NCBI GenBank assembly: GCA_963827805.1
Contig: CAWHCC010000007.1
Coordinates: 553,664-617,663 of the forward strand
Direction of reading: 5' to 3'
DNA length: 64,000 bases
Origin: an uncultured Chloroflexia bacterium
Lineage (GTDB): Bacteria > Chloroflexota > Anaerolineae > Anaerolineales > UBA11858
How positions within the stretch are numbered: the stretch's first letter is position 1; each line of letters starts with the position of its first letter. Below, one piece after another: positions 1 through 64,000 of the stretch. The notes under the pieces were generated by a model. That model saw only the letters and a list, made by a program, of their open reading frames with translations, was not told where the DNA came from and did not search any database. A program made the translations under genes and the position numbers.

Positions 1-544
1 AGCAACATCAGAAATGCAAAGTGAGCGTTTGTATCATAATACCATCCGTGATATTGCTTACTTAGATGCACCAAGTTTGCCTCGGTTGAGCCTGCCAAAA
101 ATGGATTTCATCGAGACCACGCGTAATGCTTTGTTCGAAACTTTCAACAGCCAGTTGAATATCAGTTTTGCCGGGAACAACTGGAGCGGTTCGAACGATA
201 CCTGTGGTTTCGTGGAAAACGGCACCATGTCCATTGCCTGGGATGGCGGGATCAGCCCTTGCTGGCCGCTGATGCACACGCACACCAGCTACTTGCATGG
301 GAAGCCGCGTATCAACAAAAAGCATGTAATTGGTAATGTGAAGGACCGCGGCTTACAAGATTTGTGGCTGGACCCGGAATACATTACGTATCGAGAGAAA
401 TTGCATAATTTTTCATTTGCACCCTGTACTTTCTGTGGTGGTTGCGATCTATCAGAAACCAATGAAGAAGATTGCATCGGCAACGACGAATTCCCGGTTT
501 GCGGCGGCTGCCTGTGGGCACAGGGCATTATCCAATGTCCGTGA
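1..544 (+). CDS. radical SAM/SPASM-domain maturase, C-terminal part (5' end lies outside the window); resembles tungsten-cofactor oxidoreductase maturases
   Basis: The frame is open from nt 2, upstream of the tracked Met. C-terminal Cys clusters (APCTFCGGCD, DCIG, PVCGGCLWAQGIIQCP) fit the SPASM auxiliary Fe-S pattern. It lies directly upstream of a MoaD-like gene and beside aor. Confidence 0.6.
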   Translation, partial: ATSEMQSERLYHNTIRDIAYLDAPSLPRLSLPKMDFIETTRNALFETFNSQLNISFAGNNWSGSNDTCGFVENGTMSIAWDGGISPCWPLMHTHTSYLHGKPRINKKHVIGNVKDRGLQDLWLDPEYITYREKLHNFSFAPCTFCGGCDLSETNEEDCIGNDEFPVCGGCLWAQGIIQCP

Positions 545-559
545 TGAAGGAGTTGCGCG

Positions 560-838
560 ATGAAAGTTAATTTTTATGCCACTTTGCGGGCGATTGTCGG
601 ACAGAAAACCGTCGAGGTCGATATGGCGCCAAACACAACTGCCCTGGAACTGGTCAACTTAGTTGCCGATGAATACCCGGATTTGCGCGCTGAACTTTTG
701 GATGCAGAACAGCGCTTCCAACGCCATATGAAATTATTTATTAACGGCCGGGAAGCCGTTTATTTGCAAGATCAGTTTGAAACCATTATCCAGCCCGATG
801 ATAAGGTGGATATTTTTCCCCCGGTGGGAGGTGGATAA
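560..838 (+). CDS. moaD: MoaD/ThiS-family sulfur-carrier protein
   Basis: 92 aa. The MKVNFYATLR start and the C-terminal PPVGGG (Gly-Gly terminus) are typical of MoaD. An AGGAG Shine-Dalgarno lies upstream. Confidence 0.75.
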   Translation: MKVNFYATLRAIVGQKTVEVDMAPNTTALELVNLVADEYPDLRAELLDAEQRFQRHMKLFINGREAVYLQDQFETIIQPDDKVDIFPPVGGG

Positions 839-1095
839 TGCAGAAGATTGAACGCGAAATCCGCGGAATTCCCCTCTTTCTTTTAGTGGAATATCTGGAA
901 GAAATGGGTGGTACCGTTATTGAAGAAGGGCACGTGAAAGGCCCGGGTTGGAACGTCTGGTTGCGGCGAATTGAGCCATTTCGTATTGGTTCCCTCGAAG
1001 TTGGACAATCCCATCTGAAATTTGAAATCGAAGATCATTTAGTCGATGATTTTATGGCAGTGTTTGGTCAGAAAACGCTCAGGGCAGGTGGCTAA
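838..1095 (+). CDS. small conserved hypothetical protein ending in Gly-Gly, coupled to moaD
   Basis: 85 aa. Its ATG overlaps the moaD stop (TAATG) and the C-terminus is RAGG. I recognise no family. Confidence 0.5.
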   Translation: MQKIEREIRGIPLFLLVEYLEEMGGTVIEEGHVKGPGWNVWLRRIEPFRIGSLEVGQSHLKFEIEDHLVDDFMAVFGQKTLRAGG

Positions 1096-1111
1096 ATCCT
1101 TTCCATTAGAG

Positions 1112-1148
1112 AAAAAAGATGGCGTGCATTTTCACACGCCATCTTTTG
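1112..1148. terminator. bidirectional intrinsic terminator between the moaD operon and aor
   Basis: A 10-bp stem (AGATGGCGTG / CACGCCATCT) is flanked by an A6 run upstream and a T4 run downstream. Confidence 0.55.
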
Positions 1149-1292
1149 ATTCTGATTACAAAGGCATTGTCCGTTTTTAATTTCCGAATTTACCCGGCAC
1201 TTTAACAGGACAATGTTAAAGGTTTGTCCGGTTGGTGTGCTCGCAATCTCGGAAGTTGTTTCCGGACAAACCCTAACTACTGAAAACTGAGA

Positions 1293-3143
1293 TCAGATAA
1301 TCTCCAGTTCTTTGAGTTTCGCTTCAGGGACAACGCCGTTTACCCAGCCGCGGGCCTCATAATATTCACCCAGCATATCTTCTAACTCGCAAACATGACC
1401 TTCGGAGCCGGGCATTGTGGATGGTTCTTCCGTGAACCGCTTGGGAAGCTCATCGCTGCCTGCGCCGAATCCCGCCAGGTTGTTGTAGTGGCGTTCCAGA
1501 TTGTAAATGCGCTCACCGGTCTTCATTACGTCATCCGCTGTGTAAGGAACGCCAACCATCGCAGAATATTGCATGGCATATTCGTCAGCACCTTGAGCAA
1601 AAGCGCTGAACTTGCAGATATCCATACTGTCGGAGAAAGCGTGGAAGTTCTGGAAGATCATCACCAATTCCCCTTTGCCTTTCCATTCCAACGGATCGAC
1701 CTTGAGCGAGTTGTAAGGCATCACGCCCAGCTCAGCCGCGGGAGTGTAGGCGCGTAAGTGACAGGCGCCACGGTTGGAGGTCGCGTAACCCAGGCCCTCA
1801 CCTTTGAGACCGCGCGGATCGTAAGCGGGGATGCCTTGTCCTTTGCACGTCATTGCCAACTCGGGATGCCCAAAATGTTCGGCCAGTGCTTCCGCACCTT
1901 CGGCCATCACATCACCTAGTCCTTCGCGCAGGGCAATCATCTCGGCGGCCTTGGTCATGCCGTCGGGATCAGCCCATTCCAGGGTGCCCTCGCCATTGGT
2001 ATAGCCTTTCTCGCTGGCTTCCATCCAGACCGAGAGTGGGTGACCAATTTCGATGGCATCGAAGCCAAAATCGTTGGAAAGATCAATCATTTTGGCGACC
2101 AACCGGGCATCGTTATTGCCGCAGTTAGCACCGACCGACCAGGCCGGTTCGTATTCGACCGATTCCATGCGCAAGCCTTTATAAGGCCCGTCTGTGATTT
2201 CAACTTCTTTTTTGCAGGCCACCGGACAGGCGTGGCAGGTGGGGTCATTCACCAGGATATTTTCTTTCACCCATTCACCACTGATCAATTCAGCGTCATC
2301 GCCAAAAGATGTCAACATACTGTTTTTGGCGGGTAAGGCCCCAATGCCGCTGGTGATGTTCATCAGCACGTTGGTGCCATAAACCGAAAGACCACCTTTG
2401 CGCGGGGAGGTGATGTTCTCCTCGGCCATGATGGTCTCTAACGCGCGTCGATGCGCTTTCTTCCAGGCCTCGCGGTTTTCAGCCTTTGTGATCTTCTTCT
2501 TGGCTTTGATTACGATGGCTTTCAGGTTTTTGCTGCCACCCACGCAGCCAGTGCCGCCGCGGCCGCTGGCGCGGTCATCTTCATTGATCCAGCATGCGAA
2601 TTTGACCAGATTCTCACCGGCCTGACCAATGGTAATCACTGTCAGGTCTTTTTCGCCATACTTCTCTTTGAAGTGCTTGATCGTATCGTGTACGCCCATC
2701 CCCCAAACTTCCGAAGCATCTTTCAGTTCAAGTTCGCCATTATTGATAAAGGCATAGACGGGTTTATCTGCTTTACCTTTGAAGACCAGGCCATCGTATC
2801 CGGCCCAGCGCAAGCGAGCCGCGCTCCAGCCGCCATGATGGCTGTCGGTAACGGTACCCGTCAACGGCGATTTTGTGACGACAGCCATTCTACCGCTCAT
2901 ATTGGCTTCTGAACCCGTCAACGGACCGTTCATGAAGCATAAGAGATTGTCTGGTGAGAGCGGGTCTACCTGTGGCCCATTATCGAACACGAATTTGACA
3001 CCTAAACCTCGTCCACCAATATATTTAAGGGCTAAATCTTTCGGGACAGGTTTTAGTTCCACCTTTCCTTCTGTTAAATCAATCCAAGCAATTTGATTTG
3101 CGTAACCACCGAGATCCATCTTTGTGTAACCACCGAGTGCCAT
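1293..3143 (-). CDS. aor: tungsten-containing aldehyde:ferredoxin oxidoreductase
   Basis: 616 aa, a typical AOR length and sequence throughout (N-terminal LGGRGLG, CHACPVAC Fe-S region, GLGYATSNRGACHLR). AGGAG lies 8 nt before the ATG. Confidence 0.9.
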   Translation of the reverse strand: MALGGYTKMDLGGYANQIAWIDLTEGKVELKPVPKDLALKYIGGRGLGVKFVFDNGPQVDPLSPDNLLCFMNGPLTGSEANMSGRMAVVTKSPLTGTVTDSHHGGWSAARLRWAGYDGLVFKGKADKPVYAFINNGELELKDASEVWGMGVHDTIKHFKEKYGEKDLTVITIGQAGENLVKFACWINEDDRASGRGGTGCVGGSKNLKAIVIKAKKKITKAENREAWKKAHRRALETIMAEENITSPRKGGLSVYGTNVLMNITSGIGALPAKNSMLTSFGDDAELISGEWVKENILVNDPTCHACPVACKKEVEITDGPYKGLRMESVEYEPAWSVGANCGNNDARLVAKMIDLSNDFGFDAIEIGHPLSVWMEASEKGYTNGEGTLEWADPDGMTKAAEMIALREGLGDVMAEGAEALAEHFGHPELAMTCKGQGIPAYDPRGLKGEGLGYATSNRGACHLRAYTPAAELGVMPYNSLKVDPLEWKGKGELVMIFQNFHAFSDSMDICKFSAFAQGADEYAMQYSAMVGVPYTADDVMKTGERIYNLERHYNNLAGFGAGSDELPKRFTEEPSTMPGSEGHVCELEDMLGEYYEARGWVNGVVPEAKLKELEII

Positions 3144-3313
3144 GCTTTGTTCTCCTTTCTATTCTGTTTGAAAATTTCGGAATCGCTAGTTTAAAATTTA
3201 TCAAACTTTGTCATATCTCACAAGTGACGAACTGCTTAATTTGCCAATTTTCCTTGCAGCAATATTATCTTAATGCTAAAATTGTTTTTAACTTTAAATT
3301 ATTCTTTATAGTC

Positions 3314-4312
3314 ATGAAGCGCACGGATACCCTCCAATCTTTAGATGTCATCAAAGTTTTAGGCAACCCCCGCAGGGTTGAAATTTTGCAATTGCTGATG
3401 GCCGAACCGGCCACGCTTTCGCAGTTGGGCCGCGCCATGAATATCCACGCGGCCAAAGTCCGGCATCACCTGAAGCAGTTGGAAGATGTCGGATTGGTGG
3501 AATTTGTCCGCTCGCAGGAAGTGCGCGGCTTTGTGGAGAAATATTATCAGGCCGCAGCCCAGGCTTATTTTGTGAATTACGCGGTTTTGCCGCAGCCCGG
3601 CCAGCAGGGGACGATCTTCGCTTTGGGGAGTCACGATCTGGCCTTGGAACTGCTCGCTGACCATTTAGGGGCGGATGACCGCATCCCGAACCTGGTCGCC
3701 CTCCCGGTCGGCAGCCTGGACGGTTTGATCGCCCTGCGTCAGGGATTCTGCCAGTTGACGGGCTGCCATCTCTTTGACCCGGTGGGGGGCGAGTACAACA
3801 CCTCCTACGTGCGCCATCTCTTCCCGGGGCAGCCGATGCACGTGGTCACGCTGGCCCACCGCGAGCAGGGGCTGTTGGTCGCTCCCGGGAACCCGCGGCA
3901 AGTCCGGAGCCTTGAAGATTTAGGGCGCGAGGACCTGACCTTCATAAACCGCAAGACTGGGTCGGGGACGCGTCTGTGGCTGGATCAGCAATTGCGGATC
4001 CTGGGCGTAGAGTCCGCTCAAATTAGGGGTTATTCCCAGGAGGTTAGCACCCACTCACAAGTTGCCGGGGCGGTGCTCCGGGGCGAGGCTGATTTCGGGG
4101 TCGGGGTTTTAGCCGTGGCCAGGCAGTCCAATCTTGATTTTATTCCCTTATTCGAAGAACGCTTTGATTTGGTCCTCCCCGATGATCACTATCAGAGCGC
4201 TTTATTATTACCTGCGTTAGCGTATTTGCAAACCGCCGAATTCCGGTCCGCGGTGCACGGGCTTGGAGGCTACGATCCGCAGGAAACCGGGAAGGAAACA
4301 CAGTTAACTTAA
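3314..4312 (+). CDS. transcriptional regulator: ArsR-type winged HTH plus a C-terminal periplasmic-binding-protein-like (COG1910-type oxyanion-binding) domain
   Basis: I chose the internal ATG at 3314, because the N-terminal 72 aa of the tracked ORF look non-coding. The HTH is VLGNPRRVEILQLL..LSQLGRAMNIHAAKVRHHLKQLE. The C-terminal domain is of the type fused to Mo/W-responsive regulators. The gene is divergent from aor. Confidence 0.7.
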   Translation: MKRTDTLQSLDVIKVLGNPRRVEILQLLMAEPATLSQLGRAMNIHAAKVRHHLKQLEDVGLVEFVRSQEVRGFVEKYYQAAAQAYFVNYAVLPQPGQQGTIFALGSHDLALELLADHLGADDRIPNLVALPVGSLDGLIALRQGFCQLTGCHLFDPVGGEYNTSYVRHLFPGQPMHVVTLAHREQGLLVAPGNPRQVRSLEDLGREDLTFINRKTGSGTRLWLDQQLRILGVESAQIRGYSQEVSTHSQVAGAVLRGEADFGVGVLAVARQSNLDFIPLFEERFDLVLPDDHYQSALLLPALAYLQTAEFRSAVHGLGGYDPQETGKETQLT

Positions 4313-4338
4313 ACCCAATTTTACTTTAGGAGCAAACA

Positions 4339-5775
4339 ATGAAGAAACTACTCATCACCCTGGCATTGATTTTGTTTGTGTTGTTTTCGGCTAGCTGTTC
4401 AACGGCTGAAGAAGCAGCGTCTACCGAACCCACGGTAGAGGTAGAGGCCCCCAGTAGCGATACAGTTTTAGAGATCATTGGTTTGGATGAGAGCATATCT
4501 CTGTCTATGTCCGACTTGCAAAACCTGGCCGTCACCGAAGGTTGGGGCGGCACCAAAAGCAGTGCGGGCGTGATCTCTCCGCCGCAGCAAACGAAAGGTG
4601 TCACCATCCTCGATCTGGCTGAACTGGTTGGTGGTCTGGAACCGGGGATGGGCGTCAATGTGGTTGCCAAAGACGGTTATGGGATGACCATGTCGTATGA
4701 ACAGATTGCTGAAGGGGATTACATTACATACGATCCCGGTACAGGGAATGAAAATTCGGTTGACAGTTTCCTGCAAACCATTGTGGCCTTCGAGCGTGAT
4801 GGTGAACCGATCCCTGATGACGAAGATGGCCCCCTGCGCCTGTTCATCGTCAGCGAGAAAAATGACAACGTGGTCGACGGGCACTGGACCGTTAAATGGG
4901 TCACAGAGATCAGGCTTAAGCCGATGTCTGAAGAGTGGTCGCTGTACCTGGAGGGCGCGCTGACCGAGGAGATGGACCGCAACTCTTTTGAGTCCTGTTC
5001 TGCTCCGGGCTGCCATCAGGCGGTCTGGACGGATGCCGACGGCAACGAGTGGACCGGCGTGCCGCTCTATTATCTGGCGGGCCGGATGGACGGCGGCAAC
5101 CAGCACGAAGACCGGGCCTACGATGACGATTTTGCCAAAGCTGGTTATATTTTGCAGCTTTTCGCCGCGGATGGTTACAACGTCGGCATCGAAAGTGAGC
5201 GCACGATTTTCAACCGCGATTTGTTTGTCGCCTGGATGGTCAACGGCGAGCCTTTGGATGAGAAACACTTCCCCCTGCGGCTGGTGGGTGCGGGCCTGGA
5301 AACCAGCGAAATGATCGGGCAGTTAGCCCAGATCATCATCCAGCCGAATGCAGGGGTGGCGATGCCCTCGGAGGCCCCCGCGGATGCGGCGGCAGAACCC
5401 GTTGAATTGATTTTGCCCGAAGGCGCGGCGGTCATGCTCTTCGGCAAAGTGATGAACCGGCTGACCCTCGGGATGGAAAACCTCCAGGCCATGAATGTGG
5501 TTGAACTGGAAGCCGAACATCCCAAGCAGGGGATGCAGACTTATCAGGGAATCCGCCTGAACGACCTGCTCAATTTGGCGGGTGCGGATGCTGCTGCCGC
5601 CACGCTGGTGATCACAGCCAGTGATGGCTATGCTGCGGAGGCCAGTTTAGCTGAAATCCGGGATTGTGAGGGTTGCCTGCTGGCCTTCGCCGAAGATGAC
5701 ACCCTCAGCATGGTCATGCCAGGGTTGCAGAGCAACTTCTGGGTCAAGGAAGTCAACTTCCTGGAAGTGAAATAA
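4339..5775 (+). CDS. lipoprotein made of three tandem domains resembling the molybdopterin-oxidoreductase substrate/cofactor domain fold (function unknown)
   Basis: Signal peptide with lipobox (LFSASC) and an AGGAG Shine-Dalgarno. Three roughly 130-150 aa modules are present. The last module is clearly homologous to the 7981-8415 protein. Confidence 0.7.
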   Translation: MKKLLITLALILFVLFSASCSTAEEAASTEPTVEVEAPSSDTVLEIIGLDESISLSMSDLQNLAVTEGWGGTKSSAGVISPPQQTKGVTILDLAELVGGLEPGMGVNVVAKDGYGMTMSYEQIAEGDYITYDPGTGNENSVDSFLQTIVAFERDGEPIPDDEDGPLRLFIVSEKNDNVVDGHWTVKWVTEIRLKPMSEEWSLYLEGALTEEMDRNSFESCSAPGCHQAVWTDADGNEWTGVPLYYLAGRMDGGNQHEDRAYDDDFAKAGYILQLFAADGYNVGIESERTIFNRDLFVAWMVNGEPLDEKHFPLRLVGAGLETSEMIGQLAQIIIQPNAGVAMPSEAPADAAAEPVELILPEGAAVMLFGKVMNRLTLGMENLQAMNVVELEAEHPKQGMQTYQGIRLNDLLNLAGADAAAATLVITASDGYAAEASLAEIRDCEGCLLAFAEDDTLSMVMPGLQSNFWVKEVNFLEVK

Positions 5776-5843
5776 TTTTTGAACACGAATGCCACGGACT
5801 GCACAGATTCGTGCGGATTATTGTTTTTCACTACAAAGGCACA

Positions 5844-6939
5844 ATGAAACATAAAGCCACAACAAAAAACAAAAAACTTAGTGGAACTTTGTGCCTTTGT
5901 GTCTTTGTGGTGCTGTTGAGTTTTGTGCTGTCTGCTTGCCGCTCGGATCCAAAAACCCCACTGACCGTGTTCATCGCCGGCAGCTTGATGGTTCCTTTCG
6001 ATGAGTTGGAGCAGGCCTATGAAGAGCTGCATCCCGAAATCGATGTGCGCGTCGAGGCCCACGGTAGCATCCAGGTTATCCGCCATGTGACCGAAATCCA
6101 TGACCGGATCGATGTGGTCGTGCCCGCGGATTATGCGCTGATCCCGCTGTTGATGTACGAAAACCCCGTTCCCAAAAGCGGCGAGCCTTACGCCGATTGG
6201 TATATCAAATTTGCCAGCAACCGTGTGGTGTTGGCCTACCAACCGGGGAGCCTCGCCGCGGATGAAGTGAACGCCGAAAACTGGTTCGACGTGATCGCCC
6301 GCCCGGAGGTCAAGTTTGGCCTTTCTGATCCGCGCATGGATGCTGCGGGTTACCGCTCCCTGATGATTGTGCAGTTAGCCGAAAATTTCTACAACGACCC
6401 CACCATTTTCGAGCGCATTTACCTGGGCCGCTTCAAAGAGCCGCTCGCGCGTCGAAAAATCGGGTGACCGGCAAATGATCCGCGTCCCAGAATTGCTGGA
6501 AACTGTCCCGGACTCGAATATCGTGCTGCGCGGCGGCAGTGTGGCCTTACTGGCCTTGCTTAAATCCGGCGATATCGACTACGCCTTCGAGTACGCGAGC
6601 GTGGCCCAGCAGCACGGCCTCCGCTATGTGGAACTGCCGCCCGAACTCAACCTGGGTGATCCAACTCACGCCACCGGTTATGCCCGCGTGCAGGTGCGCC
6701 TAGATTTTCAGCGATTTTCCTCGGTCAAGCCGGAATTCAATGGTGAGGTCATTGGCTATGGCGTCACCATCCCCTCGAACGCGCCCAACCCGGATGAAGC
6801 CCAGAAATTTGTAGAATTCTTACTCGGTTCCGAAGGTGCTGCCATTATGGAAGCGAACAGCCATCCCGAGTTTGACACGCCCCAGGTGGATAACTGCGCC
6901 GCTGTGCCGGAAAATTTGAAACACTTTTGTGATGATTGA
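5844..6939 (+). pseudogene. wtpA: tungstate/molybdate ABC transporter substrate-binding lipoprotein WtpA, interrupted by a +1 frameshift
   Basis: The two tracked ORFs (5811-6467 and 6475-6939) are the two halves of one WtpA-like protein (ADWYIKFASNRVVLAY, GYRSLMIVQLAE..YNDPTIF, then SGDIDYAFEYASVAQQHG). Deleting one A from the A5 run at 6455-6459 restores a single frame. Lipobox LSAC. Confidence 0.75.
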
Positions 6940-6943
6940 CCCT

Positions 6944-6987
6944 GTAGGGAGCGCGTTCCTGTCAGGAACGCGCTCCCTACATTTTTA
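6944..6987 (+). terminator. strong hairpin plus T5 between wtpA and wtpB (intra-operon attenuator)
   Basis: A perfect stem of about 17 bp (GTAGGGAGCGCGTTCCT / AGGAACGCGCTCCCTAC) is followed by TTTTT. It ends 8 nt before the wtpB ATG. Confidence 0.6.
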
Positions 6988-6994
6988 GATTGAT

Positions 6995-7804
6995 ATGCCC
7001 GCCCCGATAACACTCCGCTCCAAAAAGATCGACTGGTTCGTGATCAGTTTTACCCTGATCGGCGGTGCTTTGCTGCTCTTTGTCTTTCTGCCGGTGCTGA
7101 CGACTCTCCTCGGGACGGGGATTACGCTCCTCGGGGAAACCCTCCGCGATCCCGCAGTCTGGTCCGCGTTGTGGCTGACGTTTTCCGCCGCGCTCTGGGC
7201 TACGATCCTGGCTTTCCTCAGCGGGATCCCGTTGGCTTACCTGCTGGCGCGTTACGAATTCCGAGGCAAGCCCTGGATCGAAGGGCTGATTAACCTGCCC
7301 ATCGTGATTCCGCACACTGCCGCGGGGATCGCGCTGCTGATGGTCTTCGGGCGGCAGACAATTTTGGGCCAGTTCTTCGCCCGTTTTGGGATCAGTTTCG
7401 TGGATCAACTACCCGGTATTGTCGTCGGGATGCTGTTCGTCAGCCTGCCATTTTTGGTCAATGGTGCCCGCGAGGCTTTCGCGCTGGTCGATCCTGAACT
7501 GGAGCGCGTAGCCCTTTCGGATGGGGCATCCCGCTGGCAGGCTTTTTTCCTGGTCACGCTGCCATTGGCCTGGCGCGGCGTGATGGCCGGGGCTTTGATG
7601 ATGTGGGGCCGCGGTATCAGTGAGTTTGGTGCAGTGGTAATTCTGGCCTACCATCCCAAAACCATGCCGGTGCTGGTCTACGAGCGCTTTTACAGCTTCG
7701 GGTTATCCGCCGCCCAACCGGTGGCCGTCATCCTGATTTTGGCAGCCCTGCTCGTTTTCGTGCTGGTGCAAATTTTATCCCGCGTCCGGGGTAAGCCGCT
7801 TTGA
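6995..7804 (+). CDS. wtpB: ABC transporter permease (WtpB/ModB type)
   Basis: 269 aa and polytopic. It carries the ABC permease EAA-like loop (LSDGASRWQAFFLVTLPLA) and follows wtpA. Confidence 0.8.
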   Translation: MPAPITLRSKKIDWFVISFTLIGGALLLFVFLPVLTTLLGTGITLLGETLRDPAVWSALWLTFSAALWATILAFLSGIPLAYLLARYEFRGKPWIEGLINLPIVIPHTAAGIALLMVFGRQTILGQFFARFGISFVDQLPGIVVGMLFVSLPFLVNGAREAFALVDPELERVALSDGASRWQAFFLVTLPLAWRGVMAGALMMWGRGISEFGAVVILAYHPKTMPVLVYERFYSFGLSAAQPVAVILILAALLVFVLVQILSRVRGKPL

Positions 7805-7980
7805 AATGGAAATTCAATTTCGCGCAGCCTGTGGTCGTCAAGCGCAGGTTAGACAAAAACTGGGCTTACGCAGAGACGCCTTCTTTTTTTCCACACAATT
7901 TCTCAAAGAGCCAGAAAAACTTTAAAAGTGAACGTTCCGTGGGAATGATTAAAAACCATTTTTCAAAAGGAGAAAATTTC

Positions 7981-8415
7981 ATGAAATCCCTCAAAACGCT
8001 ATGCATCGTACTGATTGTCTCGGCTTTGCTGCTGGCTGCCTGTTCAACAGGCGGCGGTGGCGAAGTGGCCCTAAAAGTGACCGGCAGTGTGGCCAACGAG
8101 CAAGCCTGGACGGAAGCCCAGGTTAAAGCCATGGACACGCTGGAAGTCGAGTCCACCAACAAAGATGGCGAAACCAAAAGTTATACCGGTGTGCTGATCA
8201 CGGACCTGCTGGCTGAGGCGCAGCCGAATGCAGACGCTGCGACAGTAGTTTTTGTGGCCGATGACGGCTACACCGCCGAAATCACTCTGGAAGAACTGAA
8301 TGCCTGCGCTGACTGTATTGTCTCCTTCCGCGACCAGGACGGGTTCAGCACGGTCATGCCCGATTTCTCTGGCAAATTGCAAGTAAAAGGTGTGGTCGAA
8401 ATTCAGGTAAAGTGA
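7981..8415 (+). CDS. single-domain lipoprotein homologous to the C-terminal module of the 4339-5775 protein
   Basis: I used the ATG at 7981, which has AAAGGAG 8 nt upstream. Lipobox LLAAC. DDGYTAEITLEEL..CADCIVSF..MPDF aligns with SDGYAAEASLAEI..CEGCLLAF..MPGL of the larger protein. Confidence 0.75.
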   Translation: MKSLKTLCIVLIVSALLLAACSTGGGGEVALKVTGSVANEQAWTEAQVKAMDTLEVESTNKDGETKSYTGVLITDLLAEAQPNADAATVVFVADDGYTAEITLEELNACADCIVSFRDQDGFSTVMPDFSGKLQVKGVVEIQVK

Positions 8416-8463
8416 AGGCCCCTGATAGAAAAAATCTCTTGGTTTATTTCCGAATAGGAGTCA

Positions 8464-9327
8464 ATGATGAAGCTTTCAACAACATTAAGCCGATTTTTAA
8501 GCCTTGTACTTTTTTTTGGTTTTACACTGGCGGCTTGTAGTCAAGGAAAGCCTGAAAACCCAGATATGATTCTGGCAACCACCACCAGCACCCAAGATTC
8601 CGGTTTGCTGGATGAGTTGATTCCAGTTTTCGAGCAAGAATCAGGTTATGTGGTCAAAATTATTGCAGTTGGCACGGGCAAAGCCTTGTCGATGGGCCGA
8701 GAAGGTAATGCCGACTTGCTTCTGGTACACGCTCCCGCTTCTGAAAAAGAATTTATGCAAGAAGGCTATGGTCAAGAGCGGTTCCTGATTATGCACAATG
8801 ATTTTGTAATCGTCGGTCCTGATAACGATCCTGCAGGTGTGAAAGGGATGGATGATCCCGTAGCCGCAATGAAACTAATCGCCAATTCGGATTCTCTTTG
8901 GATATCACGTGGGGATGATTCAGGTACCAATAAAAAAGAGAAGACTTATTGGGAGCAAACTGGTATCACGCCAGAGGGTGAGTGGTTCCTGGAATCAGGG
9001 CAGGGTATGGGAGCTACGCTGCAAATTGCTTCGGAGAAGGATGCTTATACCCTGACAGACCGGGCTACTTATCTGTTTTTGATGGAAAACTTGTTTTCTA
9101 AAATATTGGTAGAAGGGAATGAATCCTTACTCAACGTTTATCATACAATGACGGTAAATCCAGATATGTGGGAGCACGTCAATAATGAGGGGGCTAAGGC
9201 CCTCGCAGCGTTCTTGATTTCTGATGAAACTCAGGATATGATTCGAGAATATGGCGTGGAAAAATTTGGCCAACCATTATTTTTCCCAGATGCTGATAAG
9301 ACAGATGCTGACCTGGGACTGGATTAA
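8464..9327 (+). CDS. tupA: tungstate ABC transporter substrate-binding lipoprotein (TupA type)
   Basis: Lipobox TLAAC. The TTTSTQDSGLLDEL and HAPASEKEF motifs are characteristic of TupA-family binding proteins. Confidence 0.8.
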   Translation: MMKLSTTLSRFLSLVLFFGFTLAACSQGKPENPDMILATTTSTQDSGLLDELIPVFEQESGYVVKIIAVGTGKALSMGREGNADLLLVHAPASEKEFMQEGYGQERFLIMHNDFVIVGPDNDPAGVKGMDDPVAAMKLIANSDSLWISRGDDSGTNKKEKTYWEQTGITPEGEWFLESGQGMGATLQIASEKDAYTLTDRATYLFLMENLFSKILVEGNESLLNVYHTMTVNPDMWEHVNNEGAKALAAFLISDETQDMIREYGVEKFGQPLFFPDADKTDADLGLD

Positions 9328-9455
9328 ATGATGAAGTGGAGATACCCTGCCGCGATTAACAAGGTATCTTCAAACGGAAAAAGCTTTACGTGAATATGCT
9401 AACGGATTAGTACCTGCGCTTTTTCCGCATAGACGGAATTGGTAATCAAAGTGAC

Positions 9456-9490
9456 AAACGCGGATTGATTTAAATAATCCCGCGTTTTCT
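9456..9490 (+). terminator. terminator-like hairpin between tupA and tupB (attenuator)
   Basis: ACGCGGATT / AATCC(C)GCGT stem with one bulge, followed by TTTT. It lies in a 190-bp gap inside the operon. Confidence 0.45.
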
Positions 9491-9518
9491 ATCTTTTCTT
9501 GTACGATTGGATATCTGA

Positions 9519-10217
9519 ATGGAACTTATCTGGAACGGAATAATTGAGGCGATAAAATTATTGTTTAGTGGGGATCCTGAAGTTTACCAAATCACATTAT
9601 TATCTCTAAAAATATCGGGTATAGCTACGGGGTTAAGTCTGTTGGTGGGATTACCCTTAGGGACATCCCTGGCTTTGGGCCGTTTTTGCACCCGTGAGTT
9701 TTGGTTGAGCCTTATCAATACGGGTATGGCTCTCCCGCCAGTAGTCGTTGGTTTAGGCGTATCGATCATGCTTTGGCGCAGCGGTCCTCTTGGTGATCAT
9801 GGTTGGATGTACACACAAACCGCCATGATCCTTGCCCAATTTATTATTGCCGCGCCGGTTGTCACTGGCCTGACGGTGGCAGCGTTGCAGCAGCTTGATC
9901 CCCGTTTTCAGTTGCAATTGCTGGGTCTGGGTGCCTCGCGCTGGCAGGTAATCTGGCTGCTCTGGCGCGAAGCTCGGTTACCCCTCCTGGCAGCGCTGAT
10001 GGCCGGGTTTGGGGCGGTAATTTCCGAAGTTGGGGCCTCAATGATGGTAGGTGGAAATCTGCGCTACCAGACCCGGGTACTGACGACGGCAATTGTGCTG
10101 GAGAATGGAAAAGGGAATTTCGAAGTTGCGATTGCATTAAGCGCAATTCTTTTACTGTTAGCCTACCTGGTGACAATGGGGTTGACCTGGCTGCAGCAAA
10201 GGGGAGCAAAAAGCTGA
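9519..10217 (+). CDS. tupB: tungstate ABC transporter permease (TupB type)
   Basis: 232 aa polytopic ABC permease located between tupA and tupC. Confidence 0.8.
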   Translation: MELIWNGIIEAIKLLFSGDPEVYQITLLSLKISGIATGLSLLVGLPLGTSLALGRFCTREFWLSLINTGMALPPVVVGLGVSIMLWRSGPLGDHGWMYTQTAMILAQFIIAAPVVTGLTVAALQQLDPRFQLQLLGLGASRWQVIWLLWREARLPLLAALMAGFGAVISEVGASMMVGGNLRYQTRVLTTAIVLENGKGNFEVAIALSAILLLLAYLVTMGLTWLQQRGAKS

Positions 10218-11317
10218 TGAGTTCCATTTTAGAGGTGAAAAATTTATTGATTCGCCGCAATTCAAAGATAGTGTTGACCGTGCCAGATTTTTCTTTGGCA
10301 GAGGGCGAGACCTTGGCTGTGATTGGCCCGAATGGTGCCGGTAAGAGTACTTTGCTGTTGGCAATCGCCCAACTTTTAAAACCTGCTCAGGGTGAAATTT
10401 TCTTTCATGATCAATTATTACGCTCAAAAGATGCACTAGATTTTCGCAGGAAGATTGCGCTGGTTTTACAAGACCCACTTCTTTTAGATGGCTCCGTTTT
10501 TGATAATATCGCCACTGGTCTCCGCTTTCGGCGAGTTTCAAAAACTGAAACTAATCGCCGTGTAAATGGATGGCTGGATCGTTTAGGGATCGCCCATCTT
10601 CGAGATCGAGCTTCACATCAGCTTTCAGGGGGGGAGGCGCAGAGAGTCAGCCTCGCCCGTGCCTTTGCCATAGAACCTGAAATTCTGCTGCTAGATGAGC
10701 CTTTCGGTGCCCTAGACGCACCTACACGTACTCGTTTGCTCGATGATTTCAACACAGTGATTACAGAAACAGAAATGACAGCAATTTTTGTGACCCACAA
10801 TCAAGACGAGGCTCTGCTAATGGGCGATCGTGTGGCGGTCTTCATCGATGGGCAGTTGCGACAAATTGGATCACCAGAAAGCGTTTTTAACATGCCTGCC
10901 GATTCGGATGTGGCTGCTTTTGTAGGTGTTGATACTGTAATTCCAGGGCGAGTCATCGGTCTCGAAGATGGCTGTGTGGTTATTCAGGCTGGGGGGTTGC
11001 AGCTCGAAGCTGTTGGTGAAATAAAATTGGGTAGGGATGTTTATTTCTGTTTGCGCCCGGAGGATATTACTGTGTGGATGGGGAATCAATTACCGGTATC
11101 TAGCGCCCGTAATCGACTTTCAGGCCAAGTCACACAAATGAAACGTCTGGGTGCATTGGTTCGGGTAGAAGTACGCTGCTGTGATGATGGGACGGAGGAT
11201 GGTTTTTCGCTGGTGGCGCTCGTCACATATCCATCTGCACAAGAGATGGCGTTGGAAATAAACCAACTGGTAACGCTTACTTTTAAGGCCAGCGCGGTAC
11301 ATTTGATCGGGCGATAA
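10217..11317 (+). CDS. tupC: tungstate ABC transporter ATP-binding protein with a C-terminal TOBE-like domain
   Basis: Walker A GPNGAGKST, signature LSGGEAQR, Walker B LLLDEP. The start overlaps the tupB stop (ATGA-type coupling). Confidence 0.85.
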   Translation: MSSILEVKNLLIRRNSKIVLTVPDFSLAEGETLAVIGPNGAGKSTLLLAIAQLLKPAQGEIFFHDQLLRSKDALDFRRKIALVLQDPLLLDGSVFDNIATGLRFRRVSKTETNRRVNGWLDRLGIAHLRDRASHQLSGGEAQRVSLARAFAIEPEILLLDEPFGALDAPTRTRLLDDFNTVITETEMTAIFVTHNQDEALLMGDRVAVFIDGQLRQIGSPESVFNMPADSDVAAFVGVDTVIPGRVIGLEDGCVVIQAGGLQLEAVGEIKLGRDVYFCLRPEDITVWMGNQLPVSSARNRLSGQVTQMKRLGALVRVEVRCCDDGTEDGFSLVALVTYPSAQEMALEINQLVTLTFKASAVHLIGR

Positions 11318-11371
11318 TGATCTTCTGGAATTAGACGCGGCAAAGGATAATTTGTCTTAAGGTGCATTTTT

Positions 11372-12238
11372 ATGAAGGTTAGTTTAGCTTATCAGGCAAA
11401 TGACAGTTTAGGTGAGGGTCCGGTTTGGGTGCCAGGAGAGCAGGCGCTTTACTGGGTCGATATTACGCGCCCAGCTTTGCAAAGATGGCATCCAAAGAGC
11501 GGTCAATATCAGAGTTGGTCGATGCCCACTGATATCGGTTGTTTTGCGCTTCGCCAGCAGGGTGGTGTGGTCGTCGCATTGAGAACCGGGTTCTTTTTCT
11601 TTGATTTTACCAATGGCAGGTTCACTCCCATTGGTGACCCTGAAGCAGATAAACCGTACACCCGATTCAATGATGGGAAATGTGATCGTCGTGGCCGATT
11701 TTGAGCGGGTACGATGGATGAAGATGCGCTAAATACCCGAGGAGGACTTTATAGGCTGGATTTTGATGGGAGCTACCAACCGATGAAAACGGGGGTTGGC
11801 ATATCGAATGGGTTAGGCTGGAGCCCGGATAATAGAATCATGTATTACACGGATTCTATTAAGCGAACGATTTGGGCTTATGATTTTGATCTTGAAGAAG
11901 GCACGATTTCGAATCGAAAAGTATTTGCCCAAACCCCAGAGGATTATGTTCCCGATGGGTTGACAGTCGATGCTGATGGTTTGGTTTGGAGCGCGAAATG
12001 GGATGGTTGGAAGGTCGTGCGGTACACCCCCAATGGTTCTGTTGATTTGGAAGTGCCGCTTCCCATTCAGCGACCCACCAGCTGTATGTTTGGCGGTCCA
12101 AATTTCAACCTGCTTTATATCACATCTGCAAGTACTGGATTGAGCGAATTTGAACTTCAAGAACAACCATCCGCAGGGAGTATTTTTGTGTATGAAACTG
12201 ATATTCCAGGTTTGCCAGAACCGCGTTTTGCCGGGTAA
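11372..12238 (+). pseudogene. SMP-30/gluconolactonase/LRE-family protein with an in-frame TGA
   Basis: ORFs 11372-11704 and 11714-12238 are in the same frame. The junction reads NDGKCDRRGRF-TGA-AGTMDE, and the family consensus has Trp there (RFWAGTM), so TGG became TGA. Confidence 0.75.
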
Positions 12239-12302
12239 TTCCGGTGGAAGAATTAGAACTAAAATCTCAGAAATAGTAAGTGTTTGATCCGTTTGCTCAA
12301 TC

Positions 12303-12333
12303 AAAAAAGGCCGGGAATTTTCCCGGCCTTTTC
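12303..12333. terminator. bidirectional intrinsic terminator
   Basis: GGCCGGGA-ATTT-TCCCGGCC hairpin flanked by A6 and T4, between convergent genes. Confidence 0.65.
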
Positions 12334-12359
12334 AGTTTGAGATAAGTTATCAACCACGC

Positions 12360-13589
12360 TTACTCAGTACAAACCTCTAAAACGACATCGTCAACATACA
12401 TCGCCGTTTTACCGCCACTACCATCATTGTAGGTAGTAAACGCAACCCAGATGGTTTTTCCTTTGTAGTTCATCAAACTGTAGGAATTTGAAGCTGTCCA
12501 GGTTTGAGAATTACTCAGGATACTCATCATTGTCCAATCATGTGTCGTATCCTCATTCAGAATCAATGCCATTTGCTGGTCAATATAAGGATCGCTCTCT
12601 ATATTTTCAAAAGGATGTTGTGCCAGGTTGGCAAGGTTCGAAATCAAACGGAAGGGTAATGATTTGCTGGTTTGAGGACGATAATAGAAGGTTAAATCTG
12701 CACTTGTGGCGTCGTTGGGGATACTCACCGGCTGCCAAACAGAAGAATAACTATATATATTATCGGCTAGGTTGATCCCGGTTCGCATCGAAGTTTCACC
12801 CGTGTGGAATATCGAAGTTGTATACTTAGCGGGATAGTTTGTGGTTGGTATATACCAAGCTACATCTGGTTCTTCAAAACCACCGTTCAAGATGATATTT
12901 GAACAACTCGGAGGCGGTGTAGGTGTGGGAGTATCTGGTGTGGGTGAGGGTGTTAGCGATGGCGTGGGGGTAGGCGTATCTGGAGTGGGTGTGATGGTTG
13001 TTGGGACGGTTGTCATTTTTAAAAGTAATGGCAAATAGACATACCATTCGACCACCCCAAAATATACAGATCCATTAGTCCACGTTCCCGGGATACTGGC
13101 ACCCGACCCTCCAAGAGAGGGTGGTGGGTCAGATGAAAACACAACTGGTGCAGTGATCCCATCTGGCGCATCCAAAGTTTTTAGTTTGATGGTTACAAAT
13201 ATCCCATCGGGCATCGGGTCTAAATCCACACCAAATCCGACGATATTACAATCCAGTTCACCATCGATATCGCTGGCATCGAAGCTGCAACCCTTGGAGT
13301 AATTATCGGGGATATTGGAAAAAACAATCGCATTATTAACTGCGGGGTCGTATTCAAGCCAAGTTTCATCATAGTCGATCGAAAAGATCATACTTGTGAC
13401 ATTCTCGCCATCACTGACGTAAGAAATCGGAATTTCCACAATATCATTTGCCTGGGCAGAAATATTACTGGGAATGGTTATTTCCGGTCCAACGGTCACG
13501 GAGGCTAGAACCGTCCCAAAGCTGATAACGATCATGGCAACTAGCAGCGTTAGGATGAGGGTCAGTCTGATTTTTGCTGAGTTTCGCAT
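12360..13589 (-). CDS. secreted protein: N-terminal cohesin-like domain, Pro/Thr linker, C-terminal beta-rich domain
   Basis: Signal/anchor sequence, then a cohesin-like pattern (ANDIVEIPISYVSDGENVTSMIFSIDYDETWLEYD), then the linker TPTPDTPTPTPSLTPSPTPDTPTPTPPP. Confidence 0.6.
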   Translation of the reverse strand: MRNSAKIRLTLILTLLVAMIVISFGTVLASVTVGPEITIPSNISAQANDIVEIPISYVSDGENVTSMIFSIDYDETWLEYDPAVNNAIVFSNIPDNYSKGCSFDASDIDGELDCNIVGFGVDLDPMPDGIFVTIKLKTLDAPDGITAPVVFSSDPPPSLGGSGASIPGTWTNGSVYFGVVEWYVYLPLLLKMTTVPTTITPTPDTPTPTPSLTPSPTPDTPTPTPPPSCSNIILNGGFEEPDVAWYIPTTNYPAKYTTSIFHTGETSMRTGINLADNIYSYSSVWQPVSIPNDATSADLTFYYRPQTSKSLPFRLISNLANLAQHPFENIESDPYIDQQMALILNEDTTHDWTMMSILSNSQTWTASNSYSLMNYKGKTIWVAFTTYNDGSGGKTAMYVDDVVLEVCTE

Positions 13590-13616
13590 AGAATTTCTCC
13601 TTCTGAGATAACTTTG

Positions 13617-13655
13617 CCAGTCAGGATGCCAGTTTTATGCCAACATCCTGACTGG
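13617..13655. other. perfect 12-bp hairpin between two minus-strand genes
   Basis: CCAGTCAGGATG ... CATCCTGACTGG with a 15-nt loop. No U-tract on either strand. Confidence 0.5.
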
Positions 13656-13688
13656 AACTCTTTCTCAAATTCAGGGCTGATCCATTAC

Positions 13689-16600
13689 TTAAGGCAACTG
13701 AGATGCATTCGAATCTTGAGTGGAGAGTTGAATAAACATCTCTTCGCCAGCGGAAGAAGAAACCCCAGTGCAGCCAGTATCACCAAAGATGATCAATACA
13801 GTACAGGAGATATCACCGGCATCTACCACGTAATCCTGATTGGGATTGCATCCAACTGCATTACCTGCGAAAACACCTGTGATGGGATTGATATTAGGCG
13901 TATCGCCTGGGAGCATTCCATCTCCATCGAAGATCTCTAGGACAAGGGCGCTCAGGTCGCCTGCGTCGACAACATTGTCACCGTTGCAGTCACCGAGTTG
14001 TCCAGGGAGGATGCGTACGAATCCATCTAGGGCCAAGCCAGAGACACTCACCCCGCTATTACCAAAGGAGGGGATCGGATCATTGGAGAAGCCTACGCGG
14101 GCGCTGCGGCTGGATCCTGGCGGGGCTGCACAGGTTGCTTTGACCTGCAATTCGATTGTCATGATTACGCCATCCGGGATGGCAATGCTCGGATTAGTAT
14201 AACTATAAATCGAAACATCAATCTCGCTGGAAGTTTCGTTGGGGTTGTACGTAGCACCCGTATAGAAGCTGTTATTGAGCATGAATTGAATGGCATCGGG
14301 GTTGCTGTCATTGAACCCAAGACATTCCTCATCGAAATCAATCGAGAAGTTGGTGGTATCGATGTTTGAGTTGTTGCCGCTGAAGAACACGGGAACGGTT
14401 ACGATTGAGCCAGTACTGGCGGGAATGCTGGAGGGAATGCTCAAGAAAATTGGAATGGTACGTTGGCTGTCATAAGCGAAGACATCCCAATGGAGATTTC
14501 CATCGTTATCTACCAGATCCGTTGCCTCAGAGACATAGCCGACATGCCGGCCATAAGCTGCTACCATCGGTGCGAATGAATGGTCGTTGGGTAAGCCTCC
14601 ATCGGTTGCTAATGAAATCCGGCTGGTCAAACCAAAGGCATAGATGCCATCGAGTGCCAACTGGCGATCATGTAAGTAGATATTACGTTTCCCATTGCTG
14701 GTGCTCTGAGTTACATCTAGATTGTTAGCTTCAGACGCGAAAGTGATAAAGCGGCCTTCACGTGAGATGGATGGAGTATAAGAATTGCCATCACTCTCGG
14801 TACCAAAGAAGCTCAATGAAACACGTGTGGTTTCAGCCAAAGCTCGATCATGTACATAGATATCTGCAAACGTGTTGGTATCCAGGGTGATTTCGTCGAG
14901 GTTTGTAGCCTCTGATGCGAACACCACAAAGTTGCCATTACCAGATATAAATGGTGTATACGATTGGGCGTCTCCTTCAGCTAAAGATGTAGCCACCGAA
15001 ACCCGGGTCGTTGTTCCAGTCGAACGATCATGCACGAAAACATCCCGGACCCCATTGCCGTCACCGGCAACAAGATTTGTAGCTTCAGATGCAAAGGCCA
15101 CAAATTGCCCGGTCTCTGATAAGGTGGGATTGAATGAATCCCCACCAAGCGCTTCTACGCTAGCAGAATCAACCGAAACCCGGAAGGTTTGGTTGGTGGC
15201 CATTCGTCGTACAAAAATATCACGCAGGTTATTTGTGTCTCCACTTACCAGATCACTGGCAGCAGATCTGAAGGCTACGAATGCGCCGTTTCCTGAGATA
15301 GAGGGATGATCAGAAGCATTGTTTCCGTTGTCATTGAGGGTGTTGTTTTCAACGGAAACTCGAGTAGTTGTGTGCGTTACACGATCATGTAAGAAAACAT
15401 CCCTGGACCCATTCGTGTCATTCATTACTAAATTGTCTGCGTCAGAGCTAAAGGCAATATAACGCCCATTATAAGAAATCGATACCTCCCAAGAATCGTT
15501 GTTGGCAGGATTGCCATCGTATCCTACTGAGATGCGCGTGGTACTAACATTTCCGGGTTCATCAAAATTACCATCATTGTCGGTGTCACGATCCCGCACA
15601 AAGATATCACGATGTCCGCCCGCGGTATCGTCAGGAACCAGGTTCCAGGCATCAGATGAGAAAGCCACATATCGTCCGGTAGCTGAAACGGCTACTTGAT
15701 ACATCTCATAAACATTGCGATCCAATCCAGAATCGTGGTTGCCTTCATAGCCTTCGGTGCTCAACGAAATTCGGGTGGTTTCACCTCCCGTACAAGCAGG
15801 ATAGCTGAACCAACCAATCCGGGTACGCCACATCATGCTGATATCGTCGTAGTACATATTGGTGTACCAGAAAACACACTCATCCATCGGGTCAATACTC
15901 ATCTGACTCTGCCGGCCCCATTGGCCATCAATGGCGGAAGCATCACCATCATCCTGAGATCCAACATAATAAGGCAGTGCGGTGCCATTCATATTGAAGA
16001 AAGTTTCACCCTGGGGCAGGGTATCAAAAGGATCGGTGCGCAATCGCCCTACATATTTAATCGCTGGATACATGGTTGAGCTAGAAACACTGAAACCCAA
16101 AGCCATATTGCCAGAGCGATCAGTCGCCAGACTACCGAGCCAGCGCGAGTGGGTGTCAGGGGCGTAAGTACCTTTTTGAACGAAATCGAGGTTATTGCTG
16201 TCGAAGAATTGCATTTCATACCAACGCAGGCCAATTTTGCCATCTGACTCTTCCACAGTGTGATTAGCCCAAAGCGAAGGTATGCCGCCTAAAATTCGGT
16301 ATTGCAAGGGACTCATCAAGCGGTCACCAAGAACAGGTACTCTTTGTGAGAACTCCCAGCTGAGAAATTACTGGGCCGATGGGCCAGTCGTTGTACTCTG
16401 TGCTGAGGGTGAAGTTTGGCTCATTCGGAATTGAGTTTCGAGTAATCCCAAAAGTCGAATAGTTGGGGTTGCTCCAATCTGTGTTGAATTCCCAAATATG
16501 CAATGCGCCTTGTTGGATGGCTGCGAAGTAATTCGGTGTGCCCGAGGCCGGAGGCATACCTAACAAATTGCTCGGTACCAGGTGCTCATAACCTTTGCTT

Positions 16601-17376
16601 TCGGTCATATAGAAATCGATCGAGCGAAAACCGGACACACCATTTGTGAGATCACTGCGGTTGAAGGCATATACTTTAGCCCCGCGGGGAGAGTTCAGTA
16701 AACCATTTTGATCAACATCGTATAAGTCAGTGGCCAAATAGTAACCATCGGGCCATAAACCCATCTTCGGAGAATCAGGGTAAAAGTCTTCATTGAACTC
16801 AATGGTTCTTACAGCATAGTAATACCAATAGCCACCATTGAAATATGGACCTGGGGCCATTGGTGCCATCAAACTATTGGAGACGGCAACACAAAGATAG
16901 TAAGGGCCGGTAGCGATTTCGGCTGGATCATAGGCAACATCGACGACAATCCAGCGTCCAGCCAGGTGGTCATACATCAAGTACGGTTGACCATGATGGA
17001 AGCCATTTTCGCCATCACAGGCAAATTCGTCAACTGTGGCATCCGTCCAGAAGGTGTTCATATCAACAGCTTCGATTAAGGTGCCACCTTTGGTGTATAA
17101 CGCAATGGCTTTGTTGACAGCCTGCATATAGTGAGTATGCCCAGCCGCGCCGGTTGTATCAGGGATAATAGTTTCATCATCCACACCGCCTGGATCGAAG
17201 TCTTCGCGATCTAACCCATTAAACTCCAAAATGGGTGGCGGCATTGTTGCGTCGGGTGCTTGCAATATAGAAGTTGAATCCGCTGCTAAGGCTGTGGTCA
17301 CTAACAAAATGCCAAAAACAACGAATAGCAAAAAAACTATTGCTGAGAACTGGGTGATCTTACGTTTTTCTTTCAT
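13689..17376 (-). pseudogene. giant secreted protein (about 1,227 aa if joined): N-terminal unknown domain, about 8 PD40/TolB-like repeats, a cohesin-like domain and a C-terminal dockerin; +1 frameshift near 16320-16350
   Basis: ORF 16324-17376 has the signal peptide and ORF 13689-16319 is contiguous but in another frame. Removing one base from the T3 run at 16343-16345 joins them. Repeats follow the pattern S..G.FVAF.S.A.NLV..DTN...DIFV.DR....TTRVSV. Dockerin: GDCNGDNVVDAGDLSALV ... NQDYVVDAGDISCTV. Confidence 0.6.
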
Positions 17377-17677
17377 GAAATTTTCCTCCGGTCTTCGGAT
17401 TATGGGTTAACAATAACAGTGATTTATGTTTTTTTCTCCCAAAGAATTTTGCTTGGTAGCAAAAATTCGTTATTATTTAATATATTCCTAGATATGAATT
17501 ATTTTAAGATTTATTCCTATACTTAAGCAATAAGGCATCGGTACGGCGTACCGTGGTGCTATTGCAAAATAATATTGCTTAACAAATGCTCAAACAAAAA
17601 GTGCAAGAAACTTGCCAGGCGGATAATTTTTAAGTAAATATCATTGATGGATATTGATCTTGAATTTCCCATAATCC

Positions 17678-18667
17678 TTAACTTGGTTTGATCTGTCTTT
17701 CCAACACATCAATGAAGATTGGTACCAGGTCTGGATCAAAGTGTTTTCCAGATTCAGATTTTAATATTTCTAACACTTCGGCATAATCTTGAGCTGAGTG
17801 ATAAGGTCGTTTCGTAGTGATTGCATCAAAAACATCGACTAATGCGAGTAAACGAGCTTCAATAGGAATCTCCCTTCCCTTAAGACCATCGGGATAACCA
17901 CTACCATCCCATCGTTCGTGGTGGTAAAGAATATATGGCATTGCAGGTTGTAAGTGTGTAATGCCCCGTAAAATTCTAGCCCCAACAGATGGGTGTTTTT
18001 TCATGATGGCCCATTCTTCATCGTTGAGAGGTCCAGGTTTATTGAGAATTTGATCAGGTACTCTTATTTTTCCAATGTCGTGAAGGCGTGCTCCTAATTC
18101 TAAAATTCTTAGGTGATCTGGCGGCCAGCGGAGTTCCTTTGCCAGTAAAGTTGCGTACTTGGTCACCCGATCCACATGTCCACGAGTGTAACGGTCACGG
18201 CCTTCGATGGCATTGGCCATCACCTTGACAGTTTCCAGATACGCCTGCCCAATGTGAGCAGTTTCCAGTTCAGCAGCACGCAATACTTTTCCATGAATTG
18301 TACGGATCAAATTGTCAGCTTCAATTGGCTTTAGAAGAAAATCTTCCACACCTAATTCTTGACCTGTGCGAATTTTATCGAGTGAGTTAGGTCCAGCTAA
18401 AAATATGAAAGGGATCGTGGTCCAATCAGAATTATTGCGGATTTCTTTGTAAAATTGAATACCGTCTAAATTCGGCATATCTAAATCAGAAATAATCAGA
18501 TCTGGATTGAAGCGTTCTAATAACTGTAAAGCCTCATTGCCATCTGCCGCCTGGATGATTGAATAATTTTCAATTTGGAGAATTTGGGCAATATTTTGAC
18601 GAGCTTTGTGATCGTCGTCAACCAGCATAATATTTTTGCTTGGCACTGGCAGGGTTGGATTTACCAT
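17678..18667 (-). CDS. response regulator with HD-GYP phosphodiesterase output domain
   Basis: I used the internal ATG at 18667 (MVNPTLPVPSKNIMLVDDD). Receiver motifs are DDD and DLIISDLDMPNLDG. The HD-GYP motifs are HDIGK and HHERWDGSGYPDG. Confidence 0.85.
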   Translation of the reverse strand: MVNPTLPVPSKNIMLVDDDHKARQNIAQILQIENYSIIQAADGNEALQLLERFNPDLIISDLDMPNLDGIQFYKEIRNNSDWTTIPFIFLAGPNSLDKIRTGQELGVEDFLLKPIEADNLIRTIHGKVLRAAELETAHIGQAYLETVKVMANAIEGRDRYTRGHVDRVTKYATLLAKELRWPPDHLRILELGARLHDIGKIRVPDQILNKPGPLNDEEWAIMKKHPSVGARILRGITHLQPAMPYILYHHERWDGSGYPDGLKGREIPIEARLLALVDVFDAITTKRPYHSAQDYAEVLEILKSESGKHFDPDLVPIFIDVLERQIKPS

Positions 18668-18911
18668 GTTTTCTGGTGACTCCTGAGGGAACAGGCAATC
18701 AGATAAAATAAGGATAATAATCCGTCTTAATTTAAGAAGAACTAAAGATGTATAATACTTTTTTGACACTAGTCCCAATTTAGTGTATCAGAAAATGCCA
18801 TCCAAAGGAATACTTGTTACGTTCCCAACTCAAGTCTAACAAAAGTGTAAGAATGAGAAAGAAATTTTGGTTGTAGAACAAAAAATTCTGGCTCATCTGG
18901 CATTAGTGTGC

Positions 18912-18950
18912 AAAAAAATACCCTGTCACCCTGCGCGAAAGCGCAGGGTG
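18912..18950 (-). terminator. possible terminator downstream of the 19064-19930 gene
   Basis: A perfect 10-bp stem (CACCCTGCGC / GCGCAGGGTG) is followed on the minus strand by an 8-nt spacer and U7. The spacer is atypical. Confidence 0.35.
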
Positions 18951-19063
18951 TATCGTAGCGCTGTATGCTTCTTCCGTGCCTCAGCAGGACGCCCACTTTT
19001 CACACAAGAGCTAAAATTTTTCTCGCTTTCTCTTCCGCAGCGGTTGGATAAACTGCTCAAGTT

Positions 19064-19930
19064 TTAAGGATGAAAAATTTCAAAAACTGTAAAGTCAACC
19101 CAATAAAGACCCTCGGTGTTAGGGACAGAATCGATTAAACTGTTCCCAATTTCGGCTGGAGGGTCTTCAAGCTCTTTCCACCAAACTTTATCGGACAAAT
19201 AGCCATATTGGAATCCAACTGGAGCAGGGGCAAATGCTTCCCCCCATCGTTTGAATTCAGCTGCCATCGCTTCTTGAGAATTGAGCCCTTGACTGTCATC
19301 GATAAATACCAGTCCATCGCGTTCAGTGGGAGGCATCCAATCGATTTCCCAATGTTTCAAGAATACGCGATACTGTTCCCCGTGTGAGCGGGCCGCGGCA
19401 ACCCAGGTTCGGGCTTCCTCATCGGTGATCGGCTTCCCTTCTGGAATTTTATAGGAGTGATACCATTCAACATCAACACCCACGCCAATCACACAGGGAT
19501 GGTGTCCATACTGGTTCAACATTGCGTGAATTAATTCCTCCACGGGAGCCATCCCGGGTTCGACTTGCAGCCAAATTTGAACTCCGATTTCATCAAACAA
19601 ATCGAATGCTGCCTCGTTGCCGTCGACCGCAGTATCCATCACATACTTGCTATCAATTCCTGTGGGAAAATTGATAAAGGTGCCTTCGCCGTTGATGATA
19701 CCGAGGATCCAGATTCCCTGAGGAACCGCGCCCTCGAATTTCTCTGCCATTTGGATTCCTACATTTGCCCAATATTCTGGACCAGGGTTATACGGAGGCC
19801 CATAAGACGAAAATCGGAATCCGGCTCCCAGCGGGTAGTTGTCCATTGAGGTGCCTCCAAAGGTAGAGCAGCTGCTAATAAACAATCCGCACAGGATTAA
19901 GAACCTTAACCAACAAAAAGTTTTTTTCAA
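19064..19930 (-). CDS. hypothetical lipoprotein (possibly glycan-related; no family recognised)
   Basis: Lipobox LFISSC. I prefer the TTG start at 19930 because the tracked GTG start overlaps the pullulanase C-terminus. It lies downstream of the pullulanase. Confidence 0.55.
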   Translation of the reverse strand: MKKTFCWLRFLILCGLFISSCSTFGGTSMDNYPLGAGFRFSSYGPPYNPGPEYWANVGIQMAEKFEGAVPQGIWILGIINGEGTFINFPTGIDSKYVMDTAVDGNEAAFDLFDEIGVQIWLQVEPGMAPVEELIHAMLNQYGHHPCVIGVGVDVEWYHSYKIPEGKPITDEEARTWVAAARSHGEQYRVFLKHWEIDWMPPTERDGLVFIDDSQGLNSQEAMAAEFKRWGEAFAPAPVGFQYGYLSDKVWWKELEDPPAEIGNSLIDSVPNTEGLYWVDFTVFEIFHP

Positions 19931-19937
19931 TTTGTAC

Positions 19938-22900
19938 TTATTTCCTCCGTTGAGACCATAGCCAAGCACTCACTCCTGCCCCAATTGCTAAAATTCCACC
20001 CCCAATGATGATGAGTAAATTTGTTGAATTTGATTCGTCAAGTTGAGTTTCTAATTCTTGTGTAGGGGCTTTCGTCGTGTCAGGTTCCATTGTTGGTTCG
20101 GGAACAACTTTAGTGACCTCGATTTCCGGTTGAGTAACTACATTCTCCCGCACGAAAACCGCTGTAGACCGCCCAGCCAGCGTGAAGGTCTGCGTGCCAG
20201 CATCGTAGCTGGCCTGGGAGTTGTGTGCATCTGTCAATAACGGATGCAGCACCAAATCACCGGCTTCCATATCTTTCAGGGTGAAGCTGATTTCACCAGG
20301 GTCGGCATTCCACAAAACTACAACGAGATCATAATTGGTATCCAGGCGTTCAGTTGCATCATTGATCGACATCACGATCATTCCGGGGATCTGGTCGGGA
20401 CCCAGGTTGTGGAACGCGACCTGCTCCAAGATCTGTTCCGCGCTCTGTAAGCGGAAGAGCGGCGAACTGCTTCGGATTTGCACCCACTGCTCGAAGAGTT
20501 CCTGCGACATCAAGATTTCGGCCTGGGTGGGAGCGATATCGGGGTTCGCCAGCAAGGGCTGCATGATGGACCATTGGCCGCCGTTCTTGTCTTCAATGGG
20601 CAGGCCGCGCCCCCAACCGCTGTTGTTGTTGGTCCAATCGAGAGCGTTGAACCAATCGGTCGAATCGTAGCTGTCCCGGTCGAATGATTTCGAGCGCAGC
20701 ATTTCGCTGCCCGCGTGATAGAAAGGGACCCCCTGGCTGAAGGTGACCAAACTCAGGCCCAGACTCTGCACGTAGACGCGCTCTTCTAGGCTGGTAGCAG
20801 CGGGCACTTTGTACTGCACAGCATCAAATAGGGTTTCGTTATCGTGTGCCGAAACGTAGACGATATTCTCGGTTGGGGTGGCGGTGTACCCGGCATTGGG
20901 TGAACCGTTATACATAATCTCTGCCCCTGTGACGGTTTCACCTTCACCATTGACAAATTCATAAGCTGCCAGGTTGCCCGCCAGCGTCAGGCGGATCAAA
21001 TCTTTTTGGTTGAGTAAGATCGCAAGTTGCTGTTCTTTGGGCAGACTGTTAACCTCGTTCGGATCGAAATACATCCCGGTGGTAAAACCCTGATCTTGTT
21101 TGTCGCCAAAGGGATTTCCTCCGCGAGCAGCGTCTCGCATTCGATCATTAAAAGGTGCCGATTCCGGAGCCAATCAAATTAATTTGGGTGGCATTTGTGC
21201 CGCGGGCGTTTTCAGCAACTTCGCCAAAATCCCAGCCTTCGCCGTAAACGAAAACCATTTCGCCATCTACACCATCTGCTTCAGGGGTCAAGGTGTCCAA
21301 TGCATCCCGGAGTTGGACTATATCATCGACCATGTGATGACCCATTAGGTCGAAGCGGAAACCGTCGACTTTGTAATCTGTCGCCCAGGTCAGCACCAAA
21401 TCGATCATCAATTTGCGCATCATATCGTGCTCGGTGGCAGTATTGGCGCAGCAGGTGCTACTCTCGACTGCACCGTTGCCGTTGAGCCGGTGATAGTAAC
21501 CGGGAACGATCCGGTCAAGCACCGATTTGTCGCTCTGACCGCTGGCGTTTGTGTGGTTGTAGACTACATCCATGACCACGCGCAGCCCGAAAGCGTTCAG
21601 CGCTTGCACCATCTCGCGGAATTCCACAATACGGGCAGTGCCATCAGGGTCCGTGCTGTAGCTGCCTTCGGGTACGGTGTAGTGGAAGGGATCGTAACCC
21701 CAGTTGAAGGGGTCTTTGCCGCGCACAGCGTTAGCCGCGGCTTGCTGATCCTTTGCATCGGGCGGGTAGGTAACTAGTTCGTCAAAATCTACGTTCTCCC
21801 ACTCGGCTTTCCTTTCGTTGATCGTGGCAATATCGAAGGCGGGCAACAGGTGGACGTGGGTCACACCGGCCTCGGCCAGACCGCTGAGATGCTGCATCCC
21901 GTTGCTGTCAGCTTGAGCAAACGCAGCAAAAGTGCCGCGCAACTCTTCGGGAACGGTTTCGTCAATTGCGCTGAAATCACGGATATGCAGTTCGTAGAGC
22001 ACGATATCGGTGAAGGCGTTCAGTTCTGGTTTGGCGACCGCGTCCCAGCCATCGGGCAGCAGCGCGGGGTCGTTGAGGTCGACGATCTGGCTTCGGGAGG
22101 AGTTGGCAGCCAGGTTAAAGGAGTAAGGATCGGTGACCAGATTGTGCACGAACTGGCCTTCCTGGCGGATGAAGACTTCCACATCGTACAGATAGAATTT
22201 ACCCTTCCAGTCGGCTTCGCCTGTGACAGACCAGATACCCGTGTATCTGTCCCATTCCATTGGTATTTCGGCATAATCGTCGGAGGTGCTGTCATTGAAA
22301 AGGGACAGCTTGACGGATTTTGCGGTCGGTGCCCAGACATTCAGAGTTGGGCTATCCCCTTCAAATTTCACGCCCAGGGTTTCATCCCAGGTGGCCGCGG
22401 CATATAAATCATCGAGCACCCCTGGGATTTGCAGCGCGGTCGCGCCCTGCGGTGATCCATCCGCACTGGCAGCACCGATGACGACCTGTCCACGCAGTAC
22501 GTCCGGCAGCAGATCGAGATATTCATCCGCGAGTTTAAGCATCGCCAAACCCTGCAGGTGGGGGAATTTCTCAGCGATTTCAGGGCGCATCACATTTCCG
22601 ACGTAGAGCAACGGCAGGGTCTTGGCGTTTTGGATGCCGTCGGCGGTCAGTTCGAGATCGCCATCAGCGCTGTAGTACAGGCTGACAACCATTTCAGCGT
22701 TGATGTCGGTATCCCAGGCGATGAAGTTCTTCGAGACCCAGTAAGCCTGGGCTTTGTTTTTGATATCGCCGAGGCGGGCAGCCTGAAAGGCTTCGAGGGC
22801 GGCTTCAGCGGAGGTATGCTGCTCGGCGCTGCCTTCGACTTGCCAGATTTCGCGGCCCTTAACACTGAATTGCAGCTTTTGGTCGGGGCCAGGGTCTTTT

Positions 22901-23550
22901 TCATCCCCGTTGTGAATGATGTAGTTGAGGTGATCGGCGTCAAGTTGCATATCGATAATCCAATAAATTCCGAATTCGTCTTGTCCCGCGGATTGGAGGG
23001 GGTTCTCCCAAGTGATACCTTCCACGGCGGTAGGCCCCCAGATGTGCAGCCCCCATCCCGCATAGTCCTCGCGGGCGCGTTTATAGTGAATGATAATGGT
23101 GTTCTCGCCGCTGGCGGGCGGCTCAGTGATGACCACTTCTGTGGAGGTCAGGGCGGTTTCAGCATCCGGGAATTGTTCGGCGCTGCCCTGGATCAGCCAG
23201 ATTTCACAGCCGACCTCGGCAAACGTCATCGTTTGGTCAGGACCGGGATCCTTTTCATCGCCATTGTGGACGATATAGTTGAGCAGGTCGGCGTCCTGGG
23301 CCATCGGTACTTCCCAGAAGATGCCGTAATCGTCAGCGCCGGTGGGACGGAAGGGTTCCGTCCAGGTCACGCCGTCAACTGCGGTAGGTCCCCAGATGTG
23401 CAGTCCCCAGCCTTCGTAATCAATGCCGTTTCGTTTGTAGTGCACGACGGCTATTTCGCAAGTATCCTGGCCTTGGGCCAGGGCTACACCCGGCATCAGG
23501 ATCGGCAAAATGAAGGCGAAAAGCAGAAGAATTGAAAAGGTACGTTTCAC
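19938..23550 (-). pseudogene. pulA: type I pullulanase (GH13) with two N-terminal CBM41-like repeats and a C-terminal transmembrane anchor; +1 frameshift
   Basis: ORF 21148-23550 ends at GSGIGTF-stop and ORF 19938-21173 continues with NDRMRDAARGG. Deleting one A from the A4 run at 21150-21153 gives GSGIGTFNDRMRD. GH13 motifs are MDVVYNHT, GFRFDLMGH, YGEGWDFGE and YVSAHDNETL. Confidence 0.85.
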
Positions 23551-23940
23551 AAAATTTCTCCTTGATGGTTTTCAAACTCGATTGTAGAGAAACTCAATAT
23601 TAGAGTTGTTCACAAATAATTTGGTAAAAGCTTTGGACAAGGATTTACACAGATTTTTTGGTCAAAAGAAAAAAGAATGCGGGTTTACACCTGCACGATT
23701 ACTTCAGGGACAAATTTCCGTGAACACCTGGGTCTGTTTTTCTGACCCTAATTTGGGGGGAAGTATATCTTTTTTAGATTGCTCATTTATTACAATGACC
23801 ATTTTACCTGAAATTGCATTATGTAAATCAAAGGGGCGAGGTATCAAATTTCCCAGCCTACTTGACAAAATAGAACTTTTGTTCTAATATATTTATGTAG
23901 AGCATGTTGATTTAGGTTTTTGCCGATAAGGAGGCAAATC

Positions 23941-24693
23941 ATGTTGAATGGAAATTTTTCTAGTTTTTCTAGACATCTACGCTTACAACGCGGTTTTTTG
24001 TTCGGCGTATTAATTGTAGGCGCATTGTTGGCTTTTGAGCTTTTCAACTATTCCACCACGGATTTCGCCCTTACGGATTTGCTGGGTGATCTTACATTTT
24101 TGGGGATTACTTGGGCAACGATATTGTCCGTAGCATTCTGTGGCATCGATTTTGCCGGCGTCGCCCGACTTTTTACACCCGAACAGGGACGCGATGAGCC
24201 CACAGAGGTGTGGTACTTGTTTGGGGCCTGGATGTTGGCTGCCACCATGAATGCTATGCTGACTTGGTGGGGTGTTTCTATTGCTTTGCTCAATCATCAA
24301 AGTTTGGGAACGGCGGTTGTAGAGCGGGCTACCCTAATCAAGATTGTACCAATTTTTGTTGCGGTGATGGTTTGGTTGACCCGTGTACTAATTATTGGAA
24401 CGCTATCTGTTGCCGGTGATCGCATTTTCAGTCAGGCGGAGATTCGAAAAACAGTTGCCCGATCTCCAAAGAGAACTTATTCCAAACAACGGGCCTCGAC
24501 ATCCCGCCCCGCAAACGGTCGCTCAATTGGTGTTTCCCGAGGTGTAAGGGCCTCTGAAGCTGGAGCCACATCTTATCGCCCTGCTCCCAAACCTGAACCC
24601 ACTTATGAGACAGATTATGCCAACCAAGAACCAATTTATACGCCCGTCTCATTTAGCGGAAACCGTAACAACAATCGGCAGGCACGTTTCTAG
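23941..24693 (+). CDS. hypothetical membrane protein with a disordered basic C-terminal tail
   Basis: ATG at 23941 with AAGGAGG 6 nt upstream. About 4 hydrophobic segments. Confidence 0.6.
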   Translation: MLNGNFSSFSRHLRLQRGFLFGVLIVGALLAFELFNYSTTDFALTDLLGDLTFLGITWATILSVAFCGIDFAGVARLFTPEQGRDEPTEVWYLFGAWMLAATMNAMLTWWGVSIALLNHQSLGTAVVERATLIKIVPIFVAVMVWLTRVLIIGTLSVAGDRIFSQAEIRKTVARSPKRTYSKQRASTSRPANGRSIGVSRGVRASEAGATSYRPAPKPEPTYETDYANQEPIYTPVSFSGNRNNNRQARF

Positions 24694-24711
24694 ATAAACT
24701 TGCTTTGCCTT

Positions 24712-24772
24712 AAATAAAAGCCGGCGATCTCGGGAAGGCTAAGGTTAATAAACGAGATCGCCGGTTTGTTTT
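24712..24772. terminator. bidirectional terminator between the membrane-protein gene and glnA
   Basis: 12-13 bp stem (GCCGGCGATCTCG / CGAGATCGCCGG) with an A-rich 5' flank and TTTGTTTT on the 3' flank. Confidence 0.6.
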
Positions 24773-24809
24773 AATTGTTTCTAAATCATTCGATATTTCT
24801 TACTCACAA

Positions 24810-26150
24810 TCAGGCTGTCTCCAGGTAGCGTTCAATTTCCCAATCGGAAACTCGGGTGCGATGCTCGTCGATTTCAGCCCACTTCGCTCTTTTGAAGGCA
24901 GTGTATATTTCAGAACCCAAGGCGGTTTTGATCACATCATCTTTTTCAACTTCTCGCATAGCTTCAGCCAAAGAACCAGGTAACTCCGCGATACCATATT
25001 CGTCCCGTTCTTCCACCGTCATATTGTATACATTCACGTTATTGAGTGGGGCAGGGCAATCCATCTTGTTATCAATTCCGTCCAGGCCGACAGCCAGCAT
25101 TGCAGCAATCGCCAGGTATGGATTAGCAGATGGATCGGGACAGCGCAGTTCGGCGCGTACAGCTTTATCGCGTCCGGGCATATAACGCGGAATACGGATA
25201 AGGGCCGAACGGTTGGTCTGCGCCCATCCCACATAGACGGGGGCCTCATAACCGGGAACCAAACGTTTATAAGAGTTGACCGTTGGAGCAACCACAGCAG
25301 CCAACCCTCGAGCGTGGTTAAGTTGTCCAGCAATAAAGCCATAGGCCATCTCAGACAGATGAAATTCATCCTCAGCATTGTAGAACAGGTTATTGCCGTC
25401 CTGATCGAAAAGTGATTGGTGGCAATGCATCCCTGATCCGTTGATGCCGAAGATTGGCTTCGGCATGAAGGATGCAATCAAACCGTGTTTGGCGGCGATG
25501 GCCTTGACGGTGTATTTCATGGTCAGGATATTATCGGCTGCTTCAACGGCATTGGTATAACGAAAATCGATTTCGTGCTGCCCAAGTGCAACTTCATGGT
25601 GTCCCATCTCAATCTGCAAACCCATCGTCGCCAGGGCATCCATCAATTCGGCTCGTACCCGTAAGGCTTCATCGGAGGCAGAAAAATCGAAATAGCCGCC
25701 CACATCATGGGGAACGGGATGGATATTATCTGGCCCATTCCGCTTGAAGAGGAAAAATTCGGGCTCGGGACCAATATTGAGGGTCCAGCCGCGGGACTCG
25801 ATTTGTGTCAGGATACGTTTCAGGGTCCCACGCGGATCCCCAGGAAAGGGATTTCCATCCGGTTGAAAAATATCACAGAAAACACGTCCCCGCCGGCGTT
25901 CAATGGAACTCCAGGGGAGGACAGAGTAGGTGTTTTTGTCGATTACCAAACGCATATCGCTTTCCTGGATGCGAGCAAACCCCTGTACAGAGGAGCCATC
26001 AAACCAGATGCCATCTTCGAGGGCAATTTCAAGGCGGTGGACAGGTATATCCACACTCTTGACCGCGCCAGTGACATCGGTGAATTGGAGTGAAATGAAT
26101 TTTACTCCGTCGGCTTTAACTTGAGCGAGTAAACTCTTTGTATCCATCAT
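24810..26150 (-). CDS. glnA: glutamine synthetase type I
   Basis: GS-I sequence throughout, including the ATP-site region FMPKPIFGINGSGMHCHQSL. The start is placed at ATGATG (26150/26147), which is preceded by GGAGG. The tracked TTG start at 26204 is unlikely. Confidence 0.9.
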   Translation of the reverse strand: MMDTKSLLAQVKADGVKFISLQFTDVTGAVKSVDIPVHRLEIALEDGIWFDGSSVQGFARIQESDMRLVIDKNTYSVLPWSSIERRRGRVFCDIFQPDGNPFPGDPRGTLKRILTQIESRGWTLNIGPEPEFFLFKRNGPDNIHPVPHDVGGYFDFSASDEALRVRAELMDALATMGLQIEMGHHEVALGQHEIDFRYTNAVEAADNILTMKYTVKAIAAKHGLIASFMPKPIFGINGSGMHCHQSLFDQDGNNLFYNAEDEFHLSEMAYGFIAGQLNHARGLAAVVAPTVNSYKRLVPGYEAPVYVGWAQTNRSALIRIPRYMPGRDKAVRAELRCPDPSANPYLAIAAMLAVGLDGIDNKMDCPAPLNNVNVYNMTVEERDEYGIAELPGSLAEAMREVEKDDVIKTALGSEIYTAFKRAKWAEIDEHRTRVSDWEIERYLETA

Positions 26151-26260
26151 AGCCTCCATAGCTGATTGTTTCACAGTGTGTTGTCTCAAACTAATATGTT
26201 TCAAGAGTTACTGTAAAACCTAAATAAATGTCAGGATAATTTTGTTTTCTGACACTCGAT

Positions 26261-26290
26261 TAAATAAAATAAGCACGCCTGGGCGTGCCC
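26261..26290 (-). terminator. intrinsic terminator inside the glnA leader
   Basis: Minus strand: GCACGC-CCAG-GCGUGC followed by UUAUUUUAUUU, about 110 nt upstream of the glnA start. Confidence 0.5.
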
Positions 26291-26621
26291 TTCGCGATTT
26301 ATTACATTCGCGGCAGCCCCTTCCACTAATAACCAGCTTTTGCTTGTATATAAAAAAAGCTGTATCACTATAGGTGTCTTGTATCTTACGTTACCGTAAG
26401 GTTTTCGACACTGCAAGAATTTTTCTCGCGCCTACTTTTAGGAAGGGAGAAACGAAGCCCGTGACCAGGCTTCAGAGGCATCCGCTGATCGATCCGATTT
26501 TCCAACCTGATCTCTGATCAGGCTGTTAGCGCTCCCCGCGAAGGGAGGAGCCTTTACCTCGTAACCCCGGCGTACCGGGGCTCAGTCGCTAAATCTCCGT
26601 ATTTAGTTGTCTAATCAATTG
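26291..26621 (-). promoter_or_regulatory. highly structured 5' leader RNA of glnA (unclassified candidate riboswitch or attenuator)
   Basis: A GC-rich island at 26441-26600 sits in AT-rich DNA. Perfect hairpins lie at 26565-26580, 26532-26547, 26506-26522, 26454-26473, 26385-26400 and 26335-26362. The loops read UACG and GUAA only on the minus strand. Confidence 0.35.
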
Positions 26622-26627
26622 GGCGCA

Positions 26628-26656
26628 ATACTACCAGATGCAAGTTATGATGTCAA
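26628..26656 (-). promoter_or_regulatory. sigma70-type promoter for the glnA leader
   Basis: Minus strand: TTGACA (26656-26651), a 17-nt spacer, then TAGTAT (26633-26628). Confidence 0.45.
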
Positions 26657-26708
26657 GAGAAAATAATCTGTTCTGGAAGTGGCAAATAATTCGTTATTGA
26701 TGGTATGC

Positions 26709-26774
26709 AGGACTGGCGGTCCTCAGGACTAAAAATTTACTCACGAGCTGAAAGTTTCCAGGACTGCCAGTCCT
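26709..26774. promoter_or_regulatory. pair of AGGACT-based palindromes (operator-like)
   Basis: AGGACTGGCGGTCCT (26709-26723), an extra AGGACT half-site (26725-26730) and AGGACTGCCAGTCCT (26760-26774). The palindrome centres are 51 bp apart. Confidence 0.4.
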
Positions 26775-27187
26775 AAAGTGCGTAACATGAGTTCGTTACA
26801 AACTACCTAAATAACCAGGGCAAATCATCTTGTGGTTAGTTCTTTTAAAAAGAGCTGTTTTGATGACAAGTTTGGACGAATGCCAGATATTTTTGCTCGC
26901 ATTGTTTTCAACTCCTCGTAATTGAAATCCTCTGCAGCATGCGCTTAATGTATTTGTAAGGTATTTCTTAAGGAAATTGCTAATGGGTTTGATGCTGAGC
27001 GCGATATAATCTAATTATATCAACTCACCCCGCACAATTAAATCGCGAAGACATATCTTTTGAAGAAGATGTACCCCAGGAATCCATTGAGGATTTAAAG
27101 CAAATTCTGGATGCAGTTTCTTCACTTGAGCAGATTGAATTATCCCAGGAAGAAATCAATGAGATTGTAAGTCAATTATCGCGCGCG

Positions 27188-29509
27188 ATGCCGGCTGGCG
27201 ATATACCGGGTGTAGTCAAGAGTGGCTTGGCCCGGCTCCGGGAAAGGCATATTCAAGATGATGCTGCTGACCGAGATATCGAGTGGTTGACTGGACGTCT
27301 TAAACCTTTTGTTGACCGAGCCAAATATCTGGGGGTTTTCGTGGGCCCTGCTTCTGCAATTTGGGTGTACCAAAACCTTTTGAAATTGGCCGGCAAGAAT
27401 TCTGAGGATGCTTTTCCCAATGGTCTTTGGCAATTCTATTGCGAATACGCTTTACGAGAGGATACTGCTCGCCATACCAATGAGAGCTGTGGTTTTGACA
27501 CCATTTTAAATGTTCACGACATCAATTTAAATCGAGTTGACAGGGCTACAGCGTGGGTGATGGCTGCTGTTCATTGCTTGCACCAATATGATGATTTGAT
27601 AGAGAATGAGTGGCGCGAGCGTATGTATACGCATTTGTTACGAGAAGTAACAGCCGAAATTACTGACGCAGCGCGCTACAATCGCCTCTATCAGGCATGG
27701 CGAAATCATCTGCCTTATCATCGTGATCATGATGCTGGTTTTGATGATACATACCCAATATATCGGCGCAGGAAGTTTGACGAATTTCTTGCGGAGGCAA
27801 CCAAAAACCTAGCGGGCAATTATATGAAAGCTTGGAGTGAACGAGTTCAAGCCGCGGAGGAAACCGACCTGCCCCTTTACCAGCGACAAATGACGATTTT
27901 GTCCCATTTGATTCCTGGACCTCATCGAGAGGACCGCCGTTTACTGGCGATAGAAAAAGCAAAAATTGCAGTAATTTACCAAGGGGTCTATTATATATTT
28001 CCAATATGTGACGAAAAGGGTAATCCAATTGATGTTGAACACGTTCGCAGCATGATCGCGGCAATCTATGCTTCTCCGGTAAAAGGCAATCCTTTCCAAT
28101 TAACATATTTTCCGGGAATGCGTAGAGCATCATTGTCAGAATTTCTGAAGAAAACAAAAAATCCAGAAATTGATAAGTTAGATATTCTAGATGAGGTTCC
28201 AATTGTCATCAATTTTGATCGGCGGGATCCGGAACTGCCTCTAGCGGCGATCCGGCGTTCAGAACGCGGGATTGGATCTCATCCTCTAACACTTATCGAT
28301 ACAGGGAAAACAATGGTTTTCGATCAGTCACATATTTACTTTGATGGTGCTTGGGGAGCAGCCCTGGCAGAGATAATGACAAACGAGGCACTTTCTTGGG
28401 GTGTTTATCTCTATACCCTAAAAAATGCTGAACCAGACGCTGATCCGCCGCAATCAATGAGCATATCGTTATCTGATGATGATCTGAAGCTGATTCAAAA
28501 AACTCCACGAGTTGAATTTGAAGCCTGGGCAAAATCAGCAAATGTGAAGATCAAAGCTATTCTAGCGTTGCGCAAGATGTTCAAGCGTCGCAGCGATTTG
28601 ATCCAGCTCACGGTAAATGATTTATTAGTGCTTTATCGAGGAATTCATACGGCACTCTACCAACCCTCCAATGAAATTGTGGATGAGTTGAGTGAGTATA
28701 TTTTAAAATTAGCAGATGATGAGGTAGCTTTATCTGCTCTGGAAGCCCTGAGAAAGAGCTGGGAGACTCAACGGATTAACCCCTCCATATTGATCCCGGT
28801 TGATGCCAGTGAACAATCTCCACGTGAACGCGTCCACCCTTTGGGATTTGAGGTTCCTCTTTCAGATTTGAATTTACTAGACCTCCATCAAAGAGTGGTT
28901 GAAGCTCTAAATGATTATTGGAATGCCTCAGGGGATCGACACGAAACTTATCAGAAATTTGACCAGCTCCAGCGTGAATATCTAACGACCATAGCGGCAT
29001 TTGGGGGTGTTTTTACGAAAGCTAAAACTATCGCGGTTACCGGAGAGAGTGCCAGTCTGGGCACCCTCAAATTGTTGGCTCATTTACCCGAACCCGTTCA
29101 GCATTGGTTAGATTCAATTCTTACAGAAGTGGACGTACTAAATGATTTAACCAAAGGGAATGAAGTTTTTTCAAATGTTGGGGCGGTGGTACCCACCAGC
29201 ACTTTGACGCGCTTCCTAAGTGCAAAAGACGACAATGAAAAGAAAAATTTGGTTTGGGGGGTTCTCACTGACGCAGAAGGCACTATGCGTATCACACTGA
29301 GAGATTTCCGGCCGCATGTGGGTTTTTTCGTTGAAACGGGCTATCAAGAATTAGCGAATAAAATTACCCAAGATTATTTAGATAGTTTTGTTGAAGGATT
29401 GAATCAATTTGTTACTGACTTGCGACGGGTTACTGTTGCCAGCCGGGAAACTCGCCTTGCTTTTATTCAAGATATTCGTAAACTGAACGAGGCAGGAAAC
29501 ACCGAATGA
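27188..29509 (+). CDS. large conserved-looking hypothetical protein (773 aa as tracked; the N-terminus may lie further upstream)
   Basis: Long uninterrupted ORF with no motif I recognise. The same frame is open and reads like coding sequence (acidic, helical) back to 26999 but has no start codon there. An ATG at 26983 with AAGGA 8 nt upstream sits in the -1 frame, so a +1 frameshift near 27004 would give about 841 aa. Confidence 0.7.
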   Translation: MPAGDIPGVVKSGLARLRERHIQDDAADRDIEWLTGRLKPFVDRAKYLGVFVGPASAIWVYQNLLKLAGKNSEDAFPNGLWQFYCEYALREDTARHTNESCGFDTILNVHDINLNRVDRATAWVMAAVHCLHQYDDLIENEWRERMYTHLLREVTAEITDAARYNRLYQAWRNHLPYHRDHDAGFDDTYPIYRRRKFDEFLAEATKNLAGNYMKAWSERVQAAEETDLPLYQRQMTILSHLIPGPHREDRRLLAIEKAKIAVIYQGVYYIFPICDEKGNPIDVEHVRSMIAAIYASPVKGNPFQLTYFPGMRRASLSEFLKKTKNPEIDKLDILDEVPIVINFDRRDPELPLAAIRRSERGIGSHPLTLIDTGKTMVFDQSHIYFDGAWGAALAEIMTNEALSWGVYLYTLKNAEPDADPPQSMSISLSDDDLKLIQKTPRVEFEAWAKSANVKIKAILALRKMFKRRSDLIQLTVNDLLVLYRGIHTALYQPSNEIVDELSEYILKLADDEVALSALEALRKSWETQRINPSILIPVDASEQSPRERVHPLGFEVPLSDLNLLDLHQRVVEALNDYWNASGDRHETYQKFDQLQREYLTTIAAFGGVFTKAKTIAVTGESASLGTLKLLAHLPEPVQHWLDSILTEVDVLNDLTKGNEVFSNVGAVVPTSTLTRFLSAKDDNEKKNLVWGVLTDAEGTMRITLRDFRPHVGFFVETGYQELANKITQDYLDSFVEGLNQFVTDLRRVTVASRETRLAFIQDIRKLNEAGNTE

Positions 29510-30553
29510 CCGAATTACCATCAGATCCGCAACAAATCCGATTTGCAAATTACCGTTTAGATTATTTGATTGGCAGCGGTGGATTTGCGCGCGTTTACAA
29601 AGGTTGGGATGGTGAATCTGACACCCCCCTGGCAATAAAAATTGTTGATGCCAATTTCTCCGAGTCAGAATTTGCGTTGGCTACAGCTTTTTTGGAACAT
29701 ACCAGCACGCTAACATCCTGGCGTCATAAAAACATCATCAAAATTCATCGGGCTGGTTTCGATGATAATTACCTTTATTTGGTAATGGAGTATATCGATG
29801 GTACAGATTTAGGGGATGTTATTGAGCGCTATGGAGAGGATGGAGAGTTAATTCCCCACGATGATGTGATTCAGGTAGCCCGTTCGGTAGCCTTGGCCCT
29901 CGATTATGCACACCGTCGCAAAGTGCTTCATCTTGATATTAAGCCAAGTAATATTTTAATGGAGCGGAATGGCCGTATAATTTTGACTGATTTTAATCTG
30001 CCGATTGGGCGGAAAAAAGAAGAAGCCGGGGTTATATTTGGCAGCGCTCACTATATGGCTCCCGAACAATCCCAGGGAGCTGAAAAAGCTACTGAACTTT
30101 CCGACTTGTATTCTTTGGGTGTAATTCTCTATGAGATGCTGACAGGGACCGTGCCCTTTGATGATCCTTCAGCGGTTACCGTGGCTTTGCAGCATATAAA
30201 TTTAGCTCCTCCACCACCACGCAAGATTTAACCCCAATCTCAATCCCTCAACAGAAGTAGTCCTGTTGAAAGCACTCAGTAAAAATCCTAATGAACGCTA
30301 TCCAACAGGCGAACATTTGGTCAATGCCTTAGAGGATGCTTTGGCATTCCAGTTAACGACACCGGCTGATATTCGTTCTTTGCCGCCAGCACCTGCCGGT
30401 GTAGATATGCAGGTGCGACGTTTATCTCAAAAAGCGATTGTCGAACGGGCTATTACTCGCATGGAAGTACCTTCGAAAGTGACCGAACGAGATAAAATCA
30501 CCCGACAAACATTGGAGCGGGCCATCAACCTCTTGGCGAACTGGCAGAGTTGA
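29506..30553 (+). pseudogene. soluble Hanks-type Ser/Thr protein kinase; +1 frameshift inside the catalytic domain
   Basis: GSGGFARVY, AIKIV, HLDIKPSNIL, DFN, HYMAPE. ORF 29506-30231 stops at PPPPRKI and the kinase continues as NPNLNPSTEVVLLKALSKNPNERY in ORF 30266-30553. Deleting one T from the T3 run at 30227-30229 joins them. The start overlaps the upstream stop (ATGA). Confidence 0.8.
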
Positions 30554-30606
30554 ACCCAAAAATGGGGGGAATTTGTTTACTCAACAGATCGCTAAGGTCT
30601 AAGATT

Positions 30607-31563
30607 TTATGGGCTATCGATAACGGGAACCGGTACCAAAGCAGCGACAGACTTGAGAACCTCTACAGAGGTAGATTTATTCATCCAGTAATCGGGTTTT
30701 AAAATCAAACGATGGCTGAGTGCAGCTTCCAAAAATCCTTTAATATCATCAGGCAGCACAAAGGAGCGGCGATCTAATGCTGCCCGAGAGCGAGCCAGTT
30801 TTAGTAATGCCAATGATCCCCTAGGGCTGGAACCAACTAAAACCCGAGAGTCTTGCCGGGTTTCGTGAACCAGTTCTGCGATGTAACGTTCCATGTCGGG
30901 ATCAACAAAAACCTCCTCGAGGGTCCTGCGCATAGCAAGGAGTTCGTCTACATGGGTGACCTGATTAAGGTTGAACCCATCTTGTTTGCGGGCGCGCCGT
31001 CTGTGTAAGATTTCTTGTTCTTCGTCAAGGGAGGGGTAGCCGACTGCCAATTTGACCAGGAAGCGGTCAAGTTGTGCTTCCGGCAGGGGGAAGGTGCCCT
31101 CGTACTCAATTGGGTTTTGGGTTGCGATAACGATGAAGGGTTTTGGCAGCGGCATCGTTTCGCCTTCCAGGGTAACTTGCTGCTCTTGCATGGCTTCGAG
31201 CAATGCCGATTGTGTTTTTGGAGAAGCGCGATTGATTTCATCAGCCAGAATAATATTCGCAAAAATGGGTCCCTTATGTAGTTCGAATTTATTTGTGCTG
31301 CGGTTAAAAATATACCCCCCGGTAATATCACTCGGGAGCAGATCTGGTGTAAACTGGATGCGTTTGAAATCCAACCCGAGTGCGGTAGCAAAACTATTAG
31401 CAATTAATGTTTTCGCTAAGCCAGGATAATCTTCGAGCAGAATATGTCCTTCGGCCAAGATGGTGGCCATGATTTGCTCTAAGAGCTGCTCTTTTCCGAC
31501 AATAGCTTGTCCAACTTCAGCAATAATCCGTTGACTTGTTGCGGCTACTTCGTTGAAATCCAT
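30607..31563 (-). CDS. moxR: MoxR-family AAA+ ATPase
   Basis: 318 aa. Walker A variant PGLAKT, Walker B ILADEINRASPKTQSALLEAMQE, and the typical MoxR C-terminal lid. Confidence 0.9.
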   Translation of the reverse strand: MDFNEVAATSQRIIAEVGQAIVGKEQLLEQIMATILAEGHILLEDYPGLAKTLIANSFATALGLDFKRIQFTPDLLPSDITGGYIFNRSTNKFELHKGPIFANIILADEINRASPKTQSALLEAMQEQQVTLEGETMPLPKPFIVIATQNPIEYEGTFPLPEAQLDRFLVKLAVGYPSLDEEQEILHRRRARKQDGFNLNQVTHVDELLAMRRTLEEVFVDPDMERYIAELVHETRQDSRVLVGSSPRGSLALLKLARSRAALDRRSFVLPDDIKGFLEAALSHRLILKPDYWMNKSTSVEVLKSVAALVPVPVIDSP

Positions 31564-31925
31564 TTTTTATTCCCTCCAAAAAAATTATGAAAATACCATT
31601 TTACGCCTTATGTCAAATAGATTTTTAGCGCATTAGAAACTGAGTTGTTGCCAGAACGAGCGGGATTATCACTTTTTTAGATGTGATTTCGCCCGCAAAT
31701 CTATGGTTGTTGACTGAAAAACTCAGATTCTAACCGGCGATTTTTCATTTCAAATAGGGTGTATGTTACAAAATTTTAAATTAGCCCAATCAAAATTTGG
31801 CAAAGGTGTAATGTTTTACCTGAGCACAAATGATGGATCAGGTCGGTCCATTTTACACTGAAATGTGATCCTTACCCAAATATCGTAACTCTTATTATTT
31901 TCAAGGTCTTTGAGAATGTCCGTGA

Positions 31926-31969
31926 CAAAGCGAAAATGCGGGGTGTCGGCGCTTGGCGTCGACACCCCG
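31926..31969 (-). terminator. intrinsic terminator of the usp / Cys-rich protein operon
   Basis: 10-bp stem (CGGGGTGTCG / CGACACCCCG). On the minus strand it is followed by AUUUUCGCUUU. Confidence 0.55.
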
Positions 31970-32058
31970 GAGGTACAACCGAAAACAGCATTTCCTAGTG
32001 ACCCAATTTCCCCTCTCGATGATTACAACGTATCCTTCTGGTATGGCTTTTTAGCGGT

Positions 32059-32259
32059 TCAACTTACTGGATATATGGATTCTGTAGAATTCGTTGGTTT
32101 CCTATAATCTTCATCCCATTCCAATACTTTTCCACATCGGCACACAATCCCCAGAGCACAATCTTGACAGCAAAACACTTGTTGATTAATGATATAGGGA
32201 CGATACAAAATTTCTGTTCCACAGCCAGCGCACCAGATCGTATTCTCAAAATCTGACAT
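32059..32259 (-). CDS. small Cys-rich protein, bacterial metallothionein (SmtA/BmtA)-like
   Basis: 66 aa from the internal ATG at 32259. It has 9 Cys. The CAGCGTEI ... VFCCQDCALG ... CRCG pattern resembles the SmtA YYCSEACADGH zinc-finger core. It is coupled to the upstream usp gene. Confidence 0.4.
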   Translation of the reverse strand: MSDFENTIWCAGCGTEILYRPYIINQQVFCCQDCALGIVCRCGKVLEWDEDYRKPTNSTESIYPVS

Positions 32260-32273
32260 GCTTAACTCCTTTC

Positions 32274-33176
32274 TCAGGTACTGCGGTTTTTGACGATTAG
32301 GATTGAACAATTGGCGTAATGAACGAGTTTGCGAGAAACGCTACCCAGCAACCAGCCTCTGACTTTGCTGAGACCGCGTGAACCCACAACGATTAGATTG
32401 ATCTTTTCTTGGTTGACATAATCAATGATTTCAGTGGCTGCATCCCCGCGCCTGAGCACACTTTTGATAGGACGATTGAGGTCTTCCAGAGTTGAGACCG
32501 CCTCCTGCAACAAAGTTTTGGCAAGTATCCCCTCTTCATGTGCTTGCCGGGCGAGTTGTTTTTGCATTTGTTCAGTGAGAATTGGAGGACTGTAATCTAA
32601 ACCAGAATGCCAACTCTGGCTGAACAAGTCCGGAGTCATTTCAGGTGGTAGTACGTTAATGACGTGGATATTAGCATCAGTTGGCCTGGGATATTCCAGT
32701 AAATACCGCTGGGTATAGCGGCTGTGTTCGGATCCGTCAATTGCGAGCAGAATATTGTCGATTTTCTGGTAGGGGGAGCGGACGACCAAAACCGGGCAGT
32801 CAGCATATTCAACCACTTGTTGAGCAACGCCCCCTAACAAAATCCCAAGGGTTGAGCGCAGCCCTCGAGCACCCACCACAATTAGGTCAGGTTGGTGTTC
32901 TTCTGCGAAAGCCACGATCTGCTCGGCAGGATCGCCGGTTAATAATCGGGTTTGGATTTTCTGGTGCTGGGTTTGAAGAAGCTCAAACTTTGTCTTTTTG
33001 AGAATATTTTCCAAGACCACGTAAAACTGTGCGTTGCGAGGAATTAATACCGAAACGATGCTGATCTGGCAATTCGAAGGCAACGGTAGATCTTGGATCA
33101 ACTGAACTGCTGCACTGGCGTGTTCCGATCCATCTACAGCCAGCAAAAGATGGCGAGGTGTTGGTTGAGGGTTCAT
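32274..33176 (-). CDS. tandem universal stress protein (two UspA domains)
   Basis: 300 aa with two repeats of the Usp pattern (LLAVDGSEHA ... VVGARGL..LLGGVAQQVV and LLAIDGSEHS ... VVGSRGL..LLGSVSRKLV). Confidence 0.85.
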   Translation of the reverse strand: MNPQPTPRHLLLAVDGSEHASAAVQLIQDLPLPSNCQISIVSVLIPRNAQFYVVLENILKKTKFELLQTQHQKIQTRLLTGDPAEQIVAFAEEHQPDLIVVGARGLRSTLGILLGGVAQQVVEYADCPVLVVRSPYQKIDNILLAIDGSEHSRYTQRYLLEYPRPTDANIHVINVLPPEMTPDLFSQSWHSGLDYSPPILTEQMQKQLARQAHEEGILAKTLLQEAVSTLEDLNRPIKSVLRRGDAATEIIDYVNQEKINLIVVGSRGLSKVRGWLLGSVSRKLVHYANCSILIVKNRST

Positions 33177-33386
33177 AACTACCTCCTTCTGGAAAATTTG
33201 TTTCGATGAAGGGGCAGCGGTGAAAAAAGGAAAACTTTGTGTAACTACTTTTGTATTATTACTGTAACAAATCAGGATTAGCTTTTCAAGCTAAAGGGGG
33301 AAAGTTTAAGATAGGTAAGTTGTCATAGCAGATCAATGTGGAAAATGCCAATATGATTATATTTTCTGGAATGGCAGAGATCAAGA

Positions 33387-33444
33387 TTGATATTTACTTT
33401 TGATTTTGGTATCATCCCAACGGCCTTACTGACCGGTCGGTAAG
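33387..33444 (+). promoter_or_regulatory. promoter plus near-perfect palindromic operator upstream of the membrane-protein / TetR operon
   Basis: TTGATA (33387-92), 17-nt spacer, TATCAT (33410-15), then the palindrome CTTACTGACCGGTCGGTAAG (33425-33444, one mismatched pair), about 10 nt downstream of the -10 element. Confidence 0.5.
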
Positions 33445-33468
33445 CAGTTAAAAATTGGAGGCGATACG

Positions 33469-34209
33469 ATGTCAGAATCAATGCGCATATGGATGGAAAT
33501 AATTTTCAATATTGTTTATCTGATTGTTATTTGGGGTTTGGTAATCGCGATGTCTAATCGCCGCCATTTGGTCAAGTCTGAAGATCAACGTGTTGCTGAT
33601 CTGGTGATGAAGGCATTTGCATTGCTGGCTTTGGGCGACACTGGTCATGTCGGTTTTCGAGTAGTGGCATATGCCCTGGGTGATTTAGAAGCCACAATCT
33701 CGATGGTAGGCATAGATATGGGATTGGTGGGTTTGGGGGCACTGGCGACTGCAATCACAGTAACCTTTTTCTATGTGATTGTGCTCATGATCTGGCACGA
33801 ACGTTACAAGAAACCATATGGATGGTTTGGTATTCTGTTGTTTGCAGCAGCAGTATTTCGTTTGCTGATCATGGTATTTCCGGCAAATGAGTGGAATAAT
33901 CTCGTACCACCCCAACCCTGGGGGCTGTTTCGTAATCTGCCGTTGATGCTGCAGGGATTAGGCGTTGCATATCTCATCTTGCGCGATTCCCGGGCAGCTA
34001 ATGACCGCCCCTTTATTTGGATTGGGGTTTGTATTTTAATTTCCTATGCCCTCTATATCCCCGTGATTTTATTCGTTCAACAAATTCCTTTAATCGGCAT
34101 GTTGATGATTCCTAAAACGATGGCGTATGTAGCGATCGCCTTTATCGCTTATAATGCATTTTATCGTTCACCCGAATTTGTCGGGGCCAAACCGCAGCCA
34201 GGTGATTAG
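33469..34209 (+). CDS. hypothetical polytopic membrane protein
   Basis: 246 aa with about 7 hydrophobic helices. GGAGG Shine-Dalgarno. Confidence 0.7.
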   Translation: MSESMRIWMEIIFNIVYLIVIWGLVIAMSNRRHLVKSEDQRVADLVMKAFALLALGDTGHVGFRVVAYALGDLEATISMVGIDMGLVGLGALATAITVTFFYVIVLMIWHERYKKPYGWFGILLFAAAVFRLLIMVFPANEWNNLVPPQPWGLFRNLPLMLQGLGVAYLILRDSRAANDRPFIWIGVCILISYALYIPVILFVQQIPLIGMLMIPKTMAYVAIAFIAYNAFYRSPEFVGAKPQPGD

Positions 34210-34234
34210 TATTTTCAAAATATAGGAGAAACTT

Positions 34235-34708
34235 ATGTACCCCTTTATTCTCGCAACACATAATATCATTCGCTGGGTTGTCGTGATCGCTGGCATCTTG
34301 GCGGTTGGTCGAGCTTTAGTTGGTTGGTTGGGCAAAAAAGAATGGATAAAACAAGACCGCATGTTGGGCATTATTTTTACCTCATCAGTAGATATTCAAT
34401 TGCTTTTAGGCCTTTTGCTGTATTTTGTGTATAGCAGTTGGGGTGTGAAAGCGATTCTCAATCAGGGAATGAGCTTTGTTATGGGCGAATCCGAATATCG
34501 TTTCTTTGCCATCGAACATGTTTTTTATATGGTGCTGGCATTGGTATTTGCTCACTTAGGAAGTGCGCTGCCCAAAAAAGTGGACAATGACCCTGCTAAA
34601 TTTAAACGCGCTGCCCTTTGGTTTAGTTTTGCTTTACTATTAAATCTTGGCAGGTATCCCTTGGGGGCGGTCACTACTCCCAGGATTTTAATTTCTGTGG
34701 AATGGTAA
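34235..34708 (+). CDS. hypothetical membrane protein
   Basis: 157 aa with 4 hydrophobic segments. AGGAG Shine-Dalgarno. Confidence 0.7.
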   Translation: MYPFILATHNIIRWVVVIAGILAVGRALVGWLGKKEWIKQDRMLGIIFTSSVDIQLLLGLLLYFVYSSWGVKAILNQGMSFVMGESEYRFFAIEHVFYMVLALVFAHLGSALPKKVDNDPAKFKRAALWFSFALLLNLGRYPLGAVTTPRILISVEW

Positions 34709-35281
34709 TTGATCTTGAGAGAGCAGATCCTTTCTTCAGCTGCTCTGCTTTTCATCGAGCAGGGTTATCATGGCCTTTCTATGCGGCAAATTGCCGAATC
34801 CGTAGGAGTCACGAAAGCTGCCCTCTACTATCATTTTAAAGATAAGGAAGCATTATTCCTGGCGATCCTCGAAGAATATTTGGAAAAACTCGAAGCCCTG
34901 ATCGTGGCAATCCAGGAAGATGAAAATTCTTATACTGAGAAAATAAATTTACTGGTGAAACGTATTCTCAGCCAACCGGTTGATCAGCGTACAGTAATTC
35001 GTTTGGCCAGCCAAGAGATGGCGCATCTTAGTCTTGAAACTCGTCAGGCCTTTGGAGATGTTTATCATGCTCGTTTTATCGGCCGTGTGCAGACTTAGCT
35101 CGAGGATGGTATGGAAACTGGGGAGTTTGCTTTCATCGATTTAAAAGTGGCAACTTGATCTCTACTGGGGATGATGTATCCGTATTTTTACCCTGTTCAT
35201 TCCGCGGAAGTTTCACTTTCGGATGAAGCTGTTGATCAGTTAGTAAGTATTTTCTTGAATGGGATCGCGATCGCCCCCTAG
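34709..35281 (+). pseudogene. TetR-family transcriptional regulator with two in-frame stops
   Basis: N-terminal HTH: [39 protein letters not shown]. The same frame continues through TAG (35096-98) and TGA (35156-58) to a TAG at 35279-81 and encodes a normal TetR C-terminal domain (LEDGMETGEF...SLLGMMYPYF). Confidence 0.75.
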
Positions 35282-35365
35282 GATGAAGTTCGCTTTAAAA
35301 TTAGGAAATTTTTGATGGCCGTTACCTGCAAAGTGACGGTCATCAAACTTATTGGGATCGATTTT

Positions 35366-36317
35366 ATGAGTGCAATTGCAGGAACAGCACAAGAAAATAC
35401 GTCAAAGGGATATTTGATCGCCATCGTTGGCGTGGCAATCTGGTCATTCACTGCCATCTTTATCCGTTACCTAAACGATGCGTTTGATATGCCTCCCATG
35501 GTAATCGCTTTTTGGCGAGATTTTTTTGTTGCCCTGGCATTATTGATCGTTTTCTTTTTTGCGAATCGGAAGCTCATCTCTCTGGAGAAGAAGCACTTAA
35601 AATTTATTATGGTTTACGGTTTTGTCTTGGCGATTTTCAATGCGCTTTGGACTGTTTCTGTCAAATTGAATGGTGCGGCCATTGCAACTGTATTGGTTTA
35701 TGGGTCAGCAGCTTTTACGGCAACTTATGAACGCTGGTTTCATCATAACCGTTTAGGGATATGGAAGACTTCAGCCATTATATTAAGTCTGCTGGGATGT
35801 GTTTTGGTTGCAGGAGCTTATGATCTAGCGAAATGGCAATTAAACCCCGTAGGAATTCTGGTGGGGTTACTGTCAGGAATAGCCTTCACAACGTATAGCC
35901 TGTTTGGGAAAAGAAGTTTAAACAAAGGGATAAATTCTTGGACCGCGCTGCTTTATTCATTTGCGATTGCCGCCGTATTTTTGTTATCTCTTAATTTTTT
36001 TCCTGACAACGCCACCAATTTATCGGTTATCGATCGCCTCTTCTGGTTAGGAGATTCCCTATGGGGATGGCTGGTACTGATCTTGTTGGCTGTTGGACCA
36101 TCCATCGGTGGATATGGCTTGTATAATCTGAGTATGAATTTCCTCTCAGCCAGCATCGCCAATCTGATCGCCACTTTAGAACCATCCATGACTGCCGCGT
36201 CTGGCGTATATTCTTCTTGGCGAACGTTTTACGCTGACTTAAATCTTGGGCAGCATTTTGATTTTGTGCGGTGTGTTTATTTTACGTTTACGCGAACGAA
36301 TCCGTAAACGAGTATAA
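35366..36317 (+). pseudogene. EamA/DMT-family transporter with a +1 frameshift and an in-frame TAA close together near the 3' end
   Basis: A 10-TM EamA-like sequence from the ATG at 35366. After EPSMTAA the family-typical C-terminus (LAYILLGERFTLT-TAA-ILGSILILCGVFILRLRERIR) is in the +1 frame. There is an extra base near 36200. The TAA at 36240-42 falls at the conserved Gln position. Confidence 0.7.
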
Positions 36318-36324
36318 TTTGCCT

Positions 36325-38034
36325 ATGGAAAGAACTGTTCCTCACACCGCCTCCGACGAAGTAGAATTATATCTACGAACATATTACTCCCTCTTACGCT
36401 CAACCTCTGATGTGCAAATATTGACCCTCGAAGAAGCGCATTCGGGGACCAATTCGCTTTTGCATCCTCGCGTGCGAGAACAAACTCCAGATATGTCGGC
36501 ATTTCTTTATAGTTTGCTGCGCCTACCGGAGTGTATCCACCAGGTAGATACCGTGATATTGGGGCAAAGTGCGGCAGTTTTTGTAAGAGGTGGTTTCCCG
36601 GATGTCGAAAATTGGCAGGCGGTTTCTGCACGGGCGCGCCGCCGGCATTGTTTCTTTGATGGCGATAATACGCTGGCCTGCGTGATTGCCAGCCAATCAG
36701 ATATTGATGATGTTATCCCCGCACTCACGGCTCTACAAATCGAGTGGGAAAAGCTGCACCACCGGATCCAGAATCTCCCCGAAACAATAAATTTAGAGAA
36801 TTTAGCAGACGGCAAATTTCCCCGCCAAAAATTAGCGGAAACCCTGGGTATCTCACTCGACGATATCTATCGACTGCAACAGGTTTGGAGCGCTGATTTT
36901 GGTGCAAATTTGAAAATTATTCGGGATCGGTTGCCGCGCTTCCAGGTTCGTTTACTTAATGGTTCACTCACTGAATATCGTCGAGCTACCCATGCCTGGT
37001 GGGATCATATTGAATCGTTTTGTCCCGAACTGCGGGATCGTCCTGTTTATTTTGTCTCCAGCAATACCCACAGTTTGGTGAACCTGATTTCGGGATTTGC
37101 TACTGAAAACCGAGAATTTTTATTACACTACCTCGAAAAAAGTGATGATATCGAGTTGCAGACGGAGTGGCATTATATTCAATCCAGTCAGGTGCCATCG
37201 AGGCAAGAAAACTTCCTCTACTATTTGCTCAAAAAGTATATGCAAACCCCCGAAGGGTATGGTTTTCGTGGGATTCGTCGAGAACATGAAAAAGAATGCG
37301 GTATTATCCGAGTCGATAGTGAACATTATTTTGATGTCGATGCTCAGATAATTGATCTGGCAAAGGTTCGACCAGAGTGGATGGATGCCCGACTTTGTCA
37401 GGGTGATTTTGAGTTTCTCTCTAAAAGCGATGCGCTGATCCTCAATATTGACTATCCCTTAGGAATGGCCGCTTACAATATCCTCAGCGAAATTGCTGAG
37501 CACGTTGGAGATGTTTTGGGTGTGTATATCTTGGGTAAGGCAGCCACCCTCAATGGGAAAATTGGGGATATTATGATCCCCAACGTTGTTTATGATGAAC
37601 ACTCCCACAACTCTTTCCTGGCACCCAATTGTTTTTCCGCCGCCGATGTAGCACCCTATTTAGTTTACGGCACCGTCCTCGATAACCAAAAAGCAGTTAC
37701 CGTTCTAGGTACTTTTTTACAAAACGCTCAATATATGGATGTTTTTTATCGTGAAGGTTACACCGATATCGAGATGGAGGCCGGACCTTACCTCTCGGCT
37801 GTTTATGAAATGTTTCGGCCGAAACGTCACCCTTACGATGAAATCATCAACTTTCACAATTTACCTTTTGACCTCGGCATAATGCACTATGCCTCTGATA
37901 CGCCTTTGAGCAAGGGCAAAAACCTTGGAGCCAGCACCCTTTCCTATTTTGGGATGGACCCCACCTATGCCACCTCTATTGCAACTTTGAGACGTATTCT
38001 GAAACTCGAAAACCAAAGAATCACCAATCAATAA
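36325..38034 (+). CDS. hypothetical protein with a C-terminal nucleoside-phosphorylase-superfamily (PNP/UDP-1-like) domain
   Basis: I used the ATG at 36325. The C-terminal third has [25 protein letters not shown] and [10 protein letters not shown], which resemble the AMP nucleosidase / PNP fold. I do not recognise the N-terminal 350 aa. Confidence 0.55.
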
Positions 38035-38062
38035 TTTCAATTCCCCAGTAAAAGGATTTCAT

Positions 38063-40291
38063 ATGTCAGTTGTTGGAAAATCTGCTACACGTGTTGATGC
38101 CTTGACGAAGGTGACCGGAGAAGCGCTTTATCCTGGTGATATCAATCTGCCCGACCAGGCCTATATGAAAATTCTCTTTGCCCGCAGGCCGCATGCGATT
38201 GTAGAGCAAATTGATACCGCCGCCGCAGAAGCAATTGAAGGCGTAATCGCTATTTTTGCAGCCAAAGATGTGCCGAATAACGAATACGGGCTGATCATGC
38301 CTGATCAACCGGTTTTATGCGGCCCCGGATCCAATAACCCCTTCGGGGATCGTGTTCGCTTTGTGGGGGACCAGGTAGCCCTGGTCGTTGCTGAAACGTC
38401 CCAAATTGCCGCTCAGGCCAGGGATTTGATCGAGGTTCGATATCGGGATTTGCCGGTTGTTACTGACCCCTTGATTGCTCGCCTGCCTGAAGCGGAGTTA
38501 TTGCATCCAGACCGCGATTCCAATGTATTTTGTCATTTTCGTGTCCGCAAAGGAGACCTCGAGGATGGTTTTGCCAATGCCGATGTCATAATCGAAGGTG
38601 AATATCGGACCCCTGCTCAGGAGCATGCTTACCTGCAACCTGAAGCTGGTGTTGGCTACATGGATGATGAAGGCCGCGTGACAGTTGAAGTTGCTGGTCA
38701 GTGGACCCACGAAGACCGCGAGCAGATTGCTCACTCTCTAGGTTTGCCCGAAGAGCAAGTCCGAGTCATTTATCCTGCCATCGGTGGTGCTTTCGGCGGC
38801 CGCGAAGATATGTCGGTGCAGATTGTATTAGCCTTAGCTGCCTGGCGTTTGCACCAGCGTGGCATTAATCGCCCTGTTAAGATTATTTGGAGTCGAGAAG
38901 AATTGATTATTGGCCATCACAAACGCCATCCTTACGTAATTCGTACCAAATGGGGGGCAACTAAAGAAGGCAAGATAACTGCTGCCCAAGTTGAACTGAT
39001 CGAAGATGGCGGGGCGTACGCCTATACTTCCACTAAAGTTTTAGGGAATGCCACCCTGATGTGCACCGGCCCTTACGAAATTCCTAACGTCAAAGTGGAT
39101 GCTTACGCTATCTATACCAATAATATTCCGGGAGGTGCCTTCCGAGGTTTTGGCGGCCCCCAAGGAGCTTTCGCAGCTGAAGGTCAAATAAATAAGCTGG
39201 CCGAAGCCCTCGGGCTTGATCCTGTTGAAATCCGCATGCGTAATATCGTCAAAGAAGGTTCGATATTGTCGGTTGGCAGTCCGCTTCCTACGGGTGTCAG
39301 CATGCCCCAGGTGGTAGAGAAATGTGCATTGCAAGGCGGATGGCGAAAGGATGAAGGCGGAAGGTGGATGGTGGGGACCTATCCTTCATCCTTCACCCCT
39401 CATCCTTCCGACCATCATTTGCAACGAGGAATCGGTTTCGCTTGTGGATTTAAGAATGTGGGCTTTTCTTTTGGGGCTCCTGAAAATTGTTGGGCCACGG
39501 TTGAATTGCATGGAACCGCAGAAATCGAATATGCTGTAGTGCGTCATGCGGCTGCTGAAGTTGGACAGGGAGCTCACACTGTCATCGCGCAAATGGCGGC
39601 TGAAGCCTTGGGTTTGCCATTGGAAAAAGTGCGCTTAGTTGTTTCAGATACCGCCACAACTGACAATTCTGGCAGTGTATCTGCATCTCGCATGACCTTT
39701 ATGGCGGGCAATGCGGTTCGTGGTGCGGCTGAGCGCGCACTACAAAAGTGGGGTGATGAAGAACGTCCGGCAATTTCTCGTTACCAGTATCGGCCTCCGG
39801 CCACGAGCCCCCTAGACCCGGAAACGGGTAAATCCGAACCCAATTTCGCCTACGGCTATGTGGCTCAGGCCATCGAAATCGAGGTGGATACCGAGACAGG
39901 TCACCTTCGTATTGTAGATGTGATTTCAACGAATGATGTCGGCAAGGCTGTCAACCCGCAGCAGGTGCAAGGTCAGATTGAAGGAGGTGTTGTTCAAGCG
40001 GCTGGCTATACTGTTTTAGAAAATTTCCAACAGGTGGGAGGGATGGTTCAATCTGATCAGCTCTCCACTTATCTGATCCCCACCGTTTTAGATATTCCCG
40101 ATCAGGTGCAGTCTCTTATATTGGAATACCCTGATCCAATTGGCCCTTTTGGCGCTCGCGGAATGGCTGAGATGCCATTTATCCCCGTGGCCCCAGCGGT
40201 CGCGGCAGCTCTCCACGATGCTACCGGTGTGTGGTTCGATGATTTTCCCCTTACGCCGGAGCGAATTTTACGTGGTCTGGGAAAAATCTAA
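38063..40291 (+). CDS. xanthine dehydrogenase / aldehyde oxidase family molybdopterin-binding large subunit
   Basis: 742 aa. a/b-hammerhead N-terminus, [12 protein letters not shown] and [14 protein letters not shown] motifs, and the C-terminal dimerisation region. Confidence 0.85.
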
Positions 40292-40393
40292 TTGAGGCAC
40301 CCACTAACTTGTGCTAGAAACTGGTGATTCCTGCAGATATATCCTGCCTGAAAACTCGGCAACGCGATTCTTCCGCGCTATATAAATGTAGAT

Positions 40394-40422
40394 AAAAAGA
40401 CCCGCTAATCATCAACGGGTCT
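40394..40422 (-). terminator. intrinsic terminator after tRNA copy 1
   Basis: Minus strand: GACCCG ... CGGGUC hairpin followed by U5. Confidence 0.6.
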
Positions 40423-40427
40423 TCCTG

Positions 40428-40499
40428 TGGCGAGGGAGGGACTTGAACCCTCAACCTACGGCTTATGAGTTCGGTGCTCTGCCATTGAGCTACCTCGCC
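40428..40499 (-). tRNA. tRNA with CAU anticodon (Met/Ile2-like), copy inside the att repeat; anticodon stem poorly paired
   Basis: 72 nt. Acceptor stem GGCGAGG/CCUCGCC, D arm GCUC-AAUGGCA-GAGC, T arm GAGGG-UUCAAGU-CCCUC, loop CUCAUAA. The anticodon stem CCGAA/GCCGU has only 2 Watson-Crick pairs. CCA is not encoded. No promoter is visible upstream of this copy. Confidence 0.6.
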
Positions 40500-40824
40500 A
40501 TCTTCGTGCGGTATATGCAGGGGTGATGTGCTGTAAAGAACCCGTATATGGTGGTTTATTTGGGGACTATTTTATTTGATTTTGGAATAGTCCGTTGGTT
40601 TAAGGTGCTGTTTTTCGGGAACAAAAATCCCCGAAAGCTATCGCCAGCGGGGACTTGGTATTGTTATAATCCTGTTAGCCAGGCCACCAGACCCCGGTGG
40701 TTTTGGTCAGGGCTGATGAGTGTTAGCGCACTTGTTCAGCCCGTTTTGTTATCTCAATTATACATTACCAATATTTGGTTTATCCATTTAGCAGAGATTT
40801 GCGATTCTGAATCAATTTTCGTTA

Positions 40825-41385
40825 TCAGTTATTTCCCCTTCTTGAATTAGGTGTAGGTTCCGGTGTCCCTGTGATTTCTAGTTCTGACAGTAAACTCATA
40901 ATATTCGCTAAAAAGGTTTCCATCAAGATGATGTTTTCTATATAGAAGTCGGCGTTCCTGTCATCTATGCTGACAAGCCTTCTAAAATAACTAACGCACT
41001 TTTGCCATGCCAAAAATGCACTACTTTGTTTAGAATTATTCCAAAACACACATCCAAGTAACCAATGAGCTGCAGCTTGATTGCGAGTTATGTCAGGATG
41101 AAATAACCGGATAGCCTCTTGCAAATAATATTCAGCTCTATCGAAGTCTCTTAAGTAGAATTCATAAAATGAAAGCCTGATATAAAATAATGCCCTTTGT
41201 GTCAAAGTCTCAATAACCCCATTTATCCGAGAGATATTATCACAGATATTTATATAAAGGCGAACTCTTGAAACATCTTCAATTGTGAAAGCGTCTTCGA
41301 GCGCTATCAATGCCGATACTAACTCTGGGTTTTCAGACTCTTCGCTACTAATTATCCAAAAATAAGCTTCATTAAAGGTAACCAT
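40825..41385 (-). CDS. hypothetical protein (TPR-like helical repeats)
   Basis: 186 aa. The conserved element promoter motif lies upstream. Confidence 0.55.
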   Translation of the reverse strand: MVTFNEAYFWIISSEESENPELVSALIALEDAFTIEDVSRVRLYINICDNISRINGVIETLTQRALFYIRLSFYEFYLRDFDRAEYYLQEAIRLFHPDITRNQAAAHWLLGCVFWNNSKQSSAFLAWQKCVSYFRRLVSIDDRNADFYIENIILMETFLANIMSLLSELEITGTPEPTPNSRRGNN

Positions 41386-41414
41386 TGGTCCAGCCCCTTT
41401 ATTAAATCTGTAAG

Positions 41415-41440
41415 CGTATAAATATTATTGTACACTCTTT
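41415..41440 (-). promoter_or_regulatory. element promoter/operator motif, copy A
   Basis: Plus strand CGTATAAATATTATTGTACACTCTTT. The minus strand reads AAAGAGTGTACAATAATATTTATACG and contains a TACAAT -10 element. It is about 30 nt upstream of the gene start. Confidence 0.5.
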
Positions 41441-41473
41441 TTGAGTGTTTTTACTATTTGGGACACTAAATCA

Positions 41474-41851
41474 TTAAGGCAAACCTTCACATGCCAAGCC
41501 GTCATTATCCCCGTCCAAGCCATATATATCCCCATAACCCAAAGACCAGCAATATTCAAAACATGCTTGCGCCTGGTTGTGAGTGCTGAAGTCTGAGCAA
41601 TTCAGGTCGGGGCCAGAGCAGGTGCAGAAGGCTGGCACGCCGTCATTGGCTGGGGTTAGCTCCGGAGTTTCTGTGATGGTTGGATGGATGGTAATCGTTG
41701 GAATTGGCGTTTTTATTTGGGTTGGGGGCGGAAATGGCTTTTGGATAATTGGCAGGAAATGCATTTAAGCTAATGTGCTTCCGGCCTGGGCTGTGATGGC
41801 GACCCCCACAATAGTGATAAGCGTAACCACTAAGAGAATTTTCTTTTTCAT
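41474..41851 (-). pseudogene. secreted Excalibur (Ca-binding) domain protein with an in-frame TAA after the signal peptide
   Basis: The ATG at 41851 encodes MKKKILLVVTLITIVGVAITAQAGSTLA. An in-frame TAA follows at 41765-67, then the tracked ORF. The C-terminus is [23 protein letters not shown]. Confidence 0.6.
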
Positions 41852-41869
41852 AATTGCCCCGCTGTCAAT

Positions 41870-42547
41870 TTACGGTCCATCTGCCAACCAGCATTGTTCA
41901 CTCAGCCAAAAAACACCTTCTGTCCAACCAAACTCGTCAAAGTAAACTAGAAAGTGGTCAACGTAAGATTTACCGTCAGTATGCCTGTAACGTATCGAGT
42001 GTATTTTAGTGTCAGTGTTATTCCAGATTGTGTCACGATAAGAATTGTGGACCATGTCTACATAGTTTCTCCGAGCCAACCAACCCATCAATATCGTTGA
42101 AATGTCCAAGATGCCATCATATTGCATGTCGTCTATTTGAACGTCACAACGATGCACGGCTAATTCTGACTCAGCTTTGCTTCTATCAGCTAATGCAATC
42201 CTAAATTTTGAATTTAGTTCATCGTAGCTTTCTGTGAGTGCATCAAATTCAGCCTGTGCATTCTCTTTCTCATCAAGAATTACGAAGTACTCGGTTTCTA
42301 TTTCCTTCAGCTTCTCAATTTCACTGTTCATTGCGTCAATTTCTTCAGTGTACTCAACCTTTGCCATTTCAAGGTTAGTAGCAATTTGTTCAACTTCAGC
42401 TATTGACGCGTCAAGCTCATTTTGTGTGTTTTCCAACTGGTTTTGCAGATTTTGAATTTCAGCAAGAGCAGCACTGTGATTAGCTTCAGGAACTCCGCAC
42501 CCCACCAAAAGCAATGCTAGAAATACTACAAAGAGAATTTTCTTCAT
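41870..42547 (-). CDS. lipoprotein with an N-terminal coiled coil
   Basis: Lipobox LLVGC. A heptad-rich region spans about residues 25-125. Confidence 0.65.
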   Translation of the reverse strand: MKKILFVVFLALLLVGCGVPEANHSAALAEIQNLQNQLENTQNELDASIAEVEQIATNLEMAKVEYTEEIDAMNSEIEKLKEIETEYFVILDEKENAQAEFDALTESYDELNSKFRIALADRSKAESELAVHRCDVQIDDMQYDGILDISTILMGWLARRNYVDMVHNSYRDTIWNNTDTKIHSIRYRHTDGKSYVDHFLVYFDEFGWTEGVFWLSEQCWLADGP

Positions 42548-42568
42548 GTTTGCCCTCCCAGGTCAAAA

Positions 42569-42593
42569 CGTATAAATTTATTGTACACTCTTT
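42569..42593 (-). promoter_or_regulatory. element promoter/operator motif, copy B
   Basis: CGTATAAATTTATTGTACACTCTTT, 22 nt upstream of the lipoprotein start. Confidence 0.5.
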
Positions 42594-42685
42594 CTCAAGC
42601 TGCCACAATAACTAGACAACAAAAGAAGCCCTCCGGTTGGAGGGCTTTAACATGAGCGGGGAAGGCTTGCTACTATCAGAACAAA

Positions 42686-43981
42686 CTACCTTGAAACTAC
42701 TGGCATGTAGACATGATTTGTATATATCTGATTTCGCCTATCAATTAGATATACATCAGTTAGCCCATTATTATCATTTGTTATTAAACTATCAATATGA
42801 GCTTGAAATGAGATGAATGCCCCATCATTTGAAATGCTTGGCCCTTGGTATGCTACTCCGCCCATACCTGTGTCACCAAAATTGATTTCATCAAAAATAT
42901 TATCTTCAATATTGTAAATATAAAACCCTACATTGTGCATATCTGAATTGGATGAAATAAACACAAGGTGTTTTCCGTTAGGGGATACCATTGGATAGAA
43001 TGAGCGATAATTAGTGCAAATCCGGCGGGTTTCAGTTGTAAGTTGGTCATATAAGTAAACATCTATTTGGGTACATCCGGACATTGGTGGGGTTATATTA
43101 TTATCTCTGGATACAAAAGCAATATAGCGCCCATCTTCAGACATTGAAGGGGTCGAGAGTTGGCCATTGCTGCATTTCCATCATATCTCTTTGATAAATA
43201 AGTGAGAGAATCATTTTCTCTGTCGTAGACAAACACATTTTCAAGATTTAAAGCGGGTATTCCTGGAACCAAAATTTCAGGAGATAAAAACGCTACATAC
43301 TTCCCATCAGATGAAATAACTGGACAAGAAGCTCCTAAAGCTCGTATTGGAATATATTCTGTTGTACCAATTTCTCTATCGTGCACATAAAAACTTTCGC
43401 TATCATCACTGTCATCTTCGCTTAGTGCTGAACCGGTAATAAATGCAACATAACGACCATTTGGAGAAATATGAAAATCATATGCTCTCGAAGTTGCTTC
43501 TGTCCCATCTGAAGCAACAGATACACGCCTAGTGGTATGTGATACCAAATCACGAACAAAAATATCAGGTTGTTCATTCGTATCATTGGGAACGAGATCG
43601 TTGATGACGACAAAAATGCCACATACCGACCATTCGCACTCATAGAAAGCTGGCAATCGTCTATTCCCCAAACCCACCCATCTCCCTGTTCTCCATATTT
43701 GTAGCTATTGAAGCACGAGTGATAGATGAACTATTTCTATCAAATATAAATAAATCAGGTTCTTCATTTGTATCATCTGGAATTAAAATATCAGAGCTTG
43801 AGATAAATGCAATATACCGACCATCAGCGGACATAGCATCAGTTGTAGTTCCACCACCTGCAGCGAATCTATCCATCCCCCTTGATACCAGGATAAGGAA
43901 TATATCTTCAGCGGCCTTGGTTGGAATTAGTGTAACAAGAATAGAGATGAAACCAAGAAAATAAAATGCCTTTTTCCACAT
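42686..43981 (-). pseudogene. secreted PD40/TolB-like repeat protein, broken by about 3 frameshifts
   Basis: Four overlapping ORF fragments (43661-43981, 43422-43643, 43093-43677, 42686-43144) together read as one repeat protein (SADGRYIAF, SANGRYVAF, SPNGRYVAF, SSDGKYVAF, SEDGRYIAF, SPNGKHLVF). Each junction needs a -1 correction. Confidence 0.7.
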
Positions 43982-43997
43982 TATGCCCTCCCAGAAT

Positions 43998-44020
43998 TGT
44001 ATACATATAATTATACATCT
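43998..44020 (-). promoter_or_regulatory. element promoter/operator motif, degenerate copy D
   Basis: TGTATACATATAATTATACATCT upstream of the PD40 gene. Confidence 0.3.
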
Positions 44021-44305
44021 ACTTGGAAGTCACCATAATGTTTTACACCAGAAAATCCCCTCAACTCATCCACCTCCCGCCGCAGCCGCATCACTTCTTT
44101 ATGCTGTTCTAGCTGCATGCACAGCAAGAATGTCTCGAACGGTAGCATGTGATTGGCCTGGTTAGCGGCCATCAGATGCCGGGCGGCGTTGGCCCACAGG
44201 TCGTCAAAGACCAGTTGGTCTTCTTTGCGTAAGGCGCGCCATGTTCGCCAGTGCGTTTCGTTCGTTATTGAATTGTGCTGTTGTGGTTGGTAGTGTTCTA
44301 CCCAT
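44011..44305 (-). pseudogene. small hypothetical protein (about 97 aa) with a +1 frameshift
   Basis: ATG at 44305 with AAGGAG upstream. Frame 0 stops after 33 codons, and the +1 frame continues as EDQLVFDDLWANAARHLMAANQ... Deleting one base of the T3 run at 44224-26 joins them. Not in the ORF track. Confidence 0.45.
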
Positions 44306-44404
44306 GATATGCTCCTTTTTAGCTACGAGAATATCATGAGCAGCGGGAAAATGATATCGACTGTGGGATGATTTTAGGGTTGGTTGGGGGTCTAATCCCA
44401 GGAA

Positions 44405-44794
44405 TTAGACCTCCAATGGTCGCTTGAAATAAATAATCGGGGAATTTAGACCTACCATTTCCCATCCTTGAGACCCCAATCTTTTCAAATAGACATCAAG
44501 CCTTGGTTGCTTATCAAGTCCCTGTCCATTCTCCTCGTATACGTAGGGGCGACCACCATAGTAAACTCTAATCCATCTATATTCCCATTTCTGCCCAATA
44601 AACTCCTTCGCCTGGTTTGACTCGTCGAATTCTTGACCTCCAGTCTGAATGTCTGTGAGGTGAACAGCTCTAGCGTCGGATGCTCGAATTTCAATAGAGG
44701 ACATAGAACTTAAGCTGTAATTACATTTTTTACATTTTCTGTCTTGGGCAATATTGTACACTTTGCATTTTGGGCAAACCTTTACTTCCACCAT
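44405..44794 (-). CDS. zinc-ribbon protein with a DUF4177-like C-terminal domain
   Basis: CPKC..(11)..CKKC at the N-terminus. C-terminal region: WEYRWIRVYYGG...LGSQGWEMVG. Confidence 0.55.
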   Translation of the reverse strand: MVEVKVCPKCKVYNIAQDRKCKKCNYSLSSMSSIEIRASDARAVHLTDIQTGGQEFDESNQAKEFIGQKWEYRWIRVYYGGRPYVYEENGQGLDKQPRLDVYLKRLGSQGWEMVGLNSPIIYFKRPLEV

Positions 44795-44991
44795 TTGTTC
44801 TTTGTGCCAATTCCTTAAACTCCGCTTCTTATATCACGAGCTTCCGTTTCCCGATTCTTCTTGTTCATCATCGCCCACAAAAATTCAACCATATCACCCC
44901 CGCTGCCCGTAGCTGCTCTGAGAATGTCCATTCGCTCAGCTAGTTGACACATCGCCCTCCCATCGTGCTAATACCCTACAAAAAAACTAAA

Positions 44992-45018
44992 CGTATACAT
45001 TATTATTGTACACTTTTT
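44992..45018 (-). promoter_or_regulatory. element promoter/operator motif, copy C
   Basis: CGTATACATTATTATTGTACACTTTTT, upstream of a 45-codon ORF (44815-44952). Confidence 0.45.
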
Positions 45019-45478
45019 GACAAAGCTCTCACAATGACCAGATAAAAATAAGGTTTCTCAAATCGTTTCTGTCAAAAATACTCTGCACTTTCTAGGGAGT
45101 GATTTTTGCGGAAAACGCCGTCATCTATAAAAAACGCTTATATATCCGCTCAATTTGGAAGGTGATTTTAGGTCATTTGATATGGCTTGAAAGAGTGAAA
45201 AGGTTGTCAGAGGGGTGGAATGCTTGCGATGAACATTTACTTATCCGCAACTATAACCAGCTTTTTAACCCCTTTTCCAGACAATAAATCGCCCTAAGAA
45301 ATGTAAATTTTCGCCAAAAACATCGAATCTAGAACCCCCTTTTTTATAGTGACAAAGGTCTGCCACTTACCTGTTATTCGCCTGTGAGCAGGGTCAAAAT
45401 ATCGACAAGTGAAATCTTAGATTGAATTTAGTGTGTTAATTGCTATAAGGTCTTCTATCGTTGATATTGTAGAGTATT

Positions 45479-45900
45479 TCAAAAATTTGTTCCTTCAAAT
45501 AAGCACGGTCTGAAATCTTCCTCGCCTTTTGGGGTGTAACTTTCGATGATTGCTTTTACTTTCTTTCTATAAGTGTATGCAAGTTGATTAGCCATTCTGT
45601 ATAATGCAAGCAAGACATGATAGGCTTGGAATTTATCACCCTCGTCCTCCAATTCCTGAAGTCTACTGGCTAAGTCTTCTGCAAAATGGATATCCTGAGC
45701 CCATTCGAGATACTTTAATTGCTGCCAATTGTTGTCCCAAGTTTTGGCTATTTAGCCAAGCTGAAACATCAATCGATCCATTAAGAATTGGTGCAATGGA
45801 ACGCATTTCATAAGCAATATTACTTGCTTCGGCTAGTGTGCTCTTTTTCTTCTCTCGCAAATACCGGTTATGATTTAAATTCTTGAACCAAATCTCTCAT
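45479..45900 (-). pseudogene. hypothetical protein (about 139 aa) with two +1 frameshifts
   Basis: The three frame segments join into one sensible sequence (MRDLVQE/LNHNRYLREKKKSTLAEASNIAYEM...QQLAA/LKYLEWAQDIHFAEDLASRLQELEDEG...) if one base is removed near 45877-79 and one near 45717. Confidence 0.45.
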
Positions 45901-45912
45901 TTTTTTCTGAAG

Positions 45913-46373
45913 TTATATCTGACTAGCAATTTGTAGCTCTTGGGGTGTAAGAGCTTCTTCCAAAACTGTATCCGCATCGTGGAGCATTTTATCAAAATCT
46001 TTTTGGCTTTTGCCTTTAGCTATCGCCGCTTTGCCTGCGTTTTTATACTCTTCAATATTGCTTTGCCTTTTTTCTTCTATTTCTTGTTTCTTCTCTATTG
46101 ATAAAGTGAACAAGTTTGTTATCCCAGCTTCAACTGTTGTGTTCTCTGGGGTTTCTTTTAACCAGAAATCTAAACAGAGCCGGGAGCACGGCTAAAGCCA
46201 AGATAATGGTAGTGGTTGTTTCGACTCCAATAGAGTATTCCCATTCACCTTCAATATTTCTGCTGATAGTAAAAATTGAAATGATGAAAAGAATAGCAAA
46301 TACTACATAATATTGCCAGGTTTCAAAAAATAAGCGTTTTGTATTTTGGGTTCTGTTTATTCTCTTCAGCCAT
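45913..46373 (-). pseudogene. hypothetical membrane / coiled-coil protein (about 152 aa) with two +1 frameshifts
   Basis: Starts at the ATG at 46373. The shifts are at the A6 run 46325-30 and near 46145-60. The last segment is tracked ORF 45913-46113. Confidence 0.45.
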
Positions 46374-46422
46374 GAGATTGTCCTTTCTTTAGCTTAGATT
46401 TCACTTACAATCGATTTTAGCG

Positions 46423-46451
46423 AAAAAAACTACTCACGATTGTGAGTAGTT
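46423..46451 (-). terminator. intrinsic terminator (minus strand)
   Basis: ACTACTCAC-GATT-GTGAGTAGT hairpin followed on the minus strand by U7. Confidence 0.65.
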
Positions 46452-46643
46452 CCAATTGAATGAAGCAGCTATGTAATTTGCAGGATTTCTCACAAATCTT
46501 AGGGTGGAAATTTCTCCTGGAAAAAAATGACGATTTTAAGTATAGCATAATTCGGATAAAGATATCCGAATTTATTGGTGTTGAAAGGCGGCCACGGCCT
46601 CGGATTCTTCGACTTCCATTTTTTTGACCACCTATTGATTTCA

Positions 46644-47204
46644 TCATTTCTGACCTAAATCGCCTGCCACATTGATTTGCTGCCCACCATCTTTCGCAAT
46701 ATTGATTTGATAAGTGCTGCCTGAAATCTTGCGCACGCGTGCGAGGGTTTCGCAGGCTCTCAAATAGCGGCGCTGGGTGGCTGACAATCGCCTCTCCCAA
46801 TGATTGACTTGGTCATAGCTCGCCTGTTGCCCGATCGAACTGGCTAGACAGTATTCCACCCACTGATAACGCAGCCAGCGATTAATCACGTTATCAATCA
46901 GCAGTTGCTCTAATACGGGGGATGCGTGATACGACATGCCGTTCTGTAAAGCCTTCACGTTGGCCTTGACCCTTATCTGAAGGGTTTAATTGGTTTCTGC
47001 CAGTTTTGAAACCAGCATATCTTGAATCGAATCCGATAAATCCACCACGTGACGAAACAATTCTGGGTTGTCATCAAGTTGTTTACGCAGTGCTTTTATG
47101 TCGTCTTTGTCTGGATTTTCTTGGTGGCATCTAATTACCAAATTTCTAAAATCTTCTGATATTCCTTTCTCATTAACCCTGATTGTCAAAGCGTGTTCAC
47201 TCAT
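46644..47204 (-). pseudogene. hypothetical protein (about 186 aa) with an in-frame TAA
   Basis: ORFs 46986-47252 (start taken at the ATG at 47204) and 46644-46958 share one frame, separated only by TAA at 46986-88 (..LAETN-TAA-TLQIRVKANVKALQNG..). Confidence 0.5.
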
Positions 47205-47502
47205 TTCTTTTTTTTCTCCATTGCCCCTTGTGGGGGTGGTATCCATTCGCAAGTAAGACGGCCCTGGTCAACGTGCGGACCATATCGCCGTAATCATCCA
47301 GTTCGTTGTCAACCGCTTTGACTTCGGCGCGTGCTGCTTGCTTTCGGCGTTGCTCCGCTTTACGGGACTGCCGTTCGCAATCTTCTTCTTCAGCTAATAA
47401 TTCAGCCAGTGGCCCACGCCCAACATACTCACTGACAACCTTGTCACCGATGCGGCGTTTCCGGTAGTAATAGCGGCGATTACCGCGTGTTTCCCAGGCC
47501 AT
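47197..47502 (-). CDS. small basic hypothetical protein
   Basis: 101 aa (MAWETRGNRRYYYRKRR...). Its stop overlaps the next gene's start. Confidence 0.55.
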   Translation of the reverse strand: MAWETRGNRRYYYRKRRIGDKVVSEYVGRGPLAELLAEEEDCERQSRKAEQRRKQAARAEVKAVDNELDDYGDMVRTLTRAVLLANGYHPHKGQWRKKRNE

Positions 47503-47518
47503 GTGCTACACTCCAACA

Positions 47519-49216
47519 CTATCCCCGTTGACAAGTTCTCTGTTTCCAATACTGCCGCTTTTTTGCCACTAGCATATTGAGACGGCGTTCGCGTTCATAC
47601 TGGTGTAACCTAATTCTTCGTTCTGTCTTACCCAACGTCCCCAGCTGCGCGGCAATCCGTTCGAGTTCGTCTTCTGTTTTTGGTATGGCGTAGTATTCAC
47701 CTTCAGCACTGCCCACCATGCCGAATTCTCGCAGACGTTTAAAAGCCCGCGACACACTGCCGGGGTGTTGACTGGTGGCTCTTGCTATGGCTCTAATTGA
47801 CTTTTCGTTGTTATTCAGTAAATAGCAATAAATACGTTCAGCCACCTTACCCAGCCCTGCGAATACGTCTGTGTGTTCGTATCCTGGGTGTTGCCTAATC
47901 GGGACACTACATACTAAGGGGGGATTAATGTCCTGATTGGGAAACACGTTTACGTTCTCAGTAAATGCAAAAATACCTGCTGGGGTAGTTGTTTTCTTCG
48001 AAGACGGCACACGGTAGTAGAGTTTGGAGTCAACCAATCGGCCTAAAGCAATGGACGCCGTAGAACGGCCAATATTGGCAAGTTCAGCCACTTCACGCGC
48101 AGACGCCCGAAATTGACGGCCTTCCAAGCGCGCACGATGAACACATGCAGCAAAGACCGCGCGGTCAGTTTGGGCAGTTCTGCCGTGAGTGCGCCAGTCA
48201 TGCAATTCCAAGAAGGCAGCAGCAGTGAGTAACATATCTGTAACGTTTCGTAACGGTTTCTGAACGTTTTGTTCGTCTTTGCCATAGTCGCGTGCGGGTT
48301 GATTGTCGTCTTGGTTGTAGGCCCAATTCAGAACGTCAGTAACGGCCTTTTGACTTTCAGGCGGATTACAGATTGCATTCATGGATAGAATCAGCGTTTC
48401 AGCCAGGTCATAGTCAAAATGATTGGCAGCCATATCACGAGCAACGGCCACAAAAGCAGCATTCCGATTGCCGTCAGAAGTTCCTAATGCTAAATACATA
48501 CGATTGCGCCGGGATAGCTTCTCACAATGGGGGGGCAGTCCGTACAATTCCGGTTCGTGGTATTGACCTTTTGCCAGCTTGACGCCGAATCGTTCTACCT
48601 GGTTTATGCTGACTGTGGGCACAACATCGCCAGGGGGGACAATCCAACGGTAGACCACCCCTTGTGGGTGAATACTCGGAGGCAGCACCGAATAGCCAGC
48701 ACTCCCCCGAATACCTAAACCGGGAAGTACACCGTTTTTCTCTTTGATATTCGCAGCAATGCCCTCGGCCAAGCGCATCATATAACCACCCCCGCGAAAA
48801 CTTTCATACTGCCAGTAGTTGACGCCGGTATCATCCAACATGCCTTGAAGTTGGTTGTAGGTCCGGTGACTATCACAATCGAAAATAAACAGATTCCCGC
48901 TGGTTTTGCCAAGTATTACGCCGATATTAGCGCCCTCAAATAGCGCATCAATTTGGTGGTCGCGTGGTAGGCAGCCTAGATGATTGCGTCGGTAACATTC
49001 GGGACCACATACGTGAAGACGGGAAGTGTAGAATGGTCTTTGCAAGTACGGTGGTTTTTTGTCGGCAAAAGACGGGTCAAACTTAATCGCTTCGTTCGGC
49101 TTTGGCAGTGGCAAAACGTTCAATCCTAGCACGTGTAAATGTTTGGCCGTGCTGACAGAAGTCAGTAATTCCGGTGTGACTTCGGTTATCAATTGGTTTT
49201 GGACAGTCGTCAGCAT
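47519..49216 (-). CDS. bifunctional primase-polymerase (archaeo-eukaryotic primase fold) fused to C-terminal winged-helix domains
   Basis: DxD motif (LFIFDCDS), GGGYMMRL, and SVLPPSIHPQG (SxH). The C-terminal half has two MarR-like wHTH segments. Confidence 0.7.
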   Translation of the reverse strand: MLTTVQNQLITEVTPELLTSVSTAKHLHVLGLNVLPLPKPNEAIKFDPSFADKKPPYLQRPFYTSRLHVCGPECYRRNHLGCLPRDHQIDALFEGANIGVILGKTSGNLFIFDCDSHRTYNQLQGMLDDTGVNYWQYESFRGGGYMMRLAEGIAANIKEKNGVLPGLGIRGSAGYSVLPPSIHPQGVVYRWIVPPGDVVPTVSINQVERFGVKLAKGQYHEPELYGLPPHCEKLSRRNRMYLALGTSDGNRNAAFVAVARDMAANHFDYDLAETLILSMNAICNPPESQKAVTDVLNWAYNQDDNQPARDYGKDEQNVQKPLRNVTDMLLTAAAFLELHDWRTHGRTAQTDRAVFAACVHRARLEGRQFRASAREVAELANIGRSTASIALGRLVDSKLYYRVPSSKKTTTPAGIFAFTENVNVFPNQDINPPLVCSVPIRQHPGYEHTDVFAGLGKVAERIYCYLLNNNEKSIRAIARATSQHPGSVSRAFKRLREFGMVGSAEGEYYAIPKTEDELERIAAQLGTLGKTERRIRLHQYERERRLNMLVAKKRQYWKQRTCQRG

Positions 49217-49231
49217 AATCTCACTGAATGG

Positions 49232-49308
49232 ATGTATACGTGTATCCCGGTTGTGACAGTATTTCCCACTTATGGGTTTAGTGTCCCGCTGGGGTTACAC
49301 GTATACAT
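49232..49308. repeat. 13-bp perfect inverted repeat pair upstream of the primase-polymerase gene (candidate origin or operator)
   Basis: ATGTATACGTGTA (49232-44) and TACACGTATACAT (49296-308), 51 bp apart. They share the GTATAC core of the element promoter motif. Confidence 0.6.
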
Positions 49309-49320
49309 TAAAATAAATGG

Positions 49321-49641
49321 CTAGAACGGCATTTCGCATATTTTCTCGTGCCGTTCTTTCTTGAGATTTTCCCGATATGAGAATGACAAATCCACGCCGT
49401 TCCCATCTTTGTAGATTTTTTCATCAAGGAAATCACGCAAACCATCAATGGTTGTCATGGTTTCACTCAAATGTTTATACAGCTCATTATGAACGCCGCT
49501 TTTTCGAAGGGATTCTACAAACCAGTTGGATTCATCCATGCTGTATATGAAGCTGTAAAGGGCTTGGTTCATCAAATCTGTCAGTTCGTGGATTTCAGCT
49601 GCATTCTTTCTGACAATATCCTTTGCTTTTGATTTCTTCAT
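49321..49641 (-). CDS. hypothetical protein
   Basis: 106 aa. AAGGA Shine-Dalgarno 7 nt upstream. Confidence 0.5.
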   Translation of the reverse strand: MKKSKAKDIVRKNAAEIHELTDLMNQALYSFIYSMDESNWFVESLRKSGVHNELYKHLSETMTTIDGLRDFLDEKIYKDGNGVDLSFSYRENLKKERHEKICEMPF

Positions 49642-49656
49642 GGCTCTTTCCTTTCG

Positions 49657-50025
49657 TTAGAACATGCTCGTTTGTGTTGGTTTAGTTGGTGCTTCGGTTG
49701 TGTCCCATTCGGAAAGCAGCAAGCCCCGCTGCAATCCGAAACCGCGGTCAAGTTCAAAGCCTTCGCGCCAAATCTTGGCGATTGTGGCGCGGTGAATGCG
49801 GCCGTCATCCTTATTTGTGATGACTACCCAACGCGCGCCGGCCTTCTCTGCATCCTTCAGGGATTTCACATCAATGCAGATTGCCGGTGGCTCGCGAAGG
49901 TATCCGGATTTTCTGATTGATTTTCGAAATTCATCACCAACGACAATGCCAACGGGACGTTTTTTCCCCCATGCATAAATTGAAATTTTAGACGGTGGTT
50001 TTTGATGTATACTTGTACTGTACAT
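49657..50025 (-). CDS. hypothetical protein
   Basis: 122 aa ORF in the co-oriented gene array. Confidence 0.5.
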   Translation of the reverse strand: MYSTSIHQKPPSKISIYAWGKKRPVGIVVGDEFRKSIRKSGYLREPPAICIDVKSLKDAEKAGARWVVITNKDDGRIHRATIAKIWREGFELDRGFGLQRGLLLSEWDTTEAPTKPTQTSMF

Positions 50026-50084
50026 GACAACTCCTGTTTGTCGTGTTCGCCGCTCTAGCCCACCCTTCCCGGTGGGCTTTGCAG

Positions 50085-50270
50085 TTAAATGGTTGGCTGC
50101 CCTTCCTGGGCATGTTGCTTGTTCTGTTTGAATTGCAATAAGCCACGATTTTCAAGCTCTTTGCGGATGATAAAGCGTGCTTGGTCACGAAAATCCCGCA
50201 CTTCAAACTGAGCAAGACTTTGAAGTGCCTGCCGTTCTTCTGTGGTGAGTTTGACCGTCATTCTTTCCAT
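50085..50270 (-). CDS. ribbon-helix-helix (Arc/CopG-like) DNA-binding protein
   Basis: 61 aa. N-terminal beta-strand MTVKLT followed by two helices (TEERQALQSLAQ...ARFIIRKELENRG). Confidence 0.45.
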   Translation of the reverse strand: MERMTVKLTTEERQALQSLAQFEVRDFRDQARFIIRKELENRGLLQFKQNKQHAQEGQPTI

Positions 50271-50283
50271 GCTTTATCTCCAT

Positions 50284-50320
50284 AAAAAAAACTACACTCA
50301 ACTGATTGCTGAGTGTAGTT
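50284..50320 (-). terminator. intrinsic terminator (minus strand)
   Basis: AACTACACTCA / TGAGTGTAGTT stem followed on the minus strand by U8. Confidence 0.65.
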
Positions 50321-50372
50321 TATCGAATATGTTAGTGACTAAAAAGTGACTAAAAATATTGTCCGAATATTG

Positions 50373-51317
50373 TCATTTTTGCCAATCTGGGTTATCAATT
50401 CTCTTAAATTGACGTACTGGGTCAATCAAATGTCTTTCCTTAACCCCATCACGTGAAAGCCATTCATTATAAACTTCAGTGGGTTCTCGCCCTTCGTCGT
50501 AAATTTGTTTCCACGCCCAAATATCATCTGGCAAATGTGGTCTTCCTGGTTTTTTGATTTTTCGTTTCGATGTTTTTTTAGGAGGGAATTCTTCTGATTG
50601 TTCTCTGTCGTTTAGCTCCTCAAGTTCGTGTATTTGACCAGTGAGTTTTTCCATGGTGGCAATAATCATTCTGGAAGAAAGCCAAAGGTCAAACATATTA
50701 TCGATGAGTTCAAACTCAGGGTTATTTTCATTATAAAAATTTTCAATATCCTCTTCAGTTGGCTTCCCATCTAAATTTTCGTAATAAAGTCTGAGCGCTC
50801 TGGGTGACATTTGTTTTTCAATGGAAGACCTCAATTTTCTTACTTCGTTTAGTTGTTTTTCTTCATTATCTCTTCTTAATCTTAATTCATTCAACCGCTC
50901 AAGAATATTATCATTTTCAGTCTTCAGAATTTCTTTTGGTGATTTCTCTACTACCATTGATTTTGAATCGTCTTCTTTAGACAAAAATAAATCACCGCAG
51001 TTATTTTTAATTTCTAAGAGAATATTGTTAGCCATTTTACGAGACAAAAAACTAAACATGAATAGTTTTGACTGATTTTGTCCGTATGGGTATATCTCGA
51101 ATCGTAAATATTCAAAGTCAGGGTCTTCTTCCAGACATCTATATCCCACATAGTAAACACCAAGTTGTTCTTCAATACCATTTGGAAATAAATTGATAGT
51201 AACTTTTTTTTCAGGAGTGCTCGAATAAGTTTCATACGGCCAATCAAATGAAATTATTTTTCCAAGTATGGTTGCAACTGCACCTGGTGGCATATTTAAT
51301 ACAATTGCTTTTTCCAT
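50373..51317 (-). CDS. hypothetical protein with a central coiled coil and a basic C-terminal region
   Basis: Internal ATG at 51317 (MEKAIVLNM...). The N-terminal 46 aa of the tracked ORF overlap a hairpin and look non-coding. Confidence 0.5.
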   Translation of the reverse strand: MEKAIVLNMPPGAVATILGKIISFDWPYETYSSTPEKKVTINLFPNGIEEQLGVYYVGYRCLEEDPDFEYLRFEIYPYGQNQSKLFMFSFLSRKMANNILLEIKNNCGDLFLSKEDDSKSMVVEKSPKEILKTENDNILERLNELRLRRDNEEKQLNEVRKLRSSIEKQMSPRALRLYYENLDGKPTEEDIENFYNENNPEFELIDNMFDLWLSSRMIIATMEKLTGQIHELEELNDREQSEEFPPKKTSKRKIKKPGRPHLPDDIWAWKQIYDEGREPTEVYNEWLSRDGVKERHLIDPVRQFKRIDNPDWQK

Positions 51318-51567
51318 AGTCTTGCCTATGCTATAATGCAAATAACCATACTCGTTTCCCACGATTTGGTTCTTGCCCCTGGCTTCTGTCAGGGGCGTTA
51401 TTTTTTCCAGTCTAAACAGAGATATTATAGCACCCCAACCACACCCCAAACGCATCCCTGCCCCGCTCCGCTATCATCAGTAATTCACCAATCACACCCC
51501 GCCCCCCGGAATTTATCAGCCGTTTGCAATCTCATTACCTAATTGGGTGTGTTGATTTCTTTACGTT

Positions 51568-51587
51568 ATTTGCTACACTATTTGTGG
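51568..51587 (+). repeat. 20-bp direct repeat, copy 1, in the leader of a small TM ORF
   Basis: ATTTGCTACACTATTTGTGG. The same sequence occurs at 51783-51802. Confidence 0.8.
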
Positions 51588-51597
51588 AGGTGGTGAT

Positions 51598-51720
51598 ATG
51601 AAAAAATGGTGTCTGCGCCCACCAATTATTGTGTTTTTGATAATCATAATAATTTTATCTTTGCTTTATTTCGGTTTTAGTCTGTGGTTGTATTCGATTC
51701 CCAATGTATATGGAGGTTAG
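51598..51720 (+). CDS. small hydrophobic peptide (40 aa)
   Basis: GGAGG Shine-Dalgarno 7 nt upstream. One TM helix (PPIIVFLIIIIILSLLYFGF). Below the ORF-track length cutoff. Confidence 0.4.
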   Translation: MKKWCLRPPIIVFLIIIIILSLLYFGFSLWLYSIPNVYGG

Positions 51721-51782
51721 CTACGGGTTTAAATGCCCCAAAAAATTTGAACACTTACTTTCCCATTTGATTTTTGTACCTA

Positions 51783-51802
51783 ATTTGCTACACTATTTGT
51801 GG
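51783..51802 (+). repeat. 20-bp direct repeat, copy 2
   Basis: ATTTGCTACACTATTTGTGG, identical to 51568-51587. Confidence 0.8.
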
Positions 51803-51812
51803 TTGTAATGAG

Positions 51813-52022
51813 ATGTATTACCCTTTTCCTAAACTTTCTGAAATCGCTAATGAGATAAAAAGGGTTTTTCCCTTGCTATTTCATCCAAGCGCGTGGTTTG
51901 GTTGGCGAAAAATTTTAATAATATTTATTCGATTAACTGGTATTTTATGTAGTGTTTTTTGTAGTCTTATTTGCATTTTCCAAGTCGTAGTATTTTTCTT
52001 GATGGCTGTAGAAACGTTTTAA
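51813..52022 (+). CDS. small membrane protein (69 aa)
   Basis: Internal ATG of tracked ORF 51774-52022. Two hydrophobic segments. Confidence 0.4.
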   Translation: MYYPFPKLSEIANEIKRVFPLLFHPSAWFGWRKILIIFIRLTGILCSVFCSLICIFQVVVFFLMAVETF

Positions 52023-52029
52023 GTTGTAA

Positions 52030-52969
52030 CTAAAGATTCGCATTATCGACCGGCCCCGCGTGCCGGTGGGCTTGTTCAGTATCCTGGGTGGTCTGTGCCA
52101 GATAGCGCCGTAATACTTGTAAATCTGCATGTCCCATCAGCCTTTGAAGGTTGAAAATATCCATGCCTGCCCGTAAACATTCCAGCGCAAAGAAACGCCG
52201 GAATGAATGCAGGGAGGGGGTATCAACGCCGGCTTTATCCGCTCTCCTGCGAATGATTTGACGCAGCCCCCAATAGGTCAAGCGCTCCCCGTTTATCGTT
52301 ACCCACAATGCAGGGCAAGTATCATTCCTGTGCCTGAGATAGGCCCTGACAGCCCTACGAACTCTTTTTCCCAAGAAATACGGTCCGGGGCTTCTTACCT
52401 TTACCTTGTCTGATTAGAATCGCTCCTGTAAGGTCCAGGTCAATTAAGCTCATTCCAACCAGCTCCCCCGCTCTTGCGCCGGTATCCATCAGGGCTAACA
52501 AAATCGCCCTGTCACGAGTGCCTGTTAAGGTATCCCTTTCACAGGTTTTGAGCATGGCTTTGATATTGTCGAAATTTGCTGGCTCTAATGGCTCAACTCC
52601 AACTTTGGGCGCTTTCACTTTCCGAATGGGATTTTTCCAGCCTTCTGGCTCGATTTCATCTTCCCACCAATTAAGGAATGTGCGGACTGTCCGATAATGT
52701 GCGTGAATCCCACCGGGGTTGTGCCCATTCTCAGCCAGTATCATTAGAAATTTTCGCAAAGTGTTGGGGTCTATTTGGCTAATTTGGGTAATAGCTTGTG
52801 ACTCACAGAAGTCCGCAAAATGGCTCAATTTTAGGCGATAAAAACCGATGGTTCCCTGCGCTAAACCCTGGGCTTTGCGGTCAATTAGAAACGCTTCCAG
52901 CCAGGTTAGTAGGTGTGAATCCTGTGAAAAATTGGTGATAGTCCGTTGGTCTATTGTTTTGGTAGTCAT
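52030..52969 (-). pseudogene. tyrosine recombinase / phage-type integrase with a +1 frameshift
   Basis: N-terminal SAM-like domain plus catalytic TGARAGEL in ORF 52355-52969. HSFRRFFA..LMGHADLQVLRRYL is in ORF 52030-52374. Removing one T of the T5 run at 52365-69 gives ...KPRTVFLGKRVRRAVRAYL... Confidence 0.8.
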
Positions 52970-53044
52970 TTTTATCGTCTCCTATTCAACGATTTGTGAC
53001 CACCATATACGGGATTTTCCATGCAGTTACCCCCTGTATATACG

Positions 53045-53153
53045 GATAAAAAGACCCGCTAATCATCAACGGGTCTTCCTGTGGCGAGGGAGGGACTTGA
53101 ACCCTCAACCTACGGCTTATGAGTTCGGTGCTCTGCCATTGAGCTACCTCGCC
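53045..53153. repeat. 109-bp direct repeat, copy 2 (att site)
   Basis: Identical to 40391-40499. Confidence 0.9.
53082..53153 (-). tRNA. tRNA with CAU anticodon, promoter-proximal (probably expressed) copy
   Basis: Same 72-nt sequence as 40428-40499. A sigma70-type promoter lies about 35 nt upstream. Confidence 0.6.
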
Positions 53154-53186
53154 TGGTTACTCTCCAGTCAGTTGGGAGCGGCGGTA

Positions 53187-53215
53187 ATGTTACTATGCTC
53201 TCTTTTTTTTGTCAA
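53187..53215 (-). promoter_or_regulatory. promoter of the chromosomal tRNA copy
   Basis: Minus strand: TTGACA (53215-10), 17-nt spacer, TAACAT (53192-87). Confidence 0.45.
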
Positions 53216-53526
53216 CAAAAGTGTGTTTGAGAAAATATTTTTTGTCACGTTTTGGTTTAAAGAAAATATTGAATCAAAACGTGGGTGCGGTTCATTTTTT
53301 TGAAGAGAGGTAAGATAAGGGCGGGAAGGAGGCTTCTTTATTATGACTTATTGCCCAATCCCAAAACGTGATTTTCTTGACTTTGGTACCTGTTTTGTGC
53401 TATCCTTCTGTGAGTTTGGACACCTGGTAAGAATTTCAGAAATGGTGTGTGAAGCAGGGAAGAAAACTCACATCGTTTGAAATTCCGAACCCAGGAAAAA
53501 TAATCTTTTACAAACAATGGACTGAT

Positions 53527-54400
53527 ATGATTTAAAAGAGAAAGAATAGCTGAAAATGTTTTTGCGTTTCAAAGTGATATATATGCAGAGGTGATGGCAG
53601 GGGTCGTCGTTGGTCCGGATTGGGCGGTGGCGATTGATACCCTGGCTTTTCCTGAAGAAACTTTAGCAATTCGGGATTTCATAGAACAAGAACTCAAAGT
53701 CCCGGTTCGTTATGTGATCAATACCCATTATCACGCAGACCACAGTTGGGGAACCTGTTTTTTCCCAGGCGCGTTAGTGATCTCTCATAAATTGTGCCGG
53801 GATCATCTTGAAACAAAAAGCATCCCTGCGTTAAAGCAAGCCAGCGGCCAGAACCCGTCTTTGCGCCAGTCGCAAATAATCCTGCCACATCTAACCTTTA
53901 GTGAGGGAACGTTGAGCCTCAGCGTAGGGAAAAAGAATTTAACATTATTACCTTTACCAGGTCATACGGATGATGGAATAGGCGTCTTCATTGCGGAAGA
54001 TCGAGTGTTATTCTCAGGTGATCTTTTCATGCCTATACCGTATATTGTCGATGGTGACATTGATCAAATGATCAACTCGTTTGAACAAGTTGGCAAAATG
54101 AGTTTGGAAAATATCGTTCAAGGCCACGGTGACGTGGTATTGCGGGGTGAAATCGAAATTGCGATTGAAGATCATCTACAATACCTCTCCACCATACGGA
54201 AACACGTCCGCCGTTCCTCCCGACGCAAATATCCTCGAGATTTATTAGAAACTTTAGATGTTGAATCCTGTGGAAAAAGTCGAGTAATCTTAGGTGGTTT
54301 GGCCGAAGAACTCCATCAACGAAATATGGTAAGCCTTTATATGCAGCTTTATGGTGAAGAGCCAGCAGCCTCTGAAATCGATGACGATGAGTTCTACTAA
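53527..54400 (+). pseudogene. MBL-fold metallo-hydrolase with a +1 frameshift right after the start codon
   Basis: HYHADHSWG (HxHxDH). The family N-terminus (KRERIAENVFAFQSDIYAEV...) is open upstream of the tracked start but has no ATG in frame. The ATG at 53527 becomes in-frame if one T of 53531-33 is removed. Confidence 0.7.
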
Positions 54401-54420
54401 ACCTAGCATTCCTTGAATTT

Positions 54421-54461
54421 AAAAAGCACCTCCACTGAACTTTCAGTGGAGGTGCTTTTTT
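54421..54461 (+). terminator. intrinsic terminator of the MBL gene
   Basis: 13-bp stem (GCACCTCCACTGA / TCAGTGGAGGTGC) followed by T6. Confidence 0.75.
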
Positions 54462-54470
54462 CTTTTAGGG

Positions 54471-55478
54471 CCTTATGCTAGTTACAAAATGAAGGGAAAT
54501 CCTCCAGAGTAAAATTGGGGTGTTCAGCAAAACAAACCCAAATCACACTGGAGGATACCCCAATGATAAACGACTTTGATGACTTTTGTACATGGATGTA
54601 TGTGATCATAGATGATCTCTGGTGAGGAATTTCACCACTTTTCAAGCGACCTGGGCCGCAACCGGACTGCAGTGACAGCGAACTACTCACTTTGGCAATT
54701 GTTGGCGAGTGTCGCGGCTGGGATGTCGAGACAGAAATGTTAAGTTACTGGCAAGAACATCGAGATATGTTTCCACAAATTCCTTCGCAAAGTCGCTTCA
54801 ATCGGCGGCGGCGCAATTTGATGTTGGCATTCAACCTGGTTCGCCGCAGCGTGCTATCGATGCTGGACCTAGCCCAAGAAACACAGGGCGTGATTGACAG
54901 TTTACCCATTCCAGTGGTGCAGTTCTATCTGGTGCCTGGGTCCACCGGAGACTGGAAAGCGCATGGAGCGACCTATGGGAAAGTGCCTTCCAGGAATGAA
55001 ACCATTTTTGGCTTCAAATTGCATCTCTTGATTACAGTGGGCGGTCTCATCCTGGATTTCGAACTGGCACCCGCCAATGCAAGCGACTTAGCAGTTGGTG
55101 TTGAGATGCTTGATGAGCACACCGACTTAGCTATTCTGGGCGACAAAGGCTACATCTCTGCTGAACAAGCAGCCCTGCTGTGGCGCAAGAACCGTTTGTG
55201 CTTGAGAACCATCCCGCGACGCAATCAGAAAAAGCAGCTGTCTGCTTACTGGAAGAAGGCCCACAATGCCCTCCGCCAGATTATTGAGACCGTCAATGGG
55301 CAGCTCTCGGAGCAATTCAACATCGAGCATAACCATGCCCACACTTTTTGGGGATTGTGTACTCGGCTTTACACCAAGCTGACCGCTCATACCCTTTGCA
55401 TTTACCTCAATCGTTTATTGGGTAAGCCAGATTTCTTGCAGATCAAGGCTCTGGCTTTCCCGAACTAGCATAAGACCC
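54471..55478 (+). mobile_element. IS982-family insertion sequence (about 1 kb)
   Basis: Terminal inverted repeats (CCTTATGCTAGTT at the left end, AACTAGCATAAG(ACCC) at the right). TTTTAGGG is repeated directly on both flanks (54463-70 and 55479-86). Single transposase ORF. Confidence 0.75.
54563..55468 (+). pseudogene. IS982-family DDE transposase with an in-frame TGA
   Basis: The ATG at 54563 encodes MINDFDDFCTWMYVIIDDLW. An in-frame TGA follows at 54623-25, then GISPLFKRPGPQPDCSDSELLTLAIVGE... Motifs: DSLPIPV, FGFKLHLL, LGDKGY. Confidence 0.7.
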
Positions 55479-55489
55479 TTTTAGGGTAA

Positions 55490-56173
55490 TTATTCAATAT
55501 TAGATGACTTTGCTGCTGGTTTGTTCTCTCGTTTTGCCCTTAATCCGATAAGGCGTTCAGTTCCATTTAATAACCGTTTGATATTTGGTCGTAGTGACCA
55601 TGCGAGCAAAATCTCGGCTAAGATACCGTAAACAACAAACTCCCAAGGTAATTTACCCATCGAAGCGAGTACAACAAATACAATTGTTGTAATTATTGGA
55701 GCACTCAGGGTGGCGACTGAAGCATACCCGATAAAGTACAAGATAAATCCAGCAATCGGTAAAATGAAAAAGATTACCGGTGGCCAAAGTGCAAATGCTC
55801 CTCCGGCACTGGGTGCCCCACCAGCCCCACCATGGAACTGCAATCTGCCATTATCATTCCGCGCAATCAAAAAAATTGAATAATTATGTCCTAAAATGGC
55901 CATAATTGGGGCAAGAACTTGGATCCAAATGATGTCCGGTATAAACCATCGTGCCAGCCAAACGGCGAAAGCGGCTTTAAGAAAATCCAACACAGCAGTA
56001 GCAATACCGGCCCATAATCCGGCAGCCCGCATTGCATTTGTTCCTCCAGTCCGGCCACTTTGAATTTTTCGAACATCTTGTCCTGTTCGTAACCTCACTA
56101 TGATCATCCCAAAAGGGACAGACCCAATAAGATAAGAAATAACCAAGATTATTATCCCGATTCCAATTTGCAT
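55490..56173 (-). CDS. plsY: glycerol-3-phosphate acyltransferase PlsY
   Basis: N-terminal LIGSVPFG, SGRTGGTN (a variant of GSGNxGATN) and ILGHNYSIF. Polytopic. Confidence 0.7.
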   Translation of the reverse strand: MQIGIGIIILVISYLIGSVPFGMIIVRLRTGQDVRKIQSGRTGGTNAMRAAGLWAGIATAVLDFLKAAFAVWLARWFIPDIIWIQVLAPIMAILGHNYSIFLIARNDNGRLQFHGGAGGAPSAGGAFALWPPVIFFILPIAGFILYFIGYASVATLSAPIITTIVFVVLASMGKLPWEFVVYGILAEILLAWSLRPNIKRLLNGTERLIGLRAKRENKPAAKSSNIE

Positions 56174-56463
56174 ATATTTGTAGCCTCCCGATGTCGAAAT
56201 AATTTTTTGATGTTTTCACAAAGCAATGAGGGTTTTTCGGTTTGTTTTTAACATTATAAAGGGTTGTATTACAACAAAACCCGGATGGAAGCCAGAAGTT
56301 TTTTATCTCTGAGTTTTCAGCTAATCACATTTGAAGCTCTCATGATTGAGCCACTCAGAATTGAGCCACTTTCCGACTTCCGGTTAATAGAACACATATT
56401 GCAAAGGTGAGTTACACAAAAACCAACTGTTTGCGAGTTATGCAGTTTTACCGTTATCGAATG

Positions 56464-57312
56464 TTATCTAAATAATAAGGCCAATAGCCAAAATAAGAAA
56501 AGAACTCCAATGGGTTCTATTAGAACATCTTTCCAAGAGGTACGCTCATCCAAATTTCTAAATAAGTTGATTAATCCGTAAGCAAGACCTAATAAACCTA
56601 ACCCAAAAGCGAGAGGTGAGACCGGAAGATAATAGGCCGCAGATGTGATTTGAGCCATGATCAGAGTGATAATTCCGCTTGTTCGCCAAGACCATTCTCC
56701 AGGTAGGTGCAGTCGAAATGTGCGTAAGCTGATCAGGGCCACAGCTAAGGAAAGTGCAGGTACTAAAAGAAATAAGCGGAGTTCAATTACTTTGAGCGTT
56801 ACGGATAATAAGAAAAATAAGGCATAGGCCACAGTTGTTAAACTGATTGAAGCTAAAGTGTAATTTGTGTCGTTAGGATCAACCACGGCAAATTCGGCCA
56901 TTAAAACTAAGATCAAAGCCCCCCCGCCAAGAAAAATCCCGACCCACCAATAAAGCCCCAACGTTTGTTGAATTAATGGCACCCCAATAACCCAGGCCGT
57001 TAAAGCTGGGATAAGTAAATGTTGGAATAGCGGTTGGCTGGGGTTGGAAGGGTGAGATCGCAGTAACCAGTCAGTGCCCGAAGCAGTAAGCCCTACCACA
57101 AATGCCAAAATAATCGTTTGTGTGTTGATTTGGATTTCAAAATAGAAACCCGGTAGTTGAGCTGAAAATTCGCGGCCTGGAATATTAATAAAGCCAGCAA
57201 ATGTGTACGCCAAAAGAATCGAAGCAGATAAAACACTAATGCGGTCCAAGTTTTGAGGAAAACGAAGTGTGGGCACGCTATAAATTTTACCCTTTCTTCT
57301 GAGCATCTGCAA
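56464..57312 (-). CDS. hypothetical polytopic membrane protein
   Basis: 282 aa with about 8 hydrophobic helices. Confidence 0.6.
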   Translation of the reverse strand: MQMLRRKGKIYSVPTLRFPQNLDRISVLSASILLAYTFAGFINIPGREFSAQLPGFYFEIQINTQTIILAFVVGLTASGTDWLLRSHPSNPSQPLFQHLLIPALTAWVIGVPLIQQTLGLYWWVGIFLGGGALILVLMAEFAVVDPNDTNYTLASISLTTVAYALFFLLSVTLKVIELRLFLLVPALSLAVALISLRTFRLHLPGEWSWRTSGIITLIMAQITSAAYYLPVSPLAFGLGLLGLAYGLINLFRNLDERTSWKDVLIEPIGVLFLFWLLALLFR

Positions 57313-57545
57313 CGCAAAATCTTATTGTGAAGAATCTCCCCGCCAAAATTTTGGTTACGAGAATGCCCTTTCACAAATGAGTTAATCAAGATGAAATTAC
57401 GAATCTTCAAAGTTCCCTTCCAACTTCATCTCTCAATACGACAATTCTATTTTACAGAAATTCAATCTTTGTGCTAGACTATAACCAATCAATCATATTT
57501 TCAGCAGATCACTCAAGAACTGGTTAAATGAGAAGGGACATAATA

Positions 57546-58746
57546 ATGCGGATTGGAATGTTGGCCGATGCTTACAAACCATATATCAGCGGGGTCACAA
57601 ATGTAATTGATCTTAGCAAACGGTTTCTGGAATCCCGGGGTCATGAAGTCTTCGTGTTTACTTTTGGAGATGATACGGTTGAAGATGATGAAATCAACGT
57701 TATCCGATCACCAGGTTTACATCTAGTTGATAGCGGTTTCTATGTCAACGTGAGATATAACCGTGCAACTCGCAATATTCTCCGCACAATGGATATTGTC
57801 AATGTCCATCACCCGTTTGTGAGTGGTCGATTAGCGCTTTGGTATTGTAAACCAAGGGGTATCCCGATTGTTTTTACAAACCACACGCGCTGATGATTTG
57901 TACGCCAAAGCCTATATTCCATTCTTGCCTGCTGGAGTAGGTGAAACTTTCTTGAAGACCTATTTCCCAGGGTTTTGCGACTCTGTGGATATGGTTGTGG
58001 CTCCATCTATTGGATTAAAAAAGGTTTTACAACGAGTTGGCGTGACCGCAGAAATTGAGGTCGTACCAAATGGCGTGGATTTTTCTCCTTTTCGGGGCGA
58101 TATCCAACCGATTGATCGAGCCGAATTTGGATTTCGGGAAGATGATGTGATTTTGATCTATGCGGGTCGACTTGGTCCCGAAAAGAATCTCCCTTTCTTG
58201 TTGCGAGCATTCAACGGTGCAGCTCAGGCCTATGAAAATATGTGTCTCTTAATTATAGGCGACGGTCCCGAGCGCGAAAACTTGCAAGACCGAGTCAGCC
58301 ATATGCCCATAACAGATCGAGTTCATTTTACAGGATTTGTCGACTATCAAAAAATCCCTAATTATTTAGCTGCGGCTGATATCTTCACAACTGCATCAGT
58401 AACCGAAGTTCATCCTCTATCTGTGATTGAAGCAATGGGAGCTGGATTGCCGGTATTGGGGATTGAATCACCTGGCGTCGCGGATACCGTCAATGATGGA
58501 GAAGATGGTTTTATCGTTCCCGAAGAAGACCTGGCAGCTTTCACTGCCAAAATGGTACGATTAGCCACAGAAGCTGATCTTCGCAAGAAGATGAGCATCC
58601 GGGCCAGGAAAACATCAGAATTATATGATTACCGACGAACAAACCAGCTTATGTTTGAGTTGTATCAGCGTGTAATTAATAACACGAAAGGCCAACGGAA
58701 GAGCATTAGGACCCGTTGGATTTGGTTTTGGGATCAGTTGCGCTGA
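57546..58746 (+). pseudogene. GT4-family glycosyltransferase with a +1 frameshift
   Basis: ORF 57528-57893 ends at IVFTNHTR-stop and ORF 57868-58746 continues with (A)DDLYAKAYIP. The extra base is within 57886-57893. C-terminal motif EVHPLSVIEAMGAGLPV. Confidence 0.75.
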
Positions 58747-59111
58747 TGGTTTCGACTCGACAGGAGCTAGGCCGCTGGGGAGAATCCCTGGCCGCAGATT
58801 TCCTCGCACAAAAAGGATATACCATCATAGCCCTCAACAGGCGTACATCGCATGGCGAAATTGATCTGATCGCTAAACAGCGTGACACCCTGATTTTTGT
58901 AGAAGTTAAAACCCGTTCAACCGATGTGTATGGGCTTCCGGAGGCCTCGGTTACAGCAAGCAAACGTTCCCACCTGATCGCTTCTGCACAAGCCTATCTT
59001 CAAGAACACCCTGATCCAAATGTCGAGTGGCGCATCGATGTTGTCGTCATCCGAAAACTAAAGTCCAGCAACCAACCCGAAATCATCCATTTTGAGAATG
59101 CCATTACCTGA
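58746..59111 (+). CDS. yraN: YraN-family (UPF0102) endonuclease-like protein
   Basis: GESLAADFLAQKGYTIIALNRRTSHGEIDLIA..LIFVEVKTR. The ATG at 58746 overlaps the GT4 stop. Confidence 0.75.
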   Translation: MVSTRQELGRWGESLAADFLAQKGYTIIALNRRTSHGEIDLIAKQRDTLIFVEVKTRSTDVYGLPEASVTASKRSHLIASAQAYLQEHPDPNVEWRIDVVVIRKLKSSNQPEIIHFENAIT

Positions 59112-60033
59112 GCAACAAAAAAAACTGATCGTAATCCTCGGCCCAACGGCAGTTGGAAAAACTGAAACTTCGATCCAATTAGCTGAACGGTTGGATGGGG
59201 AAATTATCTCTGCTGATTTAAGACTTTTCTATCGAGGTATGGATATTGGGACCGCCAAGCCAACCGCTGAAGAGCAGGCTCGGGTTCCACATCACCTGAT
59301 CGATGTTGCCGACCCAGATCAAATCTGGAGTTTGGCAATGTTTCAACAAGCAGCTCATCAGATCATCACCGAAATTCATCGGCGCGGGCACCTCCCATTG
59401 CTTGTCGGGGGTACGGGTCAATATATTCGCGCAGTCACCGCAGAGTGGGAGATTCCAGAAGCCGCGCCTAGCCTTTTTTTACGGGAAGCCCTCGAAAAAT
59501 GGACCGTGGAAATCGGTCCGGAGGGGTTACATCGCCGTTTGGGGGTGCTGGATCCTGTTGCCGCGGATAATATCGATCCTCGAAATTTACGCCGCACAAT
59601 CCGGGCTTTGGAAGTGATCCTGCTCACTGGGAAACTCTTCTCAACCCAGAGAGCCCGCGGCCCCTCGCGCTACGACTTGCTGCAGCTTGGATTAACGCGC
59701 CCGCGTCCAGAATTATATGCGCGGGTTGATGAACGTATTCGGTTAATGTTGGAGGCTGGATTTTTGGATGAAGTGCAAGGTCTGCTGGATGCAGGTTATT
59801 CACCTGAGTTACCCTCACTTTCTGCCATCGGCTATCGTCAAATGATTGATTTCCTGCAAGGTGAATCTAATCTTGACGAAGCGGTAATGCTGATGAAGCG
59901 CATCACGCGTAAATTTGTGCGCCGGCAAGCCAATTGGTTTAAGCTGAATGATCCTGATATTCAATGGTTTCAAGCAAGACCAATTGCGGTTGAAGATATG
60001 GAGGTTGCGATTCGCGCATTTTTGAGATCATGA
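59092..60033 (+). CDS. miaA: tRNA dimethylallyltransferase
   Basis: P-loop GPTAVGKT, DIGTAKP and LVGGTGQY motifs. Confidence 0.9.
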   Translation: MRMPLPEQQKKLIVILGPTAVGKTETSIQLAERLDGEIISADLRLFYRGMDIGTAKPTAEEQARVPHHLIDVADPDQIWSLAMFQQAAHQIITEIHRRGHLPLLVGGTGQYIRAVTAEWEIPEAAPSLFLREALEKWTVEIGPEGLHRRLGVLDPVAADNIDPRNLRRTIRALEVILLTGKLFSTQRARGPSRYDLLQLGLTRPRPELYARVDERIRLMLEAGFLDEVQGLLDAGYSPELPSLSAIGYRQMIDFLQGESNLDEAVMLMKRITRKFVRRQANWFKLNDPDIQWFQARPIAVEDMEVAIRAFLRS

Positions 60034-60182
60034 AATTGAGAAATATGTAATATTTTTAATTGAATCAATTGACATTCGCACTCTAAGAATTTATACTATG
60101 TTTAGGTAAAAATTCGTCCACACTCAATTTAAGTATTTGACTCTTGGTTCTTTTCCCGTTCATTGTTCCAAAGGAGGAAAAA

Positions 60183-61865
60183 ATGAGTGACCACCCCTGG
60201 CTTGAAAGCTATGATGACGCAGTTCCGAAAACGTTGGAGTATCCAGAGGTACCGCTATATCACTTTTTGGAAGCTTCAGCACAGAAGTATCCAAATCAAC
60301 CCTGCACGATTTTCAAGGGAGCCAAAATCAGCTACCAAGAAATGGTCACACTTACGGATCGGCTGGCTGCCGGCTTGACCAGTCTCGGGATAAAGAAGGG
60401 GGATCGGGTTGGGTTGTTCATTCCCAATACACCGCAGTTCGTGATGGCATATTTTGCCGTGCTCAAGATTGGGGGCGTGGTTGTGGCTACGAACCCGCTT
60501 TACAGCGCTCATGAGATTGAACACCAGGCCAATGATTCGGGGATGGAAATTATGATTGTGATGAGCAATTTCTATAACCGGGTCAAAGAAGTGCAAGCTA
60601 AGACAAAAATTCGGCAGCTCGTTGTAACCAATATCAAAGAAACCCTGCCTCCAGTTTTGCGGTTTTTGTTTACTTTGACGAAAGAAAAGAAAAGCGGTTT
60701 TCGCATCGAACTTCAGGATGGGGATGTTTGGATGCAAGACCTGATTGACGCTTTCCAACCGGAAGATCGCCCTCAAGTAGAGGTCGGTCCCGACGATGTC
60801 GCGGTCTTCCAATATAGCGGCGGTACAACTGGGACTCCCAAAGCAGCGATCGCGATGCATCGGAACCTGGTTGCTAACACCTTGCAGATCAAGGCCTGGT
60901 TCCATGTTGCGGTTGAAGGCGAGGAAGTCGTTCTAATGTCAATCCCGCTATATCATGTTTATGGCATGGTTGCCGGGATGAATTTGGGGTTGGCGATTGG
61001 TGCTTCTCTTGTGATGATCCCCGATGCCCGTGATATCAAAGACACACTCGAAAATTTACAGAAATATAAGGCCACACTTTTCCCGGCCGTACCTACGCTG
61101 TACAATGCGATCAATAATTGGCCGGACGTGGTGGCTGGTAAATATGATCTCAGTTCTATCAAAGCCTGCATTTCTGGATCCGCAGCTTTAATGCGCGAAA
61201 CCAAAGAGCGTTTCGAGGCCCTGACAGGCGGCGTACTCTTTGAAGGTTTTGGACTCTCTGAAGCACCGACAGCCACACACTGCAATCCTATGGTTGGAGA
61301 AAATCGCATTGGCTCAATTGGCTTGCCCCTCCCAGATGTAGAAGCTCGTATCATCAGTTTGGATGATGAGGAAACTGTGCTTTCCCAGGGTGAAATCGGT
61401 GAGTTAGTCATCCGTGGACCACAAGTTTTTAAGGGTTATTTTGGTATGCCAACCGAGACAAAAAATACTTTGCGCGGCGAATGGCTTTACACTGGCGATA
61501 TTGCCCGGATGGATGAGCAGGGTTATTTCTATATTGTGGATCGCAAAAAAGAGTTAATCAAACCTGGCGGATTCCAGGTCTGGCCTCGTGAGGTAGAAGA
61601 AACCATTCAAGATCATCCCAAAGTTTTGGAGGTGGGCGTTGCTGGTATTCCCGATCCTTATCGAGGTGAATCAGTCAAAGCCTGGGTGGTGCTCAAACCG
61701 GGTGAGGAGCTAGAGGCTGATGATATTCGAGTTTGGTGCAAAGAACGGCTTGCCAAATACAAAGTTCCCACCGAAGTAGAGTTCCGTGGAGAACTGCCGA
61801 AAACCACCGTCGGAAAAATTCTTCGCCGTGAATTAGTGCGGGAGCATAAGGAAACAGCTGAATAA
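60183..61865 (+). CDS. long-chain fatty-acid--CoA ligase (AMP-binding family)
   Basis: ATG at 60183 with AAGGAGG upstream. AMP-binding signature YSGGTTGTPKAA and C-terminal PKTTVGKILRR. Confidence 0.85.
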   Translation: MSDHPWLESYDDAVPKTLEYPEVPLYHFLEASAQKYPNQPCTIFKGAKISYQEMVTLTDRLAAGLTSLGIKKGDRVGLFIPNTPQFVMAYFAVLKIGGVVVATNPLYSAHEIEHQANDSGMEIMIVMSNFYNRVKEVQAKTKIRQLVVTNIKETLPPVLRFLFTLTKEKKSGFRIELQDGDVWMQDLIDAFQPEDRPQVEVGPDDVAVFQYSGGTTGTPKAAIAMHRNLVANTLQIKAWFHVAVEGEEVVLMSIPLYHVYGMVAGMNLGLAIGASLVMIPDARDIKDTLENLQKYKATLFPAVPTLYNAINNWPDVVAGKYDLSSIKACISGSAALMRETKERFEALTGGVLFEGFGLSEAPTATHCNPMVGENRIGSIGLPLPDVEARIISLDDEETVLSQGEIGELVIRGPQVFKGYFGMPTETKNTLRGEWLYTGDIARMDEQGYFYIVDRKKELIKPGGFQVWPREVEETIQDHPKVLEVGVAGIPDPYRGESVKAWVVLKPGEELEADDIRVWCKERLAKYKVPTEVEFRGELPKTTVGKILRRELVREHKETAE

Positions 61866-61883
61866 AAAATGAACAGATAGTGA

Positions 61884-61921
61884 AAGTGTCCGCTGACTTA
61901 TTGAACCGGCGGACACTTTTT
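61884..61921 (+). terminator. intrinsic terminator
   Basis: AAGTGTCCGC / GCGGACACTT stem followed by T5. Confidence 0.7.
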
Positions 61922-62084
61922 GGTTAGGTTAAATTTTTCTGTACAATTTCAAAGCTGTGACACAAAAACACCTCATCAGAGAATTTTATGAATTTCAAAA
62001 TTGAATTTAGCAACCAAGACAAATTTATTGTGTTGTATTGAATGGGATTTTCTCATTCATTAACCGCATAAAATAGGAGTCATC

Positions 62085-64000
62085 ATGCTCAAGAAAATAG
62101 GCCGCTTTTTGCTCATCTTGACCTTAGTTCTGATTGTGGTTGGTGCAATTGCCGCGCTGACCGCACCTGCGATCACTCGTTACGTTGCGAAAAAATCCTT
62201 CCCCCAAATCGACGGTGAAATCCGACTTTCCGGGCTGGATGGCCCCGTGGATATCTATCGTGATTCCTTTGGTGTGCCCCACATCTATGCCACGAGCGAA
62301 CATGATCTGGTTTTTGCGCAGGGATACGTTCATGCTCAAGATCGTTTTTGGCAAATGGATTTTTGGCGGCATCAAGGATCAGGCCGCCTTTCTGAGTTGT
62401 TGGGAGAAAACACAGTTAGCACCGATAAATTTCTGCGGACGTTAGGATGGGAGCGTATTGCCGAGCAAGAGTTCGCCCGGATGGATCCTTCGATGCTGAT
62501 GATTCTTGAGGCTTATGCCGATGGAGTTAATGCCTACTTGGATGATCATCAGGCCTCTGCCCTCAGCTTGGAATATGCTTTTTTGCCACTGATCAACGCG
62601 GATTATGAACCTCGACCGTGGACTCCGATCAATACACTCACCTGGGCAAAAGCAATGGCATGGGAGTTGGGCAGCAGCAAACTCGATAATGAAATTACTT
62701 ATGCGAAACTGCTTCACGATCTTCCCCAAGAAAAGATTATTTTTCTTCATCCACCTTATCCATCAGATCATCCGGTGATCGTTACCAACCCCCATCTGAC
62801 CACTGATATTGGGGCGATACCACCAATTCAGCCTGCCTTGATGAGCGCGGTTTATCCTGCCCTACGGGAGGCCAGCCAACGAGTTACAGCGGCTGGAGCG
62901 TATCGTTCTGATGAAATCGGCTCCAACAATTGGGTTATTTCCGGAAGTCTAACTGAAAGCGGGTTACCTTTACTCGCCAACGATATGCATCTGGCTGCCC
63001 AAATGCCTTCGATCTGGTATGAGATTGGCCTGCATTGTGCTCCTGTGAATGCAGGATGTGGATTAGAGGTTACCGGTTTTTCTTTTGCTGGTACACCCGG
63101 AGTCATCGTAGGGCATAATGCTAATTTAGCCTGGGGATTTACGAACGTAGGACCCGATGTTGTTGATATTTATATCGAAAAAATTAACCCAAACAACCCC
63201 AATCAATATGAATTTAAAGGTGAATGGGTTGATATGGAAATAATCACCGAGGTCATTGAAGTTGCCGGTGCTGATCCAGTCGAACAAACTGTTCGCCTCA
63301 CTCGTCATGGACCATTGATCACCGAGGTGTACGGATTAGATGACTTTCACGAAATCACCGGAATTGATCTGCCGGAAAATTATGCCCTCGCCCTGCGTTG
63401 GACCGCGCTGGAACCGGCATGTGTGATGTGTGCTTTATGGGGTTTTGACACCGCTGAAAATTGGGATGAATTCCGAGCCGCGGCAGCTCAGTTTGCTGCT
63501 CCAGCCCAAAATATCGTTTACGCCGACAAACAGGGAAATATCGGTTATCAAACACCGGGTAATATCCCGATTCGAGCCGAGGGTCATAATGGACAGTACC
63601 CCGTGCCTGGCTGGACAGGCGAGTATGAATGGCAGCGCTATATTCCTTTTGAGGAACTGCCTTATGCCCATAATCCCGCAGAGGGATATATCGCCACGGC
63701 CAACAATGCTGTGGTCGGGACTGAGTATCCCTATATGATTTCCCAACAATTTGCCTACGGCTTCCGCGCTCGACGCATCGTCGATTTGATCGAGACTGCT
63801 CCTGGCCCGATTGATGCCGCATATATTCAGCAAATTCATGGTGATAATATGGATTTGCTGGCTGTCGAAATGGTGCCGATCTTGTTGGCAACTCCGCTCA
63901 ATGATGCCAAGCTTGCCGAAATTCGAGATTTGCTTCAGGGTTGGGATTACCAAATGCATATGGATTCTGCCCCCGCGGCTTTGTATGCTGCTTTTTGGAA
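62085..64000 (+). CDS. penicillin acylase-family (Ntn hydrolase S45) protein, 3'-truncated by the window end
   Basis: Absent from the ORF track because it has no stop in the window. I translated it codon by codon from the ATG at 62085 (AGGAG upstream) to nt 64000 and found no stop. N-terminal TM/signal sequence, FGVPHIYA, AQDRFWQMD, and the nucleophile motif GSNNWV at about 62919. Confidence 0.85.
   Translation, partial: MLKKIGRFLLILTLVLIVVGAIAALTAPAITRYVAKKSFPQIDGEIRLSGLDGPVDIYRDSFGVPHIYATSEHDLVFAQGYVHAQDRFWQMDFWRHQGSGRLSELLGENTVSTDKFLRTLGWERIAEQEFARMDPSMLMILEAYADGVNAYLDDHQASALSLEYAFLPLINADYEPRPWTPINTLTWAKAMAWELGSSKLDNEITYAKLLHDLPQEKIIFLHPPYPSDHPVIVTNPHLTTDIGAIPPIQPALMSAVYPALREASQRVTAAGAYRSDEIGSNNWVISGSLTESGLPLLANDMHLAAQMPSIWYEIGLHCAPVNAGCGLEVTGFSFAGTPGVIVGHNANLAWGFTNVGPDVVDIYIEKINPNNPNQYEFKGEWVDMEIITEVIEVAGADPVEQTVRLTRHGPLITEVYGLDDFHEITGIDLPENYALALRWTALEPACVMCALWGFDTAENWDEFRAAAAQFAAPAQNIVYADKQGNIGYQTPGNIPIRAEGHNGQYPVPGWTGEYEWQRYIPFEELPYAHNPAEGYIATANNAVVGTEYPYMISQQFAYGFRARRIVDLIETAPGPIDAAYIQQIHGDNMDLLAVEMVPILLATPLNDAKLAEIRDLLQGWDYQMHMDSAPAALYAAFW

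Follow-up and report, generated by a model that had tools for sequence, protein, structure and literature searches.

The window, meaning the whole 64-kb stretch of Anaerolineales DNA analysed here, contains at least eight chromosomal genes split by a single additional base and seven in-frame stop codons. A frameshift was taken as confirmed where removal of one base produced a single protein matching one family model or orthologue over the junction. A preliminary description of the window had listed many frameshifts and the seven stops; the splits were upheld and all seven stops lie in frame, although some of the coordinates were displaced and two sites (46150 and 46325-30) found no support. 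Lesions absent from that list are an additional base at 34640-34642, a TAC to TAA change near 45913, an additional base near 46362 and a start codon loss at 27023-27187. Comparison with orthologues backed most of the chromosomal shifts and several of the stops, but not a glutamine origin of the stop at 35096. The fourfold higher lesion density claimed for an integrative element was reproduced: 11 lesions fall in 12.76 kb and 12 in the remaining 51.2 kb (0.86 versus 0.23 per kb).

The chromosomal frameshifts are spread over genes of diverse function. The tungstate-binding protein gene wtpA (5811-6939, forward strand) is divided into ORFs of 218 and 154 aa by a +1 shift within 6379-6465. Both frames are open throughout this interval, and the A5 run originally proposed (6455-6459) lies inside it. 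With one A removed, an unbroken TIGR03730 match was obtained (residues 40-326, profile positions 3-275 of 275) and Pfam SBP_bac_11 matched at 51-348; no wtpA orthologue was found for comparison, and relatives do not carry the higher-GC inserted cluster. A secreted PD40/cohesin giant protein of approximately 1228 aa (13689-17376, reverse strand) is split into 350 and 876 aa. Its intact 1230-aa orthologue (P0039, contig L087) aligned in two frames joining at 16342-16346. The +1 is placed at 16342-16347, where the window is one base longer in the DNA alignment; this site lies outside any homopolymer. The pullulanase gene (19938-23550, reverse strand) is split into 800 and 411 aa by a +1 in an A4 run (21150-21153), which has one base more than the orthologous DNA. 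In L083 the orthologue forms an undivided product of 1206 aa. Correction restored an unbroken TIGR02103 match (266-1134), and the junction segment matched over 100 homologues, which range from 687 to 1433 aa and mostly exceed 1000 aa.

Downstream, a Ser/Thr kinase gene (29506-30553, forward strand) is split into 241 and 95 aa by one additional base in the TTT run at 30227-30229, with a Pkinase match (18-266) extending over the junction and seven orthologues of 348-349 aa intact. The metallo-beta-lactamase-fold (MBL) gene (53527-54400, forward strand; Lactamase_B match 24-200) is shifted at codon 3, within ATGATTTAAAAG at 53531-53537. The L089 orthologue has the N-terminus MIQRERIADNVF and starts MIQRERIADNVFAFQ, and the corrected window sequence reads MIKRERIAENVFAFQ. 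In the GT4 glycosyltransferase gene (57546-58746, forward strand; 115 and 292 aa), an extra G at 57886-57893 gives CGCT[G]ATGAT, where the orthologue (P0073, FTNHTRYDLYAKAY) reads RYDLY; the site is again outside a homopolymer and the Glyco_transf_4 match (21-184) spans the junction. The shifts proposed for these six genes were thus all borne out. A different type of lesion was identified at 27023-27187 (forward strand), where tblastn with an 829-aa protein of L083 aligned from 27023 onward. The conserved N-terminal 56 codons of this orthologue are open in frame without ATG, GTG or TTG, so gene calling starts at an internal Met and gives 773 aa; the ATG of the orthologues is ATC or ATA in the window. 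Relatives keep DUF58 and DUF4129 genes as neighbours in the MoxR operon, and the window has lost both.

Three neighbouring forward-strand genes together hold five lesions in 1.6 kb (P = 0.004). The first gene, encoding a 157-aa membrane protein (34235-34708), has a frameshifted C-terminus owing to an extra A at 34640-34642, where the window has AAA and the Logan contig L082 has AA; the L082 product ends ...LLILAGIPWGRSLLPGF, as in three orthologues. The adjoining TetR regulator gene (34709-35281) carries an in-frame TAG at 35096 and TGA at 35156, both spanned by a TetR_C_24 match (73-156). The proposed derivation of the TGA from Trp is consistent with the Trp kept in three orthologues; at 35096 the orthologues have Ile or Leu rather than Gln. 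The EamA transporter gene (35366-36310) contains a +1 shift at approximately 36196-36201 and a TAA at 36240-36242, and the Pfam EamA match (162-305) extends over both. Relatives of 311-319 aa are intact. Orthologues read EPSMTAVLAY...TLAQILGS and conserve Gln at the position of the stop, in agreement with the preliminary description. Elsewhere, the SMP-30/gluconolactonase gene (11372-12238, forward strand) has an in-frame TGA at 11702-11704 within its Pfam SGL match (13-253). This position is aromatic and the Trp origin proposed for it is plausible, although regucalcin has Phe (GRY-F-AGTM in the PDB alignment). The IS982-family transposase gene (54563-55468, forward strand) has a TGA at 54623-54625 that lies N-terminal to the family profile and shares the frame of the ATG-initiated N-terminus; the read-through product matched NF033520 at residues 37-279 (profile 1-242 of 243).

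The integrative element occupies 40500-53044, with 12,545 bp between two 109-bp direct repeats (40391-40499 and 53045-53153, reverse strand) and a repeat period of 12,654 bp. The repeats are identical at 109 of 109 positions. The left repeat contains a tRNA-like gene with a CAT anticodon (40428-40499) and a hairpin, and the right repeat contains the second copy (53082-53153). Both gave Rfam tRNA matches, that of the left copy scoring 62.6 bits; ARAGORN made no call for the left copy, and its fold is without an anticodon stem. Both copies show a G-to-A change relative to the tRNA of a relative. The element encodes a tyrosine integrase, one Prim-Pol and one PD40 protein, and numerous short ORFs; 11 of the lesions first listed lie within it. 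An ENA contig, contig_57536 (L088/L092, 12,566 bases), matched only positions 40497-53046 of the window, at 93.7% identity, and therefore ends at the repeat borders. In a relative, different cargo lies beside a 93.6% identical integrase and the same tRNA; a strictly empty integration site was sought and not found. As in known tRNA-targeting elements with a tyrosine integrase, the unit is bounded by direct repeats, with the integrase at one end next to a tRNA 3' region that is duplicated; the same site holds different cargo in a relative, and the unit occurs discretely elsewhere. The element differs from these in that its repeat comprises the whole tRNA plus 37 downstream bases, and in that IMG/VR contains no relatives of its cargo (Prim-Pol, PD40 protein, many small ORFs). 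The perfect repeats and the element-only contig suggest recent mobility rather than an old relic.

The second element copy allowed the lesions within the element, all on the reverse strand, to be compared base by base. In the gene for a small secreted protein (41474-41869), the TAA at 41765-41767 separates the signal peptide from the remainder, and the surrounding sequence is identical in L092. The PD40-repeat gene (42686-43981) is in three pieces of 106, 194 and 152 aa in the window and two of 295 and 152 aa in the second copy. Relative to this copy the window has -1 at 43597 and +2 at 43696, while the third break, near 43144 and preceding the 152-aa ORF, is identical in both, as is the ORF itself. 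Compared with the second copy, the short-ORF stretch (44000-46400) shows an extra stop and is broken out of frame several times; that copy is the sole usable reference here, as no Pfam or protein-family match was found in any frame of 44-46.4 kb. The lesion proposed near 45878 corresponds to +1 at 45874-78. That near 45717 is a length difference at 45713-17 in the opposite direction, the window being one base shorter, and that at 44224-26 is a two-base difference nearby, at 44240, rather than a single base. Positions 46150 and 46325-30 are identical in the two copies and so are not demonstrated as lesions. Near 46362 a +1 break interrupts what is an intact 80-aa ORF in the second copy, and near 45913 TAC has become TAA. 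The gene for a protein of approximately 200 aa (46644-47252) contains a TAA at 46986-46988 where the second copy has CAA, in line with the Gln or Arg thought plausible in the preliminary description, and the second copy has frameshifts of its own 40-60 bases away. The integrase gene (52030-52969; Phage_integrase match 133-294) is split into 204 and 114 aa as described, but by an extra A at 52359-52360 and not by the T5 run first implicated. Without this A, the product is identical to P0054 at 312 of 312 residues, with one substitution in the surrounding kilobase. Decay of the element, as first suggested, is supported, and its ends are now defined.

The indels and stops were considered as a spectrum. 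Deleting a single base restores the reading frame at each of the eight chromosomal shifts, and every one of the seven that can be set against an orthologue or independent copy is +1 (P = 0.004 were insertions as likely as deletions). The statement that they lie mostly in A/T homopolymers was too strong: no chromosomal insertion is in a run longer than five bases, those in the giant protein, EamA and GT4 genes are outside any run, and none of the confirmed chromosomal lesions falls in the 102 window runs of six or more bases. The concentration in long homopolymers expected of a consensus artefact was thus not seen, the insertions occurring in runs of 0-5 bases. The C:G-to-T:A signature attributed to the stops fits several of them but is largely forced by the genetic code, because no A:T-to-G:C change creates a stop and every transition-made stop is therefore C:G to T:A. 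Two sites do not fit (35096 and approximately 45913); at 35096, with Ile or Leu in the orthologues, a TTG to TAG transversion and CAG to TAG are equally parsimonious. The case shows how little information is carried by a mutational signature drawn only from stop codons. The five chromosomal nonsense codons exceed the 1.2-1.7 expected at most from substitution errors (P = 0.009-0.03), an expectation that assumes all five differences from the Logan contig to be window errors.

Independent sequence from the same population amounts to 6.7 kb, so only two of approximately 14 chromosomal lesions could be compared, and these split one each way. Logan contig L082 (run ERR11523668) has both the kinase TTT and the split, and is without the 34642 insertion. 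It differs from the window by five substitutions (0.075%), two of them only two bases apart, and so does not represent the same consensus; at just one of these five positions does the window carry T or A against C or G in Logan. The 41765 stop and the 295/152 break of the PD40 gene are common to the window and contig_57536. Recurrence in independent sequence shows that the frameshift in the kinase, the stop at 41765 and one of the PD40 breaks are real. By comparison with the Logan contig and the second element copy, respectively, the 34642 insertion and the integrase extra A are specific to the assembly or strain of the window. The source contig is 1.35 Mb, and related ENA contigs (accessions of the form ERZ...) are named contig_N, which we take to be Flye style; this suggests an unpolished long-read assembly at modest coverage. 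Loci of one such assembly, ERZ25039514, contain about 10 frameshifts in approximately 31 kb, one of them in miaA, at positions unlike those of the window and with -1 and +1 errors mixed. No frameshifts were found in the Logan contigs L085 and L087, presumably from short reads, or in 21 kb of L083. Errors that are scattered, fall at different sites in different assemblies and are missing from short-read assemblies are the pattern expected of consensus artefacts.

Overall, the evidence points to the excess of broken genes in the window being a product of ordinary gene decay together with probable sequencing-consensus errors, rather than a new biological phenomenon. The explanation we favour, at about even confidence, is that two ordinary processes are superimposed. 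The first would be real decay of DNA that an environmental Anaerolineales population can dispense with, stops and frameshifts building up in a unit once it is no longer needed. The 12.65-kb element at the tRNA gene would belong here, as would the kinase, the IS982 copy, the membrane-protein/TetR/EamA module and, probably, the SMP-30 gene. The second would be residual single-base insertions, either consensus errors of a long-read metagenome of modest coverage or very recent strain-private variants, which could explain some of the +1 shifts that stand alone in genes otherwise well preserved; the 157-aa ORF, integrase, giant protein, pullulanase, GT4, MBL and wtpA are candidates. We infer the sequencing technology, and likewise the class of each lesion lying outside the independently sequenced regions. 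Of the causes offered in the preliminary description, a mixture of assembly error and genuine pseudogenes is supported, no single cause fits, and a mutator history lies outside that mixture. Against the mixture, the -1 and +1 profile of ERZ25039514 is no clean match to the +1-only chromosomal shifts of the window, and the reading in which everything is real is self-consistent; genuine mutation in the recent past could have produced the lesions at 34642 and in the integrase gene.

That reading, in which essentially all lesions are genuine and about one chromosomal gene in four is a recent pseudogene under relaxed selection or a mutator history (for example mismatch-repair deficiency), is a possible but less probable alternative. 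Mismatch-repair defects produce transitions and one-base insertions. The three lesions reproduced in independent sequence favour it, as do nonsense codons too numerous for consensus errors, the grouping of lesions in one functional module, the additional loss of a start codon, the G-to-A change in both tRNA copies and the missing DUF58 and DUF4129 genes. A ratio of five nonsense codons to eight frameshifts is, by our estimate, also normal for real pseudogenes. However, the sole independent contig is without the 34642 insertion, the integrase has no amino-acid change apart from its frameshift, and in each of seven chromosomal genes a single lesion is the only sign of decay. The insertions lie outside all long homopolymers and three do not duplicate a neighbouring base, unlike slippage mutations, and a different species in a like assembly has an equally high frameshift density at other sites, with none in short-read relatives.

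The converse, that essentially all lesions are insertion-biased indels and C-to-T type base errors of an unpolished long-read consensus, is improbable. The provenance and the behaviour of sister assemblies, the exclusive +1 bias, the window-specific lesions at 34642 and 52360 and the published error behaviour of low-coverage Nanopore-only genomes are in its favour. Speaking against it are a kinase frameshift present in a separately built contig with its own SNPs and two element lesions common to a second assembly. The window differs from Logan by only 0.075%, with T or A against C or G at one substitution of five. To yield seven or eight nonsense codons, substitution errors would have to number well over 100 in the 64 kb, and five errors in one three-gene module would be unexpected unless the assembly were locally poor. 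Also improbable is a reading in which nearly all lesions are real and stem from natural hypermutation, or from a period of strongly relaxed selection, in a free-living environmental lineage of Anaerolineales whose pseudogenes are still polymorphic in the population. Programmed interruption, by TGA recoding (as Trp, Gly or selenocysteine) or by ribosomal frameshifting as in some insertion-sequence transposases, is very unlikely: three stops are TGA, one at a conserved Trp, one at an aromatic position that could plausibly have been Trp and one inside a transposase, but the remainder are TAA and TAG, frameshift sites share no slippery motif, orthologues are uninterrupted, and the IS982 product, of a family whose transposases are known as single-ORF, is covered unbroken by the NCBIfam model. 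TGA also terminates 11 of 30 window genes (TAA 16, TAG 3), and the TGA-ended GS, p773, Usp and miaA genes align with orthologues to within a few residues of the C-terminus. An alternative genetic code was rejected on the same regular use of TGA as a terminator.

Nanopore-only metagenome genomes below approximately 40x coverage retain frame-breaking indels (PMC9262707; PMC12313526), and the errors on record are homopolymer insertions and deletions, with runs of at least 10 bases still causing problems in R10.4 data (PMC9262707). The window resembles such genomes in having isolated single-base indels that split conserved genes, about one per 4-6 kb, at sites that vary among assemblies of related organisms and are absent from short-read ones. 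It differs in that its chromosomal shifts are insertions only, in runs of 0-5 bases, in that one of them (kinase) is independently reproduced, and in its nonsense codons, which are outside that error profile. With bacterial pseudogenes and degraded mobile elements it shares several lesions per unit (the TetR/EamA module and the element), lesions common to two diverged element copies, an excess of nonsense codons, and C:G-to-T:A stops at conserved Trp and Gln codons. In contrast to these, its lesion density is high for a free-living bacterium, most of the affected chromosomal genes have one lesion and are otherwise undecayed, and the element keeps perfect repeats and occurs as an element-only contig elsewhere.

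The value of the case is mainly practical. About one quarter of the chromosomal genes in the window are called as fragments, which distorts functional and pangenome readings of the genome. If reads were to confirm nearly all of the lesions, the organism would represent a pseudogene-rich free-living lineage with an insertion-only indel spectrum; under the hypermutator or relaxed-selection reading, that spectrum would consist of one-base insertions alone, outside long homopolymers, together with G:C-to-A:T changes.

The coding regions of the window are broken in substance as the preliminary description proposed, but some of the sites it listed and one direction need correction. For wtpA, the kinase, SMP-30, TetR, GT4, the integrase, EamA and the pullulanase, a single Pfam or NCBIfam model spans the junction once a base is removed or the stop read through. 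Intact orthologues were found for the giant secreted PD40/cohesin protein (window 13689-17376; 1230 aa), the pullulanase (1206 aa), the kinase (seven, of 348-349 aa) and EamA (311-319 aa), the integrase has an intact counterpart of 312 aa, and the N-terminus of the MBL-fold gene is backed by an intact orthologue. DNA alignments placed one additional base in the window at the kinase, pullulanase, giant protein, EamA and integrase shifts, and at GT4 (window sequence CGCT[G]ATGAT). The extra base of the integrase is present but is an A at 52359-60, not part of a T5 run. Two further reported frameshifts, at 46325-30 and 46150, have the same sequence in the second copy of the 12.65-kb tRNA-integrated element and are not shown to be lesions; comparison with that copy places the frame break of this area at ~46362. 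At 45713-17 the second copy is longer than the window sequence, opposite to the direction first described. Three lesions had been missed: an extra A at 34640-42 that wrecks the C-terminus of a 157-aa membrane protein, a start codon lost in the orthologue of an 829-aa protein, and an extra stop at ~45913.

The window belongs to an uncultured Anaerolineales (Chloroflexota) genome, and by exact look-up its proteins lie on a single contig of 1,346,589 bases. The relatives available for comparison share 75-82% nucleotide identity with the window, and the xanthine-dehydrogenase-like protein has ~76% amino-acid identity to the nearest species representatives. They comprise L083, on a 1.14-Mb contig of ENA assembly ERZ25039603; L084, L088/L092 and L089 from ENA assembly ERZ25039514; L085-L087 and L093 from Logan assemblies of SRR runs; and L090/L091 from JGI. 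Exact and 90%-cluster look-ups with 29 window proteins yielded same-population sequence from Logan run ERR11523668 only, 6.7 kb in total. Two Logan contigs alone matched the window at 99.9%, L081 (window 55450-57331) and L082 (window 30014-34799), with five substitutions, two of them 2 bases apart, and one indel over the 6.7 kb. L081 ends at 55450, 18 bases inside the end of an IS982 copy (54563-55468), an endpoint to be expected were the insertion sequence present in several genomic copies. Beyond these contigs, searches of the protein collection and of the JGI contigs found no same-species sequence for any lesion site. A concatenated lesion-centred query, whose matches were dominated by pullulanases, covered 11 lesion sites and for none of them yielded an intact copy of near-identical sequence from the protein collection, an EamA query matched only its source protein and relatives of at most 82% identity, and two exact-pattern scans of the JGI contigs, spanning the kinase and EamA lesions, gave no match. 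No mention of accessions ERR11523668 or ERZ250395xx, sought for the sequencing platform, was found in papers or supplements.

The reading we favour, at about even confidence, is that the window holds a mixture, in which ordinary decay of dispensable DNA would supply one part of the lesion load and another part would consist of single-base insertions, probably errors of the consensus or variants private to the strain. For all eight chromosomal shifts, deleting one base restores the frame, and in seven the window is one base longer than an orthologue or an independently obtained copy (P = 0.004 with insertions and deletions equally likely). None lies inside the window's 102 runs of at least six bases; slippage mutations would favour long runs. 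The insertions in the giant protein, EamA and GT4 do not copy a neighbouring base. The insertion at 34642 is absent from L082, whose version agrees with three orthologues. No frameshifts were found in Logan relatives L085 and L087, presumably assembled from short reads, or in L083 over 21 kb. The ERZ25039514 loci carry ~10 in ~31 kb, at sites quite different from those of the window (response regulator, 301-aa and 257-aa proteins, EamA, pullulanase, GT4, MBL and miaA). With one base removed, the integrase product is identical to that of the other element copy at 312/312 positions, with one substitution in the surrounding kilobase. The near-identical element ends differ by ~1 indel per four substitutions, which by our estimate exceeds the expectation from natural divergence. 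Contig size and naming suggest that the window derives from a Nanopore-only metagenome data set. According to published work, Nanopore-only metagenome genomes at less than ~40x coverage retain frame-breaking indels, and a single Medaka round was the only polishing applied to one large Nanopore-only soil catalogue (PMC9262707; PMC12313526).

Other observations argue for a real component within this mixture. L082 also carries the TTT of the kinase, and with it the split; of the two chromosomal frameshifts that could be compared it thus reproduces this one and lacks the other, at 34642. Two lesions of the element, described below, likewise recur in its second copy. Five lesions fall inside 1.6 kb of the adjacent 157-aa, TetR and EamA genes (window 34235-36310; P = 0.004). 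Among random substitutions ~4% create a stop in these genes, and among C:G-to-T:A changes 5.3% do so; when all five window-Logan differences are taken as window errors, 1.2-1.7 chromosomal nonsense codons are expected and five are seen (P = 0.009-0.03), too many for base-substitution errors. T or A in the window against C or G in Logan is seen at just one of the five differences, which argues against deamination-type errors. That nearly all lesions are real is a tentative second possibility; that nearly all are artefact is unlikely, and programmed recoding is highly improbable. Nothing in the window belongs to a new kind of system.

The C:G-to-T:A signature ascribed to the in-frame stops carries little information in its uniformity, because transition-born stops arise solely by this change. 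Such ancestry is supported at 35156 (Trp), 36240 (Gln), 46986 (CAA in the other element copy) and 11702 (plausibly Trp). It is unsupported at 35096, where orthologues have Ile or Leu, and the TAC to TAA change at ~45913 contradicts the signature. No ancestral residue could be assigned at 41765 or 54623. Inspection by eye of the seven stop contexts revealed no shared methylation-type motif; CT precedes a CAA or CAG codon at three of the seven, which is not considered significant. An alternative genetic code is excluded, as TGA terminates 11 of 30 genes in the window.

At 27023-27187, in the 829-aa orthologue, the ATG of two relatives is ATC or ATA in the window, and 56 conserved upstream codons remain open. 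The lost start lies a few bases past a conserved TATAAT box, a position that suggests a leaderless transcript. In relatives (L083 11047-16005, and L085) MoxR is flanked by DUF58 and 167-aa genes on one side and 222-aa and DUF4129 genes on the other; at window 30553-32274 MoxR alone is kept and remnants of these four neighbours are undetectable, a gene loss beyond what sequencing errors explain.

The segment 4339-8415 (GC 54-56%) encodes a 478-aa lipoprotein, wtpA, wtpB and a 204-aa protein paralogous to the C-terminal part of the lipoprotein, with no ATPase gene of its own. It is inserted between a regulator and tupABC and is absent from JGI relatives L090 and L091. A long ORF at 61990-64000 (+ strand), apparently intact and by eye penicillin-acylase-family-like, crosses the right end of the window, which accounts for its absence from the ORF list.

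Rfam calls two identical full-length tRNAs (CAT anticodon, 62.6 bits each) at 40428-40499 and 53082-53153 on the - strand. Both are inside perfect 109-bp direct repeats, which gives the element a repeat-to-repeat length of 12,654 bp; the integrase sits at the right-hand end. ARAGORN makes no call for either tRNA copy and the minimum-energy fold lacks an anticodon stem; both copies have a G-to-A change relative to a related species (L089 9816-9887), by which one of only three anticodon-stem pairs is lost. That species has other cargo at this tRNA site (L089 10001-19215: a cold-shock protein, DUF4277, HTH_36 and an MBL/LTD protein), between two tRNA copies and adjoining an integrase 93.6% identical to that of the window. 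Within the element, no Pfam match was found in any of three frames across 44-46.5 kb, and no relatives of the Prim-Pol protein were found in IMG/VR.

The two element copies are 93.7% identical overall (ends ~98-100%, middle 75-95%), with 61 indels between them by MAFFT (L088) or 70-75 gap openings by blastn. The Prim-Pol (565 aa), 360-aa and 186-aa proteins are intact in the window and broken in the other copy; the reverse holds for the integrase and for ORFs of 80 and 118 aa, and more of the PD40 gene is intact in the other copy. The stop at 41765, in a small secreted protein gene, and the PD40 295/152 break are common to both. ENA contig_57536 (L088/L092, 12,566 b), which carries the second copy, matches window 40497-53046 exclusively and is thus an element-only contig; its ends coincide with the direct-repeat borders. 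An excised circle could explain such a contig, as could a present/absent polymorphism that the assembler had resolved; in both cases the element would have been mobile recently despite its broken genes.

Follow-up and report, generated by a model that had tools for sequence, protein, structure and literature searches.

In the window, which is the whole 64,000-nucleotide stretch analysed here, a glutamine synthetase gene on the minus strand is preceded by a long structured leader. The features that frame this leader are listed below.

26628..26656, minus strand: sigma-70-type promoter, TTGACA (26656-26651), a 17-nt spacer with TG, and TAGTAT (26633-26628)
~26621, minus strand: predicted transcription start site, placed from the promoter TTGACA-17-TAGTAT
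26148..26260, minus strand: window-specific spacer of ~110 nt with a second weak hairpin and U run (26255-26228, then UUUAUUU) and the SD sequence GGAGG
24810..26147, minus strand: glnA, glutamine synthetase type I, 445 aa (Pfam Gln-synt_C 9.2e-129, Gln-synt_N 2.4e-26)

The promoter at 26656-26628 had been proposed before on inspection of the sequence, and a promoter scan confirmed it as the best promoter-like site in 25900-27300, with a TG extension and 10 of 12 positions matched. In relatives, the conserved leader follows an equivalent promoter at a distance of 15-40 nt or borders directly on a 6S RNA gene; of 20 relatives, 13 have 6S RNA immediately 5' of the element. No 6S RNA match was obtained in the Rfam scan of the whole window (E <= 10 in the element region). 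The GC-rich island that had been noted in the leader is also real, the GC content of 26450-26600 being 0.57-0.60 versus 0.32-0.40 in the flanks. The encoded GlnA shares 62-86% identity with GlnA of Anaerolineales MAGs, and its gene starts with ATG at 26147 behind the SD sequence at 26157-26153. Most relatives lack the spacer of ~110 nt between terminator and glnA. This spacer, which lies past the terminator, could conceal a glnA promoter in the window; the only candidate that the promoter scan detected inside 26148-26260 overlaps the start codon. A protein-coding reading of the region was rejected, since only short ORFs are present on both strands and conservation follows base-pairing, not codons.

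The structured domain at 26590-26364 (minus strand) is, judged by its sequence, a divergent glmS-family (RF00234) ribozyme. The Rfam covariance model aligned full-length, its positions 1-167 matching 26601-26362 on the minus strand, with 15.1 bits and E = 0.75; the gathering score of 37 bits, which the window does not reach, is an operational threshold and not a structural feature. The matched strings comprise AGCG.CUGA, ACGAGG, GCGGAUGCCUC and AAAA-hairpin-ACAA. Two hairpins inserted in the P2 loop place the window below the threshold, most of the deficit being the penalty for insertions of 60 nt and 55 nt that are common to active-looking relatives. Homologues bridge this gap. An nhmmer search tied the leader to 37 elements upstream of glnA, the lowest E-value being 9e-32 (1e-20 to 1e-32 for homologues passing the gathering score), and one of these homologues, L012, located upstream of an Anaerolineales glnA, reaches 46.2 bits. 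Five of 10 further elements of the N-type described below and six of 10 glmS-associated elements also exceed the gathering score; L154, L096, L107, L181 and L153 score 37.2-39.6 bits. Apart from 6S RNA matches upstream of the element, glmS was the sole Rfam family matched by the tested homologues.

The original prediction regarded the leader as an unclassified class and considered the glutamine (glnA), T-box, M-box, ZTP, glycine and yybP families. None of these matched in Rfam at E <= 10 and they were rejected; the list had left out glmS, the family found. At gathering scores the scan of the whole window returned two tRNAs only, and at E <= 10 in 26000-27200 on both strands only glmS and a spurious plus-strand miRNA were reported. 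The gene directly downstream of the window element is glnA and not glmS, with which the ribozyme is usually associated. A glmS gene concealed nearby was rejected as well, because the four GlmS-sized ORFs of the window (565-616 aa) encode AFOR, DUF6909, Prim-Pol and an AMP-binding enzyme.

The predicted ribozyme comprises the following elements.

26589..26590, minus strand: predicted self-cleavage site between A-1 (26590) and G1 (26589) of AGCGAC, aligned to the A/GCGCC site of RF00234
26564..26581, minus strand: P1 hairpin GCCCCGG-UACG-CCGGGGU; 4 of 4 scored pairs covary
26557..26562, minus strand: active-site strand ACGAGG (P2.1 5' strand and catalytic G), from the RF00234 alignment and conservation
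26476..26553, minus strand: P2, AGGC (26553-26550) pairing with GCCU (26479-26476)
26547-26532 and 26522-26506, minus strand: insertion hairpins Ia and Ib in the P2 loop, lineage-specific; 6 of 6 Ia and 4 of 4 Ib pairs covary
26501-26477, minus strand: core strand AAAAUCGGAUCGAUCAGCGGAUGCC, which gives the 3' strands of P2.1 and P2.2
26454..26473, minus strand: P3 hairpin GAAGCC-UGGUCAC-GGGCUUC; 5 of 5 pairs covary
26364..26429, minus strand: P4 domain, aligned to RF00234 positions 109-167
26429-26413, minus strand: optional hairpin of the P4 domain
26411-26407 with 26378-26374, minus strand: P4, GUGUC with GACAC
26400-26385, minus strand: P4.1, CUUACG-GUAA-CGUAAG; 7 of 7 pairs covary
26406-26379, minus strand: internal-loop purines GAAAACC / AUACAA around P4.1
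26334..26362, minus strand: variable hairpin CAGCUUUU...AAAAGCUG between ribozyme and P5; relatives have a hairpin of variable sequence at the same position

All of the hairpins listed in the original prediction are present (26564-26581 with a UACG loop, 26532-26547, 26506-26522, 26454-26473, 26385-26400 with a GUAA loop, and 26334-26362). The four described as local hairpins are, in the predicted fold, P1, the two lineage-specific P2-loop insertions and P3, and that at 26385-26400 is P4.1. The MFE of 26150-26625 (minus strand) is -168.8 kcal/mol, compared with -125.6 +/- 6.5 kcal/mol for dinucleotide shuffles (z = -6.6); none of 100 shuffles was as good, indicating that the structure exceeds chance. 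Alignment of relatives, which had been recommended together with a covariation check, showed the element to be conserved, compensatory changes included, in over 70 non-redundant relatives. The A1 alignment contains 72 sequences and 35 invariant columns, all 35 of which are kept in the window. Paired cells amount to 91.9%, dropping to 38-47% once the 3' partner was slid, and double changes affect 45 pairs, including the P3.1 pseudoknot, observed values that 0 of 500 shuffles reached. Covariation has thus been shown for the predicted helices P1, P2, P3 and P4.1 and for the P3.1 pseudoknot.

Conservation is highest around the predicted active site. A-1, G1, C2 and G3 (AGCG, 26590-26587) and ACGAGG are invariant across all elements of three gene classes; in A1, ACGAGG varies at one of its six positions only, which still shows at least 90% conservation across rows. 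With AUCG, the cofactor-pocket strand, ACGAGG forms the P2.1 CG/CG pairs, both occurring in 72/72 rows, and AAAATCG is invariant in A1. The first two pairs of P2.2, C2-G and G3-C with ..CAGCGG.., are invariant in 70/72 and 69/72 rows. P2 is 99.8% paired across A1 and closed by GCGGAUGCC-CUCC; in the window an additional C-G pair makes up for a single A.C mismatch between its AGGC/GCCU strands. The P3.1 pseudoknot, which joins the P3 loop GUCAC to GUGAU (26368-26364) in the window, reaches 85% pairing and covaries strongly, the counts at two of its pairs being CG31/UA28/UG9 and GC26/AU17/GU16. The loop purines of the P4 domain correspond to the conserved IL4 purine stack, a published account of whose role exists (PMC11602151).

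A gene-agnostic metagenome scan yielded 148 elements, with glnA as the downstream gene in 62, glmS in 38 and a GOGAT-like gene in 12. The glnA and GOGAT copies are, on these alignments, a distinct 'N-type' of the putative Chloroflexi glmS-family ribozyme, and the N-type has been shown to be associated specifically with glnA and GOGAT-like genes. It is marked by a position 4 other than C and by conservation of the leader, together with a pyrimidine tract, GGAAGGGC and a terminator of conserved sequence, the last being present in at least 51 of 62 glnA copies versus 4 of 38 glmS copies. Position 4 is C in 32/34 glmS copies and in 0/58 glnA copies; it is A in the window and G in most N-type copies, and positions 5-6 become C and U. 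Having a non-C at position 4 implies that the P2.2 bulge is shifted. The classical third and fourth P2.2 pairs (C4-G, C5-G, bulged A6) are absent in the window, and P2.2 regains its pairing only in the shifted form (N4 bulged; C5-G, U6-A, G7-C), which is 94% paired with no covariation. In addition, the G before ACGAGG, present in 33/34 glmS-associated copies, is variable in glnA-associated copies and replaced by U in the window, where the G.(G7-C52) triple of the classical ribozyme is accordingly absent. Engineered shifted-bulge P2.2 mutants of the classical ribozyme, with the arrangement seen in the window, stay GlcN6P-dependent ribozymes (PMC7125110), indicating that the shifted P2.2 is a variant feature and no ground for exclusion from the glmS family.

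Such class-specific changes beside the active site, and the confinement of the N-type to GS/GOGAT contexts, might suggest that the same glmS-derived fold answers to another signal, either a non-GlcN6P nitrogen metabolite (for instance glutamine or another amino sugar) or cofactor-free cleavage, with the P2.2/active-site periphery remodelled. This is considered improbable. The pocket and catalytic residues (AUCG of the P2.1 3' strand, ACGAGG, GCGGAUGCC and G1/C2/G3) are invariant in both subtypes, also in 23 genome-derived loci selected independently of that pattern; several N-type copies exceed the glmS gathering score, and the engineered mutants retain their GlcN6P dependence. GlcN6P is therefore the likely ligand, in view of the conserved pocket residues. 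The idea of a nitrogen-related leader, put forward in the original prediction, stands insofar as the subtype occurs specifically before GS/GOGAT-like genes, and is altered in that the probable ligand is GlcN6P.

Outside the ribozyme core, the leader and the region preceding glnA provide the candidate gene-control helices.

26591..26621, minus strand: 5' leader, which predicted cleavage would release, with block ACAACUAAAUA (26610-26600) and P0 strand GGAGA (26598-26594)
26441..26453, minus strand: conserved pyrimidine tract GUUUCUCCCUUCC, 5' half pairing with the leader (P0), 3' half with GGAAGGGG (P5)
26312..26324, minus strand: P5 3' strand/antiterminator segment GGAAGGGGCUGCC, in which GGAAGGGG (26324-26317) is the P5 3' strand
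26320-26312, minus strand: antiterminator strand GGGGCUGCC, complementary to the terminator 5' arm GGGCACGCCC
26312-26293, minus strand: small hairpin CGCGA..UCGCG
26290-26271, minus strand: intrinsic terminator GGGCACGC-CCAG-GCGUGCUU, followed by the U tract AUUUUAUUUA (26270-26261)

The terminator, claimed earlier at ~110 nt before glnA, was recovered at 26290-26261 as the sole terminator-like site in the region, ~113 nt separating its U tract from the glnA start. Relatives keep its position and most of its sequence (GGCAyGCCC), and 8 of 8 pairs covary. The antiterminator overlaps the GGAAGGG strand and is conserved too: duplexes of own strands average -12.5 kcal/mol versus -11.1 +/- 0.22 kcal/mol for permuted ones, with 0 of 5000 permutations as low, and the window duplex GGGGCUGCC/GGGCACGCCC is among the strongest (-16.0 kcal/mol). 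The terminator and the mutually exclusive upstream antiterminator constitute, as far as predicted pairing goes, a conserved attenuator layout.

GGAGA, the P0 strand, can pair with UCUCC in the pyrimidine tract, and the leader block ACAAyUGAAUA..GGAGAAA is conserved in A1. A right-anchored column model gave only 76% pairing for P0 in A1, because subtypes differ by one register, and was replaced by an own-versus-permuted duplex test. In this test P0 covaries: leader and tract motifs matched as pairs, at -9.12 versus -7.74 +/- 0.13 kcal/mol, a value as low in 0 of 5000 permutations. The window P0 is weak, with 5 bp. For P5, pairing reaches 93.5% and 12 cells show double changes, in support of the helix; covariation is slight or absent both there and in the P2.2 extension. 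The overlap between P0 and P5 is limited to 2-3 C residues. In terminator-less copies the pyrimidine tract pairs with the SD sequence of glmS or glnA.

A promoter, a ribozyme-like RNA and a terminator could also make up a small RNA gene of its own, one that only happens to lie in synteny with 6S RNA and glnA and exerts no regulation in cis. The strong, sequence-conserved terminator closing the element, the 6S RNA gene upstream in many relatives and the 110 nt between terminator and glnA in the window would fit such a gene, as would the Ada/MGMT (Ada/AraC-MGMT), EamA or ABM genes, none of them glmS, that lie between terminator and glnA in several genomes. Nevertheless, in most relatives the terminator, with its U tract, ends 10-25 nt before the glnA start codon, leaving no room for a separate promoter, so that glnA can be reached by read-through only. 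The conserved antiterminator, the pairing of the tract with the glnA SD sequence in terminator-less glnA copies and the recurrence of the N-type upstream of GOGAT-like genes in the unbiased scan likewise speak against an independent gene, which is held to be a minor possibility. A cis-acting riboswitch- or attenuator-type leader, as originally proposed, is thus supported by conservation, covariation and the conserved antiterminator/terminator pair; the minus strand and the order of promoter, ligand-sensing structured domain, terminator and glnA had been assigned correctly.

For the window copy itself, decay has to be considered. It scores lowest against Rfam among the tested copies (15.1 bits), and it could be slow or inactive owing to the P2 A.C mismatch, the U in place of the triple-forming G and the A at position 4. 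In the closest relative, L001 (86% GlnA identity), the ribozyme is lost while promoter and terminator are kept, indicating that the terminator can work with another leader; a search for known riboswitches in glnA loci without the ribozyme found only tRNA and tRNA-Sec. Together with the weak P0 and the window-specific spacer, this raises the question of whether the lineage is losing the ribozyme, with only promoter and terminator still mattering. A relic of this kind seems unlikely, given that no invariant A1 column is violated, that the helices of the window are all intact with an antiterminator duplex among the strongest, and that the low score stems mostly from insertions shared with active-looking relatives.

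The leader from ~26621 to 26261 (minus strand) is probably a self-cleaving glmS-family ribozyme-riboswitch of the Anaerolineae-specific N-type, coupled to a terminator/antiterminator platform that acts in cis on glnA. GlcN6P is the product of the glutamine-dependent GlmS, and being made from glutamine it would report both nitrogen and amino-sugar sufficiency. In the proposed mechanism, GlcN6P would bind a pre-formed pocket and trigger cleavage between A26590 and G26589. As long as the RNA is uncleaved, GGAGA of the 5' leader would hold the 5' half of the pyrimidine tract as P0, which would leave GGGGCUGCC available for the terminator 5' arm; the resulting antiterminator would let RNA polymerase read into glnA. 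After cleavage the leader of ~30 nt could leave, and the tract would pair fully with GGAAGGGG as P5; the antiterminator would then lose its G run, the terminator would form and glnA would be switched off. Any read-through mRNA may, moreover, become open to RNase J-type decay through the 5'-OH that cleavage leaves on the downstream product, as happens in Bacillus. Overall, glutamine synthetase would be repressed at high GlcN6P, and we infer that GlcN6P-triggered cleavage probably represses glnA through the antiterminator-to-terminator switch, 5'-OH-dependent decay or both.

Folding of nascent transcripts is consistent with this scheme, the antiterminator forming in 63/69 relatives and in 12/69 with GGAAGGG blocked. 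A reduced thermodynamic model gave the antiterminator in 53/65 sequences with the leader and in 32/65 without it. For the window it was unchanged by leader removal, which is attributed to the extra G in GGAAGGGG. Since the model shifts as predicted overall and not for the window, the leader-release switch is put forward here as inferred.

To our knowledge, the glmS ribozyme is the sole natural ribozyme that uses a metabolite cofactor, and it has been described as a dedicated regulator of glmS. This locus and ~100 relatives depart from that picture, as the catalytic core has been duplicated onto glutamine synthetase and glutamate-synthase-like genes across a whole bacterial class, is systematically changed beside the active site, and is wired to a terminator/antiterminator pair or to SD sequestration. 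The literature searched contained no paper linking glmS ribozymes with glnA, glutamate synthase, Chloroflexi gene context or Anaerolinea, and an earlier mention is possible. A glmS-type ribozyme joined to a terminator/antiterminator switch before glnA suggests that nitrogen assimilation genes of Anaerolineales are under the control of an amino-sugar signal. If true, the amino-sugar (cell-wall precursor) pool would be linked directly to nitrogen assimilation at the RNA level, and RNA scission would be converted into transcription termination. More tentatively, and with somewhat less than even confidence, the N-type may be a functionally distinct subclass in which gene-control helices read out cleavage by P0 release, P5 capture and the terminator, or by SD sequestration in terminator-less copies, with GlcN6P signalling nitrogen status to a GS-GOGAT-GlmS regulon of the Anaerolineae. 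An improbable sub-case of this reading is that the remodelled P2.2 alters which ligand is bound. N-type elements also supply natural sequences for shifted-bulge P2.2 variants hitherto seen only in mutant libraries. The Rfam glmS model misses many copies, including that of the window, so annotation leaves long 5' UTRs unexplained.

With the classical glmS ribozyme (RF00234) of Bacillus, Thermoanaerobacter and other Gram-positives, the window element shares the 5'-leader location, the A/GCG site, ACGAGG, the P2.1 CG/CG pairs and GCGGAUGCC. Further common features are the double pseudoknot of P2 and P2.2, the loop-tail pseudoknot P3.1 that starts from P3, and a P4/P4.1 domain whose internal loop is rich in purines. 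The window element differs in the downstream gene, glnA, in two hairpins (~50 nt) added in the P2 loop, in the P2.2 bulge moved to position 4 and in the loss of the conserved G before ACGAGG. Whereas classical glmS ribozymes act without an expression platform, via RNase J1 decay (PMC5473149), the window adds P0 (between sequence 5' of the cleavage site and the pyrimidine tract), P5, an antiterminator and an intrinsic terminator. The Chloroflexi glmS-associated copies (e.g., L093, L110 and L139, and metagenome loci) also carry two hairpins inserted in the P2 loop, an AAAUCG...UCAGCGGAUGCC core, pairing of leader and tract as P0 (GGGAAAG/CUUUCCC in their case) and the pyrimidine tract after P3. 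They differ in having C at position 4, G before ACGAGG and glmS downstream, and 34 of 38 have no terminator, the 3' half of the tract pairing with the glmS SD sequence and not with GGAAGGG. Like the window element, the glutamine riboswitch (RF01739, the glnA RNA motif) and further nitrogen-related leaders are cis-regulatory RNAs before nitrogen-assimilation genes; RF01739, for which no match was obtained at E <= 10 in 26000-27200 on either strand, has a different fold, size and ligand and no ribozyme core. Finally, terminator/antiterminator platforms such as those of SAM-I and T-box leaders similarly employ mutually exclusive helices, with P5 corresponding to an anti-antiterminator, whereas the sensor here would be a pre-folded ribozyme whose only ligand-dependent event is strand scission, so that switching would need release of the cleaved leader.

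Comparison of the sequences leads us to conclude that the structured RNA upstream of glnA belongs to the glmS ribozyme lineage, with its P2.2 periphery remodelled. The original prediction had regarded this RNA as unclassified, a claim that did not hold, since the domain aligns end to end with the glmS ribozyme (RF00234) and its homologue in the related locus L012 is identified as a glmS ribozyme with 46.2 bits, above the gathering score (Rfam, gathering thresholds). At these thresholds the whole window yielded two tRNAs and nothing else. In E-value mode, RF00234 was the only minus-strand match in 26000-27200 (15.1 bits, E = 0.75; gathering score 37), and model positions 1-167 were aligned across 26601-26362. 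The low score is due to about 60 nt and about 55 nt inserted relative to the model. Hallmarks matched in the alignment include UUUAGCGACUGA with the cleavage site A/GCG, the P1 hairpin, ACGAGG, GCGGAUGCCUC and GAAAACC-hairpin(GGUAAC)-AUACAA, all on the minus strand, and hairpins that had been noticed in the sequence now correspond to parts of the ribozyme.

Ribozyme helices in the window
26581-26564, minus strand: P1
26547-26532 and 26522-26506, minus strand: two hairpins inserted in the P2 loop
26473-26454, minus strand: P3
26400-26385, minus strand: P4.1

The remaining layout proposed for this leader was recovered as well. The promoter TTGACA-17-TAGTAT is located at 26656-26628 on the minus strand, with TG preceding its -10 hexamer; the GC-rich island (0.57-0.60 GC) lies inside flanks of 0.32-0.40 GC, and every hairpin listed in the original prediction was found on the minus strand. 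The terminator GGGCACGC-CCAG-GCGUGCUU followed by AUUUUAUUUA occupies 26290-26261 (minus strand) and is the sole terminator-like site within 25900-27300. The glnA gene (Pfam Gln-synt_C, 9.2e-129) starts at ATG 26147 on the same strand behind GGAGG at 26157-26153. The minimum free energy of the 476-nt leader is -168.8 kcal/mol vs -125.6 +/- 6.5 kcal/mol for dinucleotide shuffles (z = -6.6). An extra spacer of 110 nt between the main terminator and glnA is specific to the window. Within it, UUUAUUU comes after a second hairpin, GUGUCAG-N14-CUGACAU (26228-26255, minus strand); missing in most relatives, this hairpin is possibly a weak additional terminator or an insertion remnant.

A GlnA protein search with one genome per species collected 80 loci, mostly from Anaerolineales/Anaerolineae MAGs, the closest GlnA being 86% identical to that of the window. 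With the window leader as nhmmer query, 37 of them proved to hold a homologous element in the orientation of glnA (E down to 9e-32), and in most relatives only 10-25 nt separate its end from the glnA start codon. Where the element is distant from glnA, an Ada/AraC-MGMT fusion, an EamA transporter and a small ABM protein are encoded in between. No glmS was found among the genes between element and glnA in relatives, and none of four window ORFs of GlmS-like size encodes GlmS. The closest relative, L001, has kept promoter and terminator and lost the ribozyme: its leader region (2820-3000) has the promoter type of the window and, immediately ahead of glnA, the terminator GCACGCC-GGAG-GCGUGC with a U run. 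In the ribozyme's place stands an unrelated leader, about 110 nt long and with the long-range stem GGUUAGUUAG...CUAACUAACC, that matches no Rfam family at gathering score.

Of 20 genome loci, 13 have a 6S RNA gene directly upstream of the element (Rfam, gathering thresholds), and in several metagenome loci 6S RNA (RF00013) also adjoins the ribozyme on the same strand. In L022, L039 and L063 the two are too close for a separate promoter. In such loci one transcript may span both 6S RNA and the leader of glnA, and cleavage by the ribozyme would split it. The window itself has no 6S RNA match (Rfam, gathering scores over the whole window; E-value mode in 26000-27200).

Examples of 6S RNA (RF00013) on the element strand in related loci
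L080, 362-539
L019, 1346-1523
L144, 925-1101
L142, 242-418

The related elements, when aligned for covariation as the original prediction had proposed, revealed conserved helices with compensatory changes. The alignment comprises 72 non-redundant elements of the N-type, the subtype associated with glnA and glutamate synthase (GOGAT), each taken from position 28 before the cleavage site as far as the U tract. Its 35 invariant columns include five of six positions of ACGAGG, the sixth being conserved in at least 90% of rows, as well as AAAATCG and nearly all of TCAGCGGATGCC, in which one position is only at least 90% conserved. RNAalifold recovered P1, P2, both insertion hairpins, P3, P4.1 and the terminator, with compensatory changes in 36 of 43 pairs. 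With a hand-specified pseudoknotted structure, 91.9% of cells are paired vs 38-47% after shifting the 3' partner 1-3 columns; double changes affect 45 pairs (741 cells), a level reached by none of 500 shuffles. Covariation is strong in the P3.1 pseudoknot; P2.1 and the first two pairs of P2.2 are invariant. P2.2 can be extended in the N-type only with nucleotide 4 bulged and the pairs C5-G, U6-A and G7-C (94% paired, no covariation). The RNA is probably catalytically competent. The window copy might instead be a decaying relic in this genome, an improbable reading given that it retains all invariant positions and its helices are intact.

The sample based on GlnA is biased to glnA, and therefore metagenome contigs were scanned with the clade-specific core AAAATCGN{5,6}TCAGCGGATGCC without regard to the downstream gene. 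This gave at least 120 loci, and together with the genome loci 148 elements were parsed and scored for the downstream gene on the same strand.

Downstream genes of the 148 parsed elements
glnA: 62
glmS (GATase and SIS domains): 38
Glutamate-synthase-related (PF01645 / Glu_syn_central): 12
Ada-MGMT or ABM, with glnA next in several: 15
Too short or unclear: the remainder

By these counts, the ribozyme is therefore present at the canonical glmS site too, and before glutamine synthetase (GS) and GOGAT-like genes. In E-value mode, glmS was the sole Rfam family matched in 20 loci besides 6S RNA upstream of the element; the gathering score was reached by 6/10 glmS-associated copies and by 5/10 N-type copies, four before glnA and one before a GOGAT-like gene. 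Ten metagenome loci (L100, L101, L102, L112, L128, L131, L171, L177, L180 and L184) carry ORFs of 460-850 aa that are related to glutamate synthase, their N-termini reading RYHI..PAP and their Pfam domains being Glu_synthase / Glu_syn_central. These ORFs are preceded by an N-type ribozyme and terminator, which suggests a GS-GOGAT regulon.

All copies have in common the two-hairpin P2-loop insertion and the core AAAUCG...UCAGCGGAUGCC. The glmS-associated copies have A/GCGCA as their predicted cleavage-site sequence, with C at position 4 in 32/34 and A at position 5 in 33/34; G precedes ACGAGG in 33/34, the leader is GGGAAAG, the tract is CUUUCCCUCC, and 34/38 lack a terminator. Among 58 glnA-associated copies, position 4 is G (42), U (10) or A (6) and never C, position 5 is C in 49, U6 and G7 are invariant, and the base preceding ACGAGG varies. 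They also show a conserved 5' block ACAAyUGAAUA..GGAGAAA, the tract UUUCUCCCUUCC, downstream GGAAGGGC, and, in at least 51/62, a hairpin plus U-tract terminator with the conserved sequence GGCAyGCCC; this terminator architecture is common to GOGAT-associated copies. With AGCGAC, GUUUCUCCCUUCC, GGAAGGGGCUGCC and GGGCACGCCCAGGCGUGC the window is a typical N-type. Its copy has an A.C mismatch in P2 and the lowest Rfam score of those compared. The class-specific changes of glnA-associated copies near the active site could mean that the N-type senses a different ligand, which we consider unlikely as the pocket residues are invariant.

The subtypes also possess helices formed by the leader and the pyrimidine tract. 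A stretch of 12 nt directly preceding the cleavage site is complementary to the tract after P3, in its 5' half (P0), with matching motif pairs GGAGAAA/UUUCUCC, GGGAGAU/CUCUCCC, GGGAAAG/CUUUCCC and GGAAAA/UUUUCCC; own duplexes average -9.12 kcal/mol vs -7.74 +/- 0.13 kcal/mol for permuted partners (0/5000 as low). The tract's 3' half has GGAAGGG as its partner in the N-type (P5; 93.5% paired, modest covariation), and the Shine-Dalgarno (SD) sequence in glmS-associated copies and short terminator-less glnA copies, for instance AUCUUCCA/UGGAGGAU in L170. P0 and P5 overlap little, contesting two C residues. The G residues opposite these C's lie in GGGCnGCC, a sequence complementary to GGCAyGCCC in the 5' arm of the terminator; in the window this antiterminator strand is GGGGCUGCC, with a duplex of -16.0 kcal/mol. 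Own antiterminator duplexes average -12.5 vs -11.1 +/- 0.22 kcal/mol when permuted (0/5000 as low). In folds of 69 nascent transcripts that stop short of the 3' arm of the terminator, the antiterminator formed in 63, and in only 12 with GGAAGGG unavailable, the mean energy going from -14.5 to -6.8 kcal/mol. As modelled, this is a chain of mutually exclusive helices running from the leader (P0) through P5 and antiterminator to terminator. A reduced thermodynamic model predicted the antiterminator in 53/65 with the leader vs 32/65 without it, the direction being as predicted overall and the window itself, with an extra G in its GGAAGGGG, being unshifted by leader removal. Such elements might alternatively be free-standing sRNAs, but the chance of this appears slim given terminators 10-25 nt from the glnA start, the antiterminator, and SD pairing in terminator-less copies.

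In the mechanism that we consider most probable, GlcN6P (glucosamine-6-phosphate) would bind the pocket, the residues of which are conserved, and scission would occur at A26590/G26589. After cleavage the leader of about 30 nt would leave, P5 would form fully, the antiterminator would collapse and the terminator would halt transcription before glnA. Read-through RNA would bear a 5'-OH and, by analogy with Bacillus, may be degraded. High GlcN6P would thus turn the gene off, with the same polarity for SD-sequestering copies. GlcN6P is made from glutamine, and for this reason such polarity would be physiologically sensible. Reservations about this scheme come from the slight contest between P0 and P5, the unshifted window sequence in the reduced model, the P2 mismatch and low score of the window copy, its 110-nt spacer, and the ribozyme loss in L001.

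Upstream of the -35 hexamer, the divergent intergenic region contains the near-palindromes AGGACTGGCAGTCCT (26773-26759) and AGTCCTGAGGACCGCCAGTCCTG (26730-26708) on the minus strand and an inverted repeat GTAAC-N8-GTTAC at 26799-26782, possible operators for the ribozyme-glnA promoter or the divergent gene at 27188. ORFs beside the glnA unit, 27188-29509 (plus strand, 773 aa) and 23920-24693 (plus strand, 257 aa), matched no Pfam family at E <= 0.001; the former overlaps by 4 nt a following Ser/Thr protein kinase gene (29506-30231). Elsewhere, a perfect 109-nt direct repeat occurs at 40391-40499 and 53045-53153, 12,654 nt apart, each copy holding an Rfam tRNA match of 62.6 bits (40428-40499 and 53082-53153, minus strand), although ARAGORN reported zero tRNA in the window. 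The repeats flank a segment encoding a Prim-Pol/winged-helix protein (47519-49216, minus strand), an arrangement suggestive of a mobile element that has inserted at a tRNA gene.

Full-text literature searches gave nothing relevant that joins glmS ribozymes to glnA, to glutamine synthetase/glutamate synthase, or to Chloroflexi or Anaerolinea, with mention in the 2011 glmS census possible. Rfam-based annotation would label some N-type copies as glmS ribozymes already. In published descriptions, glmS ribozymes regulate glmS and lack an expression platform (PMC5473149, PMC2258182). The P2.2 arrangement of the N-type matches 'shifted-bulge' variants engineered in the T. tengcongensis core, mutants that stay active (PMC7125110). 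The G.(G7-C52) triple described in that study is not conserved in the N-type.
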